DNA of 64,000 nt from a virus: the IMG/VR virus record IMGVR_UViG_3300020054_000866, positions 1 through 64,000 of that record. One strand, 5' to 3'. Below the pieces are notes generated by a model. That model made no database searches. It worked only from the letters and a program-made list of their open reading frames with translations, and was not told the origin of the DNA. Positions within the stretch are counted from its first letter, which is position 1; every line of letters begins with the position of its first letter. This document shows positions 1-64,000 of this stretch, in pieces. Both the position numbers and the translations under genes were made by a program.

Positions 1-29
1 TCGGCGGTGGCGCTGCTCTTACTCAGACC

Positions 30-1166
30 GTGACTGCCTCATCTGATTCTCAAGGCCGTTCACTTGCGGCTGACAACTGCGGCAACGTCGTTTCAGGTCA
101 CAAAGATGGCGCTGACCTGTACTTCCAGTACTCCACGGACTCTGGATCAACGTTCAGCGCTCAGGAACTGGTGGTCACTGCCGGTGATCGGGCGAACGCT
201 TCAATCAACGAAACCAACGGCGACGTCATGTTCTTGTATGAAAAAAGCGGCGACATCTTCCTTTCCACCTATGACGGTCTTCTTACCGGCGGCTCAAATT
301 GCTACGTCGCCTCATTCTCGTTGACCGCGATTGAGTTTGATGCTGCTGGTGAGACGAATGACATTGTGATTGAGAACACCAGTGGTTCTGACATTACGGT
401 GGACAGCATTTCGATCACTGGCACGGATTTCACGATCTCAGAGGATTGTGGTGCGACAATTCCTGCTGGTGCTTCTTGTACGATTTCAGTGACTGGTGAG
501 AATCAAGCGGACGAAACGTTGACGATTTCATTGAATGGTACGGCTCGTCAGGTGCCTGTGTCGATGGGCGCGATCGCTGAGTCAACCCCGGCCCCTTCTC
601 CCGCCCCCCCCCCCCCCCCCTCACCTGCCCCCGCTCCCGCCCCATCTGAGCCAGCGGCTCCTCGAGTGCCAGGGCCTGTACCGCCATGGCCATGGGCGAC
701 TGTGATCGGCGATTCCGTATTGCTCGAGTGGGATGTTCCTTGGCAGGACGGTAACGGTCCGATCACCAACTACAGAGTTCGCAGTATCCCAGACGGCGGA
801 ACGTGCACAACTACAGAGCTTTCCTGCACAATCACAGGGCTCGCTCCCGGTGTCGAGTACACGTTCGCCGTATCGGCGCAGAACAGTGAAGGCTGGGGTC
901 CCGAAGAGTTTAGTCAGGTTGCTGTCATGGTAGGCGAGACAACAGAAACTCTTCCAGAGACCCCTGTAACAGAGCCGGTACCAGCGCCGGAGACAGAAAC
1001 ACCACAGCCAGACGAGACAGTCTCTGCACCGACGCCTGAGGCCTCTGAGCCGGCAGTGGCGCCCACGCTGCCAGTAACTGGCGGTTCTCCTCTGGGATCA
1101 ATCGCGCTGTATTCTGCGTTTGTTATCGCTGGCGCTGCAACAGTGATCGCGACTAAGAGAAGATAA
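30..1166 (+). CDS. Cell-surface protein with Ig-like domain, Pro-rich linker, FN3 domain and LPxTG sortase signal (probably 5'-truncated by the window)
   Basis: FN3 signature (LEWDVP..GNGPITNYRV..CTITGLAPGVEYTFAVSAQN..GWG). The C-terminus is LPVTG, a hydrophobic helix and KRR. Confidence 0.8.
   Translation: MTASSDSQGRSLAADNCGNVVSGHKDGADLYFQYSTDSGSTFSAQELVVTAGDRANASINETNGDVMFLYEKSGDIFLSTYDGLLTGGSNCYVASFSLTAIEFDAAGETNDIVIENTSGSDITVDSISITGTDFTISEDCGATIPAGASCTISVTGENQADETLTISLNGTARQVPVSMGAIAESTPAPSPAPPPPPSPAPAPAPSEPAAPRVPGPVPPWPWATVIGDSVLLEWDVPWQDGNGPITNYRVRSIPDGGTCTTTELSCTITGLAPGVEYTFAVSAQNSEGWGPEEFSQVAVMVGETTETLPETPVTEPVPAPETETPQPDETVSAPTPEASEPAVAPTLPVTGGSPLGSIALYSAFVIAGAATVIATKRR
604..620 (+). 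repeat. Poly-C homopolymer (17 nt) inside the Pro-rich linker
   Basis: Read directly: ccg followed by 17 C and then tca. Confidence 0.85.
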
Positions 1167-1227
1167 GTTTCAACTATTCTCGTCTAAGTCTTACATAGAT
1201 TTACACAAGCGTGTAATAATACGTCTC

Positions 1228-1716
1228 ATGTCAAGCACAGACCAAGACCGACTAGTAGAAGAGTACGCCAAGCGTATTCAGCCGATTCTCGCTTCTGCGC
1301 AGAAAGCGTACGGAAGACGCGATCAGGATACACCTGCTCACGTGAACAGCAGACAGTACACGCAGCTTCTCGTTGAGTTTACTTCTAAGGGTGGAAGTCT
1401 TCAGCGTCTTGCTAGGCGTCTTAGTGTTTCGTACTCTGGCATGCGTCGTCGAGTAACTACGTCGGACGTTCCTCCTTTGAAGACCCCTCGAAAGAGCCAG
1501 GGACAAATTGAGTACTCAACTGTCTCGAGTGCCGCTGATCGCGTGCGTAACGCAAAGAGACAAGGCACTTCCGGATATCACGCGCAGCTCTACGAGGAGT
1601 TCAATAACGGTATCCCAATGAATCTGCTTGCTCGAGAGCTCGGGATTTCAAATGCTGCGCCCTTGTACTACGGAGTGCAGTCTCACTATAAGCGTTCTCT
1701 TCATTCTGCTTCATGA
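1228..1716 (+). CDS. Putative DNA-binding protein with two HTH-like repeats
   Basis: Two similar segments: GGSLQRLARRLSVSYSGMRRR and GIPMNLLARELGISNAAPLYY. Confidence 0.6.
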   Translation: MSSTDQDRLVEEYAKRIQPILASAQKAYGRRDQDTPAHVNSRQYTQLLVEFTSKGGSLQRLARRLSVSYSGMRRRVTTSDVPPLKTPRKSQGQIEYSTVSSAADRVRNAKRQGTSGYHAQLYEEFNNGIPMNLLARELGISNAAPLYYGVQSHYKRSLHSAS

Positions 1717-1871
1717 CCCCTGAGGAGCTCGAGGACGAAGACTGCCCCTATGAGGATTCGTTAGAGTTTTTCGCTGACATCATCGATCAGGGCGCTTTTC
1801 ACGTCACGCTCACGTCACAATACCTTCGGGATCTGGCAGAGGAGATAAGATCTCTTCGGGAGAATAACTGA
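1713..1871 (+). CDS. Small acidic hypothetical protein (52 aa; not in the ORF track)
   Basis: ATGA overlap with the upstream stop; MTPEELEDEDCPYEDSLEFF...RSLRENN*. Confidence 0.55.
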   Translation: MTPEELEDEDCPYEDSLEFFADIIDQGAFHVTLTSQYLRDLAEEIRSLRENN

Positions 1872-1883
1872 AAGAGATCACGA

Positions 1884-2093
1884 ATGCGACACGAACGCTC
1901 GCTGTACACAACCGTCTATGGTGCCGTGTATGACAGAATCAGCGACAAGTACCCAGCGGATAAGAAAGTTGTAGCTGCGAAAAAGATCACAGACACCCTG
2001 TGGGAGCTTTCATACGACTGCCACAGCACGCTTGAGTCTGTGTCAATTGAAGAAGACTTTTACACTATTGCTAGCGACGTGTTGAATCTTTAG
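1884..2093 (+). CDS. Hypothetical protein
   Basis: ORF continues the + strand run after a purine-rich RBS. Confidence 0.55.
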   Translation: MRHERSLYTTVYGAVYDRISDKYPADKKVVAAKKITDTLWELSYDCHSTLESVSIEEDFYTIASDVLNL

Positions 2094-2406
2094 TCTTCTC
2101 GAGAAGCTTCTGCTCCTCAATCCCAAAGCGCCGATGAGGCTTGCTTTGTCGAATGTAGATCGCGTTTTGTCGCATGTACCCGGCTAGAAACCGATCGTCT
2201 TCGTTTTCTCCACCCCAGACACCGATTTCAGCGTTCTCTCTCGCGTACTCACGACATGGTTCAATGACGGGGCATTGGCTGCATATTTGTTTTGCAATTG
2301 TCTCGCGCTTTACTTTAGAGCGAGGTACTTCTTTTTTCGATCCCTGAGAATAGAAGTACTCTGTCATGCCGCGACATGCGGCGTCATTTATCCATTCAAA
2401 TGACAA
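2071..2406 (-). CDS. whiB: WhiB-family Fe-S transcription factor
   Basis: W..DAACRG...AKQICSQCPVIEPC...GVWGG: four Cys plus the G[VI]WGG turn. Confidence 0.92.
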   Translation of the reverse strand: MSFEWINDAACRGMTEYFYSQGSKKEVPRSKVKRETIAKQICSQCPVIEPCREYARENAEIGVWGGENEDDRFLAGYMRQNAIYIRQSKPHRRFGIEEQKLLEKTKDSTRR

Positions 2407-2420
2407 TGTTTCTCCCCGAA

Positions 2421-2446
2421 AGTTGTCAGTTGTCAGTTGTCAGTTA
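2421..2446 (-). repeat. 7-bp tandem repeat (AACTGAC x3 on the - strand) giving TGA stops in all three frames
   Basis: agttgtc agttgtc agttgtc agtta, between the membrane-protein gene and the whiB RBS. Confidence 0.8.
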
Positions 2447-2679
2447 TTCTTTTTGTCGACCTTTTGGAAGACTTCGTTGATTTCCTCAGTCGTGAGAACG
2501 CCGTCGTCCATGTAGGCTCTTGCGAGTCCCTCAACAACAAACGCGACTCCACCAATTCCGGCCATAAGCACGGCCTTGACGAGAGGGACGTCAACAATAG
2601 CTCCTGCACCGACGACACTCAATCCTGTTGCTGCAAACGTTGCGACGATTCTGAAGCTGATTTGTTTCATCATTTCCAT
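2440..2679 (-). CDS. Small two-TM membrane protein (holin-like)
   Basis: Two hydrophobic helices followed by DDGVLTTEEINEVF and a charged tail. Confidence 0.6.
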   Translation of the reverse strand: MEMMKQISFRIVATFAATGLSVVGAGAIVDVPLVKAVLMAGIGGVAFVVEGLARAYMDDGVLTTEEINEVFQKVDKKNN

Positions 2680-2736
2680 GGAAGAGTCTCCCTGTTATAG
2701 CCCTCTCCCAAGGACATGATTATTCTAAACCATGTT

Positions 2737-4788
2737 TCAGGCGTTCTCCTTGACAAACTTGATTTCACACGAATCTGTTGTACAGTAGCTTTCACCAATT
2801 GCGTCTGCTGCCATTCCTCCGTACACTCCCGTGAAGTCAATCGGGAACAGCGCCTTTGACGCCTCGAGATACTCGTTCTCGTCAATCTGCGTGTATGGCA
2901 TCTGCGGATACACGAAGTTCCCCTGTGGGAGGAATGAGACGGTCTTGAGTTGTCCGTCATACATGTGAAGCACTGTTCCGATTTGGTCCTTTTCTTCTTC
3001 GGCGTCGAATGAAATTGTCACTGACACCGAGTTATCCGACCAGTATCTTTGAGCAGTCGACGCGAGAGACATCTTCTCGAAGATCGTGACGTCCTTCTCT
3101 GATCTCGTGGCATCTGATTTGATCGGAAAGAACACAACCGATGTCGTGTCTGGTGATTCTGACGCCGGCTCGACTCTGTAGTTCGCCATGCGAAACAGTG
3201 GGAGCATCGGATCGTCGTTTGAGAAGCGAATCGCTCTCAAGAAGAATTTGCCACCCGGCGTCCAGTGAACACCGGGTGACTCGCCGGCGAGAATTGACAC
3301 AGTCCCAGACGGCTTAACAGTCGTTGTCTTAATCGACTCACGAACACCAAGCCATTCGGAATAGATGTTGTCGTAATTCTTCACCGTGGCGTATCCTTGG
3401 TCCATCCAGTCACGTAGAACTGGCAGACCATGCACGTCTGCGAAGTTTGCAACGCCAGACATCGATGTTCCGATCCGTCTGTTTCGTTGCATGATTGCGT
3501 TTGTCTCCTCCCAGTGAGTCGGAAGAAGAGTAACGGTCTTAGCGTACAGGTACGCGAACTTGAGAGTGCGTCGGTAGTCCTCGAGTGACTCGTGACGGTT
3601 GAGATATGTCTCGACGAGCGTGCACATCTCGTATGACTCAAGTGACTGCTCGGCGCACGGATTGTAACCAGCGACCCTGTGATCCTTATTGTTCGGCGGG
3701 TCAATGAGACGCCCATACTTGCGGCTCATATCCAGCCAGATCACGCCAGGCTCGCCGTTCAGTGAGATGCCGTCTACAATACTTGACAGGTCTTCTCCAA
3801 CGGACGTAGCGACGGAGTTGTTAGACATCCAGCCCCAGCCTGGCGCCTTCGGATCATACGAGTTTCTTTCTGGATACACCTCAGAGTTCTTCAGGTTAAG
3901 GAAGTTCTCATCATCAAGTCGACCAAGAAGAAGCTCAGCAGAGCGACGAACGTTTCCAGAGACAACGCAAACTCCAATGAGATTTCCGATGTCGGCGATA
4001 TCGGTCCGTGTTAGTGACTCTCCATCACGACCGTCGAAGAGCTTACGAATATGATCGTGAAGCTTCTCGAGAGGCTGATGCCCAGCGGCTGTTCCACCGA
4101 ATGTGCGAATTGGCTCGCCTGCGGGGCGAACGAGCGAGTAGTCAAACGTGATCGTGTTTTGATCAGCCTTGAGGTACGAGTTGAGCAGAAGCGTCATTGA
4201 CTCGACCCAACCTTCACGAGTGTCTGGCACCTCGTACTCGTAGTAGTTGTCGCTTGGCTTGTAGATCGTGAATTCCTTGTCAGCGCCTAGGTCATCGAAT
4301 CCGACGCCAACGCCGAGCATCGATGCCTCCATAAGAAACGCAAAAGGCTTCGCTGGATTGTTCTTGCTCATCTCAGCAGTCGAGACAAACGCGCAGTTCT
4401 GAAGCGCGGCCGAGTTACGATGCTCGTTGACAAGTGGCGTGCCCATGACCCAAAGCCCACGACCAGGTGGCGTCCACTTTAGATTGAAAAGACGATCGTA
4501 CGCTTCCTTAGCACTTGCCTGCGCCTTGCTGTCGTTCCACGGCAGACGGTTTGTCTTGCAATGGTCTTTTTGAAGCGAGTACATCCCGTTGATGCAGCGT
4601 TCGCAGACGTCAGCCCATGTCTCCTTCGTGCCGTCTTCCTTAAGACGCGAATATGTGCGAAGGAATGTGATTTCTCCGACGGAATTTCCCGCGGCGTCGG
4701 TGTACCCAAACGGCGGCTTCTTATCTCTGTACTCAGCTACAAAGTCGTCAGAAAGATGAAAAGAGAGATAAGAAGACACAGCGATCAC
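2737..4788 (-). CDS. nrdJ: Class II (adenosylcobalamin-dependent, monomeric RTPR-type) ribonucleotide reductase
   Basis: Motifs RTYSR, PPGRGLW, NCAF, GNVRRSA, NPCAEQ, TTVKPSGTVS and C-terminal CTTDSC. Confidence 0.95.
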   Translation of the reverse strand: MIAVSSYLSFHLSDDFVAEYRDKKPPFGYTDAAGNSVGEITFLRTYSRLKEDGTKETWADVCERCINGMYSLQKDHCKTNRLPWNDSKAQASAKEAYDRLFNLKWTPPGRGLWVMGTPLVNEHRNSAALQNCAFVSTAEMSKNNPAKPFAFLMEASMLGVGVGFDDLGADKEFTIYKPSDNYYEYEVPDTREGWVESMTLLLNSYLKADQNTITFDYSLVRPAGEPIRTFGGTAAGHQPLEKLHDHIRKLFDGRDGESLTRTDIADIGNLIGVCVVSGNVRRSAELLLGRLDDENFLNLKNSEVYPERNSYDPKAPGWGWMSNNSVATSVGEDLSSIVDGISLNGEPGVIWLDMSRKYGRLIDPPNNKDHRVAGYNPCAEQSLESYEMCTLVETYLNRHESLEDYRRTLKFAYLYAKTVTLLPTHWEETNAIMQRNRRIGTSMSGVANFADVHGLPVLRDWMDQGYATVKNYDNIYSEWLGVRESIKTTTVKPSGTVSILAGESPGVHWTPGGKFFLRAIRFSNDDPMLPLFRMANYRVEPASESPDTTSVVFFPIKSDATRSEKDVTIFEKMSLASTAQRYWSDNSVSVTISFDAEEEKDQIGTVLHMYDGQLKTVSFLPQGNFVYPQMPYTQIDENEYLEASKALFPIDFTGVYGGMAADAIGESYCTTDSCEIKFVKENA

Positions 4789-4842
4789 CCCGCGGATGTA
4801 GTTGATTGGTATAGGAATTATAGCTCAAGTAGGCTGCTTCTA

Positions 4843-5085
4843 CTAAGACAGAAAAAGCGTCTTGTAGAGCTCGGCGCATCTCGGGCAGATCGGAAAGTTG
4901 TCGGGATCCCTGGACGGTACCCAGATCTTTCCACAGAGCGCTACAATCGGAAGACCATTCACAAGTGCTTCTGTGATTTGATCCTTCTGAGCGTAGTGCG
5001 CGAACTTATCGTGGTCGCCCTCTTCGTATTCGTATTCAACAATAGGGACGCTCTCTAATTCGACTTCTAGTTCTACTTCTGACAT
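4843..5085 (-). CDS. DUF3039-like actinobacterial Zn-binding protein (start probably MSEVELE)
   Basis: GDHDKFAHY...G.PIVALCGKIWVPSRDP..FPICPRC.ELY. Confidence 0.85.
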   Translation of the reverse strand: MSEVELEVELESVPIVEYEYEEGDHDKFAHYAQKDQITEALVNGLPIVALCGKIWVPSRDPDNFPICPRCAELYKTLFLS

Positions 5086-5873
5086 GTCGAACACCAGTAC
5101 AGTTTGCGGCCGTCTACGTCGCCGATTTGCACCTCGCTGGAGCAGACCCTGCACGGTAGCCCATGTCTTTTGTAGACGTAAGAGTATTGAGTGTACTTAG
5201 AATCTGAAAGCTCTTCGTTGCTCAGATGATTGACGTGCACGGTGCGAATCATCCCGTCTGTCGCTCCGTCTCCCATCAGCACTGATGCTCTTTCCCAGAT
5301 GTTTTCAATCGTCTTCTCCGGCACATCGCATCCTCGAGTCTCTGGATTCAGATTCTCAAGAAAGAGAAGCTCGGCTCGGTAGACGTTTCCGATGCCAGCG
5401 ATGATCGACTGATTCATTAATAGTGACGCGATGCTTTTCTTGCTCGAGCGGATCTTATCGACAACCGCCTGAGACATCGGCTCGTCGTGAAGTGGATCGT
5501 CTCCAAGCTTTGCAGTTTTCTCCAACATCTGCTCCGTTGTCAGATACTCGCATTTCGTCGGGCCAACGAGCTCTGATACAAAGATTTCGTTTTCTAAGCG
5601 AAGTCTCGCAGACGGTCGCGGCTGCCCGCCTCGGTTTCTACGAATGTTGAACCACCCGTAGAGGCCGAGGTGAATGTGAACAATCTCGTCACGTTCTTCG
5701 AAGTGGAAGAACAGGTGCTTGCCGTGCGTCGTAGTACCGAGAAGTGTTCTTCCGTTGATGGACGCCGCGCCGTCTGCGAATCTGCCTTGCGGGCTCGTCG
5801 CTACCACCGGCAGTCCTTGAAAACAGTTTTCATGGACGTTGGCGAAATAGCGAATCGAGTGTCCCTCCGGCAT
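5073..5873 (-). CDS. nei: Fpg/Nei-family DNA glycosylase (endonuclease VIII-like)
   Basis: N-terminal MPEG, GKHLF, HLGLYG, H2TH motif LLMNQSIIAGIGNVYRAELLF and a CxxC...CxxCQ zinc finger. Confidence 0.93.
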   Translation of the reverse strand: MPEGHSIRYFANVHENCFQGLPVVATSPQGRFADGAASINGRTLLGTTTHGKHLFFHFEERDEIVHIHLGLYGWFNIRRNRGGQPRPSARLRLENEIFVSELVGPTKCEYLTTEQMLEKTAKLGDDPLHDEPMSQAVVDKIRSSKKSIASLLMNQSIIAGIGNVYRAELLFLENLNPETRGCDVPEKTIENIWERASVLMGDGATDGMIRTVHVNHLSNEELSDSKYTQYSYVYKRHGLPCRVCSSEVQIGDVDGRKLYWCSTCQK

Positions 5874-5880
5874 TGATGCG

Positions 5881-5886
5881 ACTATA
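5881..5886 (-). promoter_or_regulatory. -10 element (TATAGT) 7 nt upstream of the nei ATG, leaderless promoter
   Basis: TANNNT-N7-ATG with no SD sequence. Confidence 0.6.
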
Positions 5887-6054
5887 CACTAAGAACGCGC
5901 GAAAGTTACGACCGACCCGTACATCTTTAAGTATTTTTCACTCTCAGTAGCCACTCAGCCGAGTAGCTCTCAGATGTACTTATTTGGTGAATGACACCCA
6001 GAAGAATAGACTATAATGATATTTAGAGCTCTACGTCTGAGAGGTGACGCCCAC

Positions 6055-6291
6055 ATGGACAACTATAAAGACAAAACCATGTACATCCTTGCAATTGGCG
6101 TGATGTTGGCGATTCTTGTCGCCATCGTTGGAGATTACGCAGTTGCCGCGATCGAGACTCAAACAACCGAAGAAGCTGTTGAGGTTTCATCGGACGTTAT
6201 GACGCTTGTTCAAACCGCCCTAGGTGGCGTCATTGGTATCCTCGGAGGATACTTTGGTGCTAAGGGCTCGTCTAAGAAAGAAGAAGAGTGA
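6055..6291 (+). CDS. Two-TM membrane protein, holin candidate
   Basis: Two hydrophobic segments; overlaps the endolysin start; RBS gaggtg before the ATG at 6055. Confidence 0.6.
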   Translation: MDNYKDKTMYILAIGVMLAILVAIVGDYAVAAIETQTTEEAVEVSSDVMTLVQTALGGVIGILGGYFGAKGSSKKEEE

Positions 6292-7334
6292 TGGCCCGCC
6301 CATACACAGGATTTGACGTAATTGCCGGTGGAAAGCGCGCTGGCATGGAGACACTTCTTAGTCTCTTAAGCGCGCACTTTGGTCTTTGGAATAACGGCAG
6401 TTTTGGTGTTCGTAAGAAGAGAGGCAAGTCCTCGTATTCAGTGCATGCGACTGGCCGCGCGGCCGATCTTTCTTGGAGAGGTGCTCCGTATCGCGGGCCC
6501 GGCAACTACGAGGCCGCCTGTAAGATGATGGACTTTGTTGTCGCCCACGCCGATGCTCTTCACATCGAGGCGGTGTTTGACTACTACCCAGCGCCCCACG
6601 GCCGCGGATGGAAGTGTGACCGTGCCGCGTGGCAGGTCTATGACAAGCCCGCGTTCAGCGGCGCTCCTGGCGGCGACTGGGTGCACATTGAAATCTCGAA
6701 TGACAAGGCAGATGACCCGGCCTATTACACTGAGATCATGCGGCAGCTTCTCGGCGAGCCACCTGTTGCTGTAAAGCCCGCCCCGGCGGCTAAGACACGT
6801 AAGGCGCCTCCCGGCAAGAAGCCGTGGCTCCAGGTTGGATCAAAGGGCAACGAGGTTAAGGCCATGCAGAAGATCGTTGGCGCTGAGCCAGTCGATGGTA
6901 GCTTCGGGGCGAAGACTGAGGCGAAGGTCAAGGAGTGGCAGGCCGAGCACGATCAACACGTTGACGGTATCTGGGGTCCCGGTTCTGACAAGCACGCTAA
7001 GAATTGCACCTGCAAGCCCGCTGACGCAAAGGCCGAAGACGCTACTCCCGCGAAGGTCACGACCAAGAAGGCTGCTACTAAGCCCGCTAAGAAGCCCGCG
7101 GCTACTGCTACTGCTACTGCCACAAAGGCCTCTCGACCATACCCGGGCGCCCCAATTCGCAAAGGCTCAACTGGTCCGAACGTGAAACTTGTTCAAGGAG
7201 TTGTTGGCACAGAGCTCGTCGACGGTCAGTTCGGTAGCAAGACGCTCGCGGCTGTTAAGAAATGGCAGAGCGAAAACGGGCAGTTGGCTGACGGAATCGT
7301 TGGTCCCAAGACTTGGGCGGCGATGTTCGGCTGA
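6288..7334 (+). CDS. Endolysin: M15/LAS-type Zn peptidase plus two peptidoglycan-binding (PG_binding_1-like) domains
   Basis: HATGRAADL...WVHIE, then two GS.G..VK..Q......DG.FG.KT...VK.WQ....L.DGI.GP repeats joined by a K/A-rich linker. Confidence 0.85.
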   Translation: MMARPYTGFDVIAGGKRAGMETLLSLLSAHFGLWNNGSFGVRKKRGKSSYSVHATGRAADLSWRGAPYRGPGNYEAACKMMDFVVAHADALHIEAVFDYYPAPHGRGWKCDRAAWQVYDKPAFSGAPGGDWVHIEISNDKADDPAYYTEIMRQLLGEPPVAVKPAPAAKTRKAPPGKKPWLQVGSKGNEVKAMQKIVGAEPVDGSFGAKTEAKVKEWQAEHDQHVDGIWGPGSDKHAKNCTCKPADAKAEDATPAKVTTKKAATKPAKKPAATATATATKASRPYPGAPIRKGSTGPNVKLVQGVVGTELVDGQFGSKTLAAVKKWQSENGQLADGIVGPKTWAAMFG

Positions 7335-7372
7335 CGCCAGCATCTTCTCTCCACAAAGATAAAGGTGCAGCC

Positions 7373-7573
7373 ATGGAAGCAGTTATTGTAGCCCTAATAA
7401 CAGTGGTTGGTGGAGTTCTTGTAGCTCTCATTCAAAAGACAAGAAATGAAAATACAAGAGATCACGCCATTGTAGCAAAGTCTTTGGATAGAATAGAAGA
7501 CAAGATCGACCATCACATAGTTGATCATGCGACAGGTAAGTTCTCCTCAAAAGGAAAAGAAAAGGCAACCTGA
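7373..7573 (+). CDS. Small single-TM lysis-cassette membrane protein
   Basis: MEAVIVALITVVGGVLVALI followed by a coiled coil (LDRIEDKIDHHI..H), directly after the endolysin. Confidence 0.65.
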   Translation: MEAVIVALITVVGGVLVALIQKTRNENTRDHAIVAKSLDRIEDKIDHHIVDHATGKFSSKGKEKAT

Positions 7574-7575
7574 CA

Positions 7576-7779
7576 TTGGGCAAGCAGAAGAAGGCTAAGG
7601 CCGCTACTGGCACACGAACCCGAGTAAATCCGCTCACTGGTCAAGTCGAGCAGGTCACTGGCACTAAGGCCGGGAGAAAACGTCAACGACTCCCGCTAGA
7701 TCATCCCCTGCGTACACACGTTGTCGCCGAAAAGAAAGGCAAGAAACGGTCTAAGCCGTTGTTCGACGACGACGAGTAA
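7576..7779 (+). CDS. Small highly basic protein
   Basis: K/R-rich 67 aa ORF in line with the lysis cassette. Confidence 0.55.
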   Translation: MGKQKKAKAATGTRTRVNPLTGQVEQVTGTKAGRKRQRLPLDHPLRTHVVAEKKGKKRSKPLFDDDE

Positions 7780-7808
7780 GGTCTAGTGACGTACGACACA
7801 CTGTAACC

Positions 7809-7943
7809 CGCGTTAGAGAAGGAGGTTTCTTATCAAGCGACGAGGTAAGCAGAGTGAGCGTAGCGTCACCTAACAAGGCCTAACGCTACCTTAGGGGGAT
7901 GGTCCCGCCGTTTCGGAGGTGAGCGGCGGGCATCTCCCTCTTT
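7809..7943 (+). ncRNA. Candidate three-hairpin structured RNA or terminator with GGAGGU loops
   Basis: Hairpins gagaa[ggaggt]ttctt, gtagcgt..acgctac and gggggatg..cccgccgtttc[ggaggt]gagcggcggg.catctccc followed by tcttt. G-U pairs favour the + strand. Confidence 0.45.
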
Positions 7944-7952
7944 AGAGGCAGA

Positions 7953-8591
7953 TTACTTTGAAAAGCCCCACGGCGACCAGCCAGAGTTGTTGCGGATCGC
8001 CAATGCGGCGCGAAGATTTGTCTCGGCGTCATACAACTCGTCGCAATGATCAAGAACCCCTTGCGCTTGTAGCCAGCCGCCAGGCCAGTAGCGGGTTGGC
8101 TTGCACCAGAACTGGTTGATCTGCGTCAGCCCATTGCTACCGCCCATAGGGTCATCGGGGTTGTGCTGCTCGGGGCGGCAACGTGACTCGCGGTATATAG
8201 TATAAGACAGCTTGGGAAGCTGATCTTCTGACCACCCGACCTCTCGGGCCAGATCCATCCACTCGTCGCATCTCCAGTCTGGAGAATTTGATCTGTACGG
8301 CGGTAGAGGATCTGGCTCCCACGCTGGCATTTGCTGGCGACGTTCATCCCCATATGACATAGGTGGTCGAATCTCAACCGAGCGCACAGGTGTAGGCGCT
8401 TCCTCTTCCTCCGCCGCCTCATCATTCATAGGGACGCTCGGAAAATCGTGTCTCAGCAGCTTACGGTAGTCCTCGCTGTCGGCGAACTCTGCCGCCTCTC
8501 GTGCCTCGACGATTTCCTCGAGCGTAGAGATTCCGACCAGCGCGGCCGCCACTAAGCTTAGTAGAGGTAGTAGTGAACCGTTCTGTTTCAT
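7953..8591 (-). CDS. Membrane-anchored lytic transglycosylase (SLT/lysozyme-like fold)
   Basis: N-terminal hydrophobic segment; RESRC catalytic Glu, GLTQIN, and NLRAALAI...GWSPW. Confidence 0.8.
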   Translation of the reverse strand: MKQNGSLLPLLSLVAAALVGISTLEEIVEAREAAEFADSEDYRKLLRHDFPSVPMNDEAAEEEEAPTPVRSVEIRPPMSYGDERRQQMPAWEPDPLPPYRSNSPDWRCDEWMDLAREVGWSEDQLPKLSYTIYRESRCRPEQHNPDDPMGGSNGLTQINQFWCKPTRYWPGGWLQAQGVLDHCDELYDAETNLRAALAIRNNSGWSPWGFSK

Positions 8592-8707
8592 TTGGTGCTC
8601 CTCTCATCCCGGGAGAGTGTAGGGAGAAGTATGAGCTACTATACCACAAAGATTTCACTTAGATTACATCAACGACCACTTAGACGCAAAGTCCCTGGTC
8701 AGATGGC

Positions 8708-9544
8708 CTAAATCTTTTTGCGTTTGTCACGCCACATGCGGTACGTGTTCGCTCTGCGGTCTCCGTTCCATGGTTTCCATGGCCCACAGTAGTGAACGAT
8801 TACCGGTTTGATCTCAGCCGGGTCCCAGTCATAAGATTTCGTGTTCTTCACGTACGGATTGTCTGGCATGAGGTAGAAGTTGTAAATCAGAGGCAGCTCG
8901 TCCCAGTCGTAGTGAAGAGCGAGAAACAGCGCGTCCTGCGCGCCGTTAAGAAGCTCATCCGACCTCTCTTTGACGATCTTCTTCAATTTTGCTGTCACGC
9001 CGGTTTTTCTCCAGCGCTCGAGGTTCACAATCATCACGCCAGTGCTGAAGTATCTGCCTGGTGTTCCGAGAAGCCTCTCTGCCTCGTTTGGCTGATTCTG
9101 ATCTACCACGGCGATCGTCTGCTCTGGCTCGATACTCAAAAAGTCGGGAAACCGCCTCATGATCAAAATGTCAATATCTAGGTAGTACGCGTATTTGATG
9201 TGTTTTGGCAGAGCCTCGTTCAGAAGACACTTTGCGTACTGAAATGCAGAAATGTCAGGCTCGTCCGGGTCCTGCCAAAACCTCTTTAACTCATCTACGT
9301 GCTTCATAGGCAGAACTGACGTTCTCATGTCAATTCCGTATTTTTCTGCAACATCGCCGATCTTGTCGATGTTCTTTACCTTCGTCCCGCCCTCAAAGAT
9401 GACGTAGATTGGCACCTTGCCATCACAGGCCTCCCACGCATCAACAAGAGCGACAGGTAGGTAGTCAATGTACATATCGTCGGTGATAAAGACGATTGCT
9501 TTGTCATTTTTCATAGTTTCGTCCTCTTCTTCCTTTTCTATCAT
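8708..9544 (-). CDS. Glycosyltransferase family 8 (GT-A fold)
   Basis: YYLDID (DxD), YFSTGVMIVNL..W, QDAL, LP.IYN and HYCGPWKPW. Confidence 0.88.
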   Translation of the reverse strand: MIEKEEEDETMKNDKAIVFITDDMYIDYLPVALVDAWEACDGKVPIYVIFEGGTKVKNIDKIGDVAEKYGIDMRTSVLPMKHVDELKRFWQDPDEPDISAFQYAKCLLNEALPKHIKYAYYLDIDILIMRRFPDFLSIEPEQTIAVVDQNQPNEAERLLGTPGRYFSTGVMIVNLERWRKTGVTAKLKKIVKERSDELLNGAQDALFLALHYDWDELPLIYNFYLMPDNPYVKNTKSYDWDPAEIKPVIVHYCGPWKPWNGDRRANTYRMWRDKRKKI

Positions 9545-9608
9545 AAGGACGGCTGAAAATCGGCACTTTTGACCATTTTAGGCCATATCATTGGTATAAG
9601 TCCGTATG

Positions 9609-9718
9609 ACCCTTGCTTTTCATGGCTTTGTGTTACACAGGCTCAGAAATCAAGGGTATGATAGGGTTAGAACATACACCTTTAACCAAAAAGGTTTACA
9701 TCTCACATTGTACAAAGT
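9609..9718. promoter_or_regulatory. Cluster of imperfect inverted repeats upstream of the recombinase (res-site-like) and divergent promoter region
   Basis: acccttg..caagggt, accttt..aaaggt and cacattgtacaaagtg. Confidence 0.4.
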
Positions 9719-9721
9719 GCC

Positions 9722-10447
9722 GTGACTTCCATGAAAGATAAGGACCTCGCTTTACTATACGCTCGGGTCTCAACCAGCATCCAGGCGTCAGACGGTATCT
9801 CATTGGACGCGCAAGAGCGTGATCTTGTTCGAGCAGCGGAACTTGCCGGGTTCACACGATATGAGATCCTCCGCGAAGAGGGTCGCTCAGGCAAGTCGAT
9901 CTCCGGCCGGCCGGTTTTGAAAGAAGCTCTAGAGCGACTTGACGCTGGCACCGCCGGCGCACTCTTTGTCACTAGAATTGACAGACTTGCTCGATCAACA
10001 AAGGACTTTCTCAGCATAATCGACAGAGCCAGTAAATTTGACTGGAGAGTAGTTCTTCTCGACCTCAACCTTGACACGTCTACGTACCAGGGACGTTTTG
10101 TCGTCACGATAATGAGCGCGCTAGCAGAAATGGAACGCGCGATCATCGCCGAGCGCCAGAAGGACGTTCATCGTGATCGACGAGAGAAAGGTATCGTCTG
10201 GGGTGTTGACAAAGGTCCAAAGCGAATTATCTCAGATAGCACGCTTGAAACAATCGACCAACTTCGATCTACTGGCATGTCGTATCATAAGATTGCACAG
10301 AAGCTCAACACAGACGGTGTAGAAACTCCGTTTGAAAAGACCTGGCACGCATCATCTGTACGCCGAGCTTATCTTCTTGAAGAAAAAATATCGGGGCCGG
10401 GAGAGCTGCCCGTCAGCCAAGAGCAGCTCAATCCCGACCCCGAATGA
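9722..10447 (+). CDS. Small serine recombinase (resolvase/invertase family) with a short C-terminal recombinase-type DNA-binding segment
   Basis: YARVST catalytic Ser, SG...RP.L, RIDRLARS, LAEMER..I.ER and IAQKLN..G..TP....WH. Confidence 0.92.
   Translation: MTSMKDKDLALLYARVSTSIQASDGISLDAQERDLVRAAELAGFTRYEILREEGRSGKSISGRPVLKEALERLDAGTAGALFVTRIDRLARSTKDFLSIIDRASKFDWRVVLLDLNLDTSTYQGRFVVTIMSALAEMERAIIAERQKDVHRDRREKGIVWGVDKGPKRIISDSTLETIDQLRSTGMSYHKIAQKLNTDGVETPFEKTWHASSVRRAYLLEEKISGPGELPVSQEQLNPDPE
10383..10443 (-). terminator. Intrinsic terminator on the - strand overlapping the recombinase 3' end
   Basis: tcggggtcggga..gagctgc / gcagctc.tcccggccccga followed by tattttttc on the - strand. Confidence 0.7.
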
Positions 10448-10516
10448 CGTCGCTCTCTCCCAAAGCGTCGTCGATCTGTGTACAATTACATTGTACCATA
10501 ATCCTATTGGTAAATG

Positions 10517-13138
10517 TTATCTCGCGAATCTTGTAGCAACGGACCAATCAACCTCAGTCGAGGCGACCGTTCGTGGCATTAGCATCATTCCAAGAATCTC
10601 GGCTCTAGAACCGAAGCCGTTGATCTCGATCCCACGCTCTGACAACTTACGTTGAAACGCGATCTGAGTCATCGGCTTCTCGCCTCGTTCCTCACTCCAG
10701 ACTCGGTAAATTGCGTACAGCGACTTAATTGGCACTGAACCGCCTTCGGTCTCCTTAGTCTCTTCAAGGAGAAAGAATCCGATACGATCTTCGTTCTTGC
10801 GGTAGATGTCAGCAGCTTCTGTGACAGCCTTACACCAACCAAGAGAGTCTCTTGCGCTCGACCCAAGAAGTTTGATCGCGCCTTCAACAGCCCACGACAG
10901 CACAGCCGGCAGCGCGCCTTCTGGGTCGAAGATGTAGTGCTTCAAATCAGGGTCCGGGTTCTCAGGGACTTTTGTCAGAGGCACTGGTCTGATGCGTCTC
11001 CACATCGCGTCATCGGTGATGACTGGTCTGTGGTTTGTAGTGACCCAAAGCTTTGCACGCGACTGGAACGTGAATGGCTTTTCTCCAGGAGAGCGAGCCG
11101 AGATCTCAGAAGAACCGGTGAGCTTCTTGACTGAGTTTTCTTTCATTCTCTCAGTTTCAGGGAGCTCGTCAACCCAAACAAGACGACGACCGCGAAGCTC
11201 TGCCCAGTGATACAGATCTGATCCGTGCGCCTGTCCGTCACCCTGCGCAAGAATGCTCGAGTCAAGTGGCCACGCGTATTGTGACGTTCCCATCGCTTTC
11301 ACAAGCGCTTCGACAAGAGTGTTCTTACCAGAGCCTGGAGGTCCGTACACTAAGAACATGATGTCGTGAGTACGAAGACCTGTCAACGAGTATCCGGCAG
11401 CTTTTTGCAACCACTCTTGAAGTTCCTTGTCGCCGCCTGTAGCAAAGTCAAGGAATTGCTCCCAGCGAATATTCCGAATCCCCGGGTTGTACGCAACTGG
11501 CGCACGTCTCGTGATGTAGAGATCTGGTCGACCGCGAAGAAGCTCGCCCGTTCTCAGGTCGATGACACCGTTCGCTACTCCAAGAAGAGTTTCGTCACTG
11601 TCCCATGACTCGACTGGGATGAGAATTCTTGGGTCGGAGTTGGCGCTTTCAATCGCGCCGCTGATACGAGCGTTTGACTTTGCCTGTTGCGCCCAGCGAA
11701 TTACCTCAGACTGTTTGTCAGCATCGTCGAGGTAGTGCGTCACCTCGCTAGCGATGATCGGCGCAAGCTTCTTAGACAGCTCGCGCATCTCAAGATTTTC
11801 TGCGTCTGGCTTCCAGTATCCGCCGTCCCAGTGGAACCAGCCTAGTCCCGGAGTGTACCGAATAGCAGCACCAAACGAATCCACGAGACGTCGTCCATTG
11901 CCAGTATCTGAGAGGGTACGCTTTCCAGGCTCCCCGCCTTCCCCTGCCCCAAGCGCGTCAGGGTCTTGTGGTACGTCGATATTTGAGATGCTAGACGCGT
12001 CGGCAATCGAATCGCCGTCTTTAATGGCACTGTATACACTGCCAGAGATAGTGCCAGGTAGATGTACGTCATCAGCAGAGGGAGCACTCGAGCTTTTCTG
12101 CGTTGCCGATTCTTTCTTATCTCCAACGCTCGCACGACTCTCCTCCTGCGATTTATTTGCCCATTCCTGTAGACCCGGCCAAAGCTTTTCAGTCTTAGGG
12201 TTGTTGACAACAAAATCAATAGCGCGACGCACGTGCATAAGAAGTCCGCCGGAGCCCTCGAGCTCAAGTGGTGGCCGCACCTTCTCTGCGTTGAAACGAA
12301 TCATCATTGTTTCAACAGCCAAACGACCGGCTTCAGTATTTACTGGAAACTTGTTCGCAAGAGCGCACGCCATAGCGTAGATATCTACAGCGCGCGATCC
12401 TTCGTCGATACCTTCGTCAAGAAGGCGATCAACATCTACTCTCTCACCGGCAAACTCTAGCCCGTCAAGAAAACCCCACTCGCCCTCAGCAAGTGCTGTC
12501 TCCAATCTCTTCGACCTCTTGCGAAGAGATGCAAGTAGTTCTTCAGGCGCCTCTGCTATTTCAATTTCCCATGGAGCCTTGCCCGGCGCCCAGTCGTAGC
12601 ACACTCCAGAGAAGTGACGAGACGGTGCGATAAGCACATAGCCATTGTGCTTGATATCAATTCCACCAAGCCCAGACTTTTTTAGATTGCCAACAAGTCC
12701 TTCGGACTGATCGCACTTGTAGAAGAGATGTCGGCCACGAACTGAGCGCCCGTTCATAGAGTACTCGCCAGTGATCGCCTCTACCGTCGGAGGAAGCGCT
12801 CCATCGACCAGAGCTTCAAACTTCTCAAACGAGTCAGGTCCACCAGAGCGAGGGTCGATGTCGATAACAAAGAAACCGCTTGGCTTGCAAAAGACGCTGA
12901 CGTTATTCTGCGGTGACTTTGTCCACCACTCGTCTACTATGGAGACGTCGCTCGTCGCATGAAGATTCCACTCCGGAATGCTCGGATGCTTTCCGACGTC
13001 TTTTGGCTCAGGGTGTGTGCCGCCGCACGTGCATCGGCCGTTGTCAATGCCATAGCATGGCATGACGTGCCAACCCTGCGCGGCGTACCACGAGGCTGCC
13101 GGCCCAAGACGGCCCTCTGCGTCTGCCCACGTGCTCAC
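10517..13138 (-). CDS. Bifunctional primase-polymerase (Prim-Pol) fused to a D5/P4-type SF3 helicase
   Basis: GKHP, VIDIDPR, GRHLFY, D5_N-like DTGNGRRL, Walker A GPPGSGKNT, WVDE and TTNHRP. Confidence 0.93.
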   Translation of the reverse strand: MSTWADAEGRLGPAASWYAAQGWHVMPCYGIDNGRCTCGGTHPEPKDVGKHPSIPEWNLHATSDVSIVDEWWTKSPQNNVSVFCKPSGFFVIDIDPRSGGPDSFEKFEALVDGALPPTVEAITGEYSMNGRSVRGRHLFYKCDQSEGLVGNLKKSGLGGIDIKHNGYVLIAPSRHFSGVCYDWAPGKAPWEIEIAEAPEELLASLRKRSKRLETALAEGEWGFLDGLEFAGERVDVDRLLDEGIDEGSRAVDIYAMACALANKFPVNTEAGRLAVETMMIRFNAEKVRPPLELEGSGGLLMHVRRAIDFVVNNPKTEKLWPGLQEWANKSQEESRASVGDKKESATQKSSSAPSADDVHLPGTISGSVYSAIKDGDSIADASSISNIDVPQDPDALGAGEGGEPGKRTLSDTGNGRRLVDSFGAAIRYTPGLGWFHWDGGYWKPDAENLEMRELSKKLAPIIASEVTHYLDDADKQSEVIRWAQQAKSNARISGAIESANSDPRILIPVESWDSDETLLGVANGVIDLRTGELLRGRPDLYITRRAPVAYNPGIRNIRWEQFLDFATGGDKELQEWLQKAAGYSLTGLRTHDIMFLVYGPPGSGKNTLVEALVKAMGTSQYAWPLDSSILAQGDGQAHGSDLYHWAELRGRRLVWVDELPETERMKENSVKKLTGSSEISARSPGEKPFTFQSRAKLWVTTNHRPVITDDAMWRRIRPVPLTKVPENPDPDLKHYIFDPEGALPAVLSWAVEGAIKLLGSSARDSLGWCKAVTEAADIYRKNEDRIGFFLLEETKETEGGSVPIKSLYAIYRVWSEERGEKPMTQIAFQRKLSERGIEINGFGSRAEILGMMLMPRTVASTEVDWSVATRFAR

Positions 13139-13400
13139 TGCGGGCGTACGATTCTGTTTAGTGAGAGATCAAATGACTTACACATTCCCTGCGACGACAA
13201 GATGTTGTTAGAAGACTGACGGTCTTCGGTGGCTGACTGCTTGGACACTATACACATTTCTTCGACTCAAGACCTGACGAACTCAAAAAAGTGGGAATAC
13301 TTCTAACTATATCACAGTGTGTGCAGAGAGATTGTGATATTGTTCTGTACATCATTTAGTACATAGTGCTAAATAGTCAGCACCTTCAGCGAGGTAGTAC

Positions 13401-13649
13401 ATGGGAAAGCTTTTTGATGAGATACAGGAGTCTAACGTCGTGAAAGGAAGCAAGTCACGAATAGTAGAAATCCTAGATCATCTCGATAAGACAGACAGAA
13501 AAGATCTTATTGAGGCGCTAAATGATCATAGCATACCGGCATCAAACATTTCAAGAGCAATGGCAAAACGCGGGCACAAACTTGCTGTGCACGTCATTAC
13601 CCGCTATCGACGCGGAGAATTGGTGACAAAGATCGATGAGTCTCTCTGA
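13401..13649 (+). CDS. Small hypothetical protein, possibly HTH
   Basis: RBS gaggt; overlaps the phosphoesterase start. Confidence 0.65.
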   Translation: MGKLFDEIQESNVVKGSKSRIVEILDHLDKTDRKDLIEALNDHSIPASNISRAMAKRGHKLAVHVITRYRRGELVTKIDESL

Positions 13650-14652
13650 CGATATCAACGCCGAAGACGAAATTATCGAGCTTCGAAAAGCTCTGAAAAG
13701 AGCGCAGCAAGCCGAGTACAAGGCAAAGCGAAAGAGCGAAGAGATCGTCGAGGCCGTGTACAGAGCCGCGAAGGACTCTGCAACTGCTGTAGGCCGCGGG
13801 TCTAAGTACGCTGTAAGCGCGCCACCAAAGGATAGTAGAAAGTCTCGAGCAGAGGTTGCACTTGTGCACGCGACAGACTGGCAAAACGGTAAGAAGACAG
13901 TGAGCTACGGAATGGCGACGTGCGCTCAAAGAATGGAGCAGTTCGCAGAAAAGGTCCTCGAGCTCACGACTCTACAAAGAACTCATCACCCAGTGAAGGA
14001 ATGTGTTCTTATGTTTGGCGGCGACATGGTCGAAGGCATCACGATCTTCCCGGGCCAGGCCTGGGAGGTTGAAGCGCATCTTTTTGAGCAACTCTTCGAA
14101 ACAGTTGCAATTGAAGAATCATTAGTAAGAACTTTAGCGGGTTTCTTTGAGAAGGTTCACGTTGTCTGCGAATACGGAAACCACGGGCGTCTAGGCCGCC
14201 GCGGCGAGCTGCCGGCCGGCGACAATATTGACGCTATGACGTATCGGATCGCCCAAGACAGAACTAAGGATCTGAAAAATGTGACATGGCAGATGTCTGG
14301 TGACTGGTTTCAGATCGTCGAGATTGGTAACTATCGCGCGCTTCTAGTGCATGGCGACGAGATCAAATCATTCGGTGGCAATACACCAGCCTTCGGTATT
14401 CTGAGAAAGGCCAACGCGTGGGCAACTGGCGTCATCGACGAATTCCAAGATGTCTACATGGGCCACTGGCATACTCCAATGTCGTTGACAATGTCAAATG
14501 GTGGACGGGTATTCGTGTCAGGTTCACCAGAATCTCACAACGAGTACGCCAGAGAATTTGTCGCAGCAGTTGGAAAGCCGTCTCAGCGGCTTCATTTTGT
14601 TGACCCAGACAAGGCTAGGGTTACCGCAGAATACGTTGTGTGGCTTGATTGA
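13636..14652 (+). CDS. Calcineurin-like metallophosphoesterase / nuclease with an N-terminal coiled coil
   Basis: DWQ (DxH variant), GGDMVEG, GNHGR, HGD and GHWH motifs. Confidence 0.85.
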   Translation: MSLSDDINAEDEIIELRKALKRAQQAEYKAKRKSEEIVEAVYRAAKDSATAVGRGSKYAVSAPPKDSRKSRAEVALVHATDWQNGKKTVSYGMATCAQRMEQFAEKVLELTTLQRTHHPVKECVLMFGGDMVEGITIFPGQAWEVEAHLFEQLFETVAIEESLVRTLAGFFEKVHVVCEYGNHGRLGRRGELPAGDNIDAMTYRIAQDRTKDLKNVTWQMSGDWFQIVEIGNYRALLVHGDEIKSFGGNTPAFGILRKANAWATGVIDEFQDVYMGHWHTPMSLTMSNGGRVFVSGSPESHNEYAREFVAAVGKPSQRLHFVDPDKARVTAEYVVWLD

Positions 14653-14726
14653 TAAGCAGTTTTTCTTTCTCGCAGCTTGACGCCTTTGATAGGATATCTA
14701 AGGACACCTAGACCTGGAGAAACGAT

Positions 14727-15470
14727 GTGGCCTGGCCAGCAGACGTACTTACTAGAACTGTCACAGGCACGTATCTAACTGGTGTCGGGTCTGCGGCACG
14801 CGGGCGCGTGACATTCACGCCGACGACACGAGTTGTCGATATTGAAGATTCTATAGTTATAGAAGACTCTCTAACTGCCGTACTAAACTCAAATGGCTCC
14901 TTTAGCATAGATCTTCCGACCACAGACAATGATGCATTAGTACCTAGCAACTGGACTTACGAAGTTCAGGTTCGTCTTTTTGGTGTAAAGCCAAGAAAAT
15001 TCTATGCGTATCTGCCATATGGCGACGGATCTTCTGTTGATCTAAACACAGATATAAGTGGCGACGAAGGTTACACTCCAGGTGGATCAAGTTCTACTTC
15101 AGGTCTTAGAGGCCCGGTGGGGCCAAGAGGCCCAGGGATAGTCACGGGCTCTGGCGCTCCATCAAATCTTGTAGGTTTCGACGACGATATCTACATTGAC
15201 ACAACTACGGGAGATCTGTACGGCCCTAAGGCGGACGGATCTTGGCCCCCTACGCCGCTGTACAGTCCCGGGGATACGAGAAGGCACATTCATTCGCAGA
15301 TATCTCCATCTTCTACTTGGACAATTACACACGATCTTAGCGGCTACCCTGCTGTAAGTGTAGTGGACACTGCCGGCACACTCGTTTATGGCGAAATAAG
15401 TTATAGTAGTACTACAGAAGTGGTCGTTTCTTTTAGCGCACCATTTGCCGGTTACGCGTACCTCACATAG
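14727..15470 (+). CDS. Tail-associated structural protein with a short collagen-like stretch
   Basis: GLRGPVGPRGPG; C-terminal WTITHDLSGYPAVSVVD domain typical of phage fibres. Confidence 0.65.
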   Translation: MAWPADVLTRTVTGTYLTGVGSAARGRVTFTPTTRVVDIEDSIVIEDSLTAVLNSNGSFSIDLPTTDNDALVPSNWTYEVQVRLFGVKPRKFYAYLPYGDGSSVDLNTDISGDEGYTPGGSSSTSGLRGPVGPRGPGIVTGSGAPSNLVGFDDDIYIDTTTGDLYGPKADGSWPPTPLYSPGDTRRHIHSQISPSSTWTITHDLSGYPAVSVVDTAGTLVYGEISYSSTTEVVVSFSAPFAGYAYLT

Positions 15471-15486
15471 CCAATAGGAGCCTGGA

Positions 15487-17028
15487 ATGGCTAATCAATT
15501 CCTTACAAGTATTGACCTCAATCAGAATCAGATTATTGATGGTCGTTTTGAGGTTCTTGCTTCTGCGCCAGGCGCTGGTGTATCCTACGAGGGTAGAATC
15601 TACTACGATTCCACGCTAGACGCCCTTCGAGTCTACGCAGACGGCGCCTGGGTGTCGTTGATTCATAACGTATCTTCCACTACAACGCAGCTCAATGCTT
15701 CGACAAGTGGAAATACAATAGATCTCAGCCTAGACGCTTCTTCTTCAAATATTGCCGACTACTTAGTACTTCGCGACGGGTCAGGTAACTTTGCCGCCGG
15801 AACAATCACCGCGACGTTCAGCGGCAACCTCACTGGAAATGTCACCGGTCAAGTATCGGATATCAGCAATCACGATACCGGCGATCTTACTGAAGGATCC
15901 AATCTTTACTTTACAGACGCTAGAGTAATTGCCGCAATTGCAGCAAACACTGGCGATCTTGACGTCAACAATCAGAAAATAACAAATCTTGCAACACCGA
16001 CAAACGCGTCGGATGCTGCAACAAAAGGATACGTTGACGGTGTAAGCCAGGGGCTAGACGTTAAGCAGTCTGTACGTGTAGCTACAACCGGCGCTCTTAG
16101 CATCACAACAGATCTCGAGGCTGGAGATTCTGTCGACAACATTACTCTTGTCGCTGGCGACAGAGTTCTTGTTAAGAACCAGGCATCAGGCGCAGAAAAC
16201 GGTATCTACGTTGTTCAGGCCTCAGGCGCTGCCGTCCGCGCAGATGACGCGAACTCAAACGATGACGTAACCGCTGGGATGTTCACCTTCGTTGAAGAAG
16301 GCGATACGTACGCTGACACCGGCTGGGTTCTTACAACTAACGAGACAATCACTCTTGGGACTACCGCTCTTGCGTTTGCTCAATTCTCAGGAGCTGGCAC
16401 ATACACTGCTGGTCCTGGTCTTGATCTTACGGGCGGCGACTTCAGTGTCAACGTTGATGACTCGACTATCGAGATTGTCACTGACACGCTTCAAGTCAAG
16501 GCAGCCGGCATTGACGAGAGTCATCTCAACGCTTCAGTCGCCGGCGACGGTCTAACTGGCGGCGGCGGCTCGGCTCTTGCTGTTGGTGGAACGGCGAACA
16601 GAATCACTGTCACAGCTGATGCCGTAGACATTGCATCTACGTATGTTGGACAGTCGAGCATTACGACACTCGGAACTATTGCGACCGGTACCTGGGAGGC
16701 CACAGACGTTGCCGTTGCTCACGGCGGTACCGGAGCAAGTACTGCCGCAGATGCTCGCGACAATTTAGCTGACACCTCGACGAGCGGGCTAACAACAAGT
16801 ACTCCAACTCTTGCCAGAATTTCTGCGCAGACAATTGGAGACGGTTCAAACGTTTCGTACACAGTCCAGCACAACTTCGGAACAAAAGACGTCGTAGTGC
16901 AAGTGTACGAGATTGCAAATGACCAAACAGTCTTTGCCGACGTTGATAGAAACTCAATCAACGACGTTGTTATTACATTTGCTTCAGCACCGGCTACTAA
17001 CACGTACCGCGTAGTTGTAACTGGCTAA
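15487..17028 (+). CDS. Tail fibre protein
   Basis: ITNLATPTNASDAATKGYVD, SVRVATT, GDRVLVKNQ...ENGIY, VAHGGTGA and C-terminal HNFGT.DVVVQVY. Confidence 0.8.
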   Translation: MANQFLTSIDLNQNQIIDGRFEVLASAPGAGVSYEGRIYYDSTLDALRVYADGAWVSLIHNVSSTTTQLNASTSGNTIDLSLDASSSNIADYLVLRDGSGNFAAGTITATFSGNLTGNVTGQVSDISNHDTGDLTEGSNLYFTDARVIAAIAANTGDLDVNNQKITNLATPTNASDAATKGYVDGVSQGLDVKQSVRVATTGALSITTDLEAGDSVDNITLVAGDRVLVKNQASGAENGIYVVQASGAAVRADDANSNDDVTAGMFTFVEEGDTYADTGWVLTTNETITLGTTALAFAQFSGAGTYTAGPGLDLTGGDFSVNVDDSTIEIVTDTLQVKAAGIDESHLNASVAGDGLTGGGGSALAVGGTANRITVTADAVDIASTYVGQSSITTLGTIATGTWEATDVAVAHGGTGASTAADARDNLADTSTSGLTTSTPTLARISAQTIGDGSNVSYTVQHNFGTKDVVVQVYEIANDQTVFADVDRNSINDVVITFASAPATNTYRVVVTG

Positions 17029-17065
17029 CATATAAGGGTCGAGGCCCTTACGGAGGAACTGAGTC

Positions 17066-20000
17066 GTGGCTCAGAAATTTACCACCCCTATCACGATACG
17101 TGATTTATCTTCAGCGTCCTCCGACTCAATAGCGGTATCTCTTAGTGGCGACACAAACGATCGTTTTAAGATCGAAGCCGGTGGTAGAATTGTCTGGGGC
17201 ACTGGATCTTCTGCCGGAGATGTAAACCTCTACAGAGACGCATCAAACGCTCTAAAGACTGACGACACGTTCGAAGCTGCGGCTGGCGTAATTACTCTTA
17301 CTACAGCCGGAACTCCAACAGCGACAATTGCAGATGGCGCACTTGCTGTTGACACGACAAACGACATCCTGTACTTTAGATCTGGCAGCTCGTGGGTTCA
17401 GGTGTCAGGAACTGGCACAGACCACGGAACATTAGCAGGTCTTGGCGACGACGATCACACAATTTATTTGCTGGCTGACGGCACAAGGACAGCCACAGAA
17501 TTAACAATTTCTGGCGATCTTACAGTAGACACTGACACTCTCTACGTAGACAGCGCGAACAACCGTGTCGGTATTGGAACAACAACACCAACAGTCGCAT
17601 TAGACGTAACTGGCAATGCGTTTATCTCACAAGACGCAGAAGTTGACGGTATACTAACTGCGAATCACATCCATGGCAATATCGCCGGCTCAGTCTATAT
17701 ACACGTCAAGAATACGTCGGGTTCGACTATAGCTGCTGGAACACCTGTCTATGCTACAGGTTCTGTTGGTGCATCCGGAGCAACTGAGGTTTCACCTTCG
17801 GATGCTTCAACGTCTTCAACAATGCCAGCACTTGGCATCACACAAGTAGCCCTTGCAAACAACGCTGAAGGACATGCTACTGTTCTGGGTGTAGTTGGAG
17901 GCCTGAACACCAGCGCATACGCGGTGAATACCACACTGTACGTAGCGCCAGGCGGCGGACTAACATCCACACGTCCAACGTCTTCTTCCGATCTGGTTCA
18001 GGCGATTGCAAGAGTAGTCAGAACAGATTCTTCAACGGGTGAGCTACTTGTTCTTGGTGCAGGTAGAACAAACGACATCCCGAACGATATCACTTTGGGT
18101 ACGGACACAATCGGCGACTATGTTGAGTCTCTTGTAGCCGGCACTGGAATAACTCTCAGCAACAACAGCGGCGAAGGCGCAACTCCAACCATAGAAATAG
18201 GTCAAGCCGTCGGCACGACTGATAGTGTCACATTTAGCGACGTCACTGTTAGCGGCAACCTTACTGTCAGCGGCAGCACCACGACAGTAGACACCGCTAC
18301 TCTTTCTGTAGAAGATCCACTGATTATCTTAGCGAGCGGAAACAACACCGCTGACGTTGTAGACATCGGTTTTTATGGTCTCTACGACACAAGCGGATCA
18401 CAAGATCTCTACGCCGGTCTTTTCCGAGACGCAACCGACGGAAAGTTCAAACTATTTAAAGATTCACAGAGCGCGCCGACGAGTACAGTCGACACTGGAG
18501 CTTCCGGCTACTCCGTGGCAGATCTTGTAGCGAATGTTGAAGGAAATCTTACAGGAACCGCAGACTCTGCGAACACTCTTTCCACATCAAGAACTATCAG
18601 TCTATCTGGCGATGTCGTCGGGTCGGTGTCATTTGACGGTTCGGCAAACGTTTCAATATCAACAACTATTCAGGCAGACTCCGTAGCCTTAGGTACTGAC
18701 ACCACAGGCGATTACGTGGAGTCGCTGGTTGCCGGGACCGGAGTGTCGCTACTCAACAACACTGGAGAGGGCGCGACACCAACGATCTACATCGGTCAGG
18801 ATGTTGGGACGGGTGCGAGTGTCACCTTCGGACATGTTTCCGCAGATCTAACTGGAAGCATCACTGGTGATGTTTACGCAAGCAACGGAACATCCAAAGT
18901 TTTAGACAACGGAACCAACGGCACTGACGCAACGTTTATCGGTGCAGTAACCGGAACTGTATCGGACATTTCTAACCACGACCTCGGCGATCTCGGCGAC
19001 GTTAACTTCACAATCGTCACCCCAGCACAAGGCGATGTCGTTTATTACGACGGCGCAGAATGGGTCAACTTCCCGTTGTCCATCGGGGATGTTGGTGGCG
19101 TCAACTTCACAACCAGTCCGACAACCGGCGACTTCCTAAAGTTCAATGGAACAGATTGGGTCCCGGACGCGATCGATCTCGGTACCGACACCACCGGTGA
19201 CTACGTAGAAAGCCTTGTCGCGGGCACGGGTGTCACTCTTTCAAATAACACTGGCGAAGGTGCGACGCCAACTGTGGCAATTGGGCAGGCTGTTGCAGCT
19301 TCGGACGACGTCACGTTCAACACAGTCACTGGCACAAATGGGGTAGTCACTCTCACTACAGCAGGCACTCCAACCGCGACAATTGCTGACGGCGCGATCG
19401 CAGTTGACACTACAAACGATCTTCTATACTTTAGATCTGGGTCGACCTGGCAGCAAGTTACCGGCGGCGGTGGCGCTTCTGTAACTGTCTCAGACGGAGC
19501 GCCATCGTCACCGTCTTCAGGCGATCTGTGGTACGAGTCCGACACCGGCTCCATGTTCGTCTACTACGACGACGGTGACACTCAGCAGTGGGTTGAGGTC
19601 GGTGGCTCAAGTGTTGTAGCGATGACAGTTTCAGACACTCCACCGTCTACGCCAAGCAATGGCGACATGTGGTTTGAGTCTGACACCGGAAAAACGTATG
19701 TTTACTACACTGACGGAACGTCAAGTCAATGGGTCGAGGTTGGCGCCGCCGCGAGCGCGGCAGCGTACGTAGAAGTCTCAGACACAGCACCCTCTGCTCC
19801 TGATAACGGCACGCTGTGGTACGACTCCACTACTAGCGCTCTTCTCGTCTACTACAACGACGGAAGTTCAGCGCAATGGATCGAGGTCATTGGCGACAGC
19901 GTTGTTGCGATGACAACATCTGATACGGCGCCTAGCAGCCCCACGAACGGCGATCTTTGGTTTGAATCAGACACCGGCAGAACGTATCTCTACTACGACG

Positions 20001-20362
20001 ACGGAACGTCGGGTCAGTGGGTCGAGGTTGGCGCCGCGGGTGGAGTTGCGTCGACCGTAGCAACATCGCAGCCAGCGACCGCGAATACTGGCGACATTTG
20101 GTACGACTCAGACGATGCCGAATTGTTTATCTACAACGGATCAACGTGGGTGTCTGCTGGAGGCGGCGCGTCGGTTACCGTTAGCGACACTGACCCGGCT
20201 GGACCGTCCGAAGGCGACATGTGGTTTGAGTCTGACACGGGTCGTCTTCTAGTGTATTATGATAGCTCTTGGGTCGAGGTTGGCGGCACTGGAAGCGTCA
20301 ATCCAACGATTACCAGTAGCAGCACAGATGCTGCGATTCTTTTGATGGAGATTGGACCGTAA
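17066..20362 (+). CDS. Long tail fibre / adhesin scaffold with six C-terminal GDxW(Y/F)xSD repeats
   Basis: NNRVGIGTTTP, three LGTDTxGDYVESLVAGTG repeats, and six ~42-aa SDTxP..P..GD.W.ESDTG..Y.YY.DG...QWVEVG units. Confidence 0.8.
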   Translation: MAQKFTTPITIRDLSSASSDSIAVSLSGDTNDRFKIEAGGRIVWGTGSSAGDVNLYRDASNALKTDDTFEAAAGVITLTTAGTPTATIADGALAVDTTNDILYFRSGSSWVQVSGTGTDHGTLAGLGDDDHTIYLLADGTRTATELTISGDLTVDTDTLYVDSANNRVGIGTTTPTVALDVTGNAFISQDAEVDGILTANHIHGNIAGSVYIHVKNTSGSTIAAGTPVYATGSVGASGATEVSPSDASTSSTMPALGITQVALANNAEGHATVLGVVGGLNTSAYAVNTTLYVAPGGGLTSTRPTSSSDLVQAIARVVRTDSSTGELLVLGAGRTNDIPNDITLGTDTIGDYVESLVAGTGITLSNNSGEGATPTIEIGQAVGTTDSVTFSDVTVSGNLTVSGSTTTVDTATLSVEDPLIILASGNNTADVVDIGFYGLYDTSGSQDLYAGLFRDATDGKFKLFKDSQSAPTSTVDTGASGYSVADLVANVEGNLTGTADSANTLSTSRTISLSGDVVGSVSFDGSANVSISTTIQADSVALGTDTTGDYVESLVAGTGVSLLNNTGEGATPTIYIGQDVGTGASVTFGHVSADLTGSITGDVYASNGTSKVLDNGTNGTDATFIGAVTGTVSDISNHDLGDLGDVNFTIVTPAQGDVVYYDGAEWVNFPLSIGDVGGVNFTTSPTTGDFLKFNGTDWVPDAIDLGTDTTGDYVESLVAGTGVTLSNNTGEGATPTVAIGQAVAASDDVTFNTVTGTNGVVTLTTAGTPTATIADGAIAVDTTNDLLYFRSGSTWQQVTGGGGASVTVSDGAPSSPSSGDLWYESDTGSMFVYYDDGDTQQWVEVGGSSVVAMTVSDTPPSTPSNGDMWFESDTGKTYVYYTDGTSSQWVEVGAAASAAAYVEVSDTAPSAPDNGTLWYDSTTSALLVYYNDGSSAQWIEVIGDSVVAMTTSDTAPSSPTNGDLWFESDTGRTYLYYDDGTSGQWVEVGAAGGVASTVATSQPATANTGDIWYDSDDAELFIYNGSTWVSAGGGASVTVSDTDPAGPSEGDMWFESDTGRLLVYYDSSWVEVGGTGSVNPTITSSSTDAAILLMEIGP

Positions 20363-20694
20363 TGGCAGTAGGAGATCGCACCGAAGGTAGACTTATTGGT
20401 CCGTCAGCAGTAGGAACTTCTGACACCACTCTTGGTACTGTCCCAGCAAGTCGCCTTTGGGTAGTTAAGCAAATCATGATCACGAACACAAATGGTGTTG
20501 ACGCGTGGGTGACGATCGCTATTGGCTCCACTGGTACAGCGAGTAACGCGATTTTCTATCAACTACCTGTTGCTGCTAACGATACTGTTATTTTCGACAC
20601 TGCTTTAGTAATCACTGCCGCGGAAACTTTACGAGCTGTTGCTGATCGCACTGGTGTGAATATCACTGGTGTTGGCTGGGTGAAGGAAGTCTGA
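20362..20694 (+). CDS. ~110-aa beta-rich connector protein (paralogue 1 of 3)
   Basis: T..TVP......V..I.+.N pattern shared with 27251 and 29848. Confidence 0.7.
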   Translation: MAVGDRTEGRLIGPSAVGTSDTTLGTVPASRLWVVKQIMITNTNGVDAWVTIAIGSTGTASNAIFYQLPVAANDTVIFDTALVITAAETLRAVADRTGVNITGVGWVKEV

Positions 20695-21581
20695 TGGCTA
20701 TTGACGCTGCTTTGGGGCGTCTTGGGATTAGGCCCGGGGTATGCACTAGTTCAACGCGCCCCGCGAACCCCTTTGAGGGTCAGGTTATTTACGAGACTGA
20801 TACGAATAACATTCGTTTCTGGTCTGGTTCTGCGTGGGAAAGCAATAAGGGCGGGATCGTTTCTTCTTCTGCTCCTACTGGGGCGGCTGCTGGGGATATT
20901 TGGTATGACTCTGATGACGGTCGTGCCTATATTTATTATGATGATGGTTCTTCTCAACAGTGGGTTGAGTTTGGTGCTCCTCCGTCTGGTTCTTCTATCA
21001 CTCTGGCCTCTTACGCTGATTCAGCGGCCAGAGATGCCGCAATAACTTCTCCGACAGAAGCAGATTTGGTCTACCTACAAGACACAAACGCTATTCAGTT
21101 CTACGATGGATCGTCTTGGAAAGGTATCAGCAAGATGACAAAAGTTGCAGCATTTACGAGTTCTGGTACTTGGACGGTGCCTGCTGGTGTGACGTATGCG
21201 GTCGCCCATATCCGTGGCGGAGGCGGCGGTACTACAAGCGGGACTACGGCGACGCAAGGTGACGGCGGCGACTCGTCGGTGGCGTTCGCCGGTGGCACCG
21301 TCACCGCCGAAGGCGGTGGTGGAATCCTCATCGTGGGCCAGAATACCTACTACGGACACGCTGCCGGACCGCCTAATAGTGGGCAAGGCGCAACAGGCAC
21401 AGCCGGAGCCAACGCCTACTCATCCGGCGGCAAGGGCGCAGACGGTGCCTACATCGTGGCCGGTGACACCGTGACACCTGCCGCCAGCATCGCCGTGACT
21501 GTGGGTGCTGGTGGCACCGCAGGGACCGTCGGAGCCGCTGGTGGTTCTGGCTACGTGTGGATCGAATATCAGGAGTCGTGA
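20694..21581 (+). CDS. Fibre tip with a glycine-rich (polyglycine-II-like) domain
   Basis: GVCTSSTRPANPFEGQVIYETDT head, FTSSGTWTVPAGV, GGGGG repeats and terminal GGSGYVWIEY. Confidence 0.7.
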   Translation: MAIDAALGRLGIRPGVCTSSTRPANPFEGQVIYETDTNNIRFWSGSAWESNKGGIVSSSAPTGAAAGDIWYDSDDGRAYIYYDDGSSQQWVEFGAPPSGSSITLASYADSAARDAAITSPTEADLVYLQDTNAIQFYDGSSWKGISKMTKVAAFTSSGTWTVPAGVTYAVAHIRGGGGGTTSGTTATQGDGGDSSVAFAGGTVTAEGGGGILIVGQNTYYGHAAGPPNSGQGATGTAGANAYSSGGKGADGAYIVAGDTVTPAASIAVTVGAGGTAGTVGAAGGSGYVWIEYQES

Positions 21582-21868
21582 TGAGTGAACGTGTCGTAGC
21601 CGTGCTAGACGGCAGCGTCGTCGCGAACGTGGTCGTTGTTGGTGCCGACTGGGTGGCCCCTGCCGATGGGTCGATGGTCGAGTACACGACCGGCTACCCG
21701 GCTGCTATCGGCTGGGAGTACGACGGCACAGGGTTCATCCCACCTCAGCCGTACCCGTCGTGGGTGCTCACCGACTATGTGTGGGAAGCACCTGTCGCTT
21801 TGCCTGATGACGGCCAGTCGTATGTTTGGGATGAGACGACGGTTAGTTGGCAGGTGGTGAGTAACTAA
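21581..21868 (+). CDS. Small fibre-associated (chaperone-like) protein
   Basis: IGW.YDG..FIPPQPYPSWVL...WEAPV..P.DG..Y.WDE....W, shared with 33893 and 35900. Confidence 0.65.
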   Translation: MSERVVAVLDGSVVANVVVVGADWVAPADGSMVEYTTGYPAAIGWEYDGTGFIPPQPYPSWVLTDYVWEAPVALPDDGQSYVWDETTVSWQVVSN

Positions 21869-22803
21869 TGCCTTTATCTTTCCCTGACGCCCCCTCAGTA
21901 AACGATACCTATACCGTAGGTGATCTGACTTATACGTGGAACGGAACTGTCTGGCGTGTAAGTGCAAAGCAAATCTCTATTGACTATCTTGTTGTTGCTG
22001 GTGGGGGCGCTGGAGGTAAGGGTGCAGGCGCTCAGTCCACTGCTATTGGTGGTTCCGGTGGTGGCGGTGCAGGCGGTATGAAGACTGGGACAACGCCCTG
22101 TATTGTCGGCAGCAATTATCTTGTAACGGTTGGTGCTGGTGGAAGTATTGGTGCAGCATCTAGGGACAGCGGTAATAACGGGACTTCTAGTGTATTTAGT
22201 GTTGCTTACGTTTATGGCGGCGGTGGTGGTGGCGGAGGTCATATTCTGGCTGGCATTGACGGTGGTTCTGGAGGTGGCTCGGCCTGTGATAACGCTGGTG
22301 CAGGTAGTCCAGTATCTGGTCAAGGAAATAGCGGTGGCAATGGCGGCGGCACCAACGGCGGCGGAGCAGGTGGTGGCGGAGCGGGTGCTGTAGGAGGTAA
22401 CGGGGCATCTAGCGCTACTGGGACAGGTGGAGATGGCGGTAACGGTGTAGCGTCGTCCATAACAGGCTCTTCTGTTTACTATGCTGGCGGTGGTGGTGGC
22501 GGAGGTGGCCTGAACGGTTCTGTCGGAGGTTCTGGTGGACTTGGCGGCGGCGGTGATGCTCACGGTGGTGGGGGCGGATCTGCTACAGCCGGTACTGCCA
22601 ATACTGGTGGTGGCGGAGGCGCAGGTTCTGACGGCGCTGGCGGTGCTGTTGCCGGAGCAGGTGGTTCTGGTGTTGTGATTATCAGGTTCCCTACCGCGTC
22701 TGGCTCTCCAACCGTATCTGCTGGGCTAACTTCTTCTTCTACAACTGATGGTACTGATACCGTGGTGACGTTTACGGCGGGAACTGGGACGGTGACTTGG
22801 TAA
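21868..22803 (+). CDS. MAIDFP-type adaptor fused to a glycine-rich tip
   Basis: MPLSFPDAPSVND..YTWNGTVW head, DYLVVAGGG and GGSGVVIIR. Confidence 0.7.
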   Translation: MPLSFPDAPSVNDTYTVGDLTYTWNGTVWRVSAKQISIDYLVVAGGGAGGKGAGAQSTAIGGSGGGGAGGMKTGTTPCIVGSNYLVTVGAGGSIGAASRDSGNNGTSSVFSVAYVYGGGGGGGGHILAGIDGGSGGGSACDNAGAGSPVSGQGNSGGNGGGTNGGGAGGGGAGAVGGNGASSATGTGGDGGNGVASSITGSSVYYAGGGGGGGGLNGSVGGSGGLGGGGDAHGGGGGSATAGTANTGGGGGAGSDGAGGAVAGAGGSGVVIIRFPTASGSPTVSAGLTSSSTTDGTDTVVTFTAGTGTVTW

Positions 22804-23957
22804 TGGCTGTTTCTTCTACTTCTTCAGGTTCTCTTAAAACAGGGGTATGTCTTTCAACAGACCGCCCAGATAACCCGTTCACCGGACAAGTCATCTTTGA
22901 AACCGATACCGGCAAAGTGTTTGTGTGGGCCGGATCAACATGGGTAAACATTGGTGATACGTCTGGTGAAGGTGTGCAGTTGCCTTCTGGTACTACTGCC
23001 GAGCGCCCCTCGTCTCCTACTGCCGGTCAGATGAGATTCAATGAGACGACCGGTGAACCCGAGTATTATCACTCCACTGCTGGATGGTTGAAGTTCAGGA
23101 ACTCTCCAGAATTTACTGTCGATTATCTGGTGATTGCTGGCGGTGGCGGTGGTGAAGAAAGGGCTTCCGGCACCAATACAAGATCTGGTGGTGGCGGTGG
23201 TGCCGGTGGTTACCGTTCCACGTGGAGTACAGAGCCTTCAGGAGGGGGTGCTTCAGCAGAGTCAACGCTCACTTTGGGGTATTCCAACAATTACACTGTG
23301 ACTGTCGGCGCGGGGGGAGCGGGAGGAATCCGCTTAACAAGTCGTGCATTTGAAGGTTCTGATTCCGAATTTTCCACAATAACGTCAGTAGGTGGAGGGT
23401 ACGGCGGTCTGTACTCGGTGTCAGTGGGTGGCAGAGAGGGCGGAGACGGTGGTTCTGGTGGTGGTGGTGGCCGCAACTCTGGAATAGAAGGAAGCGGCAC
23501 ATTAAATCAAGGTTATGATGGCGGAGCAGGTGGTGCTGAAACCGGTGGTGGTGGTGGCGGTGCTGGCGGCACTGGAGGCGCTGGAGGTGGTAGTTCGGCG
23601 GGCGCTAACGGCGGATCTGGGGTAGCAAGCACCATCACTGGGAGTTCAGTGAGCAGAGCGGGCGGTGGCGCTAACGCATATGGTTCTGCGTCATCCGGCG
23701 GGGGAACAGGAGCGGGAACAGATCAGAATGGAACTGACGGTACCGTCAACACCGGTGGCGGTGGTGCAGGTGCGTCAAGTGTGTCAACTGAAGGTGTCGG
23801 GAGGGGCGGCAACGGCGGGTCTGGGATTGTTATCATCCGTTACTCCAGCAATCTTACTGTAGATGTTTCTGCTGGCCTCACCTCAACAACCACGACAGTC
23901 GGCAACGATAAAGTTACCGTCTTTACTGCTGGAACAGGAACAGTATCATGGGTTTAA
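22803..23957 (+). CDS. Glycine-rich fibre tip
   Basis: GVCLSTDRPDNPFTGQVIFETDT, LPSGTTAERP, DYLVIAGGG and GGSGIVIIRY. Confidence 0.7.
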   Translation: MAVSSTSSGSLKTGVCLSTDRPDNPFTGQVIFETDTGKVFVWAGSTWVNIGDTSGEGVQLPSGTTAERPSSPTAGQMRFNETTGEPEYYHSTAGWLKFRNSPEFTVDYLVIAGGGGGEERASGTNTRSGGGGGAGGYRSTWSTEPSGGGASAESTLTLGYSNNYTVTVGAGGAGGIRLTSRAFEGSDSEFSTITSVGGGYGGLYSVSVGGREGGDGGSGGGGGRNSGIEGSGTLNQGYDGGAGGAETGGGGGGAGGTGGAGGGSSAGANGGSGVASTITGSSVSRAGGGANAYGSASSGGGTGAGTDQNGTDGTVNTGGGGAGASSVSTEGVGRGGNGGSGIVIIRYSSNLTVDVSAGLTSTTTTVGNDKVTVFTAGTGTVSWV

Positions 23958-24259
23958 GTAACTCTGTACCGAACAGTATTCTCCAGCCGGGAGTCTGCAC
24001 CTCAACAACCCGTCCTGCTTTGCCATACGAGGGGCAGGTCATCTTTGAAACCGACACCAACTACACGTACGTCTATGATGGTAGTGCGTGGCGGATCTAC
24101 ATTGGTTCTGCGGGCACCCCGATCTTCCTGAACGGTCAAACGATCTCCACGGATTACACGATCCCGTCAGGATACAATGGTGTTTCTGCTGGCCCCATTA
24201 CTATTGCTGATGGAGTAACAGTAACCGTGTCTTCTGGTAGTGAGTGGAGTATCGTATGA
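23948..24259 (+). CDS. Short fibre adaptor
   Basis: GVCTSTTRP..PYEGQVIFETDT head; C-terminal SAGPITIADGVTVTVSSGSEWSIV. Confidence 0.65.
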   Translation: MGLSNSVPNSILQPGVCTSTTRPALPYEGQVIFETDTNYTYVYDGSAWRIYIGSAGTPIFLNGQTISTDYTIPSGYNGVSAGPITIADGVTVTVSSGSEWSIV

Positions 24260-24849
24260 GCAGGTTAACGGTCGGGTCTATTGAGGGTTTAACAGAGAAC
24301 AGTAATGTTATTTCTGTCCCTACCGGTCATAGTTTGAATGTTGCTGATGCTGGTGCGTTAATCGCTCCCGGCCACATTATTCAGGTCGTGTCCACCACCA
24401 AGACAGACACATTTTCCGCTTCCATAACTGGCGGCAGTACGGCATCCGTAACTGGTCTTTCTGCAACCATAACTCCATCATCTACAAGTTCAAAGATTCT
24501 TATTATGGTAAGTCTAAACGGAGCAAGAAATGATGGTGGGACCGGAGAAGCAGATATTGCATTTCAAATCAGCAGAGATGGAACTTCTGTCGGGTCTGGG
24601 GATGCTGCTGGTAGTCGCCCCGGCGTTGTTTCGATGTTTGATTTAGATCCTGCGTCTAATGCTTCAAGAGGGCAAATCTATGGGCAGTACTTAGACAGTC
24701 CTGCTTCAACTTCTGCTCTTACTTATCAAGTTGAATACTACGCAAGAGCGACTGACACCTATTATGTGAATCGGTCCCCAGTAGACTCTGACAACATAGT
24801 TCATGCTCGCTCTCAGTCAACCATCACTCTGATGGAGGTGGCAGGATGA
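24256..24849 (+). CDS. Fibre tip (IIQVV...SATITPSSTSSKIL domain)
   Basis: Domain shared with 25914; ends ITLMEVAG. Confidence 0.7.
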   Translation: MSRLTVGSIEGLTENSNVISVPTGHSLNVADAGALIAPGHIIQVVSTTKTDTFSASITGGSTASVTGLSATITPSSTSSKILIMVSLNGARNDGGTGEADIAFQISRDGTSVGSGDAAGSRPGVVSMFDLDPASNASRGQIYGQYLDSPASTSALTYQVEYYARATDTYYVNRSPVDSDNIVHARSQSTITLMEVAG

Positions 24850-25118
24850 CCGACTATTCTGCTGTTCTGACTGTCAACTATCCCGATGCTGAGTGGACTC
24901 TTGACGGTGACACCTACGATGGTTTGACATGGCTTAGCGATACGCCGAAGCCCACGCAGGCTGAGTTGGATGCCGCGTGGCCCGCTGTTCAGCAGGCACG
25001 TATTGACGCTCAGGTCGCCAAGCAAGCCACAAAGCAGTCGGCTATAGATAAACTTGCTGCCCTTGGTTTAACTGTTGATGAGATTCGTGAAGCCTTTGGT
25101 TTGGAGGCCCCCCAGTGA
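24846..25118 (+). CDS. Small XkdW-like / fibre chaperone protein
   Basis: MTDY.AVLT.NY.DAEWTL.GD.Y.GLTWLSDTPKP; C-terminal KQSAIDKLAALGL.VDEI shared with 25693. Confidence 0.6.
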   Translation: MTDYSAVLTVNYPDAEWTLDGDTYDGLTWLSDTPKPTQAELDAAWPAVQQARIDAQVAKQATKQSAIDKLAALGLTVDEIREAFGLEAPQ

Positions 25119-25696
25119 GTACCTTAAGGTTTAATACTTGGCAGAATACAGGGGGCACGGAAGCCGCTACCGCCAGCGAGGTTTCAGCATACTCGTTTAC
25201 TGAGCCGGGTTCCGTCCTTGTCGCAACTACTTCTTTCTCAGGTGCTATCAATGTTCAAATTGATAACTGCTTCACCAGCACATATTCGGTCTATAAAGTT
25301 TACGTTTACTTTGATCATGCCTCAGATGGGTTGTGGTTTATACGAATGACGACGGGCGGCACCCCAGAGACCAGTGTTTACGAGAGCGCCTATTGCAACA
25401 CTAGGGCTGGAAACGCTGTGTCGGGACAAGGCGGTAGCGGACAATCATATATGTACGGTGGAACGGGTAATTATGATCTGACTACTGAGATAACAATTCT
25501 TAACCCGTACCAAAGCCTGAATACGGCGTGCCACTGGCTATCGCACTCTAAGGCTGGTGCGTCGAATTACAACTATCAAACGTGGGGCGGGGCTAGTGTA
25601 AATAACACAAACTCTCACGATGGTATTCATCTCGCATCTGGTATTTCTCAGAACATATCTGGGAATATTTGGGTATACGGAGTTAAACAGTCATGA
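25115..25696 (+). CDS. Fibre tip protein
   Basis: MSTLRFNTWQN head (as in 25914), CFTSTY..Y and terminal G.IWVYG. Confidence 0.65.
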   Translation: MSTLRFNTWQNTGGTEAATASEVSAYSFTEPGSVLVATTSFSGAINVQIDNCFTSTYSVYKVYVYFDHASDGLWFIRMTTGGTPETSVYESAYCNTRAGNAVSGQGGSGQSYMYGGTGNYDLTTEITILNPYQSLNTACHWLSHSKAGASNYNYQTWGGASVNNTNSHDGIHLASGISQNISGNIWVYGVKQS

Positions 25697-25914
25697 AAAC
25701 TCATCGCTTTGACGCTGCAACTGGGGAAGTTGTATTTAGAGATATGACCGCTGACGAGGTTGCCGTGGCTGAACTTGATCTTCAAGAGGAGACCGCCCGT
25801 CAGGATGCTGTTGTTGCCGAGGCTGCTGCTAAACAATCCGCTATCGACAAACTTGCGGCCCTCGGTCTTTCGGTAGATGAAATCCGGGCCGCGTTTGGTT
25901 TGGAGGGTAACTGA
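25693..25914 (+). CDS. Small fibre chaperone-like protein
   Basis: TGEVV.RDMT.DE and KQSAIDKLAALGLSVDEI. Confidence 0.6.
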   Translation: MKTHRFDAATGEVVFRDMTADEVAVAELDLQEETARQDAVVAEAAAKQSAIDKLAALGLSVDEIRAAFGLEGN

Positions 25915-26492
25915 TGGCTTCTATTCTTCGTTTTGATAATTGGCAGAACTCTGATGGTACGTCTATTGCTACTACTGATGCTTCTGGGAATATCAGTTTT
26001 GCTGGTGCGGGGGCAGGCAAGATTTTGCAAGTTGTGTCAACTACCAAGACCGACACGTTTTCGGCCTCGCTGGCCGGATTTGCGAGCACCGCCGTAACTG
26101 GTCTCACGGCGACCATCACTCCGTCATCGACCGCTTCCAAGATCCTTGTTATCTCAACCGTTGTTGCCGCCGAGTCTTGGGGCCCTACCGGATCGTCCGC
26201 CTACAGTTTGACCCGCGACGGGACCCCGATTGCTCAGCCCGCGAGTCCGGGTTCACGGTTACCGCTCACGACCTTAAACTACTCTGTTACTGGCGCAACT
26301 GTGATCCAGGGCGGAACCGCCGTCTATCTCGATAGCCCAGCATCAACATCCAGCCTCATCTACGGCGTGTCCCTCTTTAACACCCTCTCAAGCACCGAGA
26401 CGGTGTATGTCAACCGCGCCGACAGCGACACCGACGCCGCCACGCGCCGCCGAACCGTGTCTACCATCACCGTCATGGAGGTGTCAGCGTGA
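25914..26492 (+). CDS. Fibre tip (GKILQVV...ATITPSSTASKIL domain)
   Basis: Paralogue of 24256. Confidence 0.7.
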   Translation: MASILRFDNWQNSDGTSIATTDASGNISFAGAGAGKILQVVSTTKTDTFSASLAGFASTAVTGLTATITPSSTASKILVISTVVAAESWGPTGSSAYSLTRDGTPIAQPASPGSRLPLTTLNYSVTGATVIQGGTAVYLDSPASTSSLIYGVSLFNTLSSTETVYVNRADSDTDAATRRRTVSTITVMEVSA

Positions 26493-26800
26493 CCGATTAC
26501 GCTGCCGTACTGACCGCCAACTATCGGGATGCCGAGTGGACGTTAGAGGGCGACGACTACGCCGGTTTGACATGGCTGTCCGACACGCCGAAGCCGTCAC
26601 AGGCTGAGTTGGATGCCGCATGGCCCCAAGTCCAATACCAACAACAACGGGCCGAAATAGAAACCCAACGTAGAAACGCCTACACCCAAGAAGCCGACCC
26701 CCTCTTCTTCTCATATCAGAGAGGCGAAGCCACAGAACAAGACTGGCTAAGCGTGGTACAATCAATAAAAGAACGATATCCGTACCCTGAGGCACCGTAA
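26489..26800 (+). CDS. Small XkdW-like / fibre chaperone protein
   Basis: N-terminal half nearly identical to 24846; different C-terminus (RRNAY..EADPLFF...IKERYP). Confidence 0.6.
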   Translation: MTDYAAVLTANYRDAEWTLEGDDYAGLTWLSDTPKPSQAELDAAWPQVQYQQQRAEIETQRRNAYTQEADPLFFSYQRGEATEQDWLSVVQSIKERYPYPEAP

Positions 26801-27249
26801 TGGCGATTGATTTTCCGAACTCTCCTAGCGTCAATGACATCTACTCAGTAGGCGATCGTTCATGGCTATGGAATGGCACGTATTGGGAGGTTCGCGCTAC
26901 TCCAACTCAGACGTTTAGCGTGTCTGACACGGCTCCAGGTTCTCCACAGTCGGGTGACATGTGGTATCGCTCTGATACCTCGCAAACGCTCATCTACTAC
27001 GATTCGACATGGGTGGAGATCGGTCACTCAGCTAACATTGCGAGCTTTGTGCAAGATGCTGATACCGATACAAAGATTCAAGTCGAAGAATCTGCCGACG
27101 AGGACACAATAAGATTTGACATCGCCGGGACTGAAAAGATGACGCTGGACTCAGCTGGGTTAGCGGTGACTGGCACAATCACTACGAACGGCGCATCGGT
27201 CGCCACGACAGGCAAGGCCATTGCAATGGCTATGGTTTTTGGAGGCTGA
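26800..27249 (+). CDS. MAIDFP-type adaptor
   Basis: MAIDFPNSPSVND..WLWNGTYW, GDMWY repeat, DADTDTKIQVEES.DED.IRFD.AG; ends GKAIAMAMVFGG. Confidence 0.7.
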   Translation: MAIDFPNSPSVNDIYSVGDRSWLWNGTYWEVRATPTQTFSVSDTAPGSPQSGDMWYRSDTSQTLIYYDSTWVEIGHSANIASFVQDADTDTKIQVEESADEDTIRFDIAGTEKMTLDSAGLAVTGTITTNGASVATTGKAIAMAMVFGG

Positions 27250-27250
27250 C

Positions 27251-27628
27251 ATGGCTGCACCTAATATTGTAAACGTCGCAACAATCACCGCCAAAACCGC
27301 TCTAGTACGCCTCGCAGACACAAGTGAGAACACGCTCGTTTCTAACTCCGCGTCGTCTGGCAAGGTGTTCAAGATCAACAATATTATTGTTTCCAACGTT
27401 GATGGCACAGACGACGCCACAATTACTGTCGTTGTCTGGGACACCGCCACTGTCGGTTCTACAAACGGCACAAAGATTGCTCACACTATCAATGTTCCCG
27501 CCGATTCGACGCTTGTTCTTATTGATAAGTCATCGGCCATCTATCTCGAGGAGGATAGGTCTATCGGGGTCACCGCCTCGGCTGCTGACGATCTACACGT
27601 CATCTGCTCGTATGAAGAGATCTCGTAA
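27251..27628 (+). CDS. Beta-rich connector protein (paralogue 2)
   Basis: MAAPNIVNV..I...KINNIIVSNVDG...VPADSTL....IYLEE...SYEEIS. Confidence 0.7.
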   Translation: MAAPNIVNVATITAKTALVRLADTSENTLVSNSASSGKVFKINNIIVSNVDGTDDATITVVVWDTATVGSTNGTKIAHTINVPADSTLVLIDKSSAIYLEEDRSIGVTASAADDLHVICSYEEIS

Positions 27629-29496
27629 TGCCTACCCGTAAGTTCATAGGCATTGATAAAAACCCGGTTGCTTCTGATGCTTCTGGTGTTTGGGTTTTAT
27701 CTGAACATTATGCTGCTGTTCTTGGTAACAGATGGCCAGGAGATGCCGTGTATGCGCTGTTCGCAGGCGGCGAAAGCGCCTCAGGGGAGGAGAACACCAT
27801 TGACTATGTGGAAGTTGTCTCCGCTGGTAATGCCACGGACTTCGGTGACCTAACTCGAACGGCGTACTACCTTGCGGGCCTCAGTTCCACGACTCGTGGA
27901 GTGTTCGGAGGCGGTTACGTTGGCGGAGGCTATTCCAATGTCATCGACTATGTGACCATCGCAACGACTGGGGACGCTTCCGACTTCGGGGATTTGACAG
28001 TCGCTAGGTGGGAACTCGGTGGTGCGTCGAACGAAACCCGTGGCCTGTGGGCCGGTGGTCTAGCGGCTGGCTCTAGGAATAACACAATCGACTACATCAC
28101 GATCGCTACAACTGGGAACGCCACCGACTTCGGTGATCTGACAGAAGCCGCCCAAGCGCTGGCAGGCCTCGCATCTCCGGTCCACGCCATCTTCGTCGGC
28201 GGACGTACAGCCGCATTCAACTATGACACCCGAATCGACCATGTGGCGATCGCCTCCACGGGTGACGCTATCGCATGGGGCGAACTGACTGTCGGACGGT
28301 GGAGACTGGCGGCGGCATCGAACAGCACTCGTGGACTAGCGGCAGGTGGAGTCGGCGCCTCCGGTAACCTAGATGTCATTGACTACATCACGCTGGCCTC
28401 CGCAGGTAACGCCACGGACTTTGGTGACCTGAGTTTTGCCCGTCGGTGGCTTGCTGGTGCGGCATCCTCCACTCGTGCCATCTTCGGTGGAGGTACCGAC
28501 GGTAGCGTAACGAATGTCATTGACTCCGTAGAGATCGACACGCTCGGGAACGCCGTTGACTTCGGTGACTTGACTGTCGCCCGTCAGTCTGTCGCCGCCT
28601 GCTCTAACGGTCACGGTGGACTTACTCCGGAATCGCAAGTTGCGTCAGGACGAGGCATCCTCGCAGGCGGTTACACGCCAAGCGTTGTCAGCACCATCGA
28701 TTACTTCACGATCTCAACGGGTGGTAACGCCCTTGTGTTCGGTGGCCTCACGACAGCCAGAAGGGGTGTCGGGTCGTGTTCTTCTACGACCAGAGGTCTG
28801 TTCGGTGGAGGCTACACGGGAGCGAACTCCAACGTGATCGACTACATCACGATGGCTACCGCAGGCAACGCCACCGACTTCGGTGACCTGACTATCACCC
28901 GGGAGTCGACATTCGGTTGCTCTGATCCGACGAGAGGCATCTTCGCAGGCGGTTACACAACGTCGGAAGTGAACGTCATCGACTATGTGACCATCGCCAC
29001 GACCGGCAACGCAACCGACTTCGCTGACCTGACGGTCGCTCGGCAAACATCAGGATCGCTCGCATCCCCGACGAGGGGCATCTTCGGAGGTGGCTGGACT
29101 GGGGCTAACTCCAACGTCATTGACTACATCACGATTCAGACCATCGGAAACGCCACCGACTTCGGCGATCTCACCGTGTCACGCCATTGGCTTAGCGGGG
29201 TGTCATCAGCGACTCGTGGCGTGTTTAGTGGCGGCAATAGTGGAACCTCAACTATCGACTATGTGACCATCGCCACGACTGGGAACGCAACATCGTTTGG
29301 CAACATGGCTACCGCAAGAGAGGGAAGTGGCGGCGTGTCTAACAGCACGACCGGAGTGTTCTGTGGTGGCCTTAGTACCGCAACCTGTGATGCGATCACT
29401 ATTGCGACCACCGGGAACGCCACGACCTACGGGTCTCTCACACAAGCCCGTTCACGGCTTGATGGTGTATCAGACAGTCACGGAGGACTCCAATGA
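27628..29496 (+). CDS. Tandem beta-propeller (kelch-like) adhesin with IDY.TIATTGNATDFGDLT repeats
   Basis: About 13 ~45-aa repeats arranged in two HGGL-terminated blocks. Confidence 0.75.
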   Translation: MPTRKFIGIDKNPVASDASGVWVLSEHYAAVLGNRWPGDAVYALFAGGESASGEENTIDYVEVVSAGNATDFGDLTRTAYYLAGLSSTTRGVFGGGYVGGGYSNVIDYVTIATTGDASDFGDLTVARWELGGASNETRGLWAGGLAAGSRNNTIDYITIATTGNATDFGDLTEAAQALAGLASPVHAIFVGGRTAAFNYDTRIDHVAIASTGDAIAWGELTVGRWRLAAASNSTRGLAAGGVGASGNLDVIDYITLASAGNATDFGDLSFARRWLAGAASSTRAIFGGGTDGSVTNVIDSVEIDTLGNAVDFGDLTVARQSVAACSNGHGGLTPESQVASGRGILAGGYTPSVVSTIDYFTISTGGNALVFGGLTTARRGVGSCSSTTRGLFGGGYTGANSNVIDYITMATAGNATDFGDLTITRESTFGCSDPTRGIFAGGYTTSEVNVIDYVTIATTGNATDFADLTVARQTSGSLASPTRGIFGGGWTGANSNVIDYITIQTIGNATDFGDLTVSRHWLSGVSSATRGVFSGGNSGTSTIDYVTIATTGNATSFGNMATAREGSGGVSNSTTGVFCGGLSTATCDAITIATTGNATTYGSLTQARSRLDGVSDSHGGLQ

Positions 29497-29549
29497 CCGA
29501 ACTAGCACTCACCGCATCGCAGAAATTTATCATTGACATTGGAGACTGA
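29493..29549 (+). pseudogene. Truncated remnant of the 39821 gene (MTELALTASQ...GD*)
   Basis: 29494-29521 is identical to 39822-39849 (28 nt), then diverges and stops after 18 codons. Confidence 0.75.
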
Positions 29550-29552
29550 GCC

Positions 29553-29843
29553 GTGGCTATTGATTTTCCTAACTCCCCTTCAGTAAACGACACCTACACC
29601 ACCAACGGTAAAACCTACCTATGGGACGGAACCGCGTGGACTGTGTATGGAACATTCACTGTACGCTCCACTACCTCGGACACGGAGCCGACGGGCGTTT
29701 TAGATGGTCACATCTGGTATAGAAGTGATCAATCTCAGACTTTGATAAGATATGACGGTACGTGGATAGAAATCGGTGCGTCCACAGCGGCAAGCGGTGG
29801 TGACACGGGTTTCGCTAACAGTTTTATGACGATGGGAGCGTAA
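29553..29843 (+). CDS. MAIDFP-type adaptor
   Basis: MAIDFPNSPSVND..YLWDGTAW; ends NSFMTMGA. Confidence 0.7.
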   Translation: MAIDFPNSPSVNDTYTTNGKTYLWDGTAWTVYGTFTVRSTTSDTEPTGVLDGHIWYRSDQSQTLIRYDGTWIEIGASTAASGGDTGFANSFMTMGA

Positions 29844-29847
29844 AGAC

Positions 29848-30177
29848 ATGGCGCAGGCTTACAAGGTGCTCGGACAGATCGCACCGTCCGCAACGACAGC
29901 GACGACTATCTACACGGTGCCGTCTGCTACCGAGGCGGTCGTGTCCAGCATCGTCGTCTGTAACCGGTCGTCATCTAGTGTTACATTCCGAATCTCCGTT
30001 AGGCCGAACGGTGCTTCGCTGGCGAATCAGCACTATCTGGTGTATGACGCACCTCTCGTTGGAAGCGACACGCTGATCTTCACCGTCGGCTTGACGTTAG
30101 ATGCGACCGATGTTCTTGAAGCCTACGCCTCGTCCGGGGACTTGACGTTTCAGGCTTACGGGTCGGAGATTTCGTAA
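29848..30177 (+). CDS. Beta-rich connector protein (paralogue 3)
   Basis: MAQAYKVLGQ..PSATT.T.IYTVP....VVSSIVVCN...F.AYGSEIS. Confidence 0.75.
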   Translation: MAQAYKVLGQIAPSATTATTIYTVPSATEAVVSSIVVCNRSSSSVTFRISVRPNGASLANQHYLVYDAPLVGSDTLIFTVGLTLDATDVLEAYASSGDLTFQAYGSEIS

Positions 30178-30180
30178 GTC

Positions 30181-31107
30181 ATGGCGATCTACTCTGTCAA
30201 ACAAGGAGGACCGAGTTTCCGCCTTCTTGATGCAACTGTTGGCAACTTTCTGTTGGACTATTTGGTTGTTGCTGGCGGCGGCGCAGGCGGCTACTCATAC
30301 GCCGGTGGTGGAGGTGCGGGTGGCTTGTTGACTAACACATCCGTGGAGCGTTCACTTAGCACTTCGTATCTCGTCACGGTAGGTGCTGGCGGAGCGGCAT
30401 CATCAACGGTGCCGAAACCTCTGACGATGAATGGTTCTAACTCCGTGTTCGATTCCTTCACGTCTGTTGGTGGCGGTGCTGGCGGGCGAGGCGCTCAAAG
30501 CGCACCAGATCGAGATGGCTATGACGGCGGTTCCGGTGGTGGCGGTGGCGGTTGGACCGCTGGCTCTGGCGGGTTAGGAACAGCAGGTCAAGGCAACGAC
30601 GGCGGCGACGGCGACCTCAACCCCGATAAGAAAGGTGGTGGAGGTGGTGGTGCTGGTGCCGCCGGTTCCAACGGAACAGCATCCTCTGGCGGCAACGGCG
30701 GTATCGGGTCGATCTCAACTATCGTCACGACGACTATTGCTTCCAGCGCATCCGTTGGAGAAGTCAGCGGAAGCGATGTCTACTTTGCTGGCGGCGGTGG
30801 CGGCGGTGTCCAAGACATCAGCAACTTCGGTGACGGTGGTCTAGGTGGTGGGGGAGATGGCGGCTCCAACTTGACTGGACCGGGGACAGGAAGCGCAGGT
30901 CAAGTTGGAACTGGTGGCGGTGGCGGCGGCGGTGACCAAACTCATCTCGGCGGCAACGGTGGCTCCGGTGCCGTGATCTTCCGATACCCGTCAACGCTGG
31001 CGATAACTGTTGGCGCTGGGCTGACCTCAACGACGAGCGTTGTCGGATCGGACAAGGTGACGGTGATTACGGCAGGTTCAGACAACGTCAGTTGGGAGGT
31101 TGCCTGA
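30181..31107 (+). CDS. Glycine-rich fibre tip
   Basis: DYLVVAGGG...GGSGAVIFRYP. Confidence 0.7.
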   Translation: MAIYSVKQGGPSFRLLDATVGNFLLDYLVVAGGGAGGYSYAGGGGAGGLLTNTSVERSLSTSYLVTVGAGGAASSTVPKPLTMNGSNSVFDSFTSVGGGAGGRGAQSAPDRDGYDGGSGGGGGGWTAGSGGLGTAGQGNDGGDGDLNPDKKGGGGGGAGAAGSNGTASSGGNGGIGSISTIVTTTIASSASVGEVSGSDVYFAGGGGGGVQDISNFGDGGLGGGGDGGSNLTGPGTGSAGQVGTGGGGGGGDQTHLGGNGGSGAVIFRYPSTLAITVGAGLTSTTSVVGSDKVTVITAGSDNVSWEVA

Positions 31108-31211
31108 TGGCTCACTACGCCTTCCTTGACGACGACGGGATCGTGACTGGCGTGATTGTCGGTCGTGACGAGAACCTGCTGAACTGGACCCCTGCTACTC
31201 TCGGAGACTGA
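31107..31211 (+). pseudogene. Internally deleted MAHYAFLD chaperone-like gene (34 aa)
   Basis: MAHYAFLDDDGIVTGVIVGRDE joined directly to a C-terminal-like NLLNW...GD*; the full-length paralogue at 33893 is 127 aa. Confidence 0.65.
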
Positions 31212-31214
31212 CCT

Positions 31215-32072
31215 ATGGCGATCGACTTTCCCGATTCCCCCTCTGTTGGCGACCAGTTCGTCGCGTCCGGCAAAACGTATCAATGGGACGGCACCGTCTG
31301 GACCATTTACGGGCCACAAACCAACCCTGACATCTTCAAAGTAGACACCACTAACAACAGGGTTGGTATCAACAGTGCGTCTCCCTCTGTCACTCTAGAT
31401 GTAACAGGAGACGCAGCAGTTTCTGGAGATCTAGATGTTACAGGAGAATTTACTTCTAGAGGTTACCGTTATGTCCAGACGCTGTATTTCACTTCGTCGG
31501 GGTCGTTCACGAAAGCGACGTATCCGTGGCTGAGGGCGATCCGTGTGAAGTGTCAGGGTGCTGGTGCGGGCGGCGCTAACCGGAACGTCGCCTACACTTC
31601 GTCGCCCGGTGGTGGTGGCGGTGCTATGGCGGAATCGTTCATTACCGATATCGCTAGCCTTGGAGCATCAGAAACCATTACGGTCGGTGCTGGTAGTGCT
31701 GGCGTTGCTTCCGGTGTTCAGGGTGATTCGTCCTCTGGTGGAAATTCGTCGTTTGGAGCGCTGGTTATCGGTGTCGGCGGTAGTGGCACTTCAGGGCTTG
31801 CTACTTATGGCGGGGTAGGCGGGTTGTCGTCGGCGTGTACCGGTGATTTTGCGGTAAGTGGAAACGACGGCGGCACTGGAAGCCTTGAGGACGACGGCCA
31901 CGGCGGTAACGGCGGCGGCTCGCATTTCGGTGGCGGCGGCTATGGAGGCCGACGTAACACAACTCCTGGCGCAAACGGAAGGGATTATGGCGGCGGCGGT
32001 GGTGGCGGAACCGAAACCGCCGCCGCTGGTGCTGGTGCTAACGGGATTGTGATCGTGGAGTTGTACGCATGA
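31215..32072 (+). CDS. MAIDFP-type adaptor fused to a glycine-rich tip
   Basis: MAIDFPDSP..YQWDGTVW, NNRVGIN, FTSSGSF and terminal GANGIVIVELY. Confidence 0.7.
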   Translation: MAIDFPDSPSVGDQFVASGKTYQWDGTVWTIYGPQTNPDIFKVDTTNNRVGINSASPSVTLDVTGDAAVSGDLDVTGEFTSRGYRYVQTLYFTSSGSFTKATYPWLRAIRVKCQGAGAGGANRNVAYTSSPGGGGGAMAESFITDIASLGASETITVGAGSAGVASGVQGDSSSGGNSSFGALVIGVGGSGTSGLATYGGVGGLSSACTGDFAVSGNDGGTGSLEDDGHGGNGGGSHFGGGGYGGRRNTTPGANGRDYGGGGGGGTETAAAGAGANGIVIVELYA

Positions 32073-32257
32073 AATACGCACTAATCAACGCTGACGGTTT
32101 GGTTGTGAACGCTATCGTGTGGGACGGTCAAACCGACTACACCGCACCCGATGGGCTGGCCGTTGTTGCTATTCCTGATGGTGTTGGCGCTGGTCCCGGC
32201 TGGACCTATGACGGCGCCAACTGGATCGCACCGCCGCCTGAAGAGCTCGAAGAATAG
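32069..32257 (+). CDS. Small fibre chaperone-like protein
   Basis: MKYALI..DG.VVN.IVWD...GPGWTYDG..W..P. Confidence 0.6.
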   Translation: MKYALINADGLVVNAIVWDGQTDYTAPDGLAVVAIPDGVGAGPGWTYDGANWIAPPPEELEE

Positions 32258-32343
32258 CCAATTATTCTTCAACAGCTCGTAAAATCGCGGCTGCTCGTGT
32301 AGTGTATAATTTGGTGAGATCTTGTGCGTTGGAGGCCGTCTAA

Positions 32344-33612
32344 ATGGCAATTGATTTTCCAAACTCCCCAACCACCGGTGACACGTACACTGCTGGCGGT
32401 AGGACGTGGCAGTGGGACGGTACCGTCTGGGCCGCATACGGCAACTATCCCGACCCCACCGTCCTGAAGATTGATACCGGTACCAACCGTGTCGGTATCA
32501 ACAACACGTCCCCCACGACCGCGTTAGACGTAACCGGTGACCTGACGGTCTCTGGCAAGGTCAATGCCACCGCCCCCACCTCTACCAAGACAGCAAGTTA
32601 CACACTCGCTGCCGGTGATGAGAACACTCGCATCGTAATGAATAACGCTGGGGCGACGACCATTACTGTTGATGATGGTGTGTTTGCGGCTGGTGACACG
32701 GTGTGGATTCACAACATTGGTGCTGGTACGACGACGGTTACGGCTGGTACTGCGACGGTTGATACTGCTGGTTCGTTGGACGTTGGACAGTGGGAGGGCG
32801 GAAGTCTTTACTTCACATCTGCGTCCTCTGCAATCTTTTTTCGTGGTGGCGGAGCAGGCGTAGCATACGGTGCCGCTACTGGCGGCACATCCTCCACGAT
32901 CACGGTTGATGGCGATTCGTACACTTTGTTGGAGTTCACTTCGTCCAGCACGTTGACCGTGACTAAGGCTGGCGTGTTTGACGTTCTTGTTGTTGGCGGT
33001 GGCGGTGGCGGCGGTACTGCTGGCTCCCTCATCTGTGGTGCTGGTGCTGCTGGTGGCTACCGCCAGTTCGACAAGGTATATTTCGACACGAACCAGACGG
33101 TCGTTGTCGGTGCTGGCGATTCGGTGAACGGCTACCGAGGCACCGGTTCACGATGCGGTCAACCGTTCGTCGGTGGAGGCGGTAGCACTAACCAATACCT
33201 GCAAGGTCGAAACGGTGCCTCCGGTGGTGGCGGTGGATACTCCACGGCTGTCGGCGGCAAGGGCGACGACGCAAGCGGCAATAACGGCGGCGGCGGTGCG
33301 TCTAGTGCTGGTGGCGGCGGCGGCGGTGCTGGGGCAGTTGGTGCTAACGCTACGTCGGGCGCAGGCGGCAACGGTGGCGACGGACTGGACGCATCGACGT
33401 TTCGCGGTGAGTCCGCAGGAACTACCTATTACGCAGGTGGAGGCGGCGGTGAAGGCGGCACGACCCGTGGCCTCGGCGGTCTTGGCGGTGGTGGAAACGG
33501 CAAAGACCCGGGCAACGCATCTACAGCAGGAGCCACCAACACAGGTGGTGGCGGTGGTGGCGACGGCTCCTCTGGTGGATCCGGCATTGTCCTAGTGAGG
33601 TTCAAGAACTAA
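32344..33612 (+). CDS. MAIDFP-type adaptor fused to a glycine-rich tip
   Basis: MAIDFPNSP..WQWDGTVW, KTASYTL..GD and GGSGIVLVRF. Confidence 0.7.
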   Translation: MAIDFPNSPTTGDTYTAGGRTWQWDGTVWAAYGNYPDPTVLKIDTGTNRVGINNTSPTTALDVTGDLTVSGKVNATAPTSTKTASYTLAAGDENTRIVMNNAGATTITVDDGVFAAGDTVWIHNIGAGTTTVTAGTATVDTAGSLDVGQWEGGSLYFTSASSAIFFRGGGAGVAYGAATGGTSSTITVDGDSYTLLEFTSSSTLTVTKAGVFDVLVVGGGGGGGTAGSLICGAGAAGGYRQFDKVYFDTNQTVVVGAGDSVNGYRGTGSRCGQPFVGGGGSTNQYLQGRNGASGGGGGYSTAVGGKGDDASGNNGGGGASSAGGGGGGAGAVGANATSGAGGNGGDGLDASTFRGESAGTTYYAGGGGGEGGTTRGLGGLGGGGNGKDPGNASTAGATNTGGGGGGDGSSGGSGIVLVRFKN

Positions 33613-33875
33613 TGGCACATTTCGCACGCATTGACAACAACACGGTCATTGAGGTCATTGTCATTTCCGACGACAACTGCCCTGATCCTGCCCCCAACAA
33701 CGAATCAGCAGGACAGACGTTCATCGCTGACGTTCTCGGACTCGCAGGCGAATGGAAGCAAACCTCATACAACGGGAACTTCCGTGGCACCTACGCCGGA
33801 ATCGGCTACACCTACGATCCTGCTATTGATGAGTTTGTGCCGCCCCCTGTAACTGAAGAACCGACCCCCGAGTAA
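33612..33875 (+). CDS. MAHFA-type fibre chaperone-like protein
   Basis: MAHFARID.N.V..VIV...WKQTSYNGNFRG.YAGIGYTYD...D.F.PP. Confidence 0.65.
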   Translation: MAHFARIDNNTVIEVIVISDDNCPDPAPNNESAGQTFIADVLGLAGEWKQTSYNGNFRGTYAGIGYTYDPAIDEFVPPPVTEEPTPE

Positions 33876-33879
33876 GAGG

Positions 33880-33885
33880 TATAAT
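33880..33885 (+). promoter_or_regulatory. -10 element TATAAT 7 nt upstream of the ATG at 33893 (leaderless)
   Basis: ggTATAATcacacctATG. Confidence 0.6.
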
Positions 33886-33892
33886 CACACCT

Positions 33893-34276
33893 ATGGCACA
33901 TTACGCATTTCTTGACAACAACAACGTCGTCACTGAGGTCATCGTCGGACGTGATGAAGATGAAGTCGTTGACGGCGTTACGGACTGGGAGGCTTACTAC
34001 GGTGAGTTCCGGGGCCAGACCTGTAAGCGCACCTCGTACAACACGCAGGGCGGACAGCACACTGGTGACGGCACCCCGTACCGTAAGAACTACGCCGGTA
34101 TCGGATACACGTACGATGCCGACCGTGACGCCTTCATTCCGCCCCAGCCGTACGCTTCGTGGGTCCTGAACGAGGACACCTGCCTGTGGGACGCCCCCAC
34201 CCCGATGCCTGATGACGGACAGGAGTACACGTGGAACGAAGACACGACCTCATGGGAAGTAGTTGAGGCTGAGTAA
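33893..34276 (+). CDS. MAHYA-type fibre chaperone-like protein
   Basis: MAHYAFLD.NN.VT.VI.G.DE...RTSYNT.GG.H...P.RKNYAGIGYTYD..RDAFIPPQPY. Confidence 0.7.
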   Translation: MAHYAFLDNNNVVTEVIVGRDEDEVVDGVTDWEAYYGEFRGQTCKRTSYNTQGGQHTGDGTPYRKNYAGIGYTYDADRDAFIPPQPYASWVLNEDTCLWDAPTPMPDDGQEYTWNEDTTSWEVVEAE

Positions 34277-35082
34277 TGGCGATCAATTTCCCCGACTCTC
34301 CTTCTAACGGCGACACCGTCACCGTCGGTGACAAGACGTGGACGTGGAACGGATCGACGTGGGATGTTGTCGTATCGACCCCGATCTCTAATCAGATCGT
34401 TGATGCGGATGGCGATACCCGCGTCCACGTAGAAGAGTCCCCCGACGAAGATTACTTACGTTTCGATACTGCTGGTACCGAGCGTATGACGATCAACCCT
34501 TCAGGCAATGTCGCTATGACCGGCGATCTTACGGTTACGGGTACTATTGCTGGTGGGTCTACTACCTTTCCCACTACGTTGGATTCTGGAACGATGCCCG
34601 CAATCGAGGCGCTTCAGGCGAAGGTTGGTGTCAATAGTTCTGCTGTTGCGACTTCGCATGATTACATTCTGAATCAGCCGACCGCTTTCACGTTGAAGGC
34701 TCCGTTGGAGTTGTGGACCATTTCGGCTACAGCGGCCACAGGAACCGTGAACGTCGATCTGAAGTCGTCAGGCGCACATTATTTCACGGCGGATGCTACG
34801 GCGAACTGGACATACAATTTCCGTGGCGATGCGTCTACCAGTCTTGATTCTGTGTTGGCTGTCGGTGAATCGGTCACCGCTGTTCACGCAGTGACCAACG
34901 GCGCGACAGCTTACTATCCGACGGCGTTTCAGGTTGACGGTTCGGCGGTGACACCCAAGTGGTCGGGTGGTTCTGCACCCACTTCGGGTAATGCTAGTTC
35001 GGTTGATGCTTACCTGTTTACTGTTGTCAAGACTGCTAGCGCTACGTTTACGGTGTTGGCTCAGCAGGTTCAGTTTGCCTGA
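34276..35082 (+). CDS. MAINFP-type adaptor / fibre segment
   Basis: MAINFPDSP..WTWNGSTW, DADGDT..HVEE..DED..RFDTAG; C-terminal DAY.FT..KT.SATFTVLA domain. Confidence 0.7.
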   Translation: MAINFPDSPSNGDTVTVGDKTWTWNGSTWDVVVSTPISNQIVDADGDTRVHVEESPDEDYLRFDTAGTERMTINPSGNVAMTGDLTVTGTIAGGSTTFPTTLDSGTMPAIEALQAKVGVNSSAVATSHDYILNQPTAFTLKAPLELWTISATAATGTVNVDLKSSGAHYFTADATANWTYNFRGDASTSLDSVLAVGESVTAVHAVTNGATAYYPTAFQVDGSAVTPKWSGGSAPTSGNASSVDAYLFTVVKTASATFTVLAQQVQFA

Positions 35083-35897
35083 TGCCTATTTTAGGTGCGG
35101 TTTCTCAGCCTGCTGGGGCGATCAGGTATGGCCGTCCGCCGCTAGAGGTTGAATATCTGGTTGTCGCTGGCGGCGGGGGTGGCGGAGGAGGCGACGATGC
35201 CGACGGCGGAGGCGGTGGTGGAGGCGCAGGTGGCTTCCTGACCAGTACCGTGACTTTGACGGCTGGTTCTAATTACACTGTAACAGTTGGCGGTGCTGGC
35301 GGTGGATCGCCATCGCTCAGCGTTGGCTCTAGTGGCGGAAACTCAGTATTCGATTCGGCCACAGCAATTGGCGGTGGTCGTGCCGCTAGCCGTGGCGGTG
35401 GCGGTCAAAGCGGCGGTTCCGGCGGTGGATGTTTCCGAAACGCCAATCGGGGATTGGGAACGGCTGGTCAAGGAAACGCTGGCGCAAGTAGCACGACTTC
35501 GTGGGCTGGCGGTGGCGGTGGTGGTGCCGGTGCAGGTGGTAGCAACATGAACGGTGGTGCTGGTCTTGCGTTTTATGGCACCTATTACGCTGGCGGTGGT
35601 GGTGGCGGCAGAAACGGTGCTACCGCTACTGGTTCCGGTGGTGCTGGTGGTGGCGGGAACGGTGCTGCAAACGGTTCTGCTGGTACGCACGGTCTTGGCG
35701 GTGGTGGCGGCGGTGGTCAAGGAGGATGGAATACCAACTCCTTGGGTGCCCGTGGTGGTTCTGGTGTTGTTATTCTGCGCTATCCAGACGTATATACCTT
35801 GACAGTTGCGGCAGGTCATACTGCTTCTACCACCACAAGCGGATCAACCAAGATCACTACTATTACTGCCGGTTCTGGCTCTGTTTCTTGGAGTTGA
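35082..35897 (+). CDS. Glycine-rich fibre tip
   Basis: VEYLVVAGGGGGG...GGSGVVILRYP. Confidence 0.7.
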   Translation: MPILGAVSQPAGAIRYGRPPLEVEYLVVAGGGGGGGGDDADGGGGGGGAGGFLTSTVTLTAGSNYTVTVGGAGGGSPSLSVGSSGGNSVFDSATAIGGGRAASRGGGGQSGGSGGGCFRNANRGLGTAGQGNAGASSTTSWAGGGGGGAGAGGSNMNGGAGLAFYGTYYAGGGGGGRNGATATGSGGAGGGGNGAANGSAGTHGLGGGGGGGQGGWNTNSLGARGGSGVVILRYPDVYTLTVAAGHTASTTTSGSTKITTITAGSGSVSWS

Positions 35898-35899
35898 CG

Positions 35900-36286
35900 A
35901 TGTGGCATTATGCTTTACTTGACGAAAACAATGTTGTGACCGATATCATCACTGGTCAAAACCCCAATGTTGTCGTGGACGGTGTTGATAACTGGGAATC
36001 GTATTACGGTGAGTTTCACGGCTGTAGGGCTGTGGGGTCTGATTGCGACATGTTTGGTGGTCAACACTTGGATGGAGGTGTTCCATTCCGCAAAAACCAT
36101 GCGTCTATCGGCGGCACCTATGATGAAAGCCGCGATGCTTTTATTCCGTCACAGCCATACCCGTCATGGGTGCTAGACGAAGATACCTGCTTGTGGAACG
36201 CTCCGGCCCCTAAACCAAATGACGGCAATGCGTATGGCTGGGACGAGGACACTGTTAGTTGGGTTCAGATCGACGAAGGTGATTGA
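35900..36286 (+). CDS. MxHYA-type fibre chaperone-like protein
   Basis: MWHYALLDENNVVT...; paralogue of 33893. The start is the ATG at 35900 rather than 35726. Confidence 0.7.
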   Translation: MWHYALLDENNVVTDIITGQNPNVVVDGVDNWESYYGEFHGCRAVGSDCDMFGGQHLDGGVPFRKNHASIGGTYDESRDAFIPSQPYPSWVLDEDTCLWNAPAPKPNDGNAYGWDEDTVSWVQIDEGD

Positions 36287-36322
36287 TAATGTGTTACTAT
36301 AGTTCTGACACTGGAGGGTGTA

Positions 36323-37093
36323 ATGGCAATTGATTTTCCGTCGTCCCCATCAGTAAATGACTCGTTTACCTCAGGGGGCAAAACTTGGGTATGGAACGGT
36401 ACGTACTGGAAGTTGTACGGCTCTGTTCTGCGCGGCCTGAGTCTTGAGATCTCCGACACGCCCCCTGCTTCTCCTGTATCAGGAGATATGTGGTATGAGT
36501 CAGATACGGGGCGCACGTTCACGTATTATGACGGCGCATGGGTGGAGTTAGGTAACACCGCCGCTGTTACAGCGTTCTTGACCGACGCAGATGGAGATAC
36601 CATCGTCCACGTCGAAGAGGGCACAGACGACGACACTATCCGCTTTGATACGGCAGGTAGTGAGCGTATGACCATTGACGCGAGTGGTGACGTCACCATT
36701 GGCGGCAACCTGGCAGTTGGCTCTAACACTGACGTCGAAGCCAGCATTGATGCAGTTGAAGCCGATGTTTCTAACATCAATGAACTTCAGCAGAACGAGC
36801 AGACTGGAACCACCTACACGCTGGTTCTTGCTGACGGTGGTAAGTTGGTGGAGATGAACAATGCTTCGGCAAATACGTTGACTGTTCCCCCGAACTCCTC
36901 AGTTGCTTTCCCTGTGGGTTCTCAGATTCTGGTTCTTCAGACTGGTGCTGGTCAGACGACGTTGGCCCCCGACACTGGCGTTACCATCAACTCTAAGGAC
37001 GGTAATTTGAAGTTGTCGGATCAGTGGTGTGGCGTGACGTTGATCAAGCGTGCCACTGATGTGTGGGTGGCTATTGGCGATCTGAGCGCCTGA
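36323..37093 (+). CDS. MAIDFP-type adaptor
   Basis: MAIDFPSSPSVND, GDMWYESDTG, QTGTTYTLVLAD...VPPNSSVAFP.G...W...GDL. Confidence 0.7.
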   Translation: MAIDFPSSPSVNDSFTSGGKTWVWNGTYWKLYGSVLRGLSLEISDTPPASPVSGDMWYESDTGRTFTYYDGAWVELGNTAAVTAFLTDADGDTIVHVEEGTDDDTIRFDTAGSERMTIDASGDVTIGGNLAVGSNTDVEASIDAVEADVSNINELQQNEQTGTTYTLVLADGGKLVEMNNASANTLTVPPNSSVAFPVGSQILVLQTGAGQTTLAPDTGVTINSKDGNLKLSDQWCGVTLIKRATDVWVAIGDLSA

Positions 37094-37103
37094 GGCTGAC
37101 AAC

Positions 37104-39824
37104 ATGAAGTTGTCTACCTTCTCCGGGTTTATTAGCGCAGTAATCGCCGGTACCCGTGCGTTGTTTTTTGGCGGTTATACGGGGTCTGCTCGTAGCGATG
37201 TAATCGACTATGTCAACATTGAGACTCTGGGTAATGCCACCGATTTTGGTGATCTAACCGTTGCTCGTAACGGTGGTGCGGCTGGGGCTTCTTCAACTCG
37301 CGCTTTATTTGCTGGCGGTTACTCCACCTCCAGAGAAAACACTATTGACTATGTAACTATCGCCACGCTGGGTAATGCAACAGACTTCGGTAATCTGACA
37401 CAGAACGCCTCCGGTCAGGCGGGTGCGTCTAACGAAACACGTTTCGTAATAGGCGGCGCAAACATTACGAGTGCGTACTACGCCTTTAGCAATCGCATCG
37501 AGTATGTGACTATTGCTTCCACGGGTAATGCTATAAACGTAGGAGGCTTGACAGTAACTAGGGCTGAGGCTGGTGGAGTTGAGTCACCTGTTCACGGTTT
37601 GTTTATGGGCGGTCAGTTCGTGAACTCAGCAGCGACCGTATTCAGCACATATAACACTATTGACTACGTTACATTTAGTTCTTTAGGTAACGCTCTGGAT
37701 TTTGGTGATCTAACACAAGCACGTTTCGTTGGCGGTCCCGCATCTAACTCTGTCAGAGGTCTGTACGCTGGCGGTGTAAGCCGAGTTGGTACGACTAGTG
37801 CTACCGTCCTAAGAGACACCATTGACTACTTGACCCTTGCGGCTAGAGGCAACTCCGCAGATTTCGGTAATCTTAGTGTCGCTTCTAGCAGTAACGCTGG
37901 GGCGGCTTCTTCATCGAGGGCACTATTCACCCTCGGTTATCCCAATTCTTACGGCAGTAACACCATTGAATATGTTGAGATTGCCACTACCGGCAACACT
38001 GTTGATTTTGGTGATCTCACCATTGCTCGTAATGCTGACGGCACCTCTGGCGGTCACGGTGGGCTGATCTTAGTTCTGCCTACTGCTGACGGTACTCGTG
38101 CGCTGTTCGGTGGCGGTCTCGTTGATGGCGGTTCTGTCAGAACGCAGATCGACACGGTACTGATCGCTTCGACTGGGAACGCCACCGACTTCGGTGACCT
38201 GACGCAGGCTCGAACTTATCTCAACGGGTTGTCTTCCTCTACAAGAGGCGTGTTTACCGGCGGCAATATCGGAAGCAGCACCCGTGTCAACACGATGGAT
38301 TATGTGACCATCGCTGAGGGTGGGACCGCCCTTGACTTCGGTGACCTGACGTTGGTTCACGACGATCATGGAACAGCATCTAATGAAACCCGAGGTCTGA
38401 ACTTCGGTGGTCAAACTCCAACTGTTCTGACTAACGTGATTGACTACATCACGATTGCTACGACTGGTAATGCTACGGACTTCGGTGACCTAAGTTGGGG
38501 TGCGAGCCGTAACCCGATGGCGGTCCAGTCTCCCATCCACGGCATCGTTCACGGCGGTTCCATCGACCAAGACGGCATCTACTACGTTGCGTTTGCGTCG
38601 ACCGGCAACACGGTGCAGTGGGGAACCCTGTATCAGACAAACTATTCGGTGAGCAACGGTGTGTCTAATGCCACCCGAGGCGTGTTCGCTGGTGGCGGCA
38701 CCGTAGCGAATGTGATCCAAGCCATTACGCTGGCATCTGCCGGAAACTCGATAGACTTTGGTGACCTGACGGTGGCAAGAGCAAAGGCGGCTGGTGCCGC
38801 TTCTCCGACCCGTGGCCTGTTTGCTTCGGGTGAGGGCTACTACAACGTGATCGACTACATCGACATCGCCACATTCGGTAATGTTGCCGACTTCGGTGAT
38901 CTCACGGAGACGATCTTGAAGCCGGGTGCCTGCTCTGACGGTCACGGTGGGCTTGGAGCGTCACCGTTGGAGTCAATCTCCAACATCGGCGTGTTCGACA
39001 ACGGGGACTACATCGAATACCTGAACATCGCTTCGACCGGTAACTCGCTGAACTTCGGCAAGTTGAGTACCGCAAGGTCACGGATGGATGCTGTCGGTTC
39101 CACTACTCGGGCCGTGTTCGGTCCCGGCTTGGGGGACGATGTTACCATTGACTATCTGACGTTCACGACCGGTGGCGACGCTACTGACTTCGGTGATACA
39201 ACGTCCGCTCGTTCAGCAATGGGCGGTTGTGGGAACTCTACCCGAGGACTGTTCGGCGGTGGCATCCCTAACTCGGACGTCATCGACTATGTGACCATCG
39301 CCACGACCGGCAACGCAACCGACTTCGGTGATCTGACGGTGAGCCGTGGTGATACGTCAGCAACATCCAACTCCACCCGAGGCTTGTTCTGCGGAGGTGC
39401 CACGACTCCCGGCCCGACAGTCCGAAACCAGATCGACTATGTGACCATCGCAACCACCGGAAACGCTACCGACTTTGGTGATCTCACGGTGGCTCGTCGT
39501 GATCTCGGTGCTTCTGCGTCCACTACTAGGGCTGTCATCGTCGGCGGTCGTGACGCTACGGCTTCCGGTTGGTACAACACGATGGATTACGTCACCATCG
39601 CTACGACAGGAAACGCTACGGACTTCGGTGACCTGACGGTTGCCCGAGGGAAATGTAAGTCTATGTCGAACACGACGAGAGGTATCTGTACCCCCGGCGA
39701 GGGTTACAACGTCATCGACTACTGGACGATCGCCACCACCGGGAACGCCACCGACTTTGGTGACGCATCGACCGCCTCCTATCACGGTGGCGCAACATCA
39801 AACTGTCATGGAGGACTGTCGTGA
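37104..39824 (+). CDS. Triple beta-propeller (kelch-like) adhesin with GNATDFGDLT repeats
   Basis: About 18 repeats in three HGGL-terminated blocks; paralogue of 27628. Confidence 0.75.
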   Translation: MKLSTFSGFISAVIAGTRALFFGGYTGSARSDVIDYVNIETLGNATDFGDLTVARNGGAAGASSTRALFAGGYSTSRENTIDYVTIATLGNATDFGNLTQNASGQAGASNETRFVIGGANITSAYYAFSNRIEYVTIASTGNAINVGGLTVTRAEAGGVESPVHGLFMGGQFVNSAATVFSTYNTIDYVTFSSLGNALDFGDLTQARFVGGPASNSVRGLYAGGVSRVGTTSATVLRDTIDYLTLAARGNSADFGNLSVASSSNAGAASSSRALFTLGYPNSYGSNTIEYVEIATTGNTVDFGDLTIARNADGTSGGHGGLILVLPTADGTRALFGGGLVDGGSVRTQIDTVLIASTGNATDFGDLTQARTYLNGLSSSTRGVFTGGNIGSSTRVNTMDYVTIAEGGTALDFGDLTLVHDDHGTASNETRGLNFGGQTPTVLTNVIDYITIATTGNATDFGDLSWGASRNPMAVQSPIHGIVHGGSIDQDGIYYVAFASTGNTVQWGTLYQTNYSVSNGVSNATRGVFAGGGTVANVIQAITLASAGNSIDFGDLTVARAKAAGAASPTRGLFASGEGYYNVIDYIDIATFGNVADFGDLTETILKPGACSDGHGGLGASPLESISNIGVFDNGDYIEYLNIASTGNSLNFGKLSTARSRMDAVGSTTRAVFGPGLGDDVTIDYLTFTTGGDATDFGDTTSARSAMGGCGNSTRGLFGGGIPNSDVIDYVTIATTGNATDFGDLTVSRGDTSATSNSTRGLFCGGATTPGPTVRNQIDYVTIATTGNATDFGDLTVARRDLGASASTTRAVIVGGRDATASGWYNTMDYVTIATTGNATDFGDLTVARGKCKSMSNTTRGICTPGEGYNVIDYWTIATTGNATDFGDASTASYHGGATSNCHGGLS

Positions 39825-40618
39825 CCGAACTAGCACTCACCGCATCGCAACTACCGGAACGGTACGAGCAGATGATCGACAAGGTGACCGAACTGCTCCC
39901 AAGGATCGACGCATCGAACGAGTCGTTCTACAAGTCGGACTCACAACTCAAGACCGTCTCGCTGAACGTCACCGACCTGACCGATGTTGGTGCGGCGAAG
40001 CATATCCTCGCCCGTATCGAACGGAAGCGGGAAGCGTTGAAGGAGTCCGAGTTGGGGTTGCGCCGTAAGCGGATCGAACTCGCTCAGAAACAAGACGAAC
40101 TGGAATCAGCATCCGGGTACGCCGCCGAACTGTTAGAGATCGACATTCTGGAACTGTCGTCACAGATCGAATCGACGCAGAACTACCAGCGGGGTGCCGT
40201 CCGTGAGGTGACGTTCCTCGTTCACCAGTACGAAGCAATCTGCGACAAGTTAGGTGTCGAAGTCATCACCGAAGAAATGTACGAGGCGAACGAGTCGAAG
40301 GCTCAAGTGATGCGGGCGTTCTCGCAGGCGCTCGCCGCCGCCCGCTCACGGCAGGGCTTGATCGACGAAGGCAACTTCATCTTCTTCCAAGACCTCGGCA
40401 TCAACGGTGCCGCCGCCCAACGGGAACTCATCACCTACCTCGAAATGGAACAGCAGATGCTCAACGAGGGCAAGGTGCCGACGTTCGAGGTTCAGTACGG
40501 CTGGCTGGATGCGGTCAGCGACAAGTTCGCCCCACAAGTCGCCTTGTACGCCGAGCATCGTGGACTCATCCCGCAAGTCGAAGCCGCCCTCGCACAACCG
40601 AAGGAATTAACAGTATGA
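39821..40618 (+). CDS. Coiled-coil protein partnered with the propeller adhesin
   Basis: E/L/K-rich helical sequence; translationally coupled (GTGA); its remnant follows the other propeller gene. Confidence 0.7.
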   Translation: MTELALTASQLPERYEQMIDKVTELLPRIDASNESFYKSDSQLKTVSLNVTDLTDVGAAKHILARIERKREALKESELGLRRKRIELAQKQDELESASGYAAELLEIDILELSSQIESTQNYQRGAVREVTFLVHQYEAICDKLGVEVITEEMYEANESKAQVMRAFSQALAAARSRQGLIDEGNFIFFQDLGINGAAAQRELITYLEMEQQMLNEGKVPTFEVQYGWLDAVSDKFAPQVALYAEHRGLIPQVEAALAQPKELTV

Positions 40619-40890
40619 AAGTAACAACGTATACCTTGAACGCCGACGGCACGATCCCCGGGTTCGTGACTAACGGCGGCTACTTCCCCGATGCCCGTGT
40701 CGGCGACTCTCCGCAAGACTGGACACTGGTCGGCGTCTGTGCTGATGACGCTCCCGGCGACGCGATGACCGAAGCCGAACTCGTCACCTACGTCGAAGCG
40801 TTCTCACCCGTGTTCACCAACGAGATTGACGGCACGGAGACTCCGGCGGCGGATGTTGTCGCCACATGGTGGGCAGTAAACGCCCAGTAA
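40615..40890 (+). CDS. Small hypothetical protein
   Basis: ATGA-coupled; Y.LNADGTIP..V..GGY. Confidence 0.65.
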   Translation: MKVTTYTLNADGTIPGFVTNGGYFPDARVGDSPQDWTLVGVCADDAPGDAMTEAELVTYVEAFSPVFTNEIDGTETPAADVVATWWAVNAQ

Positions 40891-41016
40891 TTGCTCCCGC
40901 GCTATCGCAATAAGAACAACCATCAGGGCGCGAACTCGCTCTAATTGGGCTCTCTCACTGTGATAGAATGTTGCTGTGTCGGGTGACCGACGAAGGACGA
41001 GACATGGCGGCATAAG

Positions 41017-42000
41017 ATGACACTGTACACAGAAGACGGCGCGATTCTCTATTACGGAGAAGGTCTATACGGAGAAGGCTCGTACAACGATCCTGAAGGC
41101 CAAGACTTCGAAACCTCTGTAGTCAATAAGGCGCTAACACCGCTACCGCCGCCAGTCTTCTCAGGTCTCTTTCTACAGGAAGACGTTATTCTCGACACTT
41201 TAGTGTTGAACTCAATTGACTCAAATAATGTCATTTGGATCTGCACAGACATTGAAGGCTGGTGGGGTCTTCCAGACCCGGAGGTTCCAGACATTCCTCG
41301 CGGATGGGGAGACGGCTCTTATGAGGCAAACGGCCGCTGGGCCGCGCGACAGATAAATCTTACTGGAGTATTTTTTCCGCCAGGGCCGGAATACGTGTCT
41401 ACGGCAAGAGACACCCTAATTCGTGCAGCGTCTCTCGCTCGGCAAGGCGCGTGGCTGAAGACAAATGAATCGCCGACAAGAGCGTCATTCGTGAGACTCA
41501 GCGGCAGACCTGAGATACAAACAGTGAACTCTCGAGGGAAGACGGAGTTCTCGATCGGTCTACGCGCGTCCGACCCGATCAAATACTCTTGGGATGACTC
41601 AGACGCACTTGGTTACAGCTCAGTCACTATTCCGTGTAAAAATACGTCAACGGCAGAGACTGGCGCCGCGACAATCACCAACCTCGGAAACACTAACGTT
41701 ACGATGTTTCTTGAAATTGACGGCCCTGTAGTTGGAAACGCTACAATTAAAAACACTACAACAGACCAAACGCTTACAATCGTCGAGTCTGTTGCTTCCG
41801 GTGAGCTTCTCGAGATTGACACGTACAAGCACGAGGTCGCGCTTGACGGCGACGTTCTTGGCGCCCGCGTGTATCTCGACACTCTTACGGATTGGCTGGA
41901 GCTCACGCCAGGCAACAACTCGATAGTCTTTGAAGATCTTGGTGACGCAACATCGGACGCGGTACTCACTGTGTACTATCGCTCCGGTTGGATAGGCTAA
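41017..42000 (+). CDS. Distal tail (Dit-like) / minor tail protein
   Basis: IEGWWGLP, R..GDGSY, R.I.L.G, F...LRASDPIKY, ITN.GN, WL.L.PG.N.I and terminal YRSGW. Confidence 0.8.
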   Translation: MTLYTEDGAILYYGEGLYGEGSYNDPEGQDFETSVVNKALTPLPPPVFSGLFLQEDVILDTLVLNSIDSNNVIWICTDIEGWWGLPDPEVPDIPRGWGDGSYEANGRWAARQINLTGVFFPPGPEYVSTARDTLIRAASLARQGAWLKTNESPTRASFVRLSGRPEIQTVNSRGKTEFSIGLRASDPIKYSWDDSDALGYSSVTIPCKNTSTAETGAATITNLGNTNVTMFLEIDGPVVGNATIKNTTTDQTLTIVESVASGELLEIDTYKHEVALDGDVLGARVYLDTLTDWLELTPGNNSIVFEDLGDATSDAVLTVYYRSGWIG

Positions 42001-42006
42001 ACTACA

Positions 42007-43986
42007 ATGACAACATTTGATCCAGCGCAGCCAGTGTACCGCTACTTTGTCGCGGACCTAATGACAAACTCGGTTCTTGCCGAGATACCTTTTACAGGCG
42101 TCACGTACGACAGAGCTCTTAAAGGCGCCGGAACATTTTCAGGGCAGGTCGCTGTTCTTGACGACACAGTAGCAGCAAACCTGTACGACTACACAGTCCC
42201 GGGAAAAACCTCGCTATACATTGTAAGAAACAATGTCTGCGTATGGGGAGGAATCATTTGGGGAAGATCGTACAGCATCACTGAAAAAGTTCTAAACGTC
42301 AGTGGGTCAGAGTTTACGAGCTACCTCTACCATCGCAACATTTGGAAGACGTACAGCCATGACTTTGCCGGAACCACTGTCGTTGATGTTCTTGGTAACG
42401 CAACAACTACGTTGACATTTGGTTCATTTAACTTTGTCCCTGGCTCAACAATCGCAGTCGAGTTCTACGAGGTTGGAAACTTTCAATACAGCGGCTACTA
42501 CACAGTCCTTTCACTCGGGCTGTCGTCAACAACCGTGGCGGTTAGCATTCCAGGAATGCCTGCCGGGACGTATGACAACACGACGGTAAGAGTTCGCGTA
42601 GATACATATGACTACGTTCGGCAGCTACTCGATCAGATGAACATTGACTTCTCTGGCATACAATTTCCAAACGGAGAAATTGAGCCGACGCTTACTCTCG
42701 ACTACGACATCACGACAAAGTCACTGACTTCTAATGTAGCGACATTGACGACGTCAACTGCACACAACATGATACCCGGTCAGTCAGTTCTGGTAAAGAA
42801 CGTTGACTCGACGTTCGACGGCACGCACACGGTTGTATCAAAGACTGACACGACATTTTCGTACGCTAAGACAGCATCAAACGTTGGCAGCACCGCGGTT
42901 TCAGTTGTGTCAAGAACAGTGTCTCAAAAAGAGATGTCTGAAAACGTTGCCACTCTTACTACAAGTGTTGCTCACGGTTTTTCAGTCGGACAAACCGTTG
43001 ACATTGAAAACGTCGATTCGCTTACCTCAGACTACGTAATATTCAACGGCACTCACACGATCACGAGTGTTCCATCCTCGACTACATTTACGTACTCGGT
43101 CTTTTCATTCGAACCGAACGTCGACGCGACCGCCGTGTCTGGAACCGCGACGTTGACGCCAAGAGCTCTTTCGAGCACATACGGACCGTATCCCGCGAAT
43201 GCGGACATCGGAATCGAGTACTCGACCGCGGCGTACAGCGGCGTCAATGTTCCAAACGTCACCTACCGCGGCTACGAACTTCGCTCGATTGGTGAAGAAC
43301 TCGACGAGTACTCAGACACTGTTGACGGCTTTGAGTATCGGATTGACTGCGAATACGATTCATTGACTGGCACGTTTACTCGAACGTTCGTGCTTCTTCC
43401 GATCAACTTCCCCAACCCGCCGCCTGCTGGAGAAGCCGCTCCTCTAAGTAGATACGGCGCTGATCAGTTCGTATTCGAGTATCCTGGAAACGTAAATGAA
43501 GTTTCTATCAGCGAATCTGCTGAAAACTCAGCGACTCGATTCTTTGTTGTTGGCAACATCGGCGATCTTGGCTCAGATGCGAGTCAACCATACGCCGTTG
43601 CCGCTGATACCGGGCTACTCGACGCTGGATGGCCACTGCTCGATATGGAGGAGACGCGTGGAGAAGCGTACGACGAAAACATTCTCTACAGCTACGCCTC
43701 GCGCTATTTGGCAGAGTTTCGTCCACCGCTCACCGACATGTCGATCACAGTCAACGGCTCACTCGACCCAACTGTTGGAACGTACTCTCCAGGAGACTGG
43801 TGCGCGCTCATTGTAGACGATCCGTTCATTCAACTTCGACTTTTGAGCAACCTTGAGCCGAGAGACGACATTATTGTTCGTAAGATCGAAGGTTTCTCAG
43901 TAACAGTGCCGGACGGCAACACGTTCCCTGAGACGGTGCAGCTACAACTTGTAGCCGAGTCGGAGGTAGATAAGATTGGCGAGTAA
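42007..43986 (+). CDS. Minor tail / baseplate hub protein (ReqiPepy6 gp37-like) with inserted beta-barrel repeats
   Basis: YRYFVADLMT...AEIP, Y+VRN..CVWGGIIW and FEYPGN; inserted ATLTT...H....GQ.V....VD..F.GTHT+ repeats. Confidence 0.7.
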   Translation: MTTFDPAQPVYRYFVADLMTNSVLAEIPFTGVTYDRALKGAGTFSGQVAVLDDTVAANLYDYTVPGKTSLYIVRNNVCVWGGIIWGRSYSITEKVLNVSGSEFTSYLYHRNIWKTYSHDFAGTTVVDVLGNATTTLTFGSFNFVPGSTIAVEFYEVGNFQYSGYYTVLSLGLSSTTVAVSIPGMPAGTYDNTTVRVRVDTYDYVRQLLDQMNIDFSGIQFPNGEIEPTLTLDYDITTKSLTSNVATLTTSTAHNMIPGQSVLVKNVDSTFDGTHTVVSKTDTTFSYAKTASNVGSTAVSVVSRTVSQKEMSENVATLTTSVAHGFSVGQTVDIENVDSLTSDYVIFNGTHTITSVPSSTTFTYSVFSFEPNVDATAVSGTATLTPRALSSTYGPYPANADIGIEYSTAAYSGVNVPNVTYRGYELRSIGEELDEYSDTVDGFEYRIDCEYDSLTGTFTRTFVLLPINFPNPPPAGEAAPLSRYGADQFVFEYPGNVNEVSISESAENSATRFFVVGNIGDLGSDASQPYAVAADTGLLDAGWPLLDMEETRGEAYDENILYSYASRYLAEFRPPLTDMSITVNGSLDPTVGTYSPGDWCALIVDDPFIQLRLLSNLEPRDDIIVRKIEGFSVTVPDGNTFPETVQLQLVAESEVDKIGE

Positions 43987-45511
43987 TCTTAGAAGAAGCA
44001 AAAGAACGTTCGGTCAAAGATATCTAAGAACTGAGCAAAGAGCGTCTGCGTCCTCGCGCAACCCAGCGCCGCGAAGAATCGGTGCAAGAGTTATTACGAC
44101 AAACAATATTGCACCGAGATCTGTGACTACGGTCGTGCTAGCAAACGACGTTGTTCAAGACATCGAGTACGCTCAGGCCGCTGCAAACGGTAAAAATACG
44201 ATCTACTACAGCGCAACGGAGCCGTCTGGCGGCACGTACACTGAAGGCGATTTGTGGTTCGAGACAGACAACGACAACGCGCTAGCACGCTGGGACGGCG
44301 CAGCGTGGCAGTCGTTTGGTCTGGGCAACGCGGCGTTCTCAAACATTGACGCCGGTAAGATTACATCTGGCACGATCAGCACTGCTATTCTCTTCGCGGG
44401 AGAGCTCACCGCTGCTCGAGGAACGTTTGGTGGATTTATTTCCGCTGGAAACGTTCAAATTGGCGACGGCATCTACAGCAATGCAAATTATCGCGGAGTG
44501 ACACTCGATTCTGGGAACTCGAACAACGCCTGGTACGTAGACACGTCGACTGGAAATGTGTACTTCAAGGTCGGTAGTGCAACTCAATATATGACGTGGA
44601 ACGGCACTGCGCTGAACATCGTCGGTACCATCACTGGCTCAACAATTAGCGGTACTACTATCACCACGTCGACGTTTTCCGCAGGCAATCCAACTGGCGA
44701 TGGCGTATCAATCACTGGCACTCAGGTGCTTATTAACACGACTGGCACTACCTCGAGCGCGTCTCTTAAGTTTAATACAAACGCAGGCTCTGGCACAAAC
44801 TATATTACGGGGGATAAAGCATTAGAAATTACAACAGGCGGAAGCAGTAAAACTTTCATCAACATGGGTAACACAAGCGGCTCCGGCGTGGGCAGAGTAT
44901 ACGCTGGCGCATTGTACTTTGAGACGTACAATGCAGAGGTAACTAGGCTAACGGCTAGCGTTATAGGTCAAAATAGGCTTGGCAGTACTGTTCGAGTTAG
45001 CGATTACTACGGTGTAGATATTTCTCTTAGTGATGAACTTTATGCGGGAAGGGTTACGGTTACAGGTGCTTTGAATGTGTATGGCACGAAAAACTTTTCC
45101 ATTCAGCACCCACTGGACGAAGATCGCTATCTAGTACACGCTGCTGTTGAGGGCCCTACTGCTGATCTTATATATCGAGGTACCTCTAGCCTTGAAAACG
45201 GTTTAGTTGAGGTAGAACTTCCAAGATATTTTGAGGCAGCGTCAAAATTAGAAGGTAGAACGGTGTTTATTACGCCAAAAATTGCAGATGACGGCTCTCA
45301 GTGCAACATGGCAGCTTCGTCTGTAGAAAATGGTAAGTTCACAGTTTCCACTCAAGGGTGCATTGATAGCTGTTCTCATCAGTTTGATTGGCTGGTACTT
45401 GCAATTCGTGGAGATGTTGAAACAGTCGTTGAGCCACTAAAGTCGGAGTACAATGTTAGAAAAGAAAAAGAAGTTCTGCCAGAGATAGATCCAAATCTCA
45501 CAGCGGGCTAG
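43976..45511 (+). CDS. Tail fibre / spike with a C-terminal chaperone-like domain
   Basis: GKNTIYYS..EP...EGDLWF, IDAGKITSG and KNFSIQHP....YLVH..VEGP....YRG...LP.YF. Confidence 0.75.
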   Translation: MASNLRRSKRTFGQRYLRTEQRASASSRNPAPRRIGARVITTNNIAPRSVTTVVLANDVVQDIEYAQAAANGKNTIYYSATEPSGGTYTEGDLWFETDNDNALARWDGAAWQSFGLGNAAFSNIDAGKITSGTISTAILFAGELTAARGTFGGFISAGNVQIGDGIYSNANYRGVTLDSGNSNNAWYVDTSTGNVYFKVGSATQYMTWNGTALNIVGTITGSTISGTTITTSTFSAGNPTGDGVSITGTQVLINTTGTTSSASLKFNTNAGSGTNYITGDKALEITTGGSSKTFINMGNTSGSGVGRVYAGALYFETYNAEVTRLTASVIGQNRLGSTVRVSDYYGVDISLSDELYAGRVTVTGALNVYGTKNFSIQHPLDEDRYLVHAAVEGPTADLIYRGTSSLENGLVEVELPRYFEAASKLEGRTVFITPKIADDGSQCNMAASSVENGKFTVSTQGCIDSCSHQFDWLVLAIRGDVETVVEPLKSEYNVRKEKEVLPEIDPNLTAG

Positions 45512-45598
45512 TTGACTAAGTCGATTTTGACGTCAATTTGTACACGAGATAAAAAAGAACGGGATAGAATTTCACTACACGTAGTGAAAGAGAATTCA

Positions 45599-46075
45599 AT
45601 GATACACATCAAAGACGGCGATAGAACTCTTCAGTTTAACGGAGAGCTACTGGGAAAATCATCATCGTGGCGAAGAGGATCTCTTCGCTGGATAGAATTC
45701 GAGCTTTACAAGACAGAAAATGGCTCGTATGTTCTATCAAGAGTCGGCGTGTCAGTAGTCTACCACGGCGCGGCCTGTCATCTTGTGAAGAGATACAATC
45801 TTCAAGATGCCCCAGTAGCGAATCTCCAAAGTAGAGAGAACATGGTCCCATGTGACTCATGCTCTCCATCATTCGCGGCAGAAATCGTGTTTCCGGAGAA
45901 GAATCGCCACTGGGCACAGGTAAGTGAGAATCCAGACGCCGTGCTCGAGGCGCTCTACAAATACGACGACAGCGGCGCACGCTACCTAACGCATGTAGCA
46001 CAGCGGCTTCTCGAGGAGGCGTCAAACGCCGATCGAGGCATCTCAGACGTCTACAGAGTAGAGATCATTCCATAA
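45599..46075 (+). CDS. Hypothetical protein, possibly Zn-binding
   Basis: The probable start is MIHIKDG; contains H...C and CxxC. Confidence 0.6.
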   Translation: MIHIKDGDRTLQFNGELLGKSSSWRRGSLRWIEFELYKTENGSYVLSRVGVSVVYHGAACHLVKRYNLQDAPVANLQSRENMVPCDSCSPSFAAEIVFPEKNRHWAQVSENPDAVLEALYKYDDSGARYLTHVAQRLLEEASNADRGISDVYRVEIIP

Positions 46076-46138
46076 TCTTTCGCTCTGTCACGAGATTTTT
46101 CTCGTTTCCGTGTAGTATCGAAAAGACGGAGGGATGGA

Positions 46139-47140
46139 ATGTTTATCGTCATCGAAGGCACTGACGCCTCGGGAAAGTCTACTCTTGTAGACGCTGTTGT
46201 CTCTGAACTCACCGGGCAGCGGTCAACTGCCGGCGCGATTCAGTACCACAAGGGCGCGCCGAAAGAGTTCACTCGCAAAGGCGTACTTTCAGAGTACGTA
46301 GAAGACATTCAAGACTTCAACTGGTTCTCAGCGACAGCAGTCGCTGATCGATGGCATTGGGGTGAGGTAACGTATGCTCCGATCAAGCGTCGTCATACTA
46401 ACATTGACGGCTTTGGTCTACTTGGCGTTGCTGGCTGGCGATGGACCGAGATGTTTCTTCGCGCTCGCGGCATTACTCAGTTTTGGCTGTATCAGCCGCT
46501 TGAGATTATTCAGCAAAGAATTAGAGAACGCGGAGACGACTTTGTAGAAGAGCATGAGCTCGAGCATATTTTAAGTCTCTACTCTTATGCGTTCGACAAC
46601 ACCATGTCGTGCATTAAGTTGCAGCCGTCAAACGGCGGATTAGATCAAGTAGCAAACCTGGCGCGTGACGTCATCAGCTACGCTAAGACATTGCAATCTG
46701 AAGTTCAGCATCTAGAAAGATTTACTTGGTACATCGGACCTCCAAAGCCAAAGGCGCTTCTCGTCGGTGACGAAAGAAACGACGAGACTGACACGATGTT
46801 GCCTTTCAAGCCTTCCGGTGCAAATTCAGCAGACTATTTGTTGAACGCCCTACCGTGCGAAACCTGGCGCGACTACGGAATCATAAATTCTGCCGATGTC
46901 TATGGAGAAGACATCATACGACTATATGAAGCTCTTAATCGGCCAAAAGTTATAGCCCTTGGTCGCATGGCAGAAAAGCGTCTTCGTCAATGCTCACTCT
47001 ACGAAAGTCTATACACAGTTCTTCCGCATCCTCAACATGTTAGACGATTTCACTACTCTGATCAAACAGAGTATGGTCGCGCAATTGATAGCTTCGCAAA
47101 CGGAAACACACAGGAGTATGCGTCATGGGTTCTTCGCTGA
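46139..47140 (+). CDS. Thymidylate-kinase-like dNMP kinase fused to a C-terminal uracil-DNA-glycosylase-fold domain
   Basis: FIVIEGTDASGKST P-loop, DRWH and RERGD; C-terminal LLVGD...PF...VIALGRMA...LPHPQ. Confidence 0.75.
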   Translation: MFIVIEGTDASGKSTLVDAVVSELTGQRSTAGAIQYHKGAPKEFTRKGVLSEYVEDIQDFNWFSATAVADRWHWGEVTYAPIKRRHTNIDGFGLLGVAGWRWTEMFLRARGITQFWLYQPLEIIQQRIRERGDDFVEEHELEHILSLYSYAFDNTMSCIKLQPSNGGLDQVANLARDVISYAKTLQSEVQHLERFTWYIGPPKPKALLVGDERNDETDTMLPFKPSGANSADYLLNALPCETWRDYGIINSADVYGEDIIRLYEALNRPKVIALGRMAEKRLRQCSLYESLYTVLPHPQHVRRFHYSDQTEYGRAIDSFANGNTQEYASWVLR

Positions 47141-47997
47141 CAGCAATTCACATCGAAGACGGAGTAAACGGCTACGTTGATCTTGTTCATCACGTGCTTG
47201 AGCACGGCCGCGAGGTGTCCCCACGCGGTGTGAAGACAAGAGAAATTGAAGACGCAACTGTATTCATAGACAACGTGTACGACGCAATGCCGATGGGCGT
47301 TGGTCGAGGTGTCGTCCCGGGCATTGGCGCCGTTGAGGCGTGCCAACTCGTCGCCGGTAGGAGCACGCCACGGACAGTGATTGCTATAGGTCCGCAGTTT
47401 ACGAATTACGCTGAGAACAACGGAGAATTTCACGGAGCGTACGGTCTACGTACAAATGGCCAGTACGCTCACGTTGTAGACAAAATCAAGAGTGACCCAG
47501 ACACGCGGCAAGCAGTCGTGACGATCTGGAACCCTGAGTTTGACAACATGCCACAGAAGCGTGACTACCCATGCACAGTTCTTCATCAGTTTAGAGTTCG
47601 TGACGGCAAACTAAATATGAGTGTCTACATGCGCTCAAACGACGTGTGGCTTGGTGCAGCGTACGACTTTTTCCAGTTCACGCGGGTGCAGTTAGCGATC
47701 TGCTCGATACTTGGAATAGAGCCAGGCACGTATGCGCATCACGTTGGGTCGCTTCACATCTACGAGTCAAATATAGATGCGGTGACTAAGTTGCGTAAGA
47801 CGAGCGCCCCTGTCGACCCAATTCCGTATTTTGCTGGCAACTCGTGGGCAGACGTCGCACTATCTGCGCAGAACTGTCTTCTCGCCGTTGACCCCGAAGC
47901 TTTGCACGTACCGGAGCTAAACGATACAGAGCTCTGGTACGTTAACGCAATGCGCTCCGCTATCGAGAGCAACGAGGCCAAACTCGGAAATGCCTAG
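47125..47997 (+). CDS. Thymidylate-synthase-fold enzyme, probable dCMP hydroxymethylase/methylase
   Basis: GAYG.R, DTRQAV, catalytic PC, RSNDVWLGAAYD (Asp where ThyA has Asn177) and GSLHIY. Confidence 0.8.
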   Translation: MGSSLTAIHIEDGVNGYVDLVHHVLEHGREVSPRGVKTREIEDATVFIDNVYDAMPMGVGRGVVPGIGAVEACQLVAGRSTPRTVIAIGPQFTNYAENNGEFHGAYGLRTNGQYAHVVDKIKSDPDTRQAVVTIWNPEFDNMPQKRDYPCTVLHQFRVRDGKLNMSVYMRSNDVWLGAAYDFFQFTRVQLAICSILGIEPGTYAHHVGSLHIYESNIDAVTKLRKTSAPVDPIPYFAGNSWADVALSAQNCLLAVDPEALHVPELNDTELWYVNAMRSAIESNEAKLGNA

Positions 47998-48202
47998 TGA
48001 TGAAAACGAAGAAGCTTTTGAGTATGCGTCTCCGATGCATGCCGCAGCGATTGGCATGCACGAGATGTACATCACGCTGAAGTCTGCCGGGTTTTCAAGA
48101 ACTGAAGCTCTCGAGTTGATAGCAAGAATGCTTTCATACGGAGTCACAGAGACTCTAATAATTGAGAGCGAGCTTGGTGACGATGACGACGACGACGACT
48201 AA
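47990..48202 (+). CDS. Small acidic hypothetical protein
   Basis: HEMY..L..AGFS..EAL.L pattern; poly-Asp tail. Confidence 0.6.
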   Translation: MPSDENEEAFEYASPMHAAAIGMHEMYITLKSAGFSRTEALELIARMLSYGVTETLIIESELGDDDDDDD

Positions 48203-48671
48203 CGCGCGGCCATCGTGGCAGTCGACATGGCTCACCGTTGCGACTGTTATTTCGCTGCGCTCACGGTGCTCAAGAGCGCAGATGGGCGCAGTTGTAGTGT
48301 CAAAAGACCAGCGTGTCTGCGCCACCGGCTATAACGGGCCGTCGGCGTCGTGGCCTGAAAGCGGCGACTGTATCGACTGGTGCCCAAGAGCGCGCGGCGA
48401 GTCACCACTAGACAACATCTATGACCAGTGCCCGTCAATTCACGCTGAAGCAAACGCGCTGCTGTACGTAGACAGATCAAGCGTTGAAGGCGGAACAATA
48501 TACATCACAAGTCCGCCGTGTATGCAGTGCGCAAAGCTAATTACAAATTCCGGGTTGTTGCACGTCGTATGTTATATTGGCGAGCACGACATGCACCGCA
48601 ATCCGTTGGATGTCGTCGAGTACATTAAAAAGTGTGGAATAAGCGTTACGCTTGTCGCGCACTCGGAGTGA
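48183..48671 (+). CDS. dCMP deaminase
   Basis: RSRC.R..GAV, TGYNG, HAEANA and PCMQC. Confidence 0.9.
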   Translation: MTTTTTNARPSWQSTWLTVATVISLRSRCSRAQMGAVVVSKDQRVCATGYNGPSASWPESGDCIDWCPRARGESPLDNIYDQCPSIHAEANALLYVDRSSVEGGTIYITSPPCMQCAKLITNSGLLHVVCYIGEHDMHRNPLDVVEYIKKCGISVTLVAHSE

Positions 48672-48677
48672 CGTATA

Positions 48678-50495
48678 GTGGCTGATCTTTCTCAAGTACA
48701 ACTTCACCTTGTCAACAGCGTAGAGTCTGCGAATGACTTTCTTTCGTGGCTTAGCGAACGACGGCCACACAACGCCATCGCGATCGACACGGAGACGGGC
48801 GAGATACCTGGAAACCCGAGGCAGCATGCGCTGTCACCGTGGCACGGACGTCTTCGGCTAGTTCAGGTCGGTGATGGCATGCAGGGCTGGTCAATACCGT
48901 GGGACGAATGGTCGGGAGTGTTCTACCAGGCGATGGAGCGCTTTGACGGTCCGATCGTCTGCCACAACATCGCGTTCGAGGCACGCTGGTTTGAGACTCA
49001 GTCACGCTGGAAAATGCCATGGCATCGCGCGCATGACACGATGATTATGGCTCACATTGTCGACCCGCTTGGTTCAGGCGCACTGAAGCGTCTTGCCGCG
49101 CTGCACGTCGACGCGCGTGCAGTTGCATTACAAGACACTCTTGATCAAGAGCTATCAGCCAACGGTTGGACCTGGGGAACTGTTCCCACAAACTTTGAGC
49201 CGTACTGGTCGTATGGCGCGCTCGACTGCGTTCTTACAATGCGTCTCTGGGAAATGTTCTACGAAAAGTGCGGACCTAACGGCGCGTACCACAAACCGTA
49301 TGAGCTCGAGATGGCGACTCGTAAGATCGTCACGAGAATGGAGATCAACGGCGCTCGAGTTGATCTTGACTACTCGCAGAGAAAGTACAACGAGCTTAGC
49401 TCATACACCGAGTCTGTAAAGAACTGGGCTAAGAATACGTACAACGGAACTTCTATAACGAGCAACATACAACTTGTTCGGCTGTTTGAGAGTCTTGGCG
49501 CTGAGATCACTGAGTTTACTCCGACCGGTCAGAAGTCTTGCACAAAGGATCAATTGAGGCTGCTAGCACAGAGCCCGATAGCGGAGGTCGCTAATCTCGC
49601 GGACACTGTTCTCAAGCAGCGTAAGGCCGACAAACTTGCTGGAACGTACTTTCTAAACTTTCTCACTGAGTCAATTGACGGCATTGTTCACCCGTCTGTG
49701 AAGACTCTTGGCGCTCGAACGAGCAGAATGTCGATCACAAATCCGGCGCTACAGACATTGCCGAAAGGCGATGACGTTGTTCGCCGAGCGTTCATCCCAA
49801 AAGACGATGACCACGTGATTATCACTTCTGACCTCGACCAGGTTGAGTTCAGAATGTTCGCGTCTCTATCTAAAGATCCAAATCTAATTACGCTGTTCAA
49901 CAGGGCGGACGCAACTGGCTCTGACCCGTTCACGGAGATTGGCAGAGAGATCTACAACGATCCGACGATGCAGAAGTCCGATAAGCGCCGCGCGCTGATT
50001 AAAGGCACGGTGTACGGAAGACTCTATGGCGCCGGTGTCGCGAAGCAAGCCGTAACTGCCGGCGTTCCTGAGCCACAGATGCGACAAGTTTCTGATGCAT
50101 TTGATCGCAGATTTCCGGGCATGTCGTACTTTCAAAAGCAGATCGAGGACGCCGGCATGCGAAGGTTGCAGAGCGAGGGCCAAGGCTACGTATATACGTG
50201 GACAGGAAGAAGACTGCCGTGCGACGAAGACAGAGTTTACACGCTTGTGAACTACCTCATTCAGGGTGGAGCGGCAGAGGTCTTCAAAGCAAATCTTGTC
50301 AAACTCGATCAAGCCGATTTGACTGAACTTCTCATCGTCCCGGTTCACGACGAAATAGTTCTACAGGCGCCACGAAAAGACGCAGACGAGATCAAGCAGA
50401 TAGTGAAGCAATGCATGACCACGTCTGACGGCTGGGATGTGCCACTGACCGCTGACGTAGACGGCCCGCTAGAGACGTGGGGCGACAAGTACTAG
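48678..50495 (+). CDS. polA: Family A DNA polymerase with a 3'-5' exonuclease domain
   Basis: Exo motifs DTET / HN..FE / YGALD; motif A DLDQVEFR, motif B R...KGTVYGRLYG and motif C VHDE. Confidence 0.93.
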   Translation: MADLSQVQLHLVNSVESANDFLSWLSERRPHNAIAIDTETGEIPGNPRQHALSPWHGRLRLVQVGDGMQGWSIPWDEWSGVFYQAMERFDGPIVCHNIAFEARWFETQSRWKMPWHRAHDTMIMAHIVDPLGSGALKRLAALHVDARAVALQDTLDQELSANGWTWGTVPTNFEPYWSYGALDCVLTMRLWEMFYEKCGPNGAYHKPYELEMATRKIVTRMEINGARVDLDYSQRKYNELSSYTESVKNWAKNTYNGTSITSNIQLVRLFESLGAEITEFTPTGQKSCTKDQLRLLAQSPIAEVANLADTVLKQRKADKLAGTYFLNFLTESIDGIVHPSVKTLGARTSRMSITNPALQTLPKGDDVVRRAFIPKDDDHVIITSDLDQVEFRMFASLSKDPNLITLFNRADATGSDPFTEIGREIYNDPTMQKSDKRRALIKGTVYGRLYGAGVAKQAVTAGVPEPQMRQVSDAFDRRFPGMSYFQKQIEDAGMRRLQSEGQGYVYTWTGRRLPCDEDRVYTLVNYLIQGGAAEVFKANLVKLDQADLTELLIVPVHDEIVLQAPRKDADEIKQIVKQCMTTSDGWDVPLTADVDGPLETWGDKY

Positions 50496-50812
50496 TGAAT
50501 AGGTACATGGAAAAAGCGATAGAGCTCGCTCACAGCAGCAAGTGCAGGCACAAGCACGGGTGCGTTGTAGTCAAAAACGGAAAGATCATTTCAAAAGCCA
50601 CAAACAAAAAAGTCGGAGACCCGTCCGTGGAGTTTCGTCTCGCGCTTCACGCGGAGTTTGCGGCTGTTGTAGCGGCAGGAACGCACGCCGCGGGTTCAAC
50701 AGTCTATGTAGCCAGAGTCCAAGCAGACGGCTCGACTGCGCTGTCTAAGCCTTGTAAGAAGTGTGAAAATATGATGAAAAGATCTGGAGTATCTAAGGTA
50801 GTGTGGACATGA
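50495..50812 (+). CDS. Second cytidine/dCMP-deaminase-family protein
   Basis: HGCVVVKNG.II, HAE and SKPCKKC. Confidence 0.8.
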   Translation: MNRYMEKAIELAHSSKCRHKHGCVVVKNGKIISKATNKKVGDPSVEFRLALHAEFAAVVAAGTHAAGSTVYVARVQADGSTALSKPCKKCENMMKRSGVSKVVWT

Positions 50813-51273
50813 CAATTTATTTGTGCGTCGATCCAGGAAAAATGAGCGGTATAGCCGCCATAAGCTACGACCATCAAGAAGCGCCAGAGCTAGTCGCGTC
50901 AGGCGAGTACGACGCCAGAAACTATCATAAGCCGATCATAGAAACTATTGTAGCGTCTTATTACACTAAGACACCGATCAAGGTGATTTGTGAAAGGTTT
51001 ACGATCAACGCGCAGACTGTTAAGAACTCTCAAGCGCCGTACAGTCTAGAGCAGATCGGAGTTCTCAAGCACTTGATGCTTGTAAATGGGCTTGAACCCG
51101 ACGACATAGTGTTTCAGTCACCGTCAGACGCAAAGAGAATGTTTGACAACAGCGCACTGAAAAAGTTAGACTTTTGGCACAAAGGTGGAGACGGCCATGC
51201 GCTTGACGCGATACGTCACGGTTTGTTGGCAGTCACAAAGGATGGCTGGGTGCCTCGTGCTTTGTTACAATAG
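50809..51273 (+). CDS. RuvC-like Holliday junction resolvase
   Basis: CVDPGK.SG, ICERF, E.IG.L and H..DA.RH. Confidence 0.7.
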   Translation: MTIYLCVDPGKMSGIAAISYDHQEAPELVASGEYDARNYHKPIIETIVASYYTKTPIKVICERFTINAQTVKNSQAPYSLEQIGVLKHLMLVNGLEPDDIVFQSPSDAKRMFDNSALKKLDFWHKGGDGHALDAIRHGLLAVTKDGWVPRALLQ

Positions 51274-51362
51274 ATACTGAAGAAAAAACTTCAACATGTG
51301 CATACTTTGCACTGTAATATGTGATACAGTGATGATTACTCAACGACGACAAGAGGTTTTTA

Positions 51363-53159
51363 GTGGCAGTTCAGGTAGAACTAAGTCAAGACGGCTCCTC
51401 AATTCACATTCATGCTGAGTGGCGATACAAAGAGCTATGTAAGAGCATCCCCGGCGCGTCGTGGGCTGCAAAAGATGGTGTTTGGAAGGTTCCTACAAGT
51501 TGGGCCTCGTGCTTGGCACTGCGATCTGTCTTTCGCGAAGAACTTGAGATCGGTAGCAGACTAACAGACTGGGCAGTCAATGAGCGCACGTCACGAGTAG
51601 ACCCGTGTAATTCACTCCGTGAGCTCGAGGCACTTCCAGACGGCGACGGCTACAATGAAGATCTGTTCCCGCACCAGCGCGCTGGAGTCGAGTTTCTCGC
51701 TGCTGCACGTCGCGCGCTTCTCGCCGATGAGCCGGGGCTAGGAAAAACAGCACAGGCTATTCGAGGATTAAAGAAAATCCAAGATCTCGGTGATGAGGTA
51801 TTCCCGGCTCTCATCGTTTGCCCGAACACCGTCAAGAAAACTTGGAAACGCGAGTTTTCTCTTTGGTGGCCAGAGGTAAACGTTCAGGTTATCGCCGGGT
51901 CTGCGGCTCAGAGACGCAAGCAGTTTGAAGAAGAAGCAGACGTCTACGTGATCAACTGGGAATCTCTTCGAGCGCACTCAAGGCTTGCGCCATACGGGTC
52001 TGTTGCGCTTGCTCGATGCGTTGAGTGCGGGGGTCACGACGACAAAGTCAGTGAGACTCGTTGCGAGGTCCACCAACGTGAGCTAAATCAGATTGATTTC
52101 AAGGCGGTTGTAGCCGACGAGATCCACAGATCGAAGGACCCAAAGAGCAAGCAGACGCGTGCGCTATGGTCTGCGACTGGCGAGGCCGACATTAGATTCG
52201 CGATGACTGGCACTCCAATCGCTAATGACGTTCTTGATTTTTGGCCGATTCTGCATTGGATTTCCCCCGAGGAGTGGCCGAGCAAGACTAGGTGGATCGA
52301 CAGAATGGTCGACATCATGCTCAACGCATTTGGTGGCATGATGGTTCTTGGCGTAAAGCCGCACATGCGCGATGAGTTCTACGCCGCAATCAACCCGAGG
52401 ATGCGTAGGATGCTTAAAGAGCGCGTGCTCCCATGGCTCCCGCCCGTAATCATGGACAGACGCGATGTCGAGATGTCGGCTAAGCAACGAAAAGCGTACA
52501 CTCAGATGCAGGAAGTAATGATCGCCGAACTGGAGCACGGCGATGCTATTACTGCGCCAAGTCCGTTGACACAGACACTTCGTCTACTTCAATTTGCAAG
52601 CTCTTTTGCGGAGATAGACGTAGACGAAATGACTGGAGAAATCCAAGTAAAGCTCGCTGAGCCATCGTGCAAGGTCGACGCGTTGATGGACGATATACAG
52701 AACGGAGACTTTGGAGATGACTCAGTTGCCGTCTGCGCTGTTTCTAGGCAGCTAATTGAACTGCTGAGCGCGCGCCTAGAAAAAGCCAAAATTCCTCACG
52801 GGCTAATCACAGGCGCACAGGACGAAGACGAGCGTCAGCAGGCAATTGATGATTTCCAAGAAGGAAGAATCAAGTGGATTCTCTTCACCGCGCAGGCGGG
52901 TGGCGTTGGAGTGACGTTGACTGCTGCTCGGCGGCTTATCATGCTTCAGCGCCCGTGGTCACTTGTCGACTACAAACAGGCACTAGACAGAGTTCATCGC
53001 ATCGGGTCAGAGATTCACGACTCTATTTTGATCACGGACTACGTTACCGAGGGCACTATTGAGGAGAGAGTCATTGACGTGCTGGACGTAAAATCTGAGA
53101 ACTTTGAAGAAGTCGTTCAAGATAAAGCAAAGCTTCTCAAGATGCTAAAGGGAGAGTGA
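51363..53159 (+). CDS. SNF2-family helicase
   Basis: LLADEPGLGKT, DEIH, TGTP, GVGVTLT and QALDRVHRIG. Confidence 0.92.
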   Translation: MAVQVELSQDGSSIHIHAEWRYKELCKSIPGASWAAKDGVWKVPTSWASCLALRSVFREELEIGSRLTDWAVNERTSRVDPCNSLRELEALPDGDGYNEDLFPHQRAGVEFLAAARRALLADEPGLGKTAQAIRGLKKIQDLGDEVFPALIVCPNTVKKTWKREFSLWWPEVNVQVIAGSAAQRRKQFEEEADVYVINWESLRAHSRLAPYGSVALARCVECGGHDDKVSETRCEVHQRELNQIDFKAVVADEIHRSKDPKSKQTRALWSATGEADIRFAMTGTPIANDVLDFWPILHWISPEEWPSKTRWIDRMVDIMLNAFGGMMVLGVKPHMRDEFYAAINPRMRRMLKERVLPWLPPVIMDRRDVEMSAKQRKAYTQMQEVMIAELEHGDAITAPSPLTQTLRLLQFASSFAEIDVDEMTGEIQVKLAEPSCKVDALMDDIQNGDFGDDSVAVCAVSRQLIELLSARLEKAKIPHGLITGAQDEDERQQAIDDFQEGRIKWILFTAQAGGVGVTLTAARRLIMLQRPWSLVDYKQALDRVHRIGSEIHDSILITDYVTEGTIEERVIDVLDVKSENFEEVVQDKAKLLKMLKGE

Positions 53160-53160
53160 C

Positions 53161-54111
53161 ATGACAGTTCTAGAGACTCCGGTAGAAATCAAGCCAATAC
53201 GCATATCCAACTCCGAGATTCAAACGTTTAAAGACTGTAGAAGAAAGTGGTGGCTAAGCTACTATAGAAGACTTCAGCCACGTGCACAAAAATACACTGG
53301 CCCACTGGCGCTCGGCACCAGGGTCCATGCGGCTCTAGACGAGTACTACTCGCAAGGAGTACCGCTTCTTGAGTCGTACGCAAAGTACGTCGAGATCGAC
53401 AAGCAAGCGCTCATTGACTCGTTTAGGGACACAGTTGAACTTGACACTGAAGCCGAACTCGGCAGAATCATGCTTGAGGGCTACCTCGAGTGGGTAGAGG
53501 AAAACGGAATTGACGCAGAACTAGAGATGATCTCGACTGAGGAGATCATCAGCATGCCACTCTTCGATGGCAGAGTCGAGTTGCAGGGAAAACTTGACAT
53601 GCGAGTCCGCAGAAAGGCGGACGGTGTTCGACTGTTTAGAGACTTCAAGACAGTCGGTGGCTCGTTTGCAGAGTTCGCCAGTCTTGCTCACATGAATGAG
53701 CAGATTCTTACGTACATGCTTCTTGAAGCGTATCAGAACAAAGATGGCGAGCGCTGCGACGGTGGCATCTTTACGATGCTCAAGAAGGTGAAAAGAACTG
53801 CTAATGCAAAGCCTCCGTTCTACGATCAGATAGAGGTTCGGCATAATCAGTTTACGCTAAGAACTTTTTGGAATCGCATACACGGAGTAATTCAAGACAT
53901 GCTTCGAGTACGTGACGCTCTTGACGAAGGCTCTGACCCGCACTACGTTGCGTACCCGAGCCCCAGCCGAGATTGCAAGTGGAAATGTCAGTTTTTCGCT
54001 GTGTGCCCGCTGTTTGACGACGGTAGCGCAGCAGAGCAAGCACTTGAGGAGCTTTTCATTACAGATGACCCGTACAGCTATTATCAGACAAATGAGCCGA
54101 AAGGTAACTAA
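53161..54111 (+). CDS. Cas4/RecB-like PD-(D/E)XK exonuclease
   Basis: ISNS....CRRKW, GT.VH, GKLD, DFKT, Q..TY and the C-terminal C...C.....C staple. Confidence 0.88.
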   Translation: MTVLETPVEIKPIRISNSEIQTFKDCRRKWWLSYYRRLQPRAQKYTGPLALGTRVHAALDEYYSQGVPLLESYAKYVEIDKQALIDSFRDTVELDTEAELGRIMLEGYLEWVEENGIDAELEMISTEEIISMPLFDGRVELQGKLDMRVRRKADGVRLFRDFKTVGGSFAEFASLAHMNEQILTYMLLEAYQNKDGERCDGGIFTMLKKVKRTANAKPPFYDQIEVRHNQFTLRTFWNRIHGVIQDMLRVRDALDEGSDPHYVAYPSPSRDCKWKCQFFAVCPLFDDGSAAEQALEELFITDDPYSYYQTNEPKGN

Positions 54112-54114
54112 CAC

Positions 54115-54864
54115 ATGAGTGGTATTCAACGGTCGTTGACCATTATGGTCTACGGCGAGTCAAAGGTCGGAAAGTCGACATTCGCAGTGACAGCACCGTA
54201 CCCGCGTCTCATGCTCGACGTGGAGGGCGGACACAGATTCCTCCCGATCAACGTAAAGTACTGGGACCCGATGCGCGAGGAGCCTCCTGTAGCAGATGGA
54301 AGCTGGGACACGTGCGTTGTCAACGTGACCGAGTACGACACTGTTCTCAAGGCGTACCAGTGGCTGCAGCTCGGTAAGCATCAGTTCAAGTCGCTGATCA
54401 TCGACTCGATCTCAGAGCTCCAGGTAAAGTGCGTCGACAGCATTGCTGGAAAGAATCAAATGCAGATGCAACAGTGGGGCGAGCTTCTTCGTCACATGGG
54501 CGGTCTGCTTCGAGATCTCCGCGATCTTACGATGCACCCAGTCGCGCCTCTGGAGGCGATCGTACTTACCGCGATGGCAAGAATGGGTCAAGACGGTCGC
54601 TATCGTCCGTACCTCCAGGGGCAGCTTGCCATTCAGGCACCGTACTTCTACGACATTCTCGGCGCGGTTACCGTCGAGACATTCCCAAATCCTGACCCAA
54701 CGCAGCCGCCAATCAAGGCGCGTCAAATGTACGTCGAGCGTACTAGCGACTACGAGGCAGGCGAGCGTGTTCAGGGACGACTTGGTAAAGTCGTCGATCA
54801 ACAGAATCTCAGCGTCGAGTCGATGCTGGACATTGTCTTCGGCCCTCGGCCGAGTGAAAGCTAA
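54115..54864 (+). CDS. Sak4-like AAA_24 ATPase (ssDNA annealing recombinase)
   Basis: YGESKVGKST, DVEGG and IIDSISE; lies between a Cas4-like gene and DUF669. Confidence 0.85.
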   Translation: MSGIQRSLTIMVYGESKVGKSTFAVTAPYPRLMLDVEGGHRFLPINVKYWDPMREEPPVADGSWDTCVVNVTEYDTVLKAYQWLQLGKHQFKSLIIDSISELQVKCVDSIAGKNQMQMQQWGELLRHMGGLLRDLRDLTMHPVAPLEAIVLTAMARMGQDGRYRPYLQGQLAIQAPYFYDILGAVTVETFPNPDPTQPPIKARQMYVERTSDYEAGERVQGRLGKVVDQQNLSVESMLDIVFGPRPSES

Positions 54865-54898
54865 CAACAACAACAACACCAAAGGATAGGTGATAGAC

Positions 54899-55495
54899 AT
54901 GACTAGCCTCAACTGGGGTGACCTCATCAGCGAAGCAGGGGATGTTGGCTACGAGCCACTTCCCGACGGCGACTACGATCTCAAGATCGTGGAGGCAAAC
55001 GCCAAGGTGACTCAGACTGGAAAGACGATGTTCGCAGTCAAGGCGCAGGTTACGACTGGCGCCCACGCGAAGCGTCTCGTCTGGGACAATCTCGTCGTTT
55101 CGACCGACAACCCGAACGCTCTCGCGATCTTCTTCAGGAAGATGGGAGCTCTCGGTCTCGGTCGTGACTTCTTCTCAACCAACCCGAGCAACGCTCAGAT
55201 CGAGCAGGCGCTTGTAGATCGCCCGTTCCGCGGGCAGGTTGGCAGCCGCACTTGGCAGGGCCAGAAGAAGAACGAGATCAAGGCGTACTACTCGGCCAAT
55301 CCGGCGAACGCCGTTGCCGCGTCTGCCCCTCCCGCCGCAGCTGCGGCCCCTCCCGCTGCTGCGCCAGCGCCGCCCACGGCGCCGGCTCCGGCTCCGGCCG
55401 CGCCGGTCGCTGCGCCAGAGGCCGCGCCTGTTGCGGAAGCAGCGCCCGCTGCTGCTGAGGCAGCCCCCTCAGCGCCGCCTGCTGCGCCGTTCTGA
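54899..55495 (+). CDS. DUF669-like single-stranded DNA-binding protein
   Basis: YEPLPDGDY...I..A....TGK.M; Ala/Pro-rich tail ending PF. Confidence 0.8.
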   Translation: MTSLNWGDLISEAGDVGYEPLPDGDYDLKIVEANAKVTQTGKTMFAVKAQVTTGAHAKRLVWDNLVVSTDNPNALAIFFRKMGALGLGRDFFSTNPSNAQIEQALVDRPFRGQVGSRTWQGQKKNEIKAYYSANPANAVAASAPPAAAAAPPAAAPAPPTAPAPAPAAPVAAPEAAPVAEAAPAAAEAAPSAPPAAPF

Positions 55496-55508
55496 TAGCT
55501 GTAGGTGA

Positions 55509-55558
55509 GTCGCCCGCTCCGTCTTCAGGGGCGGGCGGCTAGCCTGCAATTTCTTTTC
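55509..55558 (+). terminator. Putative intrinsic terminator
   Basis: gtcgcccgctcc-gtcttca-ggggcgggcggc, with a T-rich tract downstream. Confidence 0.55.
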
Positions 55559-55569
55559 TAAGGACACAA

Positions 55570-56772
55570 ATGCGTATTCTAATGACAGGTTTTACCGCTC
55601 TGCAAATAAACACAGAGCGTAGAACGATCAAGAAGATCGACGTGCCAGCGTCTATTGCCGAAGCACTCGAGTCTCGAGGGCACTCTGTCGACTGGAGAAG
55701 AGTGACTCCCGGGGAAGATCTCTCATCATACGACGTCGCCTGGGTAAACCTTGCGCCGCTAAACTCGCTGAACGGTCGCCAGGGCGCGATGGGTGCGCTG
55801 TACACGCTCTCCTCTGGTCTGCCCGCCGTTGGATTCTTCGATGACTGGCAATTCGCCGCAGTGTTTAACGCGTCACGAGCGTTGAAGCGACATCCAGAGC
55901 TTCTGTATAAGTATCTATTGTCTGGGCCGAGAGGCGATGAGCCGGCGACGTACTACTCGTATGATGACGCGAAGGCAGCACTTGATCGCGTCGCGGCGAA
56001 GAACCCTGAGGACGCAGCGAAATGCGGTCTTGGGCGGTACTTCTTCAATGACACTGACGAGAACATCAAGCTTTACGAAAACCAACTTGTCGCTGCTGGA
56101 GAGTCTATGCTCGCTGAGCGCTGGGCAGCAGGCCTTGTTCCGGCGTGCCCAATGTACGCGTTTGGTGATAGGCAGCTCGTAAGAAAGCGAATGCCTAAGG
56201 AAATGAATGGCATAGAAGCGCTCGACCCGAGCTCGACTATCTATAACATCCTAGCGAGCAGCGAGCCGCTGCCACCGGAGAGCAAGCAGAGATCGTGGGT
56301 TCTCGGCGCGCTGATGCCGCACGATACGTGGCTAGAAAAGAAGAAGCCCGAGTGGCCGGTAGAAATCATCGGAAGCAGAAAGCTTATTAAGAAGTTCGGC
56401 GGGCAGCGTCTTGACACGGAAGAAGACGTTCTAGCGTTCTACAACAATCACTGGGGGATTCTGTCTCCGCCGTATCCACACGCTGGCAGCGGTTGGTGGA
56501 GAAGCAGATTTATGTACGCCGCTCGAGTTAGGTCTATTCTTGTAGTAGATAAAGGCGAAGGCGACCCTATCGGTGACGCGTACAAAATCACAATCAAACA
56601 AGTCGAGAGTATGAGCGACGCTGAGCTCGAGGAAACTGCCAGAGCGCAGGCCGAGTCTCTTCGCCCGTACATGCCAAGCTACGATTCTTTTGTAGATCAC
56701 TGCGAAAGAATTGTTCTTAGGGCGATCAACGAAGACAAAGGTTTGAAGATACACCCAGACGGAAGTAGATGA
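55570..56772 (+). CDS. Putative GT-B-fold (DNA) glycosyltransferase
   Basis: MRILMTGFT, L..RGHSVDW, FFDDWQ and GIL.PPYPHAGSGWWR.R; sits in the nucleotide-modification cluster. Confidence 0.6.
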   Translation: MRILMTGFTALQINTERRTIKKIDVPASIAEALESRGHSVDWRRVTPGEDLSSYDVAWVNLAPLNSLNGRQGAMGALYTLSSGLPAVGFFDDWQFAAVFNASRALKRHPELLYKYLLSGPRGDEPATYYSYDDAKAALDRVAAKNPEDAAKCGLGRYFFNDTDENIKLYENQLVAAGESMLAERWAAGLVPACPMYAFGDRQLVRKRMPKEMNGIEALDPSSTIYNILASSEPLPPESKQRSWVLGALMPHDTWLEKKKPEWPVEIIGSRKLIKKFGGQRLDTEEDVLAFYNNHWGILSPPYPHAGSGWWRSRFMYAARVRSILVVDKGEGDPIGDAYKITIKQVESMSDAELEETARAQAESLRPYMPSYDSFVDHCERIVLRAINEDKGLKIHPDGSR

Positions 56773-57794
56773 TGAAAAACATCGCGGTGACTGGGATGAC
56801 AGCATCTCAGTACTCAAGATCGCGCAATTCATCGTCACTAAGCTTTGTCGCCTGTCTAAGCGACGCTGCTACCATGTATGGAGACGACGTCCGTGTTTCG
56901 TGGATAAAGCCGTCTGTCTCTCACGCGCAAAGCGACTTTGAAGAATACGATGCGATACTTGTCGGTCTTTCTCCTCTTCTAAGTCTTGCTTCTCACTGCG
57001 CGTACGGCGTTCTTAATGTCGTCGGCATGCTAAAGGGCGATCAACGACTGCACTTCTATATTGACGCTCCTGACCCGGCAAAGATACGTCAAAGTCTGAG
57101 CGCGATTGTAAAGACGCCAGAGTCGTTGAAAAAGCCGATCTATAAGAATAGAAACGAGTACTCTAAAGTTTCTGGCTCAAGTGAGATTGTAGACAGGCTC
57201 GCTGAGTCTGCTGAGTATCTGTATTCAGACAAAAACTACAGAGTGCTGTACCCAGCGTTCTCGTTCACAGACGACGTTCACGTATCAAGAAAGTTGTTCG
57301 GGGAGGACTCGCTGAGAATGGTTCCGTTCAACTTCGATGCTCTATACACGAGGCAGGAAGTTGACGCAGTAATTTCAGCGGAGAAAAGCAAGCTATGGCT
57401 TGTAGAAAATCACAAGACGCGCTGGTTTGAGAGAATGAAAAATCTTCTTTCATATGACTGGGAACCGGTCAAAATTAAAAGAATGCAGCCGGACACCGTG
57501 TCACTAGACAGAATTTGCAGATCCACGGGAACAATCATATGCCCGCAAAACGACTCAATTACGTGGTGGACGTACAGATTAGTGCAATCTTTAGCAGCTC
57601 TAGTCCCGGTTTGTACAGAATGGCGAGATACAATCTCTATCGGGCAGTCATGGTCTGCCATACCGCAGGCCGTCGAGTCGATGAGCATAGCGGAGAGATA
57701 CTCTCTAGCATTAGAACAACTGGAGCAATACTCTCTATCTATTAGAGACGCAGAGACAGAGACATCTAGACTATTTAAGGAGCTTTCACTCTAA
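56769..57794 (+). CDS. Divergent paralogue of the preceding glycosyltransferase-like protein
   Basis: Collinear features: NIAVTGMTA.Q, YD.ILV.L.PL.SL...YG.L and TWW.YR; DDW is replaced by DAP. Confidence 0.5.
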   Translation: MMKNIAVTGMTASQYSRSRNSSSLSFVACLSDAATMYGDDVRVSWIKPSVSHAQSDFEEYDAILVGLSPLLSLASHCAYGVLNVVGMLKGDQRLHFYIDAPDPAKIRQSLSAIVKTPESLKKPIYKNRNEYSKVSGSSEIVDRLAESAEYLYSDKNYRVLYPAFSFTDDVHVSRKLFGEDSLRMVPFNFDALYTRQEVDAVISAEKSKLWLVENHKTRWFERMKNLLSYDWEPVKIKRMQPDTVSLDRICRSTGTIICPQNDSITWWTYRLVQSLAALVPVCTEWRDTISIGQSWSAIPQAVESMSIAERYSLALEQLEQYSLSIRDAETETSRLFKELSL

Positions 57795-58267
57795 TGAACA
57801 TTCTATTTAATCAGTGGCTTGAAAAGACAAAGAAGCTTCAATCAGAAGTCTACGGTGTAGATTACTCCGTGTTTCATAGCGACAGCCCAGAAGATCTTCG
57901 AGCGCTTATCGAGTACATCCGCTGGAACATGCTTGCTATTGATGACGAGCTCTCGGAGGTTCGCAAGGCGATTTCTTGGAAGCCTTGGCAGCACGACGAG
58001 CCGTACGCTGATCGCCGCGAGATTCTCAAGGAATGCGTAGACGTTCTTCATTTTGTCGCTAACATTCTCTGCGCCGCTGGTGCACTTGATGAAGATCTTG
58101 ATTCTGAGTACATCGCAAAGATGCAAATCAACGCGAATAGACAGAAGGCCGGGTACAGAGTTCTTGATGACGGCATGAAGTGCAAACTGTGCGCGCGTGC
58201 CTTAGACGACTACGACACCTCCTCGTGTAAGGAAGACGGGTGCCCGCAGCGTCATGGAGTCGTCTGA
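57794..58267 (+). CDS. MazG / dimeric dUTPase-like dNTP pyrophosphatase
   Basis: DELSE.....WKPW, E.VDVLHF and Y..K...N..RQ..GY; C-terminal Cys cluster. Confidence 0.85.
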   Translation: MNILFNQWLEKTKKLQSEVYGVDYSVFHSDSPEDLRALIEYIRWNMLAIDDELSEVRKAISWKPWQHDEPYADRREILKECVDVLHFVANILCAAGALDEDLDSEYIAKMQINANRQKAGYRVLDDGMKCKLCARALDDYDTSSCKEDGCPQRHGVV

Positions 58268-58499
58268 GTTCGCGTGGGTTGATGTTTCAGCCCAGACAAT
58301 CAAGCAAGGTGACGTACTGCGAGTAAAGCTCGATGCGTACACGACTTCTGCTGGAAAAATGCACAACGGGCGGCTAGTTCGAGTAAGAGAAGTAAAAGAC
58401 GGAGACGTAAGAGTACACACTATTGACTTAAAGACACCACATATCAACGACGCGAGGCACGCGCCTCATCGTCTTGAACGGAAGGTAAGCGTTTTATGA
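58254..58499 (+). CDS. Small hypothetical protein (SH3/KOW-like)
   Basis: IKQGDVLRVK.DAY.....HNGR..RV. Confidence 0.55.
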   Translation: MESSEFAWVDVSAQTIKQGDVLRVKLDAYTTSAGKMHNGRLVRVREVKDGDVRVHTIDLKTPHINDARHAPHRLERKVSVL

Positions 58500-58690
58500 G
58501 AGCAATAGTAAGATTTACAGCCGTCGGTAGTGACATCGAAGAGCTGCTATCAAAACTTAGAGAAGAATGGGCGTCGCTGTCAAATGGAAAAGACTTCCCA
58601 AGAGACAGCTCGATTGACATAGACAAGTTAGAAGAAACTGACGAAAAATACAGGGCCGTGTGCACCGCTCGAGTTAATATAGAAACCTGA
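58496..58690 (+). CDS. Hypothetical protein
   Basis: ATGA-coupled ORF within the operon. Confidence 0.55.
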   Translation: MRAIVRFTAVGSDIEELLSKLREEWASLSNGKDFPRDSSIDIDKLEETDEKYRAVCTARVNIET

Positions 58691-58695
58691 GGAAA

Positions 58696-59004
58696 ATGAC
58701 AAAAAAGATTGAAACCACGAGCGAGTCTCCAAGAGAGAAGATGCTTTCGGAGGCAGCAAAAATTATCTCTGGAGAGCGTGATCTTCAGTACGGCGGACCG
58801 GAAGACAATTTCCAAAGAATCGCGTCGCTATGGTCAGTCATTTTTGACAGAGACTTCAGCAAAGAAGATGTCGCAATGGCAATGATCGCAGTAAAACTCG
58901 CGCGATTTTCTTCCAACTACGGATTTCAACCAGACACCTGGACGGACATCGCGGGGTACGCGGCGTGCGGTTACGAGGTCGGGTTGATCGACTCAGGAGA
59001 GTGA
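58696..59004 (+). CDS. DUF6378-like (putative dNTP diphosphohydrolase) protein
   Basis: A..I+.G.R...YG...NF.RIA.LWS...VA..M...KLAR......D.W.DIAGYA. Confidence 0.8.
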   Translation: MTKKIETTSESPREKMLSEAAKIISGERDLQYGGPEDNFQRIASLWSVIFDRDFSKEDVAMAMIAVKLARFSSNYGFQPDTWTDIAGYAACGYEVGLIDSGE

Positions 59005-59005
59005 C

Positions 59006-60253
59006 ATGAGCACGAAAAAGTTTATCGACTGCAACGGCCTCGCTGGCTTCATGAGCCTTGGCTTTGTAAACTCCGGAATGGAGATGCTGGCAAGGACTGG
59101 GACGTTGAACTTCGGTAATCCAGTTGCAGAAGTGAATAGACATCATCTCGGCAACTCGTGGAACTCGTCATTCTCCGATGATCCGAGCGACTGGCCTGAT
59201 ATGGAAGCAGACATTGTTCTCGGCTGCCCGCCGTGCTCTGGATGGTCTCTATGGTCTGGCCCGGCAAACCGCGGGCCTGATGCTAAGGCTCACGAGCATA
59301 CTCGCGCGTTCATGAGATACGCAGCTCGCATCAAGCCGAAGATGATTGTCTTTGAATGTGTGCAGCAAGCGTACACTCAAGGACGACCAATGATGAATCA
59401 GTATCGTCAAATGGTAGAGGATCTCTCAGGCAAGCAGTACGATCTCTATCACGTCAAGCACAACAATCTCCAGGTCGGCGGATTCTCATATCGCATGCGG
59501 TACTTCTGGGTTGCTGTTGAAAAAGGCATGCCGTTTGGCGCTCACGCTGAGACGCCTAGCGAGATGCCTAGAATGATAGACGTAATTGGTGACCTCGAGC
59601 ACTGCGAGATCACGTGGGACCGACAGGCGTACTCCAACGACGGGTCGAAGTACGTTGCCGATCTCAGAAACCAAGACGGTACTGTTGACGGTCACATGAA
59701 CAAGACAAATCTCGAGTCGCAGAGAATTCAAGAAATCTTTGACATCATCGGCAACGATGGTTGGAAGCCGATGAAGCAGATGAACGAGGCTCTTAAGCTC
59801 GCCGTCGAGATGAACGGAGGGTACTTTCCACAGAGCTGGAGCAACAAAGAAGACAAGATTCGCGCCAATGACTTCTACATGGGGTTCTCACTCCCAGCAA
59901 GATGGGACGCTGAATCTTTCTGCCACGTGCTCACCGGTAGCGCGCTCGATCACGTCGTGCACCCAACGCAGCCGAGAAGAATCACTCACAGGGAGGCGGC
60001 AAGAATTCAAGGCCTTCCCGATGATTGGGAAATCGTCGCCGCGAAGGACTACACCCCGCAGAGCGCGACTTGGGGCAAGGCAGTGGCGGTGCAGGCGGCT
60101 AACTGGATCGGAGAGGCCTGCTCAGCGGCCTTAGACGGCCAGCCAAACGGTCCACAGGGTGAATTGATTGGTGATCGCGAATACCTTCTCGACACTGACA
60201 AGGGCTTTAGTAGAAACTTCGTCAAGAAGAACTTCTACCAGCGAGAAGACTAA
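59006..60253 (+). CDS. C5-cytosine DNA methyltransferase-like protein with atypical motifs
   Basis: PPCSGWS (motif IV), FECV (VI), YRMRYF (VIII), ITHREAARIQGLPD.W (IX) and WGKAV (X); motif I is CNGLAG. Confidence 0.8.
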   Translation: MSTKKFIDCNGLAGFMSLGFVNSGMEMLARTGTLNFGNPVAEVNRHHLGNSWNSSFSDDPSDWPDMEADIVLGCPPCSGWSLWSGPANRGPDAKAHEHTRAFMRYAARIKPKMIVFECVQQAYTQGRPMMNQYRQMVEDLSGKQYDLYHVKHNNLQVGGFSYRMRYFWVAVEKGMPFGAHAETPSEMPRMIDVIGDLEHCEITWDRQAYSNDGSKYVADLRNQDGTVDGHMNKTNLESQRIQEIFDIIGNDGWKPMKQMNEALKLAVEMNGGYFPQSWSNKEDKIRANDFYMGFSLPARWDAESFCHVLTGSALDHVVHPTQPRRITHREAARIQGLPDDWEIVAAKDYTPQSATWGKAVAVQAANWIGEACSAALDGQPNGPQGELIGDREYLLDTDKGFSRNFVKKNFYQRED

Positions 60254-60324
60254 GTCGTTCTAAAGAAAGCGCCATTTGATATAGTGGCGGCAGACAGTAG
60301 CTGTCAACTAATACGGAGCGACGC

Positions 60325-60837
60325 ATGCAATCATTTCTAGTCTCGACTGACTCGTTTGAGACAACAGCAAAAGTACTAGACAACAAGCGCCTGCATAAGC
60401 AGACTCTTGAGGCATGGCAGTGCTTGCTAACAATCTCTGGCCTAGACCCAGAGGGCAACGACCGAAACCCTAAGGGCTGGGTGAATCACCCAGTTGTAAA
60501 AATGTGGCGCGGCTACGAGACAGTGTTTGTCTCATACATCTCGGCTACGTACTTCGAGTGGCGATCGCGCGGGTACAAATCAACTCTTCTTGAGAAAACG
60601 TACAGAACGTACGATCTAGCAGTCTCACTAGGCCGTGTCTCTTCCGAGTATCGACTCCCACCATGGATGCAAGACTCTACGTACTTTAGCAGCCTATGTT
60701 CTACTCATCGGACCGCACTCCTGTGCAAGAACTACGAGTGGTACCATCAGTTCGGCTGGCCAGAGGACTCGGGGACTGCACCAGAGACGTACGAGTACTT
60801 GTGGCCTCATCAAGACGGCTACGTCATCGCCGGCTAA
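60325..60837 (+). CDS. MSMEG_6728-family / pyrimidine-dimer DNA glycosylase (DenV-like)
   Basis: MQ.FL......TA.VLD.KRL.KQ.LEA.Q, W.NHP.VKMW.G and H+..L..K...Y......Y.WP. Confidence 0.85.
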   Translation: MQSFLVSTDSFETTAKVLDNKRLHKQTLEAWQCLLTISGLDPEGNDRNPKGWVNHPVVKMWRGYETVFVSYISATYFEWRSRGYKSTLLEKTYRTYDLAVSLGRVSSEYRLPPWMQDSTYFSSLCSTHRTALLCKNYEWYHQFGWPEDSGTAPETYEYLWPHQDGYVIAG

Positions 60838-60923
60838 TCGGCTGAGATGGCCCTAGAGTTCCGCACAATAAACTCTACGATATTGCTCCGATAAGCAATG
60901 GTCATAGTATAGAATTATTCGGT

Positions 60924-61265
60924 ATGAATGATTCACGCCCGGGCGAGACTCTATGGTCTGAGTGGTTAGGTGAAGACTACTCTTTATTCTCGAGCGGCGG
61001 AATTGTCTACTACACTATCGAGCACGTGGACATCGAGAATGAAGTTGTAAAGCGCGCTTTGGCATCGTCTCTTCAAAGAGATGGAGTAGCTCTCTCCTTA
61101 GGTGAAGGCTACAAATTTGTCGAGTCAGGTGTGCCGACACATGGATACGTCGGATACACAGACGGAGACGACGAGCCAACAGTTTGCGATTCCGACGGAG
61201 AGACATACTACGGTGACGAAATCGACGAGGTGCTAGAAGCTACCTGGGTCGAAATCGATGCCTAG
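60924..61265 (+). CDS. Acidic hypothetical protein (leaderless: TAGAAT 8 nt upstream)
   Basis: ORF overlaps the whiB start. Confidence 0.6.
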   Translation: MNDSRPGETLWSEWLGEDYSLFSSGGIVYYTIEHVDIENEVVKRALASSLQRDGVALSLGEGYKFVESGVPTHGYVGYTDGDDEPTVCDSDGETYYGDEIDEVLEATWVEIDA

Positions 61266-61761
61266 CGGTCTAAGTAGATTCGACTGGCAAGACAACGCAG
61301 AGTGTAAGAAGCCAGAGAATAAGCATCTTGCCCCCAACTTCTTTTCTGCCGAGCTCAGGGACAGATACGACGCTAAGAATCTTTGCTACTCGTGTCCCGT
61401 AAGAAAAGACTGCCTCAAGTACGCTCTTGAAGAAAAAGAACTTTGGGGCGTGTGGGGTGGCAAGGACGAGTCTGAAATACGAAGAGCGTTGTCAGTTTCT
61501 CACGAGGGCAAGGAAATACGACGAACAAGATTCCCGAATTGCCCATATTGCGGAGCCCGTCCGGTCAAGCTTCAAGTTCTTGTGCGCCCATCACCTGAAG
61601 GCGGACGTTGGCCGACAATGCGATTAGTAAATTGCACAGAGTGCGACTTCACCTGGAGAAGTAGAACAAGCGCAAACGCTGTAAGCGCATATCATTCAGC
61701 GCGAGAGAAGTCTAAAAAGAAGGCCGAGTCTTCAAAAAAGAGAAAGCCTAAGAAGACGTAA
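61258..61761 (+). CDS. whiB: WhiB-family regulator with an extra C-terminal zinc ribbon
   Basis: WQ..AEC...AK.LC.SCPVR..CL..AL...WGVWGG, then CPYC...CTEC and a basic tail. Confidence 0.88.
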   Translation: MPSGLSRFDWQDNAECKKPENKHLAPNFFSAELRDRYDAKNLCYSCPVRKDCLKYALEEKELWGVWGGKDESEIRRALSVSHEGKEIRRTRFPNCPYCGARPVKLQVLVRPSPEGGRWPTMRLVNCTECDFTWRSRTSANAVSAYHSAREKSKKKAESSKKRKPKKT

Positions 61762-61762
61762 G

Positions 61763-61918
61763 TCAGTCGTGGCTGTGATCTCTTGCCGCAGCAAGAGACT
61801 GAGAAAGCGACGACACAGTCGCTTCTAGCATCGCAATCTTCTGCGCCTGCTGCGCGATCTGCGCGGTGAGACTGTTAATCACCTGCTGGACATCAAGTTG
61901 CATGTCTGGGTTTTCCAT
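61763..61918 (-). CDS. Small coiled-coil protein (51 aa; not in the ORF track)
   Basis: TAATG coupling; MENPDMQLDVQQVINSLTAQIAQQAQKIAMLEA... Confidence 0.55.
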   Translation of the reverse strand: MENPDMQLDVQQVINSLTAQIAQQAQKIAMLEATVSSLSQSLAAARDHSHD

Positions 61919-62184
61919 TACGTGTACCTCTGTCTTTTTACGAAGTCAATCAGCTCTTGATCGACCGCTACGTGATTCGGGGATAATTTTATACCGAGAT
62001 CGCTAGGAAAGTTTAGACCAACGTTAGTTTGAGCCGGAACCGCTAAGATTCTTCCCGCGGTCTCGCAAATAAAGCACGACTCGTCATCTACCCAACTTAC
62101 ACCGCAGTCTGAGCAACAGTAAAGTGTAGAGTTCTTGTCTAGTGCTGAGAAGACAATGTCAGACGCGAAGTCTTCTACCTTCAT
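61918..62184 (-). CDS. Small Zn-finger-like protein (leaderless: TAGAAT 7 nt upstream)
   Basis: CSDC..W....CFIC. Confidence 0.55.
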   Translation of the reverse strand: MKVEDFASDIVFSALDKNSTLYCCSDCGVSWVDDESCFICETAGRILAVPAQTNVGLNFPSDLGIKLSPNHVAVDQELIDFVKRQRYT

Positions 62185-62198
62185 GCGCGATATTCTAA

Positions 62199-63830
62199 CT
62201 ACCGAGCTTCCTTAGCACTGAACGAAGCGGCAGTATTGGCAAAGAACTGATTCATAGTGTTCGCGCTTCCGCCAAGAACAGTGGCAGTGTTGTTGATGAA
62301 TCGGTACATCACAGAAGTGCCAGATGACGCGCCGTGAGTGTCGACAACTCTAACAAAAATTGGCGCGTACTGTTGCTGAAGAGTTCCGCCAGAGTTTTCT
62401 TCAGTAGCGCCAACTTGAACGCTCTGAACGTCTGTCCATGAGCTTCCGCCGTTAGTGCTTCTTTGTAGAAGCAAATACGGCTCTTCGTCTGTCGCAGTCA
62501 CAGACTGAAAGACTCCACCCAGTTCTACAACGTTCTTCGTAAATCCACTAGTTACGGTCACTGTCACAGACGCAGCGGATCCGTTAGCATCCTGTATTGG
62601 CGAACCGTCCGTGATAGAAGCGTTTGCGTTAGACCCAGCGGCAGTGAGGTTGACGTCTGCCGTGTCTCCTTCGTATGTTGATAACGGGCTCGGTGAAAAG
62701 TTTGATCCGTCATAAACTAAGAAGTCTCCGGCTGCCGGTGGGGAAAATCCCATTGACACATCTGAAAGAGTGTCAAGATCGATTGGCCTGTTGATCCAAT
62801 CTGCTCCGTCAAAGTACAGATGATCTCCAGATGTAGGAGTGACTACTGTAAAGTCAGTGTCGCTAAGATCACCTAACGCGTGATTGGCGATGCTACTGAC
62901 AGTCCCAGTGAATGTCGCATCGGTGCCGTCAGTGCCATTGTCGAGAATCTTAGACGTTCCGTTTCCAGCATAGATGTCGCCAGTGACACTGCCTGTAACG
63001 TCACCAGTGACATTTCCAGAGAGACTGGCAGTAACACTATTGAACGTGACGTTGTCCGTGGTCCCGACGGCTTGGCCAATAGCGATTGACGGTATCGACC
63101 CTTCTCCAATTGTCCCGCTTAGAATTACACCGGTGCCAGCAGTCAATGACTCGACATAGTCGCCTGTGGTGTCAGTGCCGAGCGCAACTGCGCCGCTTTG
63201 CACAGTTGTTGAAACAGTTATCGTTCCATTAGCAAGATCAGTAAGCGTCGCGCTTGCTGAACCTGCCACGTCTCCAGTGAGGGTTACGGTGATCTCAGGG
63301 TCCGGCTTGTTGAGAACATTTGACCAGTCGACCTGCGCGTCGATCTCTCCGATTGTACCTGAGAACACCTCAGAGCTATTCGTCGCGTCTGGGACGAACG
63401 TGAATTTGCCGGTGGAATCGTCAAAGCCAAAGAAGCCGACTTTTGCTGCTGCACCATTATGCCAGCGGAACTCGACACCGCGATCTTTGTTGTCGTCAGA
63501 CGCTGGAGCAGTGTCTCCACCAAGAGTGAAGATCGGATCATCAACAGTAACAGTCGTCGAGTTTGTTGTCGTTGTTGTGCCGTTGACGGTTAAGTTCCCT
63601 GTCACCGTAAGGTTACCGCCAATTGATCCGGCGCCGCTCACAGTCAACGAAGTGAGCGTCCCGACGGACGTAAGACTTGAGCCAAGAACGGTTGAGGCAA
63701 GAGAATACGACGGCGAAGAGTACGTAAATCTCTCGTCAATTGCTTGAATAGCAGTATTTAACGTAGAACCCCAGCCGGTGTCTCCGTTTTCTGGGAGCGG
63801 CGTCGCTCCATCAATTAAATATGTAGCCAT
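62199..63830 (-). CDS. Tail fibre protein paralogous to 17066
   Basis: TVDDPIFTLG, ALGTDTTGDYVESL.AGTGV and NGTSKILDNGTDGTDATF, all shared with 17066. Confidence 0.78.
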   Translation of the reverse strand: MATYLIDGATPLPENGDTGWGSTLNTAIQAIDERFTYSSPSYSLASTVLGSSLTSVGTLTSLTVSGAGSIGGNLTVTGNLTVNGTTTTTNSTTVTVDDPIFTLGGDTAPASDDNKDRGVEFRWHNGAAAKVGFFGFDDSTGKFTFVPDATNSSEVFSGTIGEIDAQVDWSNVLNKPDPEITVTLTGDVAGSASATLTDLANGTITVSTTVQSGAVALGTDTTGDYVESLTAGTGVILSGTIGEGSIPSIAIGQAVGTTDNVTFNSVTASLSGNVTGDVTGSVTGDIYAGNGTSKILDNGTDGTDATFTGTVSSIANHALGDLSDTDFTVVTPTSGDHLYFDGADWINRPIDLDTLSDVSMGFSPPAAGDFLVYDGSNFSPSPLSTYEGDTADVNLTAAGSNANASITDGSPIQDANGSAASVTVTVTSGFTKNVVELGGVFQSVTATDEEPYLLLQRSTNGGSSWTDVQSVQVGATEENSGGTLQQQYAPIFVRVVDTHGASSGTSVMYRFINNTATVLGGSANTMNQFFANTAASFSAKEAR

Positions 63831-63864
63831 GTCGTCTCCGTTCTCAGACCTTATTCATAATATC

Positions 63865-64000
63865 TTAGACAAACGCGCCTTTGCGTAGTTGAAATGCTAG
63901 TTGACGTGAAACCATCGCCGCGAGTTCTGCTTCATCCATGCCAGCAGACGGGTATACGTTCAGCGTAATTCCGCCGCCAGAGAGCTGCTGAATGATTGCG
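63865..64000 (-). CDS. C-terminus of a gene running off the window, probably the tape measure protein
   Basis: ...AIIQQLSGGGITLNVYPSAGMDEAELAAMVSRQLAFQLRKGAFV*, a typical TMP ending. Confidence 0.6.
   Translation of the reverse strand, partial: AIIQQLSGGGITLNVYPSAGMDEAELAAMVSRQLAFQLRKGAFV

Follow-up and report, generated by a model that had tools for sequence, protein, structure and literature searches.

An AGCT-poor tail-fibre array in a freshwater actinophage genome and its probable import from restriction-purged phages

Gene content of the array and its backbone

The window analyzed here comprises 64,000 nucleotides, positions 1 to 64,000 of the IMG/VR virus record IMGVR_UViG_3300020054_000866 (109,822 bp in full). 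Its backbone is that of a siphovirus-type freshwater actinophage related to phage DSL-LC01, and it holds a long run of tail-fibre genes (Table 1). The native fibre-base module upstream of this array, which includes a 1,098-aa fibre (gene 17066), has homologues in the backbone relatives G006 and G008 and, at 43 to 71% identity, in G011, G013, G015, and L149. Downstream, the Dit-like and tail-tip genes are 45 to 63% identical to 266 IMG/VR relatives and to DSL-LC01. The tape-measure gene directly precedes Dit in L001, L002, L004, L009, L011, G006 to G008, and DSL-LC01, and the separate fibre block is short in DSL-LC01 and the IMG/VR relatives. At this position in the backbone relatives, no homologues of the array beyond a 30-aa adaptor were found. 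The right edge of the array coincides with an inversion breakpoint relative to these relatives. Neither terminal repeats nor a defined genome end were detected in the record, including the vicinity of the array. A search of the record found no tRNA genes, and matches to bacterial genomes gave no informative host link.

The adaptor motif that opens gene 32344 also starts genes 21868, 26800, 29553, 31215, 34276, and 36323, and it is found in a fibre of G006. The paralogues within the array share only 30 to 60% identity with each other.

Table 1. Features of the fibre array and of the surrounding backbone
Feature	Position	Strand	Basis
Native fibre-base module (genes 14727, 15487, 17066, 20362)	14727..20694	+	Normal site density
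Left recombination junction, start of gene 20694-21581	20689..20770	+	Shift in composition and in identity to G011
Multi-fibre array, probably imported; ~29 co-oriented tail-fibre and small partner genes	20694..40890	+	PHROG tail-fibre matches
Array part with G011-type spectrum	20694..26200	+	AGCT and CCWGG essentially absent; CGCG and TGCA barely depleted
Backbone-like island within the array	26200..27350	+	11 AGCT/CGCG/CCWGG sites in 1.15 kb, 3 of them AGCT
Array part with broader, G012-type spectrum	27628..40890	+	AGCT, CCWGG, CGCG, TGCA, and GCWGC depleted; GGCC in the last cassette
Example of the shared N-terminal adaptor, motif MAIDFPNSPS..D...W.W.GT.W	32344..32565	+	Alignment of N termini
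Last cassette: 906-aa fibre and two downstream genes	37104..40890	+	Strongest depletion
Right boundary: end of gene 40615-40890 and 126-bp spacer before the Dit-like gene	40760..41017	+	Site density
Dit-like and tail-tip genes, marking the return to native DNA	41017..43986	+	PHROG Dit, minor tail protein
Thymidylate-synthase-fold enzyme, candidate dCMP-modifying	47125..47997	+	Pfam PF00303, E 4e-27
dCMP deaminase, nucleotide-metabolism cluster	48162..48671	+	Pfam PF00383, E 3e-17
All-alpha dUTPase_2-type pyrophosphatase; possible dCTPase role	57794..58267	+	Pfam PF08761, E 3e-11
C5 cytosine DNA methyltransferase homologue	59006..60253	+	Pfam PF00145, E 8e-23

Depletion of palindromic sites in the array

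The array is nearly free of AGCT, CCWGG, and GCCGGC. AGCT occurs 6 times between 20,635 and 41,616, compared with 350 times in the remaining 88.8 kb of the record (Poisson P 6e-28), where it reaches about 3.9 per kb in each 2.5-kb bin. A sequence-only reading had reported by eye that AGCT is common in the backbone, limited to a handful of sites in the array, and missing from 37104-40618. Counting reproduced this exactly. The array sites lie at 27030, 27043, 27153, 32244, 32274, and 34908, none falls within 34909-41616, and the backbone examples given as near 1363, 1586, 1637, and 1726 are present at 1364, 1586, 1637, and 1726. CCWGG, which the same reading had called scarce, occurs 6 times in the array against 39.3 expected and 143 times in the backbone against 129.6.

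Loss of the signal under a codon control had been named as the refutation of that reading. Synonymous codons were shuffled within each gene (500 shuffles), which holds protein sequence and codon usage constant, and the depletion persisted. The array genes contain 5 AGCT compared with a shuffle mean of 57.2 (z -8.6; the lowest shuffle gave 39), whereas the backbone genes contain 336 compared with 386.6. Corresponding values were 24 versus 71 in array genes and 584 versus 505 in backbone genes for CGCG, and 29 versus 61 and 238 versus 254 for TGCA. GCCGGC is absent from the array (about 12.4 to 12.6 expected) and occurs 56 times in the backbone (36.7 expected). No depletion of GATC or ACGT was seen in the array. 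The eight lowest observed/expected ratios among its 136 strand-symmetric 4-mers all belong to palindromes; more than 10 different palindromes are depleted, and the set varies by cassette. A per-gene codon-shuffle scan of the whole genome limited the depletion to the contiguous genes of 20,694-40,890 and found no depleted gene elsewhere. The observation is thus confirmed as real, and the depletion is stronger than first reported.

Since it survives the codon-shuffle null, the depletion targets the DNA word itself and neither the protein nor codon usage. AGCT avoidance extends to all three reading frames and works through synonymous codon choice that depends on context. Pairs of Lys, Gln, or Glu with Leu are written xAG-CTN in 1/30 cases in the array, compared with 194/315 in the backbone. 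When the preceding codon ends in A, GCT is used for Ala once in 79 cases, against 238/596 otherwise. Ser is written AGC before a codon starting with T in 0/99 array cases compared with 51/361 in the backbone. Gene function was considered as a cause and rejected: native fibre and structural genes, namely 17066 (AGCT 7/10.7, observed/expected), 62199, 43976, and those for the tape measure and capsid, have normal AGCT counts.

Junctions, donor-like phages, and origin of the array

Both edges of the depleted region are sharp. The left one lies at about 20.77 kb, with the last backbone-type sites at 20634 (AGCT) and at 20755 and 20762 (CGCG). Nucleotide identity to G011 rises from 63 to 77% at 19.3-20.7 kb to 86 to 95% at 20.69-21.14 kb, and protein identity from 70.5% for gene 20362 to 92.5% for gene 20694. 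Because this step coincides with the composition boundary at 20.69-20.77 kb, the left junction is visible as such. On the right, the edge lies at about 40.8 to 40.9 kb; backbone-level site density resumes from 40,761, and the Dit gene holds 16 sites. The donor trace at this junction consists of distant relatives of the last cassette, at most 48 to 55% identical.

The nearest relatives of the array genes sit in phages of other types, the AGCT-free G011, G012, and G015. G011 is a 49.6-kb contig that encodes a tail sheath and a syntenic fibre array at 70 to 96% protein identity; nucleotide identity reaches 94.9% at 36323-36675 and 89.8% at 33612-34630. Over its whole length, G011 has 0/148 AGCT and 0/96 CCWGG (observed/expected here and below), no GCCGGC in any 5-kb bin, and CGCG and TGCA at 0.49 and 0.57 of expectation. 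G012 is a complete 34.4-kb genome bounded by terminal repeats; its nucleotide identity over 32610-33846 is 75%, and it has 0/82 AGCT, 1/71 CCWGG, and 6/104 CGCG. The avoidance pattern of G011 is shared by G012, G015, L149/150, L165/166, and L179/180. Backbone genes beyond the fibre module are mostly absent from G011 and G012. These findings support the suggestion of the sequence-only reading that the fibre tips came from phages under AluI-like restriction pressure. It had also proposed looking for tip relatives that lack the nucleotide-modification genes, and such relatives exist: no thymidylate-synthase-like cluster genes were found in the complete G012 genome, and none were seen in the G011 contig, itself only about 52% complete.

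No one donor spans the whole array, and its two sub-spectra match the two donor types, G011 and G012. The part at 20694..26200 is 77 to 87% identical in nucleotides to G011, G014, and G015 and has 0/19.3 AGCT, 1/10.7 CCWGG, 11/15.5 CGCG, and 16/20.8 TGCA. CGCG separates the parts, with 8/50.4 in segments S3+S4+S5+S7 compared with 11/15.5 in S1+S2 (P 0.0013). The island at 26.2-27.35 kb is the one stretch of the array that resembles the backbone. Within it lies the short gene 26800-27249, which encodes only an adaptor, has an observed/expected ratio of 1.41, and holds 3/6 of the array AGCT sites. In the last cassette, the fibre gene has 3 sites versus 35.8 expected. The best matches to it in a set of 5.8 billion proteins reach no more than 48% identity, so the origin of this cassette is read from composition and from L082, which carries a cassette of matching gene order at 35 to 55% identity and has 0/63 AGCT, 0/31 CGCG, and 0/34 GGCC. 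The adaptors were expected to be native and the tips imported, but the adaptors are the most donor-like parts of the array: residues 1 to 74 of gene 32344 are 96% identical to G011 (92% in nucleotides), the segment at 36323-36675 shows the high identity given above, and they are AGCT-free. The adaptors therefore arrived with the array.

We consider it probable that the array was imported by recombination from phages already purged of these sites and inherited their depletion, in combination with an account of the backbone (see below), because the backbone relatives are without the array and identity jumps at the composition boundary. Positions 20,694-40,890 would then be a multi-fibre host-recognition module, drawn from phages of different morphotypes, a pool that had been purged genome-wide of AGCT, CCWGG, and GCCGGC and, to varying degrees, of CGCG, TGCA, GCWGC, and GGCC. 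The purge itself would reflect the usual type II restriction selection, acting through synonymous rewriting in three frames, and the depletion in the present phage would be an inherited fossil, not selected here. The left crossover is placed at the start of gene 20694, beside the fibre-base module that donor and recipient share and that offers homology for such a crossover; further crossovers probably fell in the adaptor coding regions and in the small partner genes that separate cassettes. Two or more donor spectra, at 20.7-26.2 kb and 27.6-40.9 kb, are represented, which implies that the array was built up or renewed in pieces. The divergence among its paralogues indicates that they separated during AGCT exclusion, that is, before import. 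Measured against neutral decay, the import happened recently, since only about 3 of the approximately 55 expected AGCT sites are back outside the island. No purge of these 4- and 5-base sites would ever have occurred in the backbone lineage. Codon usage is no independent proof of import, because the distance between array and backbone (0.83) is matched by that between the G011 fibre region and the rest of G011 (0.82).

The array illustrates known processes with great clarity and requires no new mechanism. The palindrome studies of Sharp in 1986 and of the Karlin type reportedly described restriction-site avoidance in phage genomes. As in phage restriction-site avoidance elsewhere (PMC6286503), short type II palindromes are removed by synonymous change, with 4- to 6-base sites reduced to zero, and the donor contigs G011, G012, and G013 show this in textbook form. 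Unlike classic avoidance, the pattern here covers only 18% of one molecule. With 350 AGCT remaining elsewhere, it gives no protection and is a historical trace rather than a working defence.

Tail-fibre mosaicism among phages is classical. Alteromonas phages, for example, exchange fibres across families (PMC10579305). Here, too, conserved N-terminal attachment parts are combined with variable tips, identity steps at domain borders, and fibres are common to a phage with a tail sheath, a small one of 34 kb, and the present siphovirus-type backbone. The transferred unit is unusually large in comparison, at about 20 kb and about 29 genes. From its restriction-site spectrum, the direction of transfer can be read and two or more donor backgrounds told apart. 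A weaker second mosaic is seen in G014/L151, where the same fibre module (GC 0.51 to 0.55; AGCT 6/24) lies in another backbone (GC 0.44; AGCT 29/67).

State of the backbone and alternative explanations

The product of 47125..47997 has Asp at the dUMP-selecting Asn position in alignment to solved thymidylate synthases, and the Asp-bearing motif RSNDVWLGAAYD is identical in 32/32 relatives with a thymidylate-synthase-like gene in the fetched flank. CMP 5-hydroxymethylase is among its top three structural relatives, ranked by sequence; the product is only about 20 to 30% like solved thymidylate synthases and CMP hydroxymethylase. A search for a kinase acting on the modified nucleotide and for a pyrophosphatase that would clear dCTP found a P-loop protein and the PF08761 protein as candidates, and the DSL-LC01 homologues are annotated as ordinary thymidylate kinase and synthase. 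The C5-methyltransferase homologue is conserved at 63 to 69% in G006 and G007.

After removal of duplicates, 0/26 relatives with the Asp-type gene were found to lack a 4-base palindrome versus 13/27 without it (Fisher P 3.6e-5), a comparison confounded by phylogeny and host. Absence of the gene was shown in five records of the latter group, with a positive control that found the gene in 5/5. In coliphages, the share of E. coli restriction sites avoided is 2.4% with a hydroxymethylase and 55.8% in relatives without it (PMC6286503). The present family resembles these hydroxymethylated-cytosine coliphages in that members with a dCMP-type enzyme show no strong avoidance and those without are often at zero; it differs in that the modified base is a candidate deduced from genes and in that the backbone still avoids two 6-base sites. 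These are CAGCTG (4/29.3, z -5.5) and CTGCAG (4/25, z -4.5). The avoidance was not seen in G006 to G008 and is specific to this genome; TTCGAA is low throughout the backbone clade.

The likelier reason for the full AGCT complement of the backbone, which we hold tentatively, is protection of its DNA against most cytosine-sensitive enzymes by the Asp pathway, the C5-methyltransferase homologue, or both. The data are compatible with cytosine modification of the backbone but do not prove it. The claim that the backbone is free of AluI-like pressure stands as a description, in that AGCT is not avoided. Strong avoidance of CAGCTG and CTGCAG shows that the backbone is not immune to restriction; the complete lack of restriction-site avoidance expected of T4-type modified DNA was not observed. 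The usual enzymes for these two sites are also blocked by C5-modified cytosine, yet the sites are avoided, which weakens the shielding argument. The array was further thought to give independent support for genome-wide cytosine modification. It is only consistent with this: the invariant Asp motif and the comparison of relatives point toward modification, the two avoided 6-base sites away from it, and the contrast between array and backbone would follow just as well from a different host history.

Such a history is a serious though somewhat doubtful candidate: the same import could have entered an unshielded backbone, whose hosts lacked AluI-, EcoRII-, and NaeI-type enzymes or which reached the host of the donors too recently to be purged. 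Two host histories, and not DNA modification, would then underlie the contrast. The genome-specific response of the backbone to restriction speaks for this, as does the fact that 14/27 relatives without a thymidylate-synthase-like gene also show no strong avoidance, and short contact time is the alternative to anti-restriction named by Rusinov et al. (PMC6286503). However, 4-base avoidance is missing from all 26 Asp-type relatives, whose GC of 0.41 to 0.64 implies many hosts. Selection per site should also purge AGCT about as fast as CAGCTG, but only CAGCTG has been purged (about 86%), with AGCT outside CAGCTG near expectation. Finally, CTGCAG is avoided in the donors as well (0/12.6 in G011 and 1/10.6 in G012), which points to a shared host, where 350 AGCT sites without protection would come at a cost.

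Selection in place, for instance escape from the phage's own cytosine-modifying enzyme or early entry of this block before protection, appears improbable. The phage does encode a C5-methyltransferase homologue, and restriction sensitivity limited to one region is familiar from T5 first-step-transfer DNA. The latter and the early-injected region of Autographiviridae (PMC12455610) are likewise site-free parts of one genome. These regions enter first, carry early genes, and have their bias selected in place, whereas the array consists of late fibre genes, without early or anti-restriction genes, and its bias matches whole donor genomes. Assignment of the array to such a region was rejected, as all its large genes are fibre-type and no genome end was detected. 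More than 10 depleted palindromes in a cassette-dependent set point to many enzymes of donor hosts rather than one here, the adjacent native fibre genes are undepleted, and none of three long backbone relatives and about 40 loci has independently acquired, unrelated fibre arrays depleted of AGCT and CCWGG.

Equally improbable is an assembly chimera, in which the homologous fibre-base genes bridged a DSL-LC01-like backbone and a stretch of a co-occurring G011-like phage. In its favour, the record is a linear contig of an uncultured virus with no terminal repeats, the module at 14727-20694 is common to G011-like phages, and the inversion breakpoint at the right edge would suit a false join. Against this, homology at the left junction (about 70 to 77% of nucleotides) is insufficient to collapse an assembly graph, and genes 20362 and 20694 are tightly coupled across it by start/stop overlaps. 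Two separate joins into the same backbone would be required, a single foreign contig would not give the island and two spectra, and G014/L151 carry the module in yet another backbone.

A mutational origin, in which C5-methylation by a phage or host enzyme was followed by 5-methylcytosine deamination, is the least probable explanation: AGCT and CCWGG are classic C5-methyltransferase targets and AACT/AGTT, the products of deamination, exceed expectation in the array (observed/expected 1.32, z 5.7), but deamination would erode the whole molecule rather than 20 kb with sharp edges, and the transversion neighbour AGCA/TGCT is in larger excess (1.41, z 6.1), as free synonymous replacement predicts.

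Depletion of restriction sites in the fibre array

AGCT occurs about 3.9 times per kb across the whole record, except in 20,635-41,616, where six sites compare with a Poisson expectation of 82.7 (P = 6e-28). Under a second-order Markov model, the fibre array held 6 sites versus 53.7 expected, and the DNA outside it held 350 versus 400.7. The sequence-only reading had described the array as poor in AGCT. The positions that it listed were all correct, and the depletion outlasted the synonymous codon shuffle within genes that it had named as the decisive challenge (5 sites versus 57.2 expected, z = -8.6). The lowest count in 500 shuffles of the array genes was 39. The same shuffle of the backbone, the rest of the record, gave 386.6 for 336 observed. 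The observation is thus confirmed, and it can be extended, as depletion is broader than AGCT alone. When all 4-mers in the array were ranked by under-representation, palindromes took the top eight places. CCWGG was found 6 times for 39.3 expected (backbone, 143 versus 129.6), and GCCGGC was missing from the array (0 versus 12.4) and occurred 56 times in the backbone for 36.7 expected. GATC, ACGT, and CCGG were not depleted in the array.

A per-gene map limited the depletion to the contiguous, co-oriented genes in 20,694-40,890, which encode fibre proteins and small partners. On the left it begins no more than 25 codons into gene 20694 (genes are named by their start coordinates), and its right edge takes in the final part of gene 40615 with the spacer ahead of the distal-tail-protein-like (Dit) gene. 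An island at 26.2-27.35 kb has a backbone-like site density, and gene 26800 (149 aa) within it contains three AGCT. When the array was mapped by sub-spectra, AGCT and CCWGG were scored as absent throughout, whereas CGCG, TGCA, GCWGC, and GGCC were depleted in 27.6-40.9 kb and barely in 20.7-26.2 kb. For CGCG, the counts were 8 of 50.4 expected in the former and 11 of 15.5 in the latter (P = 0.0013). Residual CGCG sites cluster at codons 16 to 37 of adaptor-bearing genes.

All three reading-frame spellings of AGCT are avoided in the array through context-dependent codon choice. Lys, Gln, or Glu followed by Leu is spelled xAG-CTN in 1 of 30 cases (194 of 315 in the backbone), and Ser before a codon starting with T is AGC in 0 of 99 (51 of 361 in the backbone). 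Following an NNA codon, Ala is encoded by GCT once in 79 cases; at other positions in the array, 238 of 596 Ala codons are GCT, more than any other. Deamination of methylated sites was rejected as the cause, since neighbour words showed no transition-only excess. A founder effect via recent internal duplication also fails. The array paralogues are only 30 to 60% identical to each other, so that the missing sites cannot stem from recent duplication of one site-free founder. Protein composition was a further candidate, as the array proteins contain much Gly, Thr, and Ser and little Glu and Lys, but the depletion persisted under the protein-preserving shuffle. Furthermore, native fibre and structural genes (17066, 62199, 43976, the tape measure, and the capsid) are not depleted; hence, the pattern reflects neither the composition of the proteins nor their role as fibres.

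We also considered a recurrent feature of the backbone family. Three long relatives (G006 to G008) were scanned for palindrome-poor islands, none of which outlasted the codon-shuffle null. Among about 40 relatives, AGCT was low on neither side of the tail-tip gene, apart from one in which it was low on both. The collagen-like fibre genes of G006 include one GTAC-poor stretch under the Markov model that was gone under the codon-shuffle null, and this case is a caution for repeat-rich genes.

Donor-like phages and the left junction

The 906-aa fibre had no match above 48% identity among 5.8 billion proteins, and its relatives in IMG/VR are 36 to 51% identical. A scan of genome contigs returned only two uninformative MAG fragments. 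Only searches with genes 22797 and 32344 brought up donor-like contigs. One of these, G011, shares 92.5% protein identity with 20694, 82.5% with 23948, 96% with the N terminus of 32344, 91% with 33893, 93% with 34276, and 89% with 36323. At the nucleotide level, identity is 94.9% across 36323-36675 and 89.8% across 33612-34630. Its homologues of 14727, 15487, 17066, and 20362 are 43 to 71% identical. Over the whole contig, G011 has 0 of 148 expected AGCT, 0 of 96 CCWGG, and no GCCGGC, and CGCG and TGCA stand at 0.49 and 0.57 of expectation; these values hold in every 5-kb bin. The second donor-like phage, G012, matches 32610-33846 at 75% nucleotide identity and contains 0 of 82 AGCT, 1 of 71 CCWGG, and 6 of 104 CGCG. 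The two sub-spectra of the array match these two donor types, and the residual CGCG in the adaptors fits because the G011-type spectrum tolerates this word. Further contigs (G015, L149/150, L165/166, and L179/180) also lack AGCT and CCWGG. Another contig (L082) has the gene order of the last cassette at 35 to 55% identity, with 0 of 63 AGCT and 0 of 31 CGCG.

None of the genes of the modification cluster, the thymidylate-synthase-like gene and its neighbours, turned up in G012, which is complete, or in the part of G011 that is available. The search suggested earlier, for relatives of the tip genes in phages devoid of that cluster, was successful, and there is good support for the view that the array originated in phages under AluI-like restriction. 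The proposed division into native adaptors and imported tips was not supported. The reverse is nearer the truth, as G011-like character is strongest in the N-terminal adaptor and shaft parts, which are free of AGCT. The C-terminal tips are unlike G011, yet they are AGCT-free as well and derive from other phages in the site-avoiding donor pool to which G011 belongs. A 30-residue N-terminal motif, MAIDFPNSPS..D...W.W.GT.W, opens seven array genes and also starts a fibre of G006.

Identity to G011 is 63 to 77% over 19.3-20.7 kb and 86 to 95% over 20.69-21.14 kb, and this step coincides with the point where AGCT, CGCG, and CCWGG end. To the left lies the native copy of a fibre-base module common to both phage types, and to the right lies DNA of the donor type. 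The left junction has the signature of a crossover within shared flanking homology. Codon usage was dropped as independent proof of foreign origin. The distance between array and backbone is 0.81 to 0.83 (backbone blocks, at most 0.37), but the fibre region of G011 is equally far from the rest of G011.

In the absence of selection, a site-free stretch would be expected to regain 4-base sites at about four times the per-base substitution rate. Outside the island, about 3 AGCT are present of about 55 expected, which would correspond to roughly 1 to 2% effective divergence since selection was lifted. So low a regain suggests that the paralogues diversified under AGCT exclusion, in the donors, and that each cassette was imported, or last refreshed, recently. 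Read in this way, the restriction scars of the donors reveal the direction of gene flow, from restriction-exposed phages, one of them sheath bearing, to a siphovirus-type freshwater actinophage. It can also be read from the pattern that the donors had at least two backgrounds and that the import is young relative to neutral decay.

A second, weaker mosaic of the same kind was noticed in G014 (L213)/L151, where the array-homologous part has a GC content of 0.51 to 0.55 and 6 of 24 AGCT, and the remainder a GC content of 0.44 and 29 of 67. A further phage contig, G013, has fibre-base genes 14727, 15487, and 17066 in common with the record. It contains 0 of 238 AGCT, 0 of 192 GATC, and 0 of 134 CCGG, and 16 six-base palindromes are absent.

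Coordinates and accessions of the features discussed
Feature	Location or accession	Description
Thymidylate-synthase-fold enzyme	47125-47997	Asp at the dUMP-selecting Asn position of true synthases
Further genes of the same cluster	46-60 kb	dCMP deaminase, dUTPase_2-type pyrophosphatase, C5-methyltransferase homologue
Repeat of ~60 bp, many copies	27815-29521 and 38162-39849	Copies 80-97% identical, both inside each of the two large paralogous fibre genes (27628-29496 and 37104-39824) and across the two; probably codes for a repeated structural unit
Inversion	41017-61761 versus 62199-67326 (minus strand)	Tape-measure gene no longer adjoins Dit
Fibre paralogues	17066 (+) and 62199 (-)	Inverted orientation, 41-65% identical
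Collagen-like fibre genes of G006	61,641-70,932 of G006 (L131)	Four genes in a backbone relative
G011	IMGVR_UViG_3300021960_000115	49.6 kb, about half complete; tail sheath and portal; syntenic array
G012	IMGVR_UViG_3300021964_000248	Complete 34.4-kb genome; terminal repeats
G013 (L209-L212)	IMGVR_UViG_3300043436_003510	Phage contig, 69.9 kb, GC 0.45

Site avoidance in the backbone and putative cytosine modification

AGCT, CCWGG, CGCG, and GCCGGC are not avoided in the backbone, and several palindromes are over-represented, including GCCGGC (56 versus 29.4), GATC (524 versus 389), and ACGT. The backbone does avoid CAGCTG (4 of 29.3 expected) and CTGCAG (4 of 25), which is specific to this genome, and less strongly TTCGAA, which is low in the record, in G006 to G008, and in the actinophage DSL-LC01. 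The donors are short of CTGCAG beyond what their TGCA level predicts, and the shortage common to donors and backbone hints at a shared host.

The earlier suggestion of cytosine modification is plausible but unproven. The 12-residue motif that bears the Asp of the thymidylate-synthase-fold enzyme was identical in 32 of 32 relatives checked, and, of proteins with solved structures, CMP 5-hydroxymethylase is one of the nearest to the enzyme in sequence. A 4-base palindrome (GATC, CCGG, or ACGT) was missing in 13 of 27 non-redundant relatives lacking this enzyme and in 0 of 26 possessing it (Fisher P = 3.6e-5), a contrast that is suggestive and is confounded by phylogeny and host. The gene was absent from five records of the group lacking it, with a positive control of 5 of 5. 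A parallel contrast in site avoidance has been published for coliphages with and without cytosine hydroxymethylase (PMC6286503). Since 6-base words are avoided in the backbone, any shield would be partial. In a sister group among the IMG/VR relatives of the tail-tip gene (L036 to L079), no thymidylate-synthase-like or deaminase genes lie between the tip gene and the polymerase, and GATC, CCGG, or ACGT is often zero, which is never the case in members with those genes. One of these loci, L050, has 0 of 60 GATC and 35 of 105 AGCT.

We tentatively consider it possible, if somewhat improbable, that this phage is a restriction-shielded chassis with C5-modified cytosine, which collects its receptor-binding cassettes from phages that differ in morphotype, lack such a shield, and infect the same host community. 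If so, a fossil record of restriction sites would give the direction, donor number, and relative age of transfers, and the avoided CAGCTG and CTGCAG would reveal the host enzymes against which the modification is no protection. Shielding predicts that backbone DNA resists AluI-, EcoRII-, NaeI-, and BstUI-type enzymes despite hundreds of sites. Should the pattern be general, avoidance maps within genomes would become a means of following genes from unmodified phages into modified ones and of predicting the enzymes that a particular modification can withstand. Such maps may also mark host-range modules of foreign origin in the genomes of uncultured phages. Both site avoidance and the exchange of fibres are already known processes, and this case is an unusually clean natural meeting of the two in one genome. 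It stands out because it is so clear, because the transferred module is so large and crossed between morphotypes, and because the site spectra reveal the direction and multiplicity of transfer.

Gene order in the backbone family

The record, an uncultured virus of 109,822 bp of which the window is the initial 64 kb, has the backbone of a large family of freshwater actinobacterial phages. Its DNA polymerase is 83% and its tail-tip protein 57% identical to those of Actinomycetia phage DSL-LC01 from Dishui Lake (PMC10611076), and Microbacterium and Arthrobacter phages are remoter relatives. The tail-tip gene has 266 relatives in IMG/VR. Neither 41-49 kb nor the array as a whole matched any of 50,697 phage records by megablast. 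The window yielded no tRNA gene, and the record has no terminal repeat.

In DSL-LC01, five IMG/VR loci, and G006 to G008, Dit and the tip protein directly follow the tape-measure gene, and the fibre block is short and at another place. In the record, an inversion relative to DSL-LC01, G006 to G008, and several IMG/VR relatives spans Dit through the last of the replication genes, so that Dit now comes after the fibre block, with about 20 kb of extra fibre genes in between. The inversion could have been mediated by the oppositely oriented fibre paralogues 17066 and 62199.

Follow-up and report, generated by a model that had tools for sequence, protein, structure and literature searches.

A predicted T-even-type module for glycosylated 5-hydroxymethylcytosine, with a divergent C5-methylase homologue, in a freshwater actinobacteriophage

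Our analysis suggests that a freshwater actinobacteriophage probably uses a T-even-type route by which glycosylated 5-hydroxymethylcytosine (5hmC, hmC) is substituted for cytosine. The stretch of DNA that was analyzed (the window, 64,000 nucleotides) belongs to IMGVR_UViG_3300020054_000866, a record of 109,822 bases (82% complete), and contains the module for replication and nucleotide metabolism from a phage of at least 110 kb related to Actinomycetia phage DSL-LC01. Folds, residue signatures, synteny and co-occurrence were observed directly, and from these we infer the substrates and products of all the enzymes. The initial annotation of this module, which our results partly support, had proposed a new pathway of cytosine hypermodification. 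The pathway is not new as a whole: the association of ThyS with a BGT-like GT-B glycosyltransferase is the paradigm of T4, and such clusters have already been reported to be common in metagenome mining (bioRxiv 10.1101/2023.12.21.572611). The C5-methylase homologue is the unexplained part of an otherwise T4-kind actinophage gene set for hmC and its sugar.

Gene content and distribution of the module

All the genes that had been listed between positions 46139 and 60837 were found; they are given here with the DNA polymerase gene that lies among them, and all are located on the + strand (supporting matches in brackets):

46139..47140, +, dNMP kinase (residues 1-190) with a UDG-superfamily fold domain (residues about 191-327) (phrog_761, thymidylate kinase, 5.6e-14)
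47125..47997, +, ThyA-fold enzyme with the signature of a 5-hydroxymethyl-dCMP synthase (dCMP hydroxymethylase) (PF00303 Thymidylat_synt, 4e-27)
48162..48671, +, dCMP deaminase, analogue of T4 cd (PF00383 dCMP_cyt_deam_1, 2.6e-17)
48678..50495, +, family A DNA polymerase with 3'-5' exonuclease (DNA_pol_A, 2e-54; exo1, 2e-5)
50477..50812, +, small CDA-fold deaminase (PF00383 dCMP_cyt_deam_1, 1.6e-13)
55570..56772, +, GT1, BGT-like GT-B enzyme, predicted DNA 5hmC glycosyltransferase (AF2 fold)
56769..57794, +, GT2, divergent and fast-evolving paralogue of GT1 (hhalign to the GT1 family profile)
57794..58267, +, MazG/dUTPase_2-family NTP pyrophosphatase, predicted dCTPase/dUTPase, analogue of T4 gp56 (PF08761, 2.6e-11)
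58696..59004, +, DUF6378 protein (PF19905, 1.4e-26)
59006..60253, +, C5-cytosine methyltransferase-fold enzyme with a rebuilt cofactor pocket (PF00145 DNA_methylase, 8e-23)
60325..60837, +, DenV-like pyrimidine-dimer DNA glycosylase (PF03013 Pyr_excise, 6.7e-15)

The entire module was syntenic in all 16 of the related loci that measure at least 15 kb, among the 80 related IMG/VR loci that were fetched, and likewise in Gordonia phage Sixama and Micrococcus phage Kurnik. The occurrence of the module in cultured Gordonia and Micrococcus phages makes it testable. The reported absence of TET/JBP from the window was borne out for the whole record, in which we detected no Tet_JBP, no ThyX and no second or Asn-type ThyA across the 109,822 bases (82% complete). 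No nucleotide-sugar genes were found in this record. A separate GT8 gene is located at positions 8708-9544.

Two of the genes that had been assigned to the pathway, the small deaminase and DenV, are not components of it. Both deaminases are present, and the dCMP deaminase was conserved in 22 related loci and also in DSL-LC01, Phendrix and Kurnik. The small deaminase yielded no tblastn match in any of the related loci (80/80) and is an accessory gene of this genome only, not a conserved part of the pathway. The DUF6378 protein is conserved in the module (58 related loci); similarity to PDB or MazG sequences was sought and none was found, and its annotation as a pyrophosphatase was not supported. 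The DenV-like glycosylase is an ordinary UV repair enzyme that lies outside the modification pathway.

The ThyA-fold enzyme and the proposed route

The ThyA-fold enzyme contains the sequence RSNDVWLGAAYD (residues 170-181, nucleotides 47632-47667), whose final Asp aligns with Asn177 of E. coli in HMMER alignments to solved ThyA. Its catalytic cysteine is Cys150, and Asp147, Asp173 and Asp181 correspond to Leu143, Asp169 and Asn177 of E. coli ThyA, respectively. The enzyme shares with T4 gp42 the catalytic Cys and all three signature residues (Leu143->Asp, Asp169 kept, Asn177->Asp), its signature was unchanged in 18 of 18 relatives, and it scored under all the NCBIfam ThyA equivalog cut-offs. 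It agrees with the diagnostic residues set out for the products of ThyA homologues, according to which an acidic Leu143 position is correlated with hydroxymethyl and not methyl products (PMC13326640). The 5-hydroxy-dCMP signature Asp169->Asn is absent from the enzyme and from all 18 relatives, which keep Asp (RSND) where the control RB69 gp48 has Asn (RSQN), the rules for Leu143 and Asp169 being correlations over a limited set of characterised enzymes. Judging from these residues, the enzyme would be of the dCMP type, as had been claimed, and of the three products that had been offered, its signature points to hydroxymethyl; it fits neither a methyl product nor a hydroxy product, the latter requiring Asp169->Asn.

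The fused kinase was modeled by AF2 with a pLDDT of 82.9. The fold of its N-terminal domain is closest to YorR-like 2AXP (Z 17.3) and to thymidylate kinases (Z about 14), and its C-terminal domain resembles UdgX (Z 11.2), T. maritima UDG (Z 11.0) and the UDG domain of phiLo PolA (Z 10.7, 22% identity, 125 aligned residues); the Pfam UDG match was sub-threshold (E 0.032). The motifs LLVGD (nt 46757-46774) and HPQ (nt 47021-47035) of this domain are invariant among relatives and recall LLVGE/LNHP of phiLo (PMC13697223). A type IV-like UDG domain is also found in the SP15-/SPO1-like family A polymerase-UDG fusions (PMC13697223), but the UDG fold is here attached to a dNMP kinase rather than to a polymerase, and this phage is predicted to be C-modified and not T-modified. 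The MazG-like protein matched T4 gp56 in BLASTP (E 3e-10, 26% identity, 136 residues), and gp56 also matches PF08761.

The steps of the pathway can be proposed from homology. The MazG/dUTPase_2 protein would convert dCTP (and dUTP) to the monophosphate, and the ThyA-fold enzyme would hydroxymethylate dCMP at C5, with methylene-tetrahydrofolate as the donor. The fused kinase is predicted to phosphorylate 5hm-dCMP to 5hm-dCDP, from which host NDP kinase would produce 5hm-dCTP, whose incorporation would be required of the family A polymerase. After replication, GT1 would use a nucleotide sugar to glycosylate the hydroxymethyl group, and GT2 might add or vary a second sugar or act as a non-catalytic partner. 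The dCMP deaminase would supply dUMP to the host thymidylate synthase for dTMP synthesis. Since a dCMP-type ThyA fold, a kinase, a gp56 homologue and a BGT-like GT-B are found together in a record lacking TET, the best reading is that cytosine is replaced before replication and then glycosylated, as the initial annotation had suggested.

This gene set resembles the T-even pathway (gp42, gp1, gp56, cd, alpha- and beta-glucosyltransferase) in its dNMP kinase, its gp56 homologue of the same Pfam family, its dCMP deaminase and its two GT-B DNA-glycosyltransferase-like enzymes, for which BGT and AGT are the nearest solved structures. In contrast to T-even phages, the host is an actinobacterium, the polymerase belongs to family A, the tail genes are of the siphovirus type (annotated as such in the relative DSL-LC01), the kinase resembles thymidylate kinases and carries a fused UDG fold, neither td nor ThyX is present, and an extra C5-methylase-fold enzyme with a rebuilt pocket is encoded. 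The glycosyltransferases also constitute a separate sequence family: GT1 and GT2 have no Pfam match, and GT1, which matches neither PF09198 nor PF11440, falls outside the sequence families of T4 BGT and AGT.

The two glycosyltransferases

The predicted GT-B fold of GT1 was supported by a high-confidence AF2 model (pLDDT 97.5, pTM 0.94), for which the best solved match in Foldseek was T4 BGT (1QKJ, E 2.6e-7). The VIA Z scores were 19.3 to BGT (306 residues), 17.2 to SenB and 16.9 to T4 AGT. Across the GT1 family (601 representatives at 50% identity), D92-W93 is nearly invariant and R311 and R313 are invariant; an equivalent of BGT Asp100 was sought as the catalytic base of GT1 and no mapping was obtained. 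GT2 proved to be a paralogue when aligned to the GT1 family profile with hhalign (99.3% probability, E 1e-20, 306 columns, with cross-matches as well). It shows about 35% identity among relatives, versus 68% for GT1, and forms only two clusters at 90% identity among 5.8 billion proteins. GT2 lacks family-invariant residues (it has DAPD in place of DDWQ and WWTYR in place of WWRxR) and may be inactive.

In the phage collection, GT1-family genes were found in Gordonia phages, DSL-LC01, a Manatee Spring siphovirus and T4-like Aeromonas phages, and an hmC-signature ThyA homologue was present in all five records with such a gene that were checked. Aeromonas phage 25 matched neither PF09198 nor PF11440, with T4 as the positive control. 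A UDP-galactopyranose mutase (UGM) adjoins the glycosyltransferase in DSL-LC01 and Aeromonas phage 25, and members of the family are fused to a C5-DNA-methylase domain or, in one case (P0167), to a dUTPase_2 domain. GT-B matches have been reported with thymidylate synthase homologues (about 28%) more than with 5mYOX (about 10%) (bioRxiv 10.1101/2023.12.21.572611). A BGT-like GT-B acting on 5hmC is common to methyltransferase + 5mYOX/TET + glycosyltransferase clusters and ThyS-associated contigs, but no dioxygenase is present here.

The C5-methylase homologue and alternative readings

The PF00145 alignment of the C5-methylase homologue starts at profile position 54, and the protein reached 48.8 bits against the NCBIfam dcm cut-off of 100.65. 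The motifs for attack on cytosine, PPC (C77), ECV (E117) and RMR (163-165), are retained, as is motif IX. In contrast, the cofactor motifs are altered: FxGxG of motif I is NGLAG, the acidic residue of motif II is Gly (in RTGTLNFG), the Asp of motif III is Ser and GN of motif X is GK (K358, nt 60077-60079). The relatives share these changes, and so does the homologue of Gordonia phage Sixama, which is 35% identical. The clade is restricted to 15 records of the phage collection (DSL-LC01, 13 Gordonia records and Micrococcus phage Kurnik), and an hmC-type ThyA homologue was found in the four that were checked directly (DSL-LC01, Sixama, Phendrix and Kurnik). The homologue belongs to the hmC module. 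Its most likely reaction is an attack on C6 of cytosine or 5hmC in DNA, in which SAM would not be used in the canonical manner. As it lacks the canonical SAM motifs, it probably does not act as a 5mC writer of the kind found in methyltransferase + 5mYOX/TET clusters. The earlier suggestion that this putative methyltransferase performs extra chemistry seems strengthened by its conservation and co-occurrence. With C5 already substituted everywhere, an enzyme of the C5-methylase fold would be left without an evident substrate.

An unlikely alternative is that the phage makes 5-methyl-dCMP, as Xp12 does, or replaces cytosine partially, with the GT-B enzymes glycosylating targets other than DNA, such as virion proteins or a component of the host envelope, and the homologue being an ordinary divergent SAM-dependent methylase of the remaining cytosines. 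Actinophages often encode glycosyltransferases with non-DNA targets, and a separate GT8 gene is present here; the homologue passes the Pfam threshold with motifs IV, VI, VIII and IX retained, and avoidance of GGCC (see below) would suit incomplete protection. However, the acidic Leu143 position argues for hydroxymethyl products, the best matches of GT1 are T4 DNA glucosyltransferases, and its family accompanies hmC-type ThyA homologues in phage lineages that are not related to one another and includes fusions to DNA-methylase and dUTPase_2 domains. Moreover, the SAM-adenosine residues (motif I Phe, motif II acidic, motif III Asp) are all changed, and the changes are conserved. Still less probable is a flavin-dependent synthesis of 5-hydroxy-dCMP by the ThyA-fold enzyme, as by RB69 gp48 or DLP3 gp80, with the glycosyltransferases attaching a sugar to 5-hydroxycytosine through an ether link. 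The arabinosyl-5-hydroxycytosine pathway of RB69/DLP3 also combines a ThyA homologue, a cognate kinase and DNA glycosyltransferases, its synthases share Asn177->Asp and the acidic Leu143 position (PMC13326640), and the UGM gene of the relatives recalls the galactofuranose-type chemistry proposed for the 5hoC phage RL38JI. These synthases nevertheless have the diagnostic Asn at 169 instead of Asp, and no arabinose-nucleotide genes are present here.

We consider it very improbable that the methylase homologue is a CmoX-type DNA cytosine carboxymethyltransferase using carboxy-SAM, with Lys358 binding the carboxylate like Arg350 of SpCmoX. The CmoX/CmoA/CmoY system for 5-carboxymethylcytosine does share a C5-methylase fold with a basic motif X residue, where Arg binds the carboxymethyl group (PMC12783734), and the Asn of motif X is replaced by Lys here and in Sixama and, in P0270, a fusion protein with a related methylase domain, by Arg. 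Yet the adenosine contacts Phe25, Glu47 and Asp69 of SpCmoX (PMC12783734) are Asn, Gly and Ser here, the catalytic motif is CPPC and not SPPC, C5 would already be occupied if hmC replacement is complete, and neither a ligase nor CmoA was found in the record (the single actinobacterial genome used as a control likewise gave no CmoA match over the cut-off). Just as little can be expected of a scheme in which a phage deaminase turns 5hm-dCMP into 5hm-dUMP, so that thymine, not cytosine, is the base exchanged for the modified and glycosylated one. Two CDA-fold deaminases, the lack of an encoded Asn-type ThyA or ThyX and a UDG-fold domain resembling that of the polymerases of T-modified phages are in line with this scheme. 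However, none of the relatives has the small deaminase, genes for thymidine hypermodification such as a 5hmU DNA kinase were not seen, and the gp56-like dCTPase and T4-like gene set suit cytosine replacement.

A scarcity of GGCC and CTGCAG would be unexpected if all cytosines were shielded from type II enzymes, which is weak evidence that may have other causes. We observed GGCC at only 0.63 times its expected frequency in the genome (z -8) and CTGCAG at 0.21 times.

Nucleotide-pool enzymes and the predicted hydroxymethylase

Our results indicate that the window encodes a glycosyl-hydroxymethylcytosine pathway of the T4 kind, with predicted substrates and products, in a host group that is new for it. 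The pathway includes a distinct GT-B family, a kinase-UDG fusion and a conserved methylase-fold enzyme. The IMG/VR record, whose first 64 kb make up the window, is 109,822 bases long, with a completeness rating of 82%. Among named records, Actinomycetia phage DSL-LC01 is the nearest; this genome, assembled from a lake metagenome, shares 73% nucleotide identity across part of the window and the same gene order. A WhiB gene, together with the relatives, points to an actinobacterial host. Every gene that the initial annotation had listed for the pathway was found in the window, and the reported absence of TET extends to the whole record, where no Tet_JBP was found. All genes that bear on the pathway lie on the + strand within a replication/recombination module that also encodes a family A polymerase, a RuvC-like protein, an SNF2 helicase, a PD-(D/E)XK nuclease, AAA_24 and DUF669.

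Features of the module (single numbers are ORF start positions)
46139, + strand, dNMP kinase
46691-47137, + strand, UDG-superfamily domain of the dNMP kinase (AlphaFold2 model, fold match over residues 189-327)
47125, + strand, ThyA-fold enzyme
48162, + strand, dCMP deaminase
50477-50812, small deaminase
55570, + strand, first glycosyltransferase-like protein (GT1)
56769, + strand, second glycosyltransferase-like protein (GT2)
57794-58267, MazG-like ORF
58696-59004, DUF6378 ORF
59006, + strand, C5-methylase look-alike
60325-60837, DenV
61258-61761, WhiB gene

The ThyA-fold product matches PF00303 (E 4e-27). Residue equivalences were taken from HMMER, with solved thymidylate synthases and the CMP hydroxymethylase MilA as alignment partners, and from a MAFFT alignment with T4 gp42.

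Residues of the ThyA-fold enzyme (47125) and their E. coli ThyA equivalents
Cys150: catalytic Cys146
Asp147: Leu143
Asp173: Asp169
Asp181: Asn177

The initial annotation had proposed a dCMP-type enzyme, and this is borne out by Asp181 (in RSNDVWLGAAYD, residues 170-181), with which the gp42 alignment agrees: substitution of Asn177 by Asp in the ThyA fold is associated with dCMP selection (Lee et al., PMC13326640). It had also left the product open between hydroxymethyl-, methyl- and hydroxy-dC. According to the same study, an acidic residue at the Leu143 position admits water and accompanies hydroxymethyl rather than methyl products, and replacement of Asp169 by Asn marks the flavin-dependent 5-hydroxy-dCMP synthases (PMC13326640). 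Asp147, which sits in DYPC and aligns with SDFMC of T4, favors the hydroxymethyl product, and the retention of Asp169 speaks against the hydroxy product. In a control alignment, RB69 gp48, a proven 5ho-dCMP synthase, presented RSQN at the Asp169 position, and both 47125 and T4 gp42 presented RSND. A 5-hydroxy-dCMP synthase of the RB69 gp48 type was therefore rejected. A canonical ThyA was rejected as well, based on the Asp at both the Asn177 and Leu143 positions and on a score below every NCBIfam ThyA equivalog cut-off (at best 81 bits vs a cut-off of 108). With Asp at all three diagnostic positions, 47125 bears every residue of the 5hm-dCMP synthase signature and lacks the mark of the 5ho-dCMP synthases; it is thus a predicted 5hm-dCMP synthase of the T4 gp42 type.

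This signature was identical in 18/18 related IMG/VR loci and was also found in DSL-LC01, in Gordonia phages Sixama and Phendrix, in Micrococcus phage Kurnik and in a Manatee Spring siphovirus. The set of related loci, obtained from a narrower alignment, consists of close relatives (65-71% identity). The Kurnik homologue (50958-51296 of its record) is 54% identical to T4 gp42 over the aligned part and much nearer to it than to the other actinophage enzymes, a hint that T4-like phages and actinophages have exchanged genes.

The neighboring genes fit the logic of T-even phages, in which dCTP would be destroyed, dCMP hydroxymethylated and then phosphorylated, and the product incorporated by the polymerase. 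The MazG-like ORF matches PF08761 (2.6e-11), the Pfam family of the T4 dCTPase/dUTPase gp56, to which it also aligns by BLASTP (E 3e-10). ORF 46139 encodes a thymidylate-kinase-like P-loop kinase and ORF 48162 a dCMP deaminase of the standard type. Neither ThyX nor a second ThyA-family gene was found across the whole, 82% complete record. Since no Asn-type ThyA or ThyX is encoded, dTMP is presumably supplied by the host.

Three further genes were judged to stand outside the pathway to which they had been assigned. The small CDA-fold deaminase, of 111 residues, overlaps the two genes that flank it, those of the polymerase and the RuvC-like protein, and is absent from all 80 related loci. DenV serves UV repair and is widespread. 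Although the DUF6378 gene is a conserved part of the module, its assignment as a pyrophosphatase was not supported, since the product resembles neither the MazG-like ORF nor a solved structure.

The AlphaFold2 model of the 46139 product (pLDDT 82.9) has an N-terminal kinase domain and, after it, a domain of the UDG superfamily. In this model the C-terminal domain has a UDG fold, with matches to UdgX (Z 11.2), Thermotoga maritima UDG (1L9G, Z 11.0) and the UDG domain of the phiLo family A polymerase (9QHS, Z 10.7; 22% identity), and with Foldseek probabilities of 1.00 to 1UI1 and 1VK2. Its PF03167 score (14.8 bits) is under the cut-off of 24.3. The motif LLVGD, with Asp where motif A has Glu, and the motif HPQ are both invariant in the clade and resemble LLVGE and LNHP of the phiLo polymerase UDG (PMC13697223). 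The kinase of a Gordonia phage lacks this domain and that of the freshwater lineage carries it; the fusion is therefore specific to the freshwater lineage. The "AAA ATPase" of Micrococcus phage Kurnik was compared as a potential kinase homologue and rejected. The phage encodes three DNA glycosylase folds: this UDG domain, DenV and an Fpg/Nei-type glycosylase (5073-5873, - strand).

A family of predicted DNA glycosyltransferases

GT1 matched no Pfam, NCBIfam or annotated PHROG family. It belongs to a family of 601 representatives at 50% identity, and an AlphaFold2 model built from 136 family members was highly confident (pLDDT 97.5, pTM 0.94). T4 beta-glucosyltransferase (BGT) ranked first both in Foldseek (E 2.6e-7) and in VIA-align (Z 19.3, rmsd 4.0, 306/351 residues), ahead of the selenosugar synthase SenB (Z 17.2) and T4 alpha-glucosyltransferase (AGT, Z 16.9). 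Because this confident model superposes on BGT, the GT-B fold suggested for ORF 55570 holds. The two T4 DNA glucosyltransferases are thus, on the model, its nearest solved relatives, and the sequence families differ: PF09198 was matched neither by GT1 or GT2 nor anywhere else in the record (T4 positive control, 1e-99). Within the GT1 family, Asp92 is nearly invariant and Arg311 and Arg313 are invariant.

The family is present in 41 records of the phage collection, which comprise Gordonia phages, DSL-LC01, Manatee Spring siphoviruses and T4-like phages of Aeromonas, Stenotrophomonas and Providencia; the best 120 matches of a homologue search with GT1 came from the same lineage only. A ThyA homologue with the hmC signature was found in 5/5 of the GT1-family records checked. 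Aeromonas phage 25 encodes a gp42-type enzyme and presented no match to the BGT or AGT families (T4 served as positive control). In addition, some GT1-family members are fusion proteins (P0270, P0167, P0161 and P0178), whose partners are a C5-DNA-methylase domain with Arg in motif X, a dUTPase_2 domain and SAM methyltransferase domains of class I. The methylase-glycosyltransferase fusion P0270 was not found among viral or metagenome contigs. These co-occurrences and fusions come from several directions and indirectly support modified cytosine in DNA as the substrate of the GT1 family.

A UDP-galactopyranose mutase gene directly adjoins the GT1-family gene in DSL-LC01 (24963-26060) and in Aeromonas phage 25 (4896-5960), which are unrelated phage lineages, and this adjacency suggests a galactofuranose donor and galactofuranosylated DNA in these two phages. 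The window was found to encode no nucleotide-sugar enzyme, but it does encode a glycosyltransferase of family 8 (8708-9544, - strand).

The proposal that ORFs 55570 and 56769 are paralogues was confirmed by profile comparison: GT2 matched the GT1 family profile with 99.3% probability (E 1e-20, 306 columns) and is tied to GT1 through two DSL-LC01 paralogues, which makes it a genuine, if distant, paralogue by sequence. It lacks the nearly invariant Asp92-Trp93 (DDWQ replaced by DAPD) and the invariant Arg311 (WWRxR replaced by WWTYR). GT2 is rare in the protein collection and evolves much faster than GT1, with about 35% identity among relatives vs 68%. Its donor or its acceptor may be a different one; alternatively, it may serve as a partner without catalytic activity.

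A methylase fold with a remodelled cofactor site

The product of 59006 passes the Pfam threshold for PF00145, with an alignment that starts from profile position 54, and reaches 48.8 bits against the NCBIfam dcm cut-off of 100.65. Its motifs were read from HMMER alignments to M.HaeIII and plant MET1-type enzymes.

Cytosine C5-methyltransferase motifs in the product of 59006
Motif I: canonical FxGxG; NGLAG, changed
Motif II: canonical acidic residue; Gly within RTGTLNFG, changed
Motif III: canonical Asp; Ser, changed
Motif IV: canonical Pro-Cys; PPC (Cys77), kept
Motif VI: canonical ENV; ECV, Glu kept
Motif VIII: canonical RxR; RMR, kept
Motif IX: RRITHREAARIQGLPDDW, kept
Motif X: canonical GN (GNAV in HaeIII and plant MET1-type enzymes); GKAV (Lys358), changed

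Motifs IV, VI, VIII and IX of a SAM-dependent C5 methyltransferase are thus retained, and motif X and the adenosine-binding motifs I, II and III are not. The same replacements were found in relatives at 60-65% identity and, at 35% identity, in gp120 of Gordonia phage Sixama (NGLAG, RTGSLNLG, GKGV). Because they are kept across such distances, the replacements are no sign of decay. This clade was detected in 15 of the 50,697 records of the phage collection (DSL-LC01, 13 Gordonia records and Kurnik), the best 120 matches of the homologue search were restricted to the same lineage, and the protein atlas yielded generic viral C5-methylase clusters only. The gene order glycosyltransferase, MazG, methylase was observed in every clade record inspected, and an hmC-type ThyA homologue was present in the four checked directly (DSL-LC01, Sixama, Phendrix and Kurnik). 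A 415-residue hypothetical protein beside the Manatee Spring hydroxymethylase was compared and proved unrelated to the methylase.

Put most economically, the 59006 enzyme would still activate C6/C5 of a flipped cytosine-type base and would not bind SAM canonically. CmoX is a natural carboxymethyltransferase in which Arg350 binds the carboxylate of carboxy-SAM and the adenosine contacts are kept (PMC12783734). The basic residue at motif X of 59006 recalls this arrangement, although it is Lys rather than Arg. Carboxymethylation of the CmoX type was nonetheless rated low because the adenosine contacts are lost, no CmoA (TIGR00740) was matched in the 82% complete record, and CPPC stands in place of the catalytic SPPC of CmoX. 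A bolder reading, which we consider rather unlikely, is that 59006 is a new DNA-modifying enzyme whose Cys attacks C6 of 5-hydroxymethylcytosine, or of residual cytosine, without SAM. The hydroxyl could then be swapped for another nucleophile via an exocyclic methylene intermediate or, alternatively, a one-carbon unit could be installed from a non-SAM donor. Either chemistry, if true, would be a cytosine hypermodification not yet described, and the cultured phages of Gordonia and Micrococcus would allow a direct test. With its conservation and remodelled cofactor site, this enzyme is a concrete candidate for new DNA chemistry and the part most worth bench work.

Novelty, restriction-site avoidance and reach

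The initial annotation presented the pathway as new. We do not call its core new because Pyle et al. (bioRxiv 10.1101/2023.12.21.572611) had already reported that homologues of thymidylate synthase are the main associates of BGT-like GT-B enzymes in metagenomes. For these actinophages, no report of hmC or hypermodified DNA was found in the literature covered, which excluded the DSL-LC01 genome paper. One observation counts against the shielding of all cytosines: GGCC is the most avoided 4-base palindrome in the whole record (301 observed vs 477 expected, ratio 0.63, z -8.1) and CTGCAG is depleted as well (4 vs 19, ratio 0.21). Such avoidance is not expected in fully shielded DNA, although biases of this type also arise in other ways.

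Confirmation would extend full cytosine replacement with glycosylation to phages of Actinobacteria. Among them are an abundant freshwater lineage, whose metagenomic relatives number in the hundreds, and phages cultured on Gordonia and Micrococcus, in which the genes now bear the annotations thymidylate synthase, hypothetical protein and methyltransferase. It would also give a function, as DNA glycosyltransferases, to a large GT-B family that is so far unannotated (601 clusters at 50% identity), and so explain how T4-like phages of Aeromonas could sugar-coat hmC although they lack alpha- and beta-gt. Such DNA would resist restriction enzymes, and sequencing may under-represent or mis-call it; annotation pipelines are expected to continue mislabelling the pathway genes.

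Elsewhere, the window encodes a class II (B12) ribonucleotide reductase (2737-4788, - strand) and a PrimPol-D5 helicase (10517-13138, - strand). A Pfam scan of nine leftward ORFs, from 62199 to 79949, yielded no match. Beyond the window, the record contains a 5,188-residue ORF (80977-96543, - strand) whose neighbors are large leftward ORFs of 1,375, 1,153 and 677 residues.

Follow-up and report, generated by a model that had tools for sequence, protein, structure and literature searches.

A phage family of C5-methyltransferase-fold proteins with a remodelled cofactor pocket is associated with 5hmC synthesis genes

The window analysed here, a 64,000-nucleotide stretch of viral DNA (positions 1 to 64,000 of IMG/VR record IMGVR_UViG_3300020054_000866), encodes a C5-methyltransferase-fold (C5-MTase-fold) protein of 415 aa with a remodelled cofactor pocket, referred to as MTL (P0001; 59006..60253, plus strand). 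Sequence alignments show that the residues that bind AdoMet in canonical enzymes have given way to other, conserved residues across a deep and essentially virus-only family. The comparison of related loci shows that MTL is a constant member of an actinophage 5hmC module, which comprises an Asp-type ThyA, a dNMP kinase, a dCMP deaminase and a MazG-type pyrophosphatase, and that the hydroxyl-tailoring genes beside this module differ between phages. Since the catalytic residues are kept, the cofactor pocket is rebuilt and the 5hmC genes travel with it, MTL probably carries out a reaction on DNA cytosine that is not ordinary methylation. The favoured reading, to which a probability of roughly one in three is assigned, is that MTL is a C5 enzyme that acts on DNA without AdoMet and would write a hydroxymethyl handle after replication.

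To our knowledge, all natural DNA enzymes with the C5-MTase fold described so far use AdoMet or carboxy-SAM as the group donor. Without AdoMet, such enzymes can add aldehydes, remove or derivatise 5hmC and deaminate, but we know of these reactions solely as side reactions in the test tube. The MTL clade is large, conserved and phage-only, it combines a rebuilt pocket with a kept covalent machinery, and it is firmly tied to 5hmC biosynthesis. With these properties, it is a tangible candidate for carrying out such an AdoMet-free reaction in nature and hence for a new route to modified DNA cytosine. If this is true, MTL could serve to label DNA, either independently of sequence or specifically at 5hmC, and would add a missing step to the picture of restriction evasion in actinophages. 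Literature searches on the MTL family, on modifications in GMA2-like phages or phage Kurnik, and on combinations of MazG, ThyA and methyltransferase genes returned nothing relevant.

Fold and covalent machinery

The MTL gene runs from an ATG start to a TAA stop codon, with an AGGAG-type ribosome-binding site 5 nt upstream of the start. The translationally coupled gene immediately before it, whose stop codon occupies 59002-59004, encodes a DUF6378 protein (58696..59004, plus strand; PF19905, 1.4e-26). MTL is a full-length C5-MTase-fold protein with a confident fold (AF2 model, pLDDT 95.8). Structure comparison of residues 1-380 with VIA-align resulted in Z scores of 30.3 for DNMT1, 29.4 for 3g7u and 29.1 for HaeIII, and Z scores of 26.4 and 24.0 were obtained for HhaI and SpCmoX. 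The matches to M.HaeIII, M.HhaI and the DNMT1 catalytic domain over these residues have Z scores of 26-30 and an rmsd of 2.6-3.4 Å.

The likeness to these canonical enzymes extends to the two-domain fold, the motif order and the PPC Cys, Glu and RxR residues. MTL also keeps motif IX (RE...G.PD) and a DNMT1-like TRD, which can be aligned family-wide. The catalytic Cys lies in motif IV (P75-P76-C77-S78; 59228..59239, plus strand), within the string GCPPCSGWS at residues 73-81, and is found in 119/122 distant family representatives. Motif VI (E117-C118-V119; 59354..59362, plus strand) lies in VFECVQQ (residues 115-121) and has its Glu in 121 of the 122, while R163 and R165 of motif VIII (R163-M-R165; 59492..59500, plus strand; YRMRYFW at 162-168) occur in 119/122 and 122/122. 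As judged from these alignments, Cys77, Glu117 and Arg163/Arg165 show that MTL is still equipped to attack a flipped cytosine covalently. The original prediction had described the PPC Cys, the motif VI Glu and the RxR as kept, and every string it quoted was found in the ORF at 59006-60253.

The intact fold and catalytic motifs, as well as the name methyltransferase given to MTL in databases, speak for an enzyme that makes 5mC from AdoMet in the ordinary way, its pocket being divergent yet functional, and that would serve as a back-up on residual C or in anti-restriction. This reading is considered unlikely. The Pfam match to PF00145 (8e-23) is aligned from residue 59 only (profile positions 54-322), so the part of MTL that would carry motifs I to III is unrecognised, and this failure over the N-terminal 58 residues counts against ordinary methylation.

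Remodelling of the cofactor pocket

Conservation was assessed in 120 close clusters and 122 distant representatives of the family. The motif I region of MTL (residues 8-15, DCNGLAGF; 59027..59050, plus strand), part of FIDCNGLAGF at residues 6-15, replaces the canonical DLFxGxGG. In the profile alignment, F-S-G-A-G-G of M.HaeIII falls on N-G-L-A-G-F, with N10 on the Phe and L12 on the first Gly, and the F-x-G-x-G-G AdoMet loop is therefore not present. The same alignment sets PPC-Q against PPC-S, E-N-V against E-C-V and G-N-A-V against G-K-A-V, and it placed exactly the changes that had been predicted from the sequence, namely motif I to CNGLAG, ENV to ECV and GN(A/S)V to GKAV. Across the family, the motif I Phe is found in 0/122 representatives, being replaced by Q, H or N, and the first Gly is a bulky F or L in 111/122, both of which argue against an ordinary methyltransferase. 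The A-G-G end of motif I is retained.

The claim that no acidic residue follows strand 2 (LARTGTLNFG, residues 28-37) was borne out for MTL, in which T31 occupies the position of the ribose-binding motif II Glu of HaeIII at the end of this strand. RTGTLNFG is found throughout the close clade, and the Thr belongs to the MTL subclade. About 60% of the wider, more distant family retains the Glu. D58-D59 after strand 3 could be the motif III Asp.

The residues that line the transferred group are altered in a coordinated manner. The positions of HhaI Q82, N120 and N304 have become Ser, Ser/Cys and Lys in the MTL family. In numbers, the motif IV Gln is replaced by Ser in 106/122 representatives and the motif VI Asn by Ser in 114 and Cys in 5. 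The motif X Asn is replaced by Lys in 116/122 and by Arg in 3/122. In MTL, this last motif (G357-K358-A-V; 60074..60085, plus strand) lies in TWGKAVAV (residues 355-362) and aligns to GNAV of HaeIII and MET1. The methyl-lining E-N-V and G-N-(A/S)-V are thus E-C-V and G-K-A-V in MTL. Further differences between the family and M.HaeIII, M.HhaI and DNMT1 are the pattern N/Q-G-L/F-A-G-x in motif I, beside PPC-S, E-C/S-V and G-K, and the new, near-invariant F36, W63 and H149, to which the MTL subclade adds the missing strand 2 Glu. The canonical enzymes also lack the virus-only distribution and the tie to 5hmC synthesis genes. The sequence of this pocket suggests that the AdoMet site of MTL may be occluded.

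Conservation of the substitutions among homologues, which the original prediction had put forward as a check, was confirmed: GCPPCSGWS is found in 120/120 close clusters, FECVQ in 115/120, DCNGLA(G/A)F in 112/120 and GKAV in all rows listed, and the Lys (116) and Ser/Cys (119) changes hold in the 122 distant representatives. With the number of family clusters given below, this is far more than chance would produce, and the pocket changes are not decay. Taken with the co-occurrence with ThyA described below, their conservation rules out decay by chance and links the enzyme to DNA with 5hmC.

An AdoMet site could nevertheless be rebuilt from the Phe/Leu two positions past the lost motif I Phe, the A-G-G, D58-D59 and the Glu of the relatives. 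DNMT3-type enzymes carry an Arg after the motif X Gly and yet perform AdoMet-dependent methylation. This precedent is in line with an ordinary methyltransferase, and it means that a basic residue in motif X is by itself non-diagnostic. On the other hand, three pocket-lining residues change together in the MTL family, and new invariant aromatic residues appear at the motif I, II and III positions, which an ordinary methyltransferase would not lead one to expect.

Comparison with carboxy-SAM and SAM-analogue enzymes

A basic residue facing the transferred group is also found in SpCmoX of Synechococcus phage S-B43 (PDB 8YF3), a carboxy-SAM-dependent DNA cytosine C5-carboxymethyltransferase whose R350, the residue equivalent to HhaI N304, touches the carboxymethyl moiety (PMC12783734). 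CmoX enzymes are defined by an SPPC motif and this Arg, and they retain Phe25, Glu47, Phe48 and Asp69 for adenosine binding (PMC12783734). SpCmoX resembles MTL in being a phage protein of the C5-MTase fold whose motif X Asn is basic, and it performs the opening step of a hypermodification pathway, accompanied by CmoA and an amide ligase. The engineered enzymes M.MpeI N374K, which uses carboxy-SAM, and M.HhaI Q82A/N304A, which accepts bulky SAM analogues, provide further parallels, the former through an Asn-to-Lys change identical to that of MTL and the latter through positions equivalent to those altered in the MTL family.

MTL may accordingly be an alkyltransferase. Its donor would be a modified AdoMet, for example carboxy-SAM, or it would move another part of AdoMet, with Lys358 binding an anionic group on the transferred moiety. 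The basic residue at the position of R350 in SpCmoX (PMC12783734) fits this explanation, as does the clear structural relationship to this enzyme. The replacement of the motif IV Gln and motif VI Asn by the smaller Ser/Cys would create space for a bigger group. The strand 2 Glu, normally ribose-binding, which roughly 60% of family members retain, also favours an alkyltransferase. This Glu and the kept A-G-G indicate a nucleoside-containing cofactor in most members, which weighs against the hydroxymethyl-writing model. Nevertheless, the alkyltransferase explanation is regarded as rather improbable. MTL has Lys358 and GCPPC (G-N-PPC in most of the family) instead of Arg and SPPC, and N10 and T31 where CmoX has the adenosine-binding Phe25 and Glu47. 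The engineered C5-MTases likewise retain an intact AdoMet adenosine site, whereas the MTL family is additionally altered in motifs I to III and at the Asn of motif VI. The 109.8-kb, 82% complete record gave no CmoA (TIGR00740) match at E<=1, and MTL is partnered by 5hmC pathway genes instead. The SAM-fold domains fused to MTL-family proteins are FkbM- and UbiG-like rather than CmoA-like. Finally, an alkyltransferase acting on C would leave unexplained why MTL is so strictly linked with 5hmC synthesis, a pathway that takes away its substrate.

Distribution of the MTL family

The family comprises 946 cluster representatives at E<1e-3 and at least 138 (50%-identity clusters) at E<1e-30. A scan of 185,579 species genomes with GNPPCSGFS, which covers the commonest motif variant only, revealed a match at one locus. 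Among 50,697 phage records, 15 records representing 10 cultured phages carry MTL (gp51 in GMA2), namely the Gordonia phages GMA2, Sixama and Phendrix with their relatives and Micrococcus phage Kurnik. These sequence searches indicate that the family is found almost only in viruses. The phage of the window itself is known from assembled contigs of short-read metagenomes only (20 holders). Since cultured Gordonia phages and Kurnik carry MTL, the question of its reaction is directly testable.

The 5hmC module in the window

The own genome of MTL is represented by a 109.8-kb record with 82% completeness, and all absences reported for it are bounded by this value. The ThyA-fold enzyme of the window (47125..47997, plus strand; PF00303, 4e-27) carries the T4-type 5hmdCMP-synthase signature. 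This signature consists of Asp at the E. coli N177 position, Asp or Glu at the L143 position and a kept D169 (PMC13326640); the window protein has Asp at both former positions and keeps D169. Directly upstream lies a gene for a P-loop dNMP (thymidylate) kinase-like protein with a C-terminal extension (46139..47140, plus strand; P-loop match), whose orthologue in DSL-LC01 is annotated as thymidylate kinase and whose homologues adjoin Asp-type ThyA at other loci. A dCMP deaminase-like protein is encoded at 48162..48671 (plus strand; PF00383, 2.6e-17), and its gene adjoins ThyA in many related loci.

Closer to MTL, two paralogous genes for candidate glycosyltransferases were detected. Paralogue a (55570..56772, plus strand) is glycosyltransferase-like, with Atlas feature neighbours including a glycosyltransferase cluster. 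Paralogue b (56769..57794, plus strand) is GT-B-like, with Atlas structure neighbours of the GT-B/GT4 type and one feature neighbour with 40% T4-Gluco-transf members; a Pfam search with paralogue b resulted in no match. Single ORFs in other loci match both paralogues alike in phmmer searches. In the window, the two paralogues are followed by an all-alpha MazG/dUTPase_2-type NTP pyrophosphatase (57794..58267, plus strand; PF08761, 2.6e-11; phrog_18650 dUTPase), which is a candidate dCTPase. The dUTPase_2/MazG-family protein and the P-loop thymidylate kinase-like protein are candidates for dCTP removal and dNMP phosphorylation. Complex prediction of MTL with the MazG-type protein from alignments gave an ipSAE of 0.00 in both runs, which speaks neither for nor against binding.

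The window has counterpart candidates for each part of the T4 5hmC system (the gp42 dCMP hydroxymethylase, the gp1 kinase, the gp56 dCTPase and the alpha/beta-glucosyltransferases), namely the Asp-type ThyA, the dNMP kinase-like protein, the all-alpha pyrophosphatase, the dCMP deaminase and the GT-B-like proteins. A T4 BGT-like fold is found in loci related to that of the window. The T4 system differs in having no component with the C5-MTase fold, which the actinophage module has constantly.

Phage clusters of methyltransferase, TET/5mYOX and glycosyltransferase genes likewise place a C5-MTase fold next to DNA glycosyltransferases, and they too concern the hypermodification of cytosine after replication. 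There, 5mC is made and then converted to 5hmC by a TET-like dioxygenase (PMC8256090; bioRxiv 10.1101/2023.12.21.572611). In contrast to these clusters, the MTL genome has a nucleotide-level hydroxymethylase, and no Tet_JBP match at E<=1 was obtained in its 82% complete record. No HMUDK helical domain, DHFR or second PF00145 gene was found in this record either. Without TET, CmoA, HMUDK and a second PF00145 gene, the own genome appears to offer no alternative route to a DNA-level handle.

Co-occurrence, tailoring slot and fusions in related loci

ThyA is present in 16/18 long MTL records and in 11/11 records that are at least 90% complete. The Asp-type signature (N177 Asp, D169 kept, L143 Asp) was found in all 16 and in one further record of the ADDT/kinase type, which results in 17 related records. 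It was read directly in the window genome, DSL-LC01 and GMA2, and Kurnik was checked at N177 and D169 only. In the remaining 7/10 cultured MTL phages, a ThyA homologue was detected by tblastn. The co-occurrence with an Asp-type ThyA, which the original prediction had likewise put forward as a check, thus held in every sufficiently complete genome examined. This distribution also speaks against an ordinary methyltransferase, since anti-restriction methyltransferases are scattered among phages, whereas MTL occurs only where the phage has an Asp-type ThyA and C5 is largely occupied.

Of 38 diverse loci, 35 have a homologue of the MazG-type pyrophosphatase within 10 kb of MTL, and in 27 of the 38 it is the gene directly upstream. 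The synteny terminates as [tailoring slot]-MazG-MTL. Since this synteny is common to the loci, the co-occurrence counts represent non-independent events. In 20/38 loci, this slot is occupied by a protein with T4 beta-glucosyltransferase as each of its six best PDB matches; alternatively, it contains an amino-acid:DNA transferase with a weak HMUDK-like (kinase) match. A class I SAM methyltransferase beside MTL in DSL-LC01 was rejected as a general partner because a homologue was found at only one other locus, and the antisense ORF clusters c18 and c22 were discarded as artefacts.

Several family members are fused to other domains, which are likely hydroxyl-tailoring enzymes. One of them (P0259) is joined to a 5-hmdU DNA kinase helical domain (5e-40), and a scan of viral contigs found no locus for it. 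Fusions to FkbM-family (n=5) and UbiG-like methyltransferases (n=3) occur in separate clades, and the UbiG-like domain is also freestanding beside Asp-type ThyA in 12/18 other loci. That a second SAM-fold domain of canonical type has been joined to MTL repeatedly would be surprising if the MTL domain itself bound AdoMet as an ordinary methyltransferase. The fusion partners, a hydroxymethyl-base kinase and FkbM-/UbiG-like domains, suit a maker of the 5hmC handle somewhat better than a consumer of 5hmC.

Proposed reaction and alternative substrates

According to the favoured hydroxymethyl-writing model, the substrate of MTL would be replicated phage DNA rather than nucleotides, and no ordinary methyl transfer from AdoMet would take place. 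Cys77 would add to C6 of a cytosine that escaped replacement at the nucleotide level, and the resulting C5 carbanion would attack a one-carbon electrophile other than AdoMet. Candidates for this electrophile are 5,10-methylene-tetrahydrofolate, which is already used by the phage ThyA homologue, and formaldehyde. Lys358, Ser78 and Cys118 would make room for the new oxygen and allow its protonation, and elimination of Cys77 would leave 5hmC, which could then be decorated by a neighbouring or fused glycosyltransferase, kinase or methyltransferase-like domain. The MazG-type dCTPase at the nucleotide level and MTL at the DNA level would form two halves of a system excluding unmodified C from the virion genome. 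Liutkeviciute et al. (2009) reportedly obtained 5hmC in vitro from C and formaldehyde with C5-MTases lacking AdoMet. The full form of this model, in which the MTL family is the first natural DNA-level cytosine 5-hydroxymethylase on the C5-MTase fold, is possible but tentative. It would make 5hmC or a related oxygenated one-carbon group without AdoMet or TET, with methylene-tetrahydrofolate or an aldehyde as donor and the motif X Lys as the acid for the new oxygen.

Several points weigh against such a writer. With a complete nucleotide-level pathway in place, hydroxymethylation at the DNA level looks superfluous, and a back-up role fits uneasily with such deep conservation. Furthermore, we know of no enzyme with the class I MTase fold that uses folate, and free formaldehyde is scarce in cells.

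The strict co-occurrence with a 5hmdCMP-synthase-type ThyA could also mean, in line with the second option of the original prediction, that MTL acts on 5hmC, or on O-activated 5hmC, already present in the phage DNA. Here, Cys77 would add to C6 and Lys358 would aid the departure of the oxygen from C5-CH2-O or a deprotonation. The exocyclic methylene intermediate would then capture a nucleophile, resulting in derivatisation, or release formaldehyde, resulting in site-specific erasure to C. C5-MTases without AdoMet derivatise 5hmC or strip its hydroxymethyl group in vitro, and the larger, polar and cationic lining (Ser78, Cys118, Lys358) lies where a C5 substituent would sit. The fused hydroxymethyl-base DNA kinase would provide a phosphate leaving group that the Lys could bind. 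However, one conserved pocket is found beside glycosyl, phosphoryl/aminoacyl and methyltransferase-type tailoring, and no single O-activated substrate suits all of these. The kinase-type loci already have a dedicated amino-acid:DNA transferase for substitution, the own genome is without the HMUDK kinase, and putative O-methylation by the fused FkbM-/UbiG-like domains would give a poor leaving group. MTL would also compete with the glycosyltransferases for one hydroxyl. For these reasons, action on existing 5hmC is judged to have a low probability.

The gene next after MTL encodes a T4 endonuclease V-like pyrimidine-dimer glycosylase (60325..60837, plus strand; PF03013, 6.7e-15). This neighbour would fit an AdoMet-free covalent cytosine deaminase or trap directed against unmodified DNA, either host DNA or faulty phage DNA. 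Cys77 would add to C6, Lys358 would protonate C5 and the dihydrocytosine would be converted to U, whereupon a putative UDG-like domain and the adjacent endonuclease V-like glycosylase/lyase would cut the DNA. C5-MTases starved of AdoMet deaminate C to U, and 5hmC DNA would be immune, comparable to the C-specific nucleases of T4. Such a deaminase is nonetheless very improbable, since the fusions to phage-DNA-tailoring enzymes argue for phage DNA as the substrate, the UDG-like reading of the C-terminal part of the kinase is putative, and the glycosylase neighbour is restricted to few lineages. The Pyr_excise glycosylase gene occupies the equal position directly after MTL in DSL-LC01 and lies about 2 kb downstream of MTL in L141.

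Gene, fold and motifs

The open reading frame at 59006-60253 (+) is a real gene. Its ATG follows the stop of the preceding gene by one base, an AGGAG-type ribosome-binding site lies ahead, and it encodes a C5-MTase-fold protein of 415 aa, here called MTL. The strings FIDCNGLAGF (6-15), LARTGTLNFG (28-37), GCPPCSGWS (73-81), VFECVQQ (115-121), YRMRYFW (162-168) and TWGKAVAV (355-362) were located, and every motif quoted in the original prediction of a remodelled cofactor pocket is present. In the AF2 model (pLDDT 95.8, pTM 0.94), residues 1-380 superpose on DNMT1 (Z 30.3), the prophage methyltransferase 3g7u (29.4), M.HaeIII (29.1), M.HhaI (26.4) and the carboxymethyltransferase SpCmoX (24.0). 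MTL has the fold of AdoMet-dependent C5-MTases but lacks three of their defining features, namely motif I, ENV/GN and, in this subclade, the motif II acid. The Pfam match to the C5-MTase domain (8e-23) begins only at residue 59, and the usual motif I-III portion is therefore unrecognised.

Residue equivalences were set by an end-to-end alignment of a profile of 50 family members with M.HaeIII. Here, F-S-G-A-G-G of motif I corresponds to Q-G-F-A-G-G in the family and N-G-L-A-G-F in MTL, PPC-Q of motif IV to PPC-S, E-N-V of motif VI to E-S-V in the family and E-C-V in MTL, and G-N-A-V of motif X to G-K-x-V.

Conservation and distribution of the family

An exhaustive search yielded 946 cluster representatives with E<1e-3, of which 138 fall below 1e-30, and 122 full-length representatives with about 27-57% identity to MTL were aligned. 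The catalytic residues Cys77 (119/122), Glu117 (121/122), Arg163 (119/122) and Arg165 (122/122) are kept. The motif I Phe occurs in none (Q in 61, H in 16 and N in 10 among the replacements), and in 111 a Phe or Leu stands in place of the first Gly of this motif. Ser (S78) replaces the usual motif IV Gln in 106 representatives; instead of the motif VI Asn, 114 have Ser and five have Cys. Position 358 carries Lys in 116 of them and Arg in three. F36-G37, W63 and H149 are near-invariant and new to this family. Among the 120 nearest clusters (62-100% identity), GCPPCSGWS is found in all, FECVQ in 115 and DCNGLA(G/A)F in 112, with RTGTLNFG and GKAV in every row listed. The target recognition domain (TRD) can be aligned family-wide and has conserved residues of its own, which is not usually the case for restriction-modification methyltransferases of differing specificity.

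The AdoMet-contact residues and three residues around the transferred group are thus replaced in a conserved manner, and the covalent-catalysis residues are intact. The deviant residues are as conserved as the catalytic ones, so that the substitutions noted originally define a family, and random decay of the pocket is ruled out by their conservation across the 122 representatives. Ordinary AdoMet methylation by a divergent pocket would agree with the fold, but given the missing defining features it is unlikely.

The family is essentially viral. Among 185,579 prokaryotic species (one genome each), a scan using only the commonest family motif found one locus, on a MAG contig. In 50,697 phage records, three family queries returned the identical 15 records, which come from 10 phages (eight GMA2-like Gordonia phages, Micrococcus phage Kurnik and Actinomycetia phage DSL-LC01). 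The family signature is present in GMA2, Kurnik and DSL-LC01, and IMG/VR holds several hundred family loci.

Gene neighbourhood and link to 5hmC synthesis

Upstream of MTL, a dNMP-kinase-like P-loop protein (46139-47140, +) is followed by a ThyA-fold protein (47125-47997, +) and two dCMP/cytidine-deaminase-fold genes (48162-48671 and 50477-50812, +; the second only 111 aa) on either side of PolA. Next come genes for a SNF2 helicase, a PD-(D/E)XK nuclease, an AAA_24 and a DUF669 protein. Two paralogous proteins (55570-57794, +) have no Pfam match; their Atlas neighbours, which are leads only, are GT-B glycosyltransferases, T4 glucosyltransferase-like clusters among them. A MazG/dUTPase_2 pyrophosphatase (57794-58267, +) and a DUF6378 protein, the last gene ahead of MTL, complete this side.

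In the ThyA homologue, Asp occupies the equivalents of both E. coli N177 and L143, and D169 is retained. This signature is that of T4-like 5hmdCMP synthases, whereas 5-hydroxy-dCMP synthases have D169N instead (PMC13326640). In the phage collection, its best tblastn matches fall in the very phages that encode MTL; direct reading showed the Asp-type signature for GMA2 and DSL-LC01, and Kurnik has Asp at N177 with D169 kept. Of the long IMG/VR records that contain distant MTL members, 16 of 18 encode a ThyA homologue, and the full three-residue signature was read in all 16 and one more. The co-occurrence with an Asp-type ThyA raised in the original prediction therefore holds, including in 11 of the 11 records at least 90% complete. 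MazG homologues lie at most 10 kb from MTL in 35 of 38 diverse loci, directly upstream in 27. Since the loci have the gene order of a replication module in common (PolA-RuvC-SNF2-PDDEXK-AAA_24-DUF669-[variable slot]-MazG-MTL), these co-occurrence counts are deep, not independent. MTL is coupled to the genes of the predicted 5hmC synthesis.

A T4 endonuclease V-like pyrimidine-dimer glycosylase (60325-60837, +) lies directly 3' of MTL, followed by a WhiB protein. DSL-LC01 has it at this position too, and in locus L141 a homologue is found about 2 kb downstream. AdoMet-free deamination of unmodified host DNA, feeding this adjacent glycosylase, would use that arrangement; we regard it as very improbable.

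Variable tailoring slot and fusions

In 20 of the 38 loci, the slot is occupied by a 457-aa protein (AF2 pLDDT 85.6) for which T4 beta-glucosyltransferase accounts for the top six PDB matches (E 1.7e-9 to 9e-8), and an NDP-sugar epimerase often accompanies it. Six loci instead have an amino-acid:DNA transferase (PF18724, above cut-off) and/or a weak match to 5-hydroxymethyl-dU DNA kinase (HMUDK) in the slot; these are L118, L125, L128, L131 (1630-4022), L135 and L137, with L182 a further case. An Asp-type ThyA was read in one such record, which points to a cytosine version of the known hypermodification route for thymidine. MTL with and without the strand 2 Glu each occur with both tailoring kinds, and MTL is therefore the constant core and not part of the tailoring set.

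P0259 (919 aa) fuses MTL to the helical domain of HMUDK (5e-40). In five representatives the fused domain is an FkbM-family SAM methyltransferase, scoring above the curated cut-off, and in three it is a UbiG-like methyltransferase; these fusions lie in separate clades of the family tree. FkbM- and UbiG-type enzymes are classically O-methyltransferases. The kinase, these methyltransferases and the glycosyltransferases could all act on a hydroxyl, in which case a hydroxylated C5 substituent would be what they share.

A full UbiG-like fusion lies directly after ThyA and deaminase. In L086-L103 (e.g. L087 9992-14659, L092, L094, L095, L097, L102), a UbiG-like class I SAM methyltransferase stands alone beside a ThyA homologue in 14 of these 18 other, unrelated viral loci (Asp read in 12), and most also have a dNMP kinase and/or dCMP deaminase. 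This methyltransferase shares homology with the C-terminal domain of the P0211 fusion and may represent a further, undescribed 5hmC tailoring step.

Proposed reaction

We infer that MTL acts on DNA cytosine with non-methyl chemistry. The favoured reading, at a probability of roughly 35%, is a post-replicative writer of a hydroxymethyl handle on cytosines escaping replacement. Lys358, Ser78 and Cys118 would provide an acid and room for the new oxygen, and a candidate donor would be methylene-THF, already used by the phage ThyA homologue. C5-MTases without AdoMet add formaldehyde to C in vitro. The writer is favoured because only this reading makes each fusion a pair of consecutive steps, explains a constant enzyme with varying tailoring, pairs logically with the dCTPase-like neighbour and gives Lys358, Ser78 and Cys118 a role. 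Against it stand redundancy with the nucleotide pathway and folate use in the C5-MTase fold, for which we know of no precedent. In addition, the strand 2 Glu is kept in about 60% of representatives (S, T, G or A in the others, including the MTL subclade), which hints at a nucleoside cofactor.

Both proposals of the original prediction, a SAM analogue or action on 5hmC, are rated as quite unlikely. For CmoX-like transfer from an AdoMet analogue, HhaI Q82 and N304 are the positions mutated to make room for bulky cofactors, and N-to-K is the engineered carboxy-SAM switch. However, no CmoA gene was found in the 109.8-kb record (82% complete), none of the fused FkbM-/UbiG-like domains resembles CmoA, and MTL lacks adenosine-binding residues kept by CmoX. 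This record also yielded no TET/JBP, HMUDK, DHFR or second C5-MTase gene. The published CmoX definition (SPPC plus Arg, CmoA alongside) does not describe MTL. Derivatisation or erasure of 5hmC or phospho-5hmC would fit the coupled 5hmC synthesis, but would not make each fusion a pair of consecutive steps; it appears similarly improbable. The new aromatic residues that occupy motif I, II and III positions might create another kind of ligand site, or simply fill the adenine pocket. No description of the family was found in the searchable literature, and that it represents a new kind of DNA-modifying reaction is a tentative possibility.

Further observations

The C-terminal half of the dNMP (thymidylate) kinase-like protein at 46139-47140 (+), about 150 aa, has no Pfam match and by eye contains UDG-family-like motifs (GDERNDE...LPF...HPQH); if these are real, it would be a kinase-UDG fusion. 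Numerous MazG-like homologues of the pyrophosphatase at 57794-58267 (+) terminate in a conserved KCPxCxRALDD...C, possibly a small zinc-binding tail, which would be unusual for MazG proteins. Between the genes for MazG and DUF6378 lie two small ORFs (81 and 64 aa; 58254-58690, +) without family match; most distant relatives have MazG directly next to MTL. The MTL homologue in L134 (9968-11262) is split into two ORFs and that in L139 (10001-11299) has no recognisable PPC motif; both may be broken or further diverged copies. In family member P0228, an intein that includes a LAGLIDADG domain interrupts the protein exactly at the PPC catalytic Cys (GTPP|C...HN|CSGFS), the active-site Cys being the extein +1 nucleophile.
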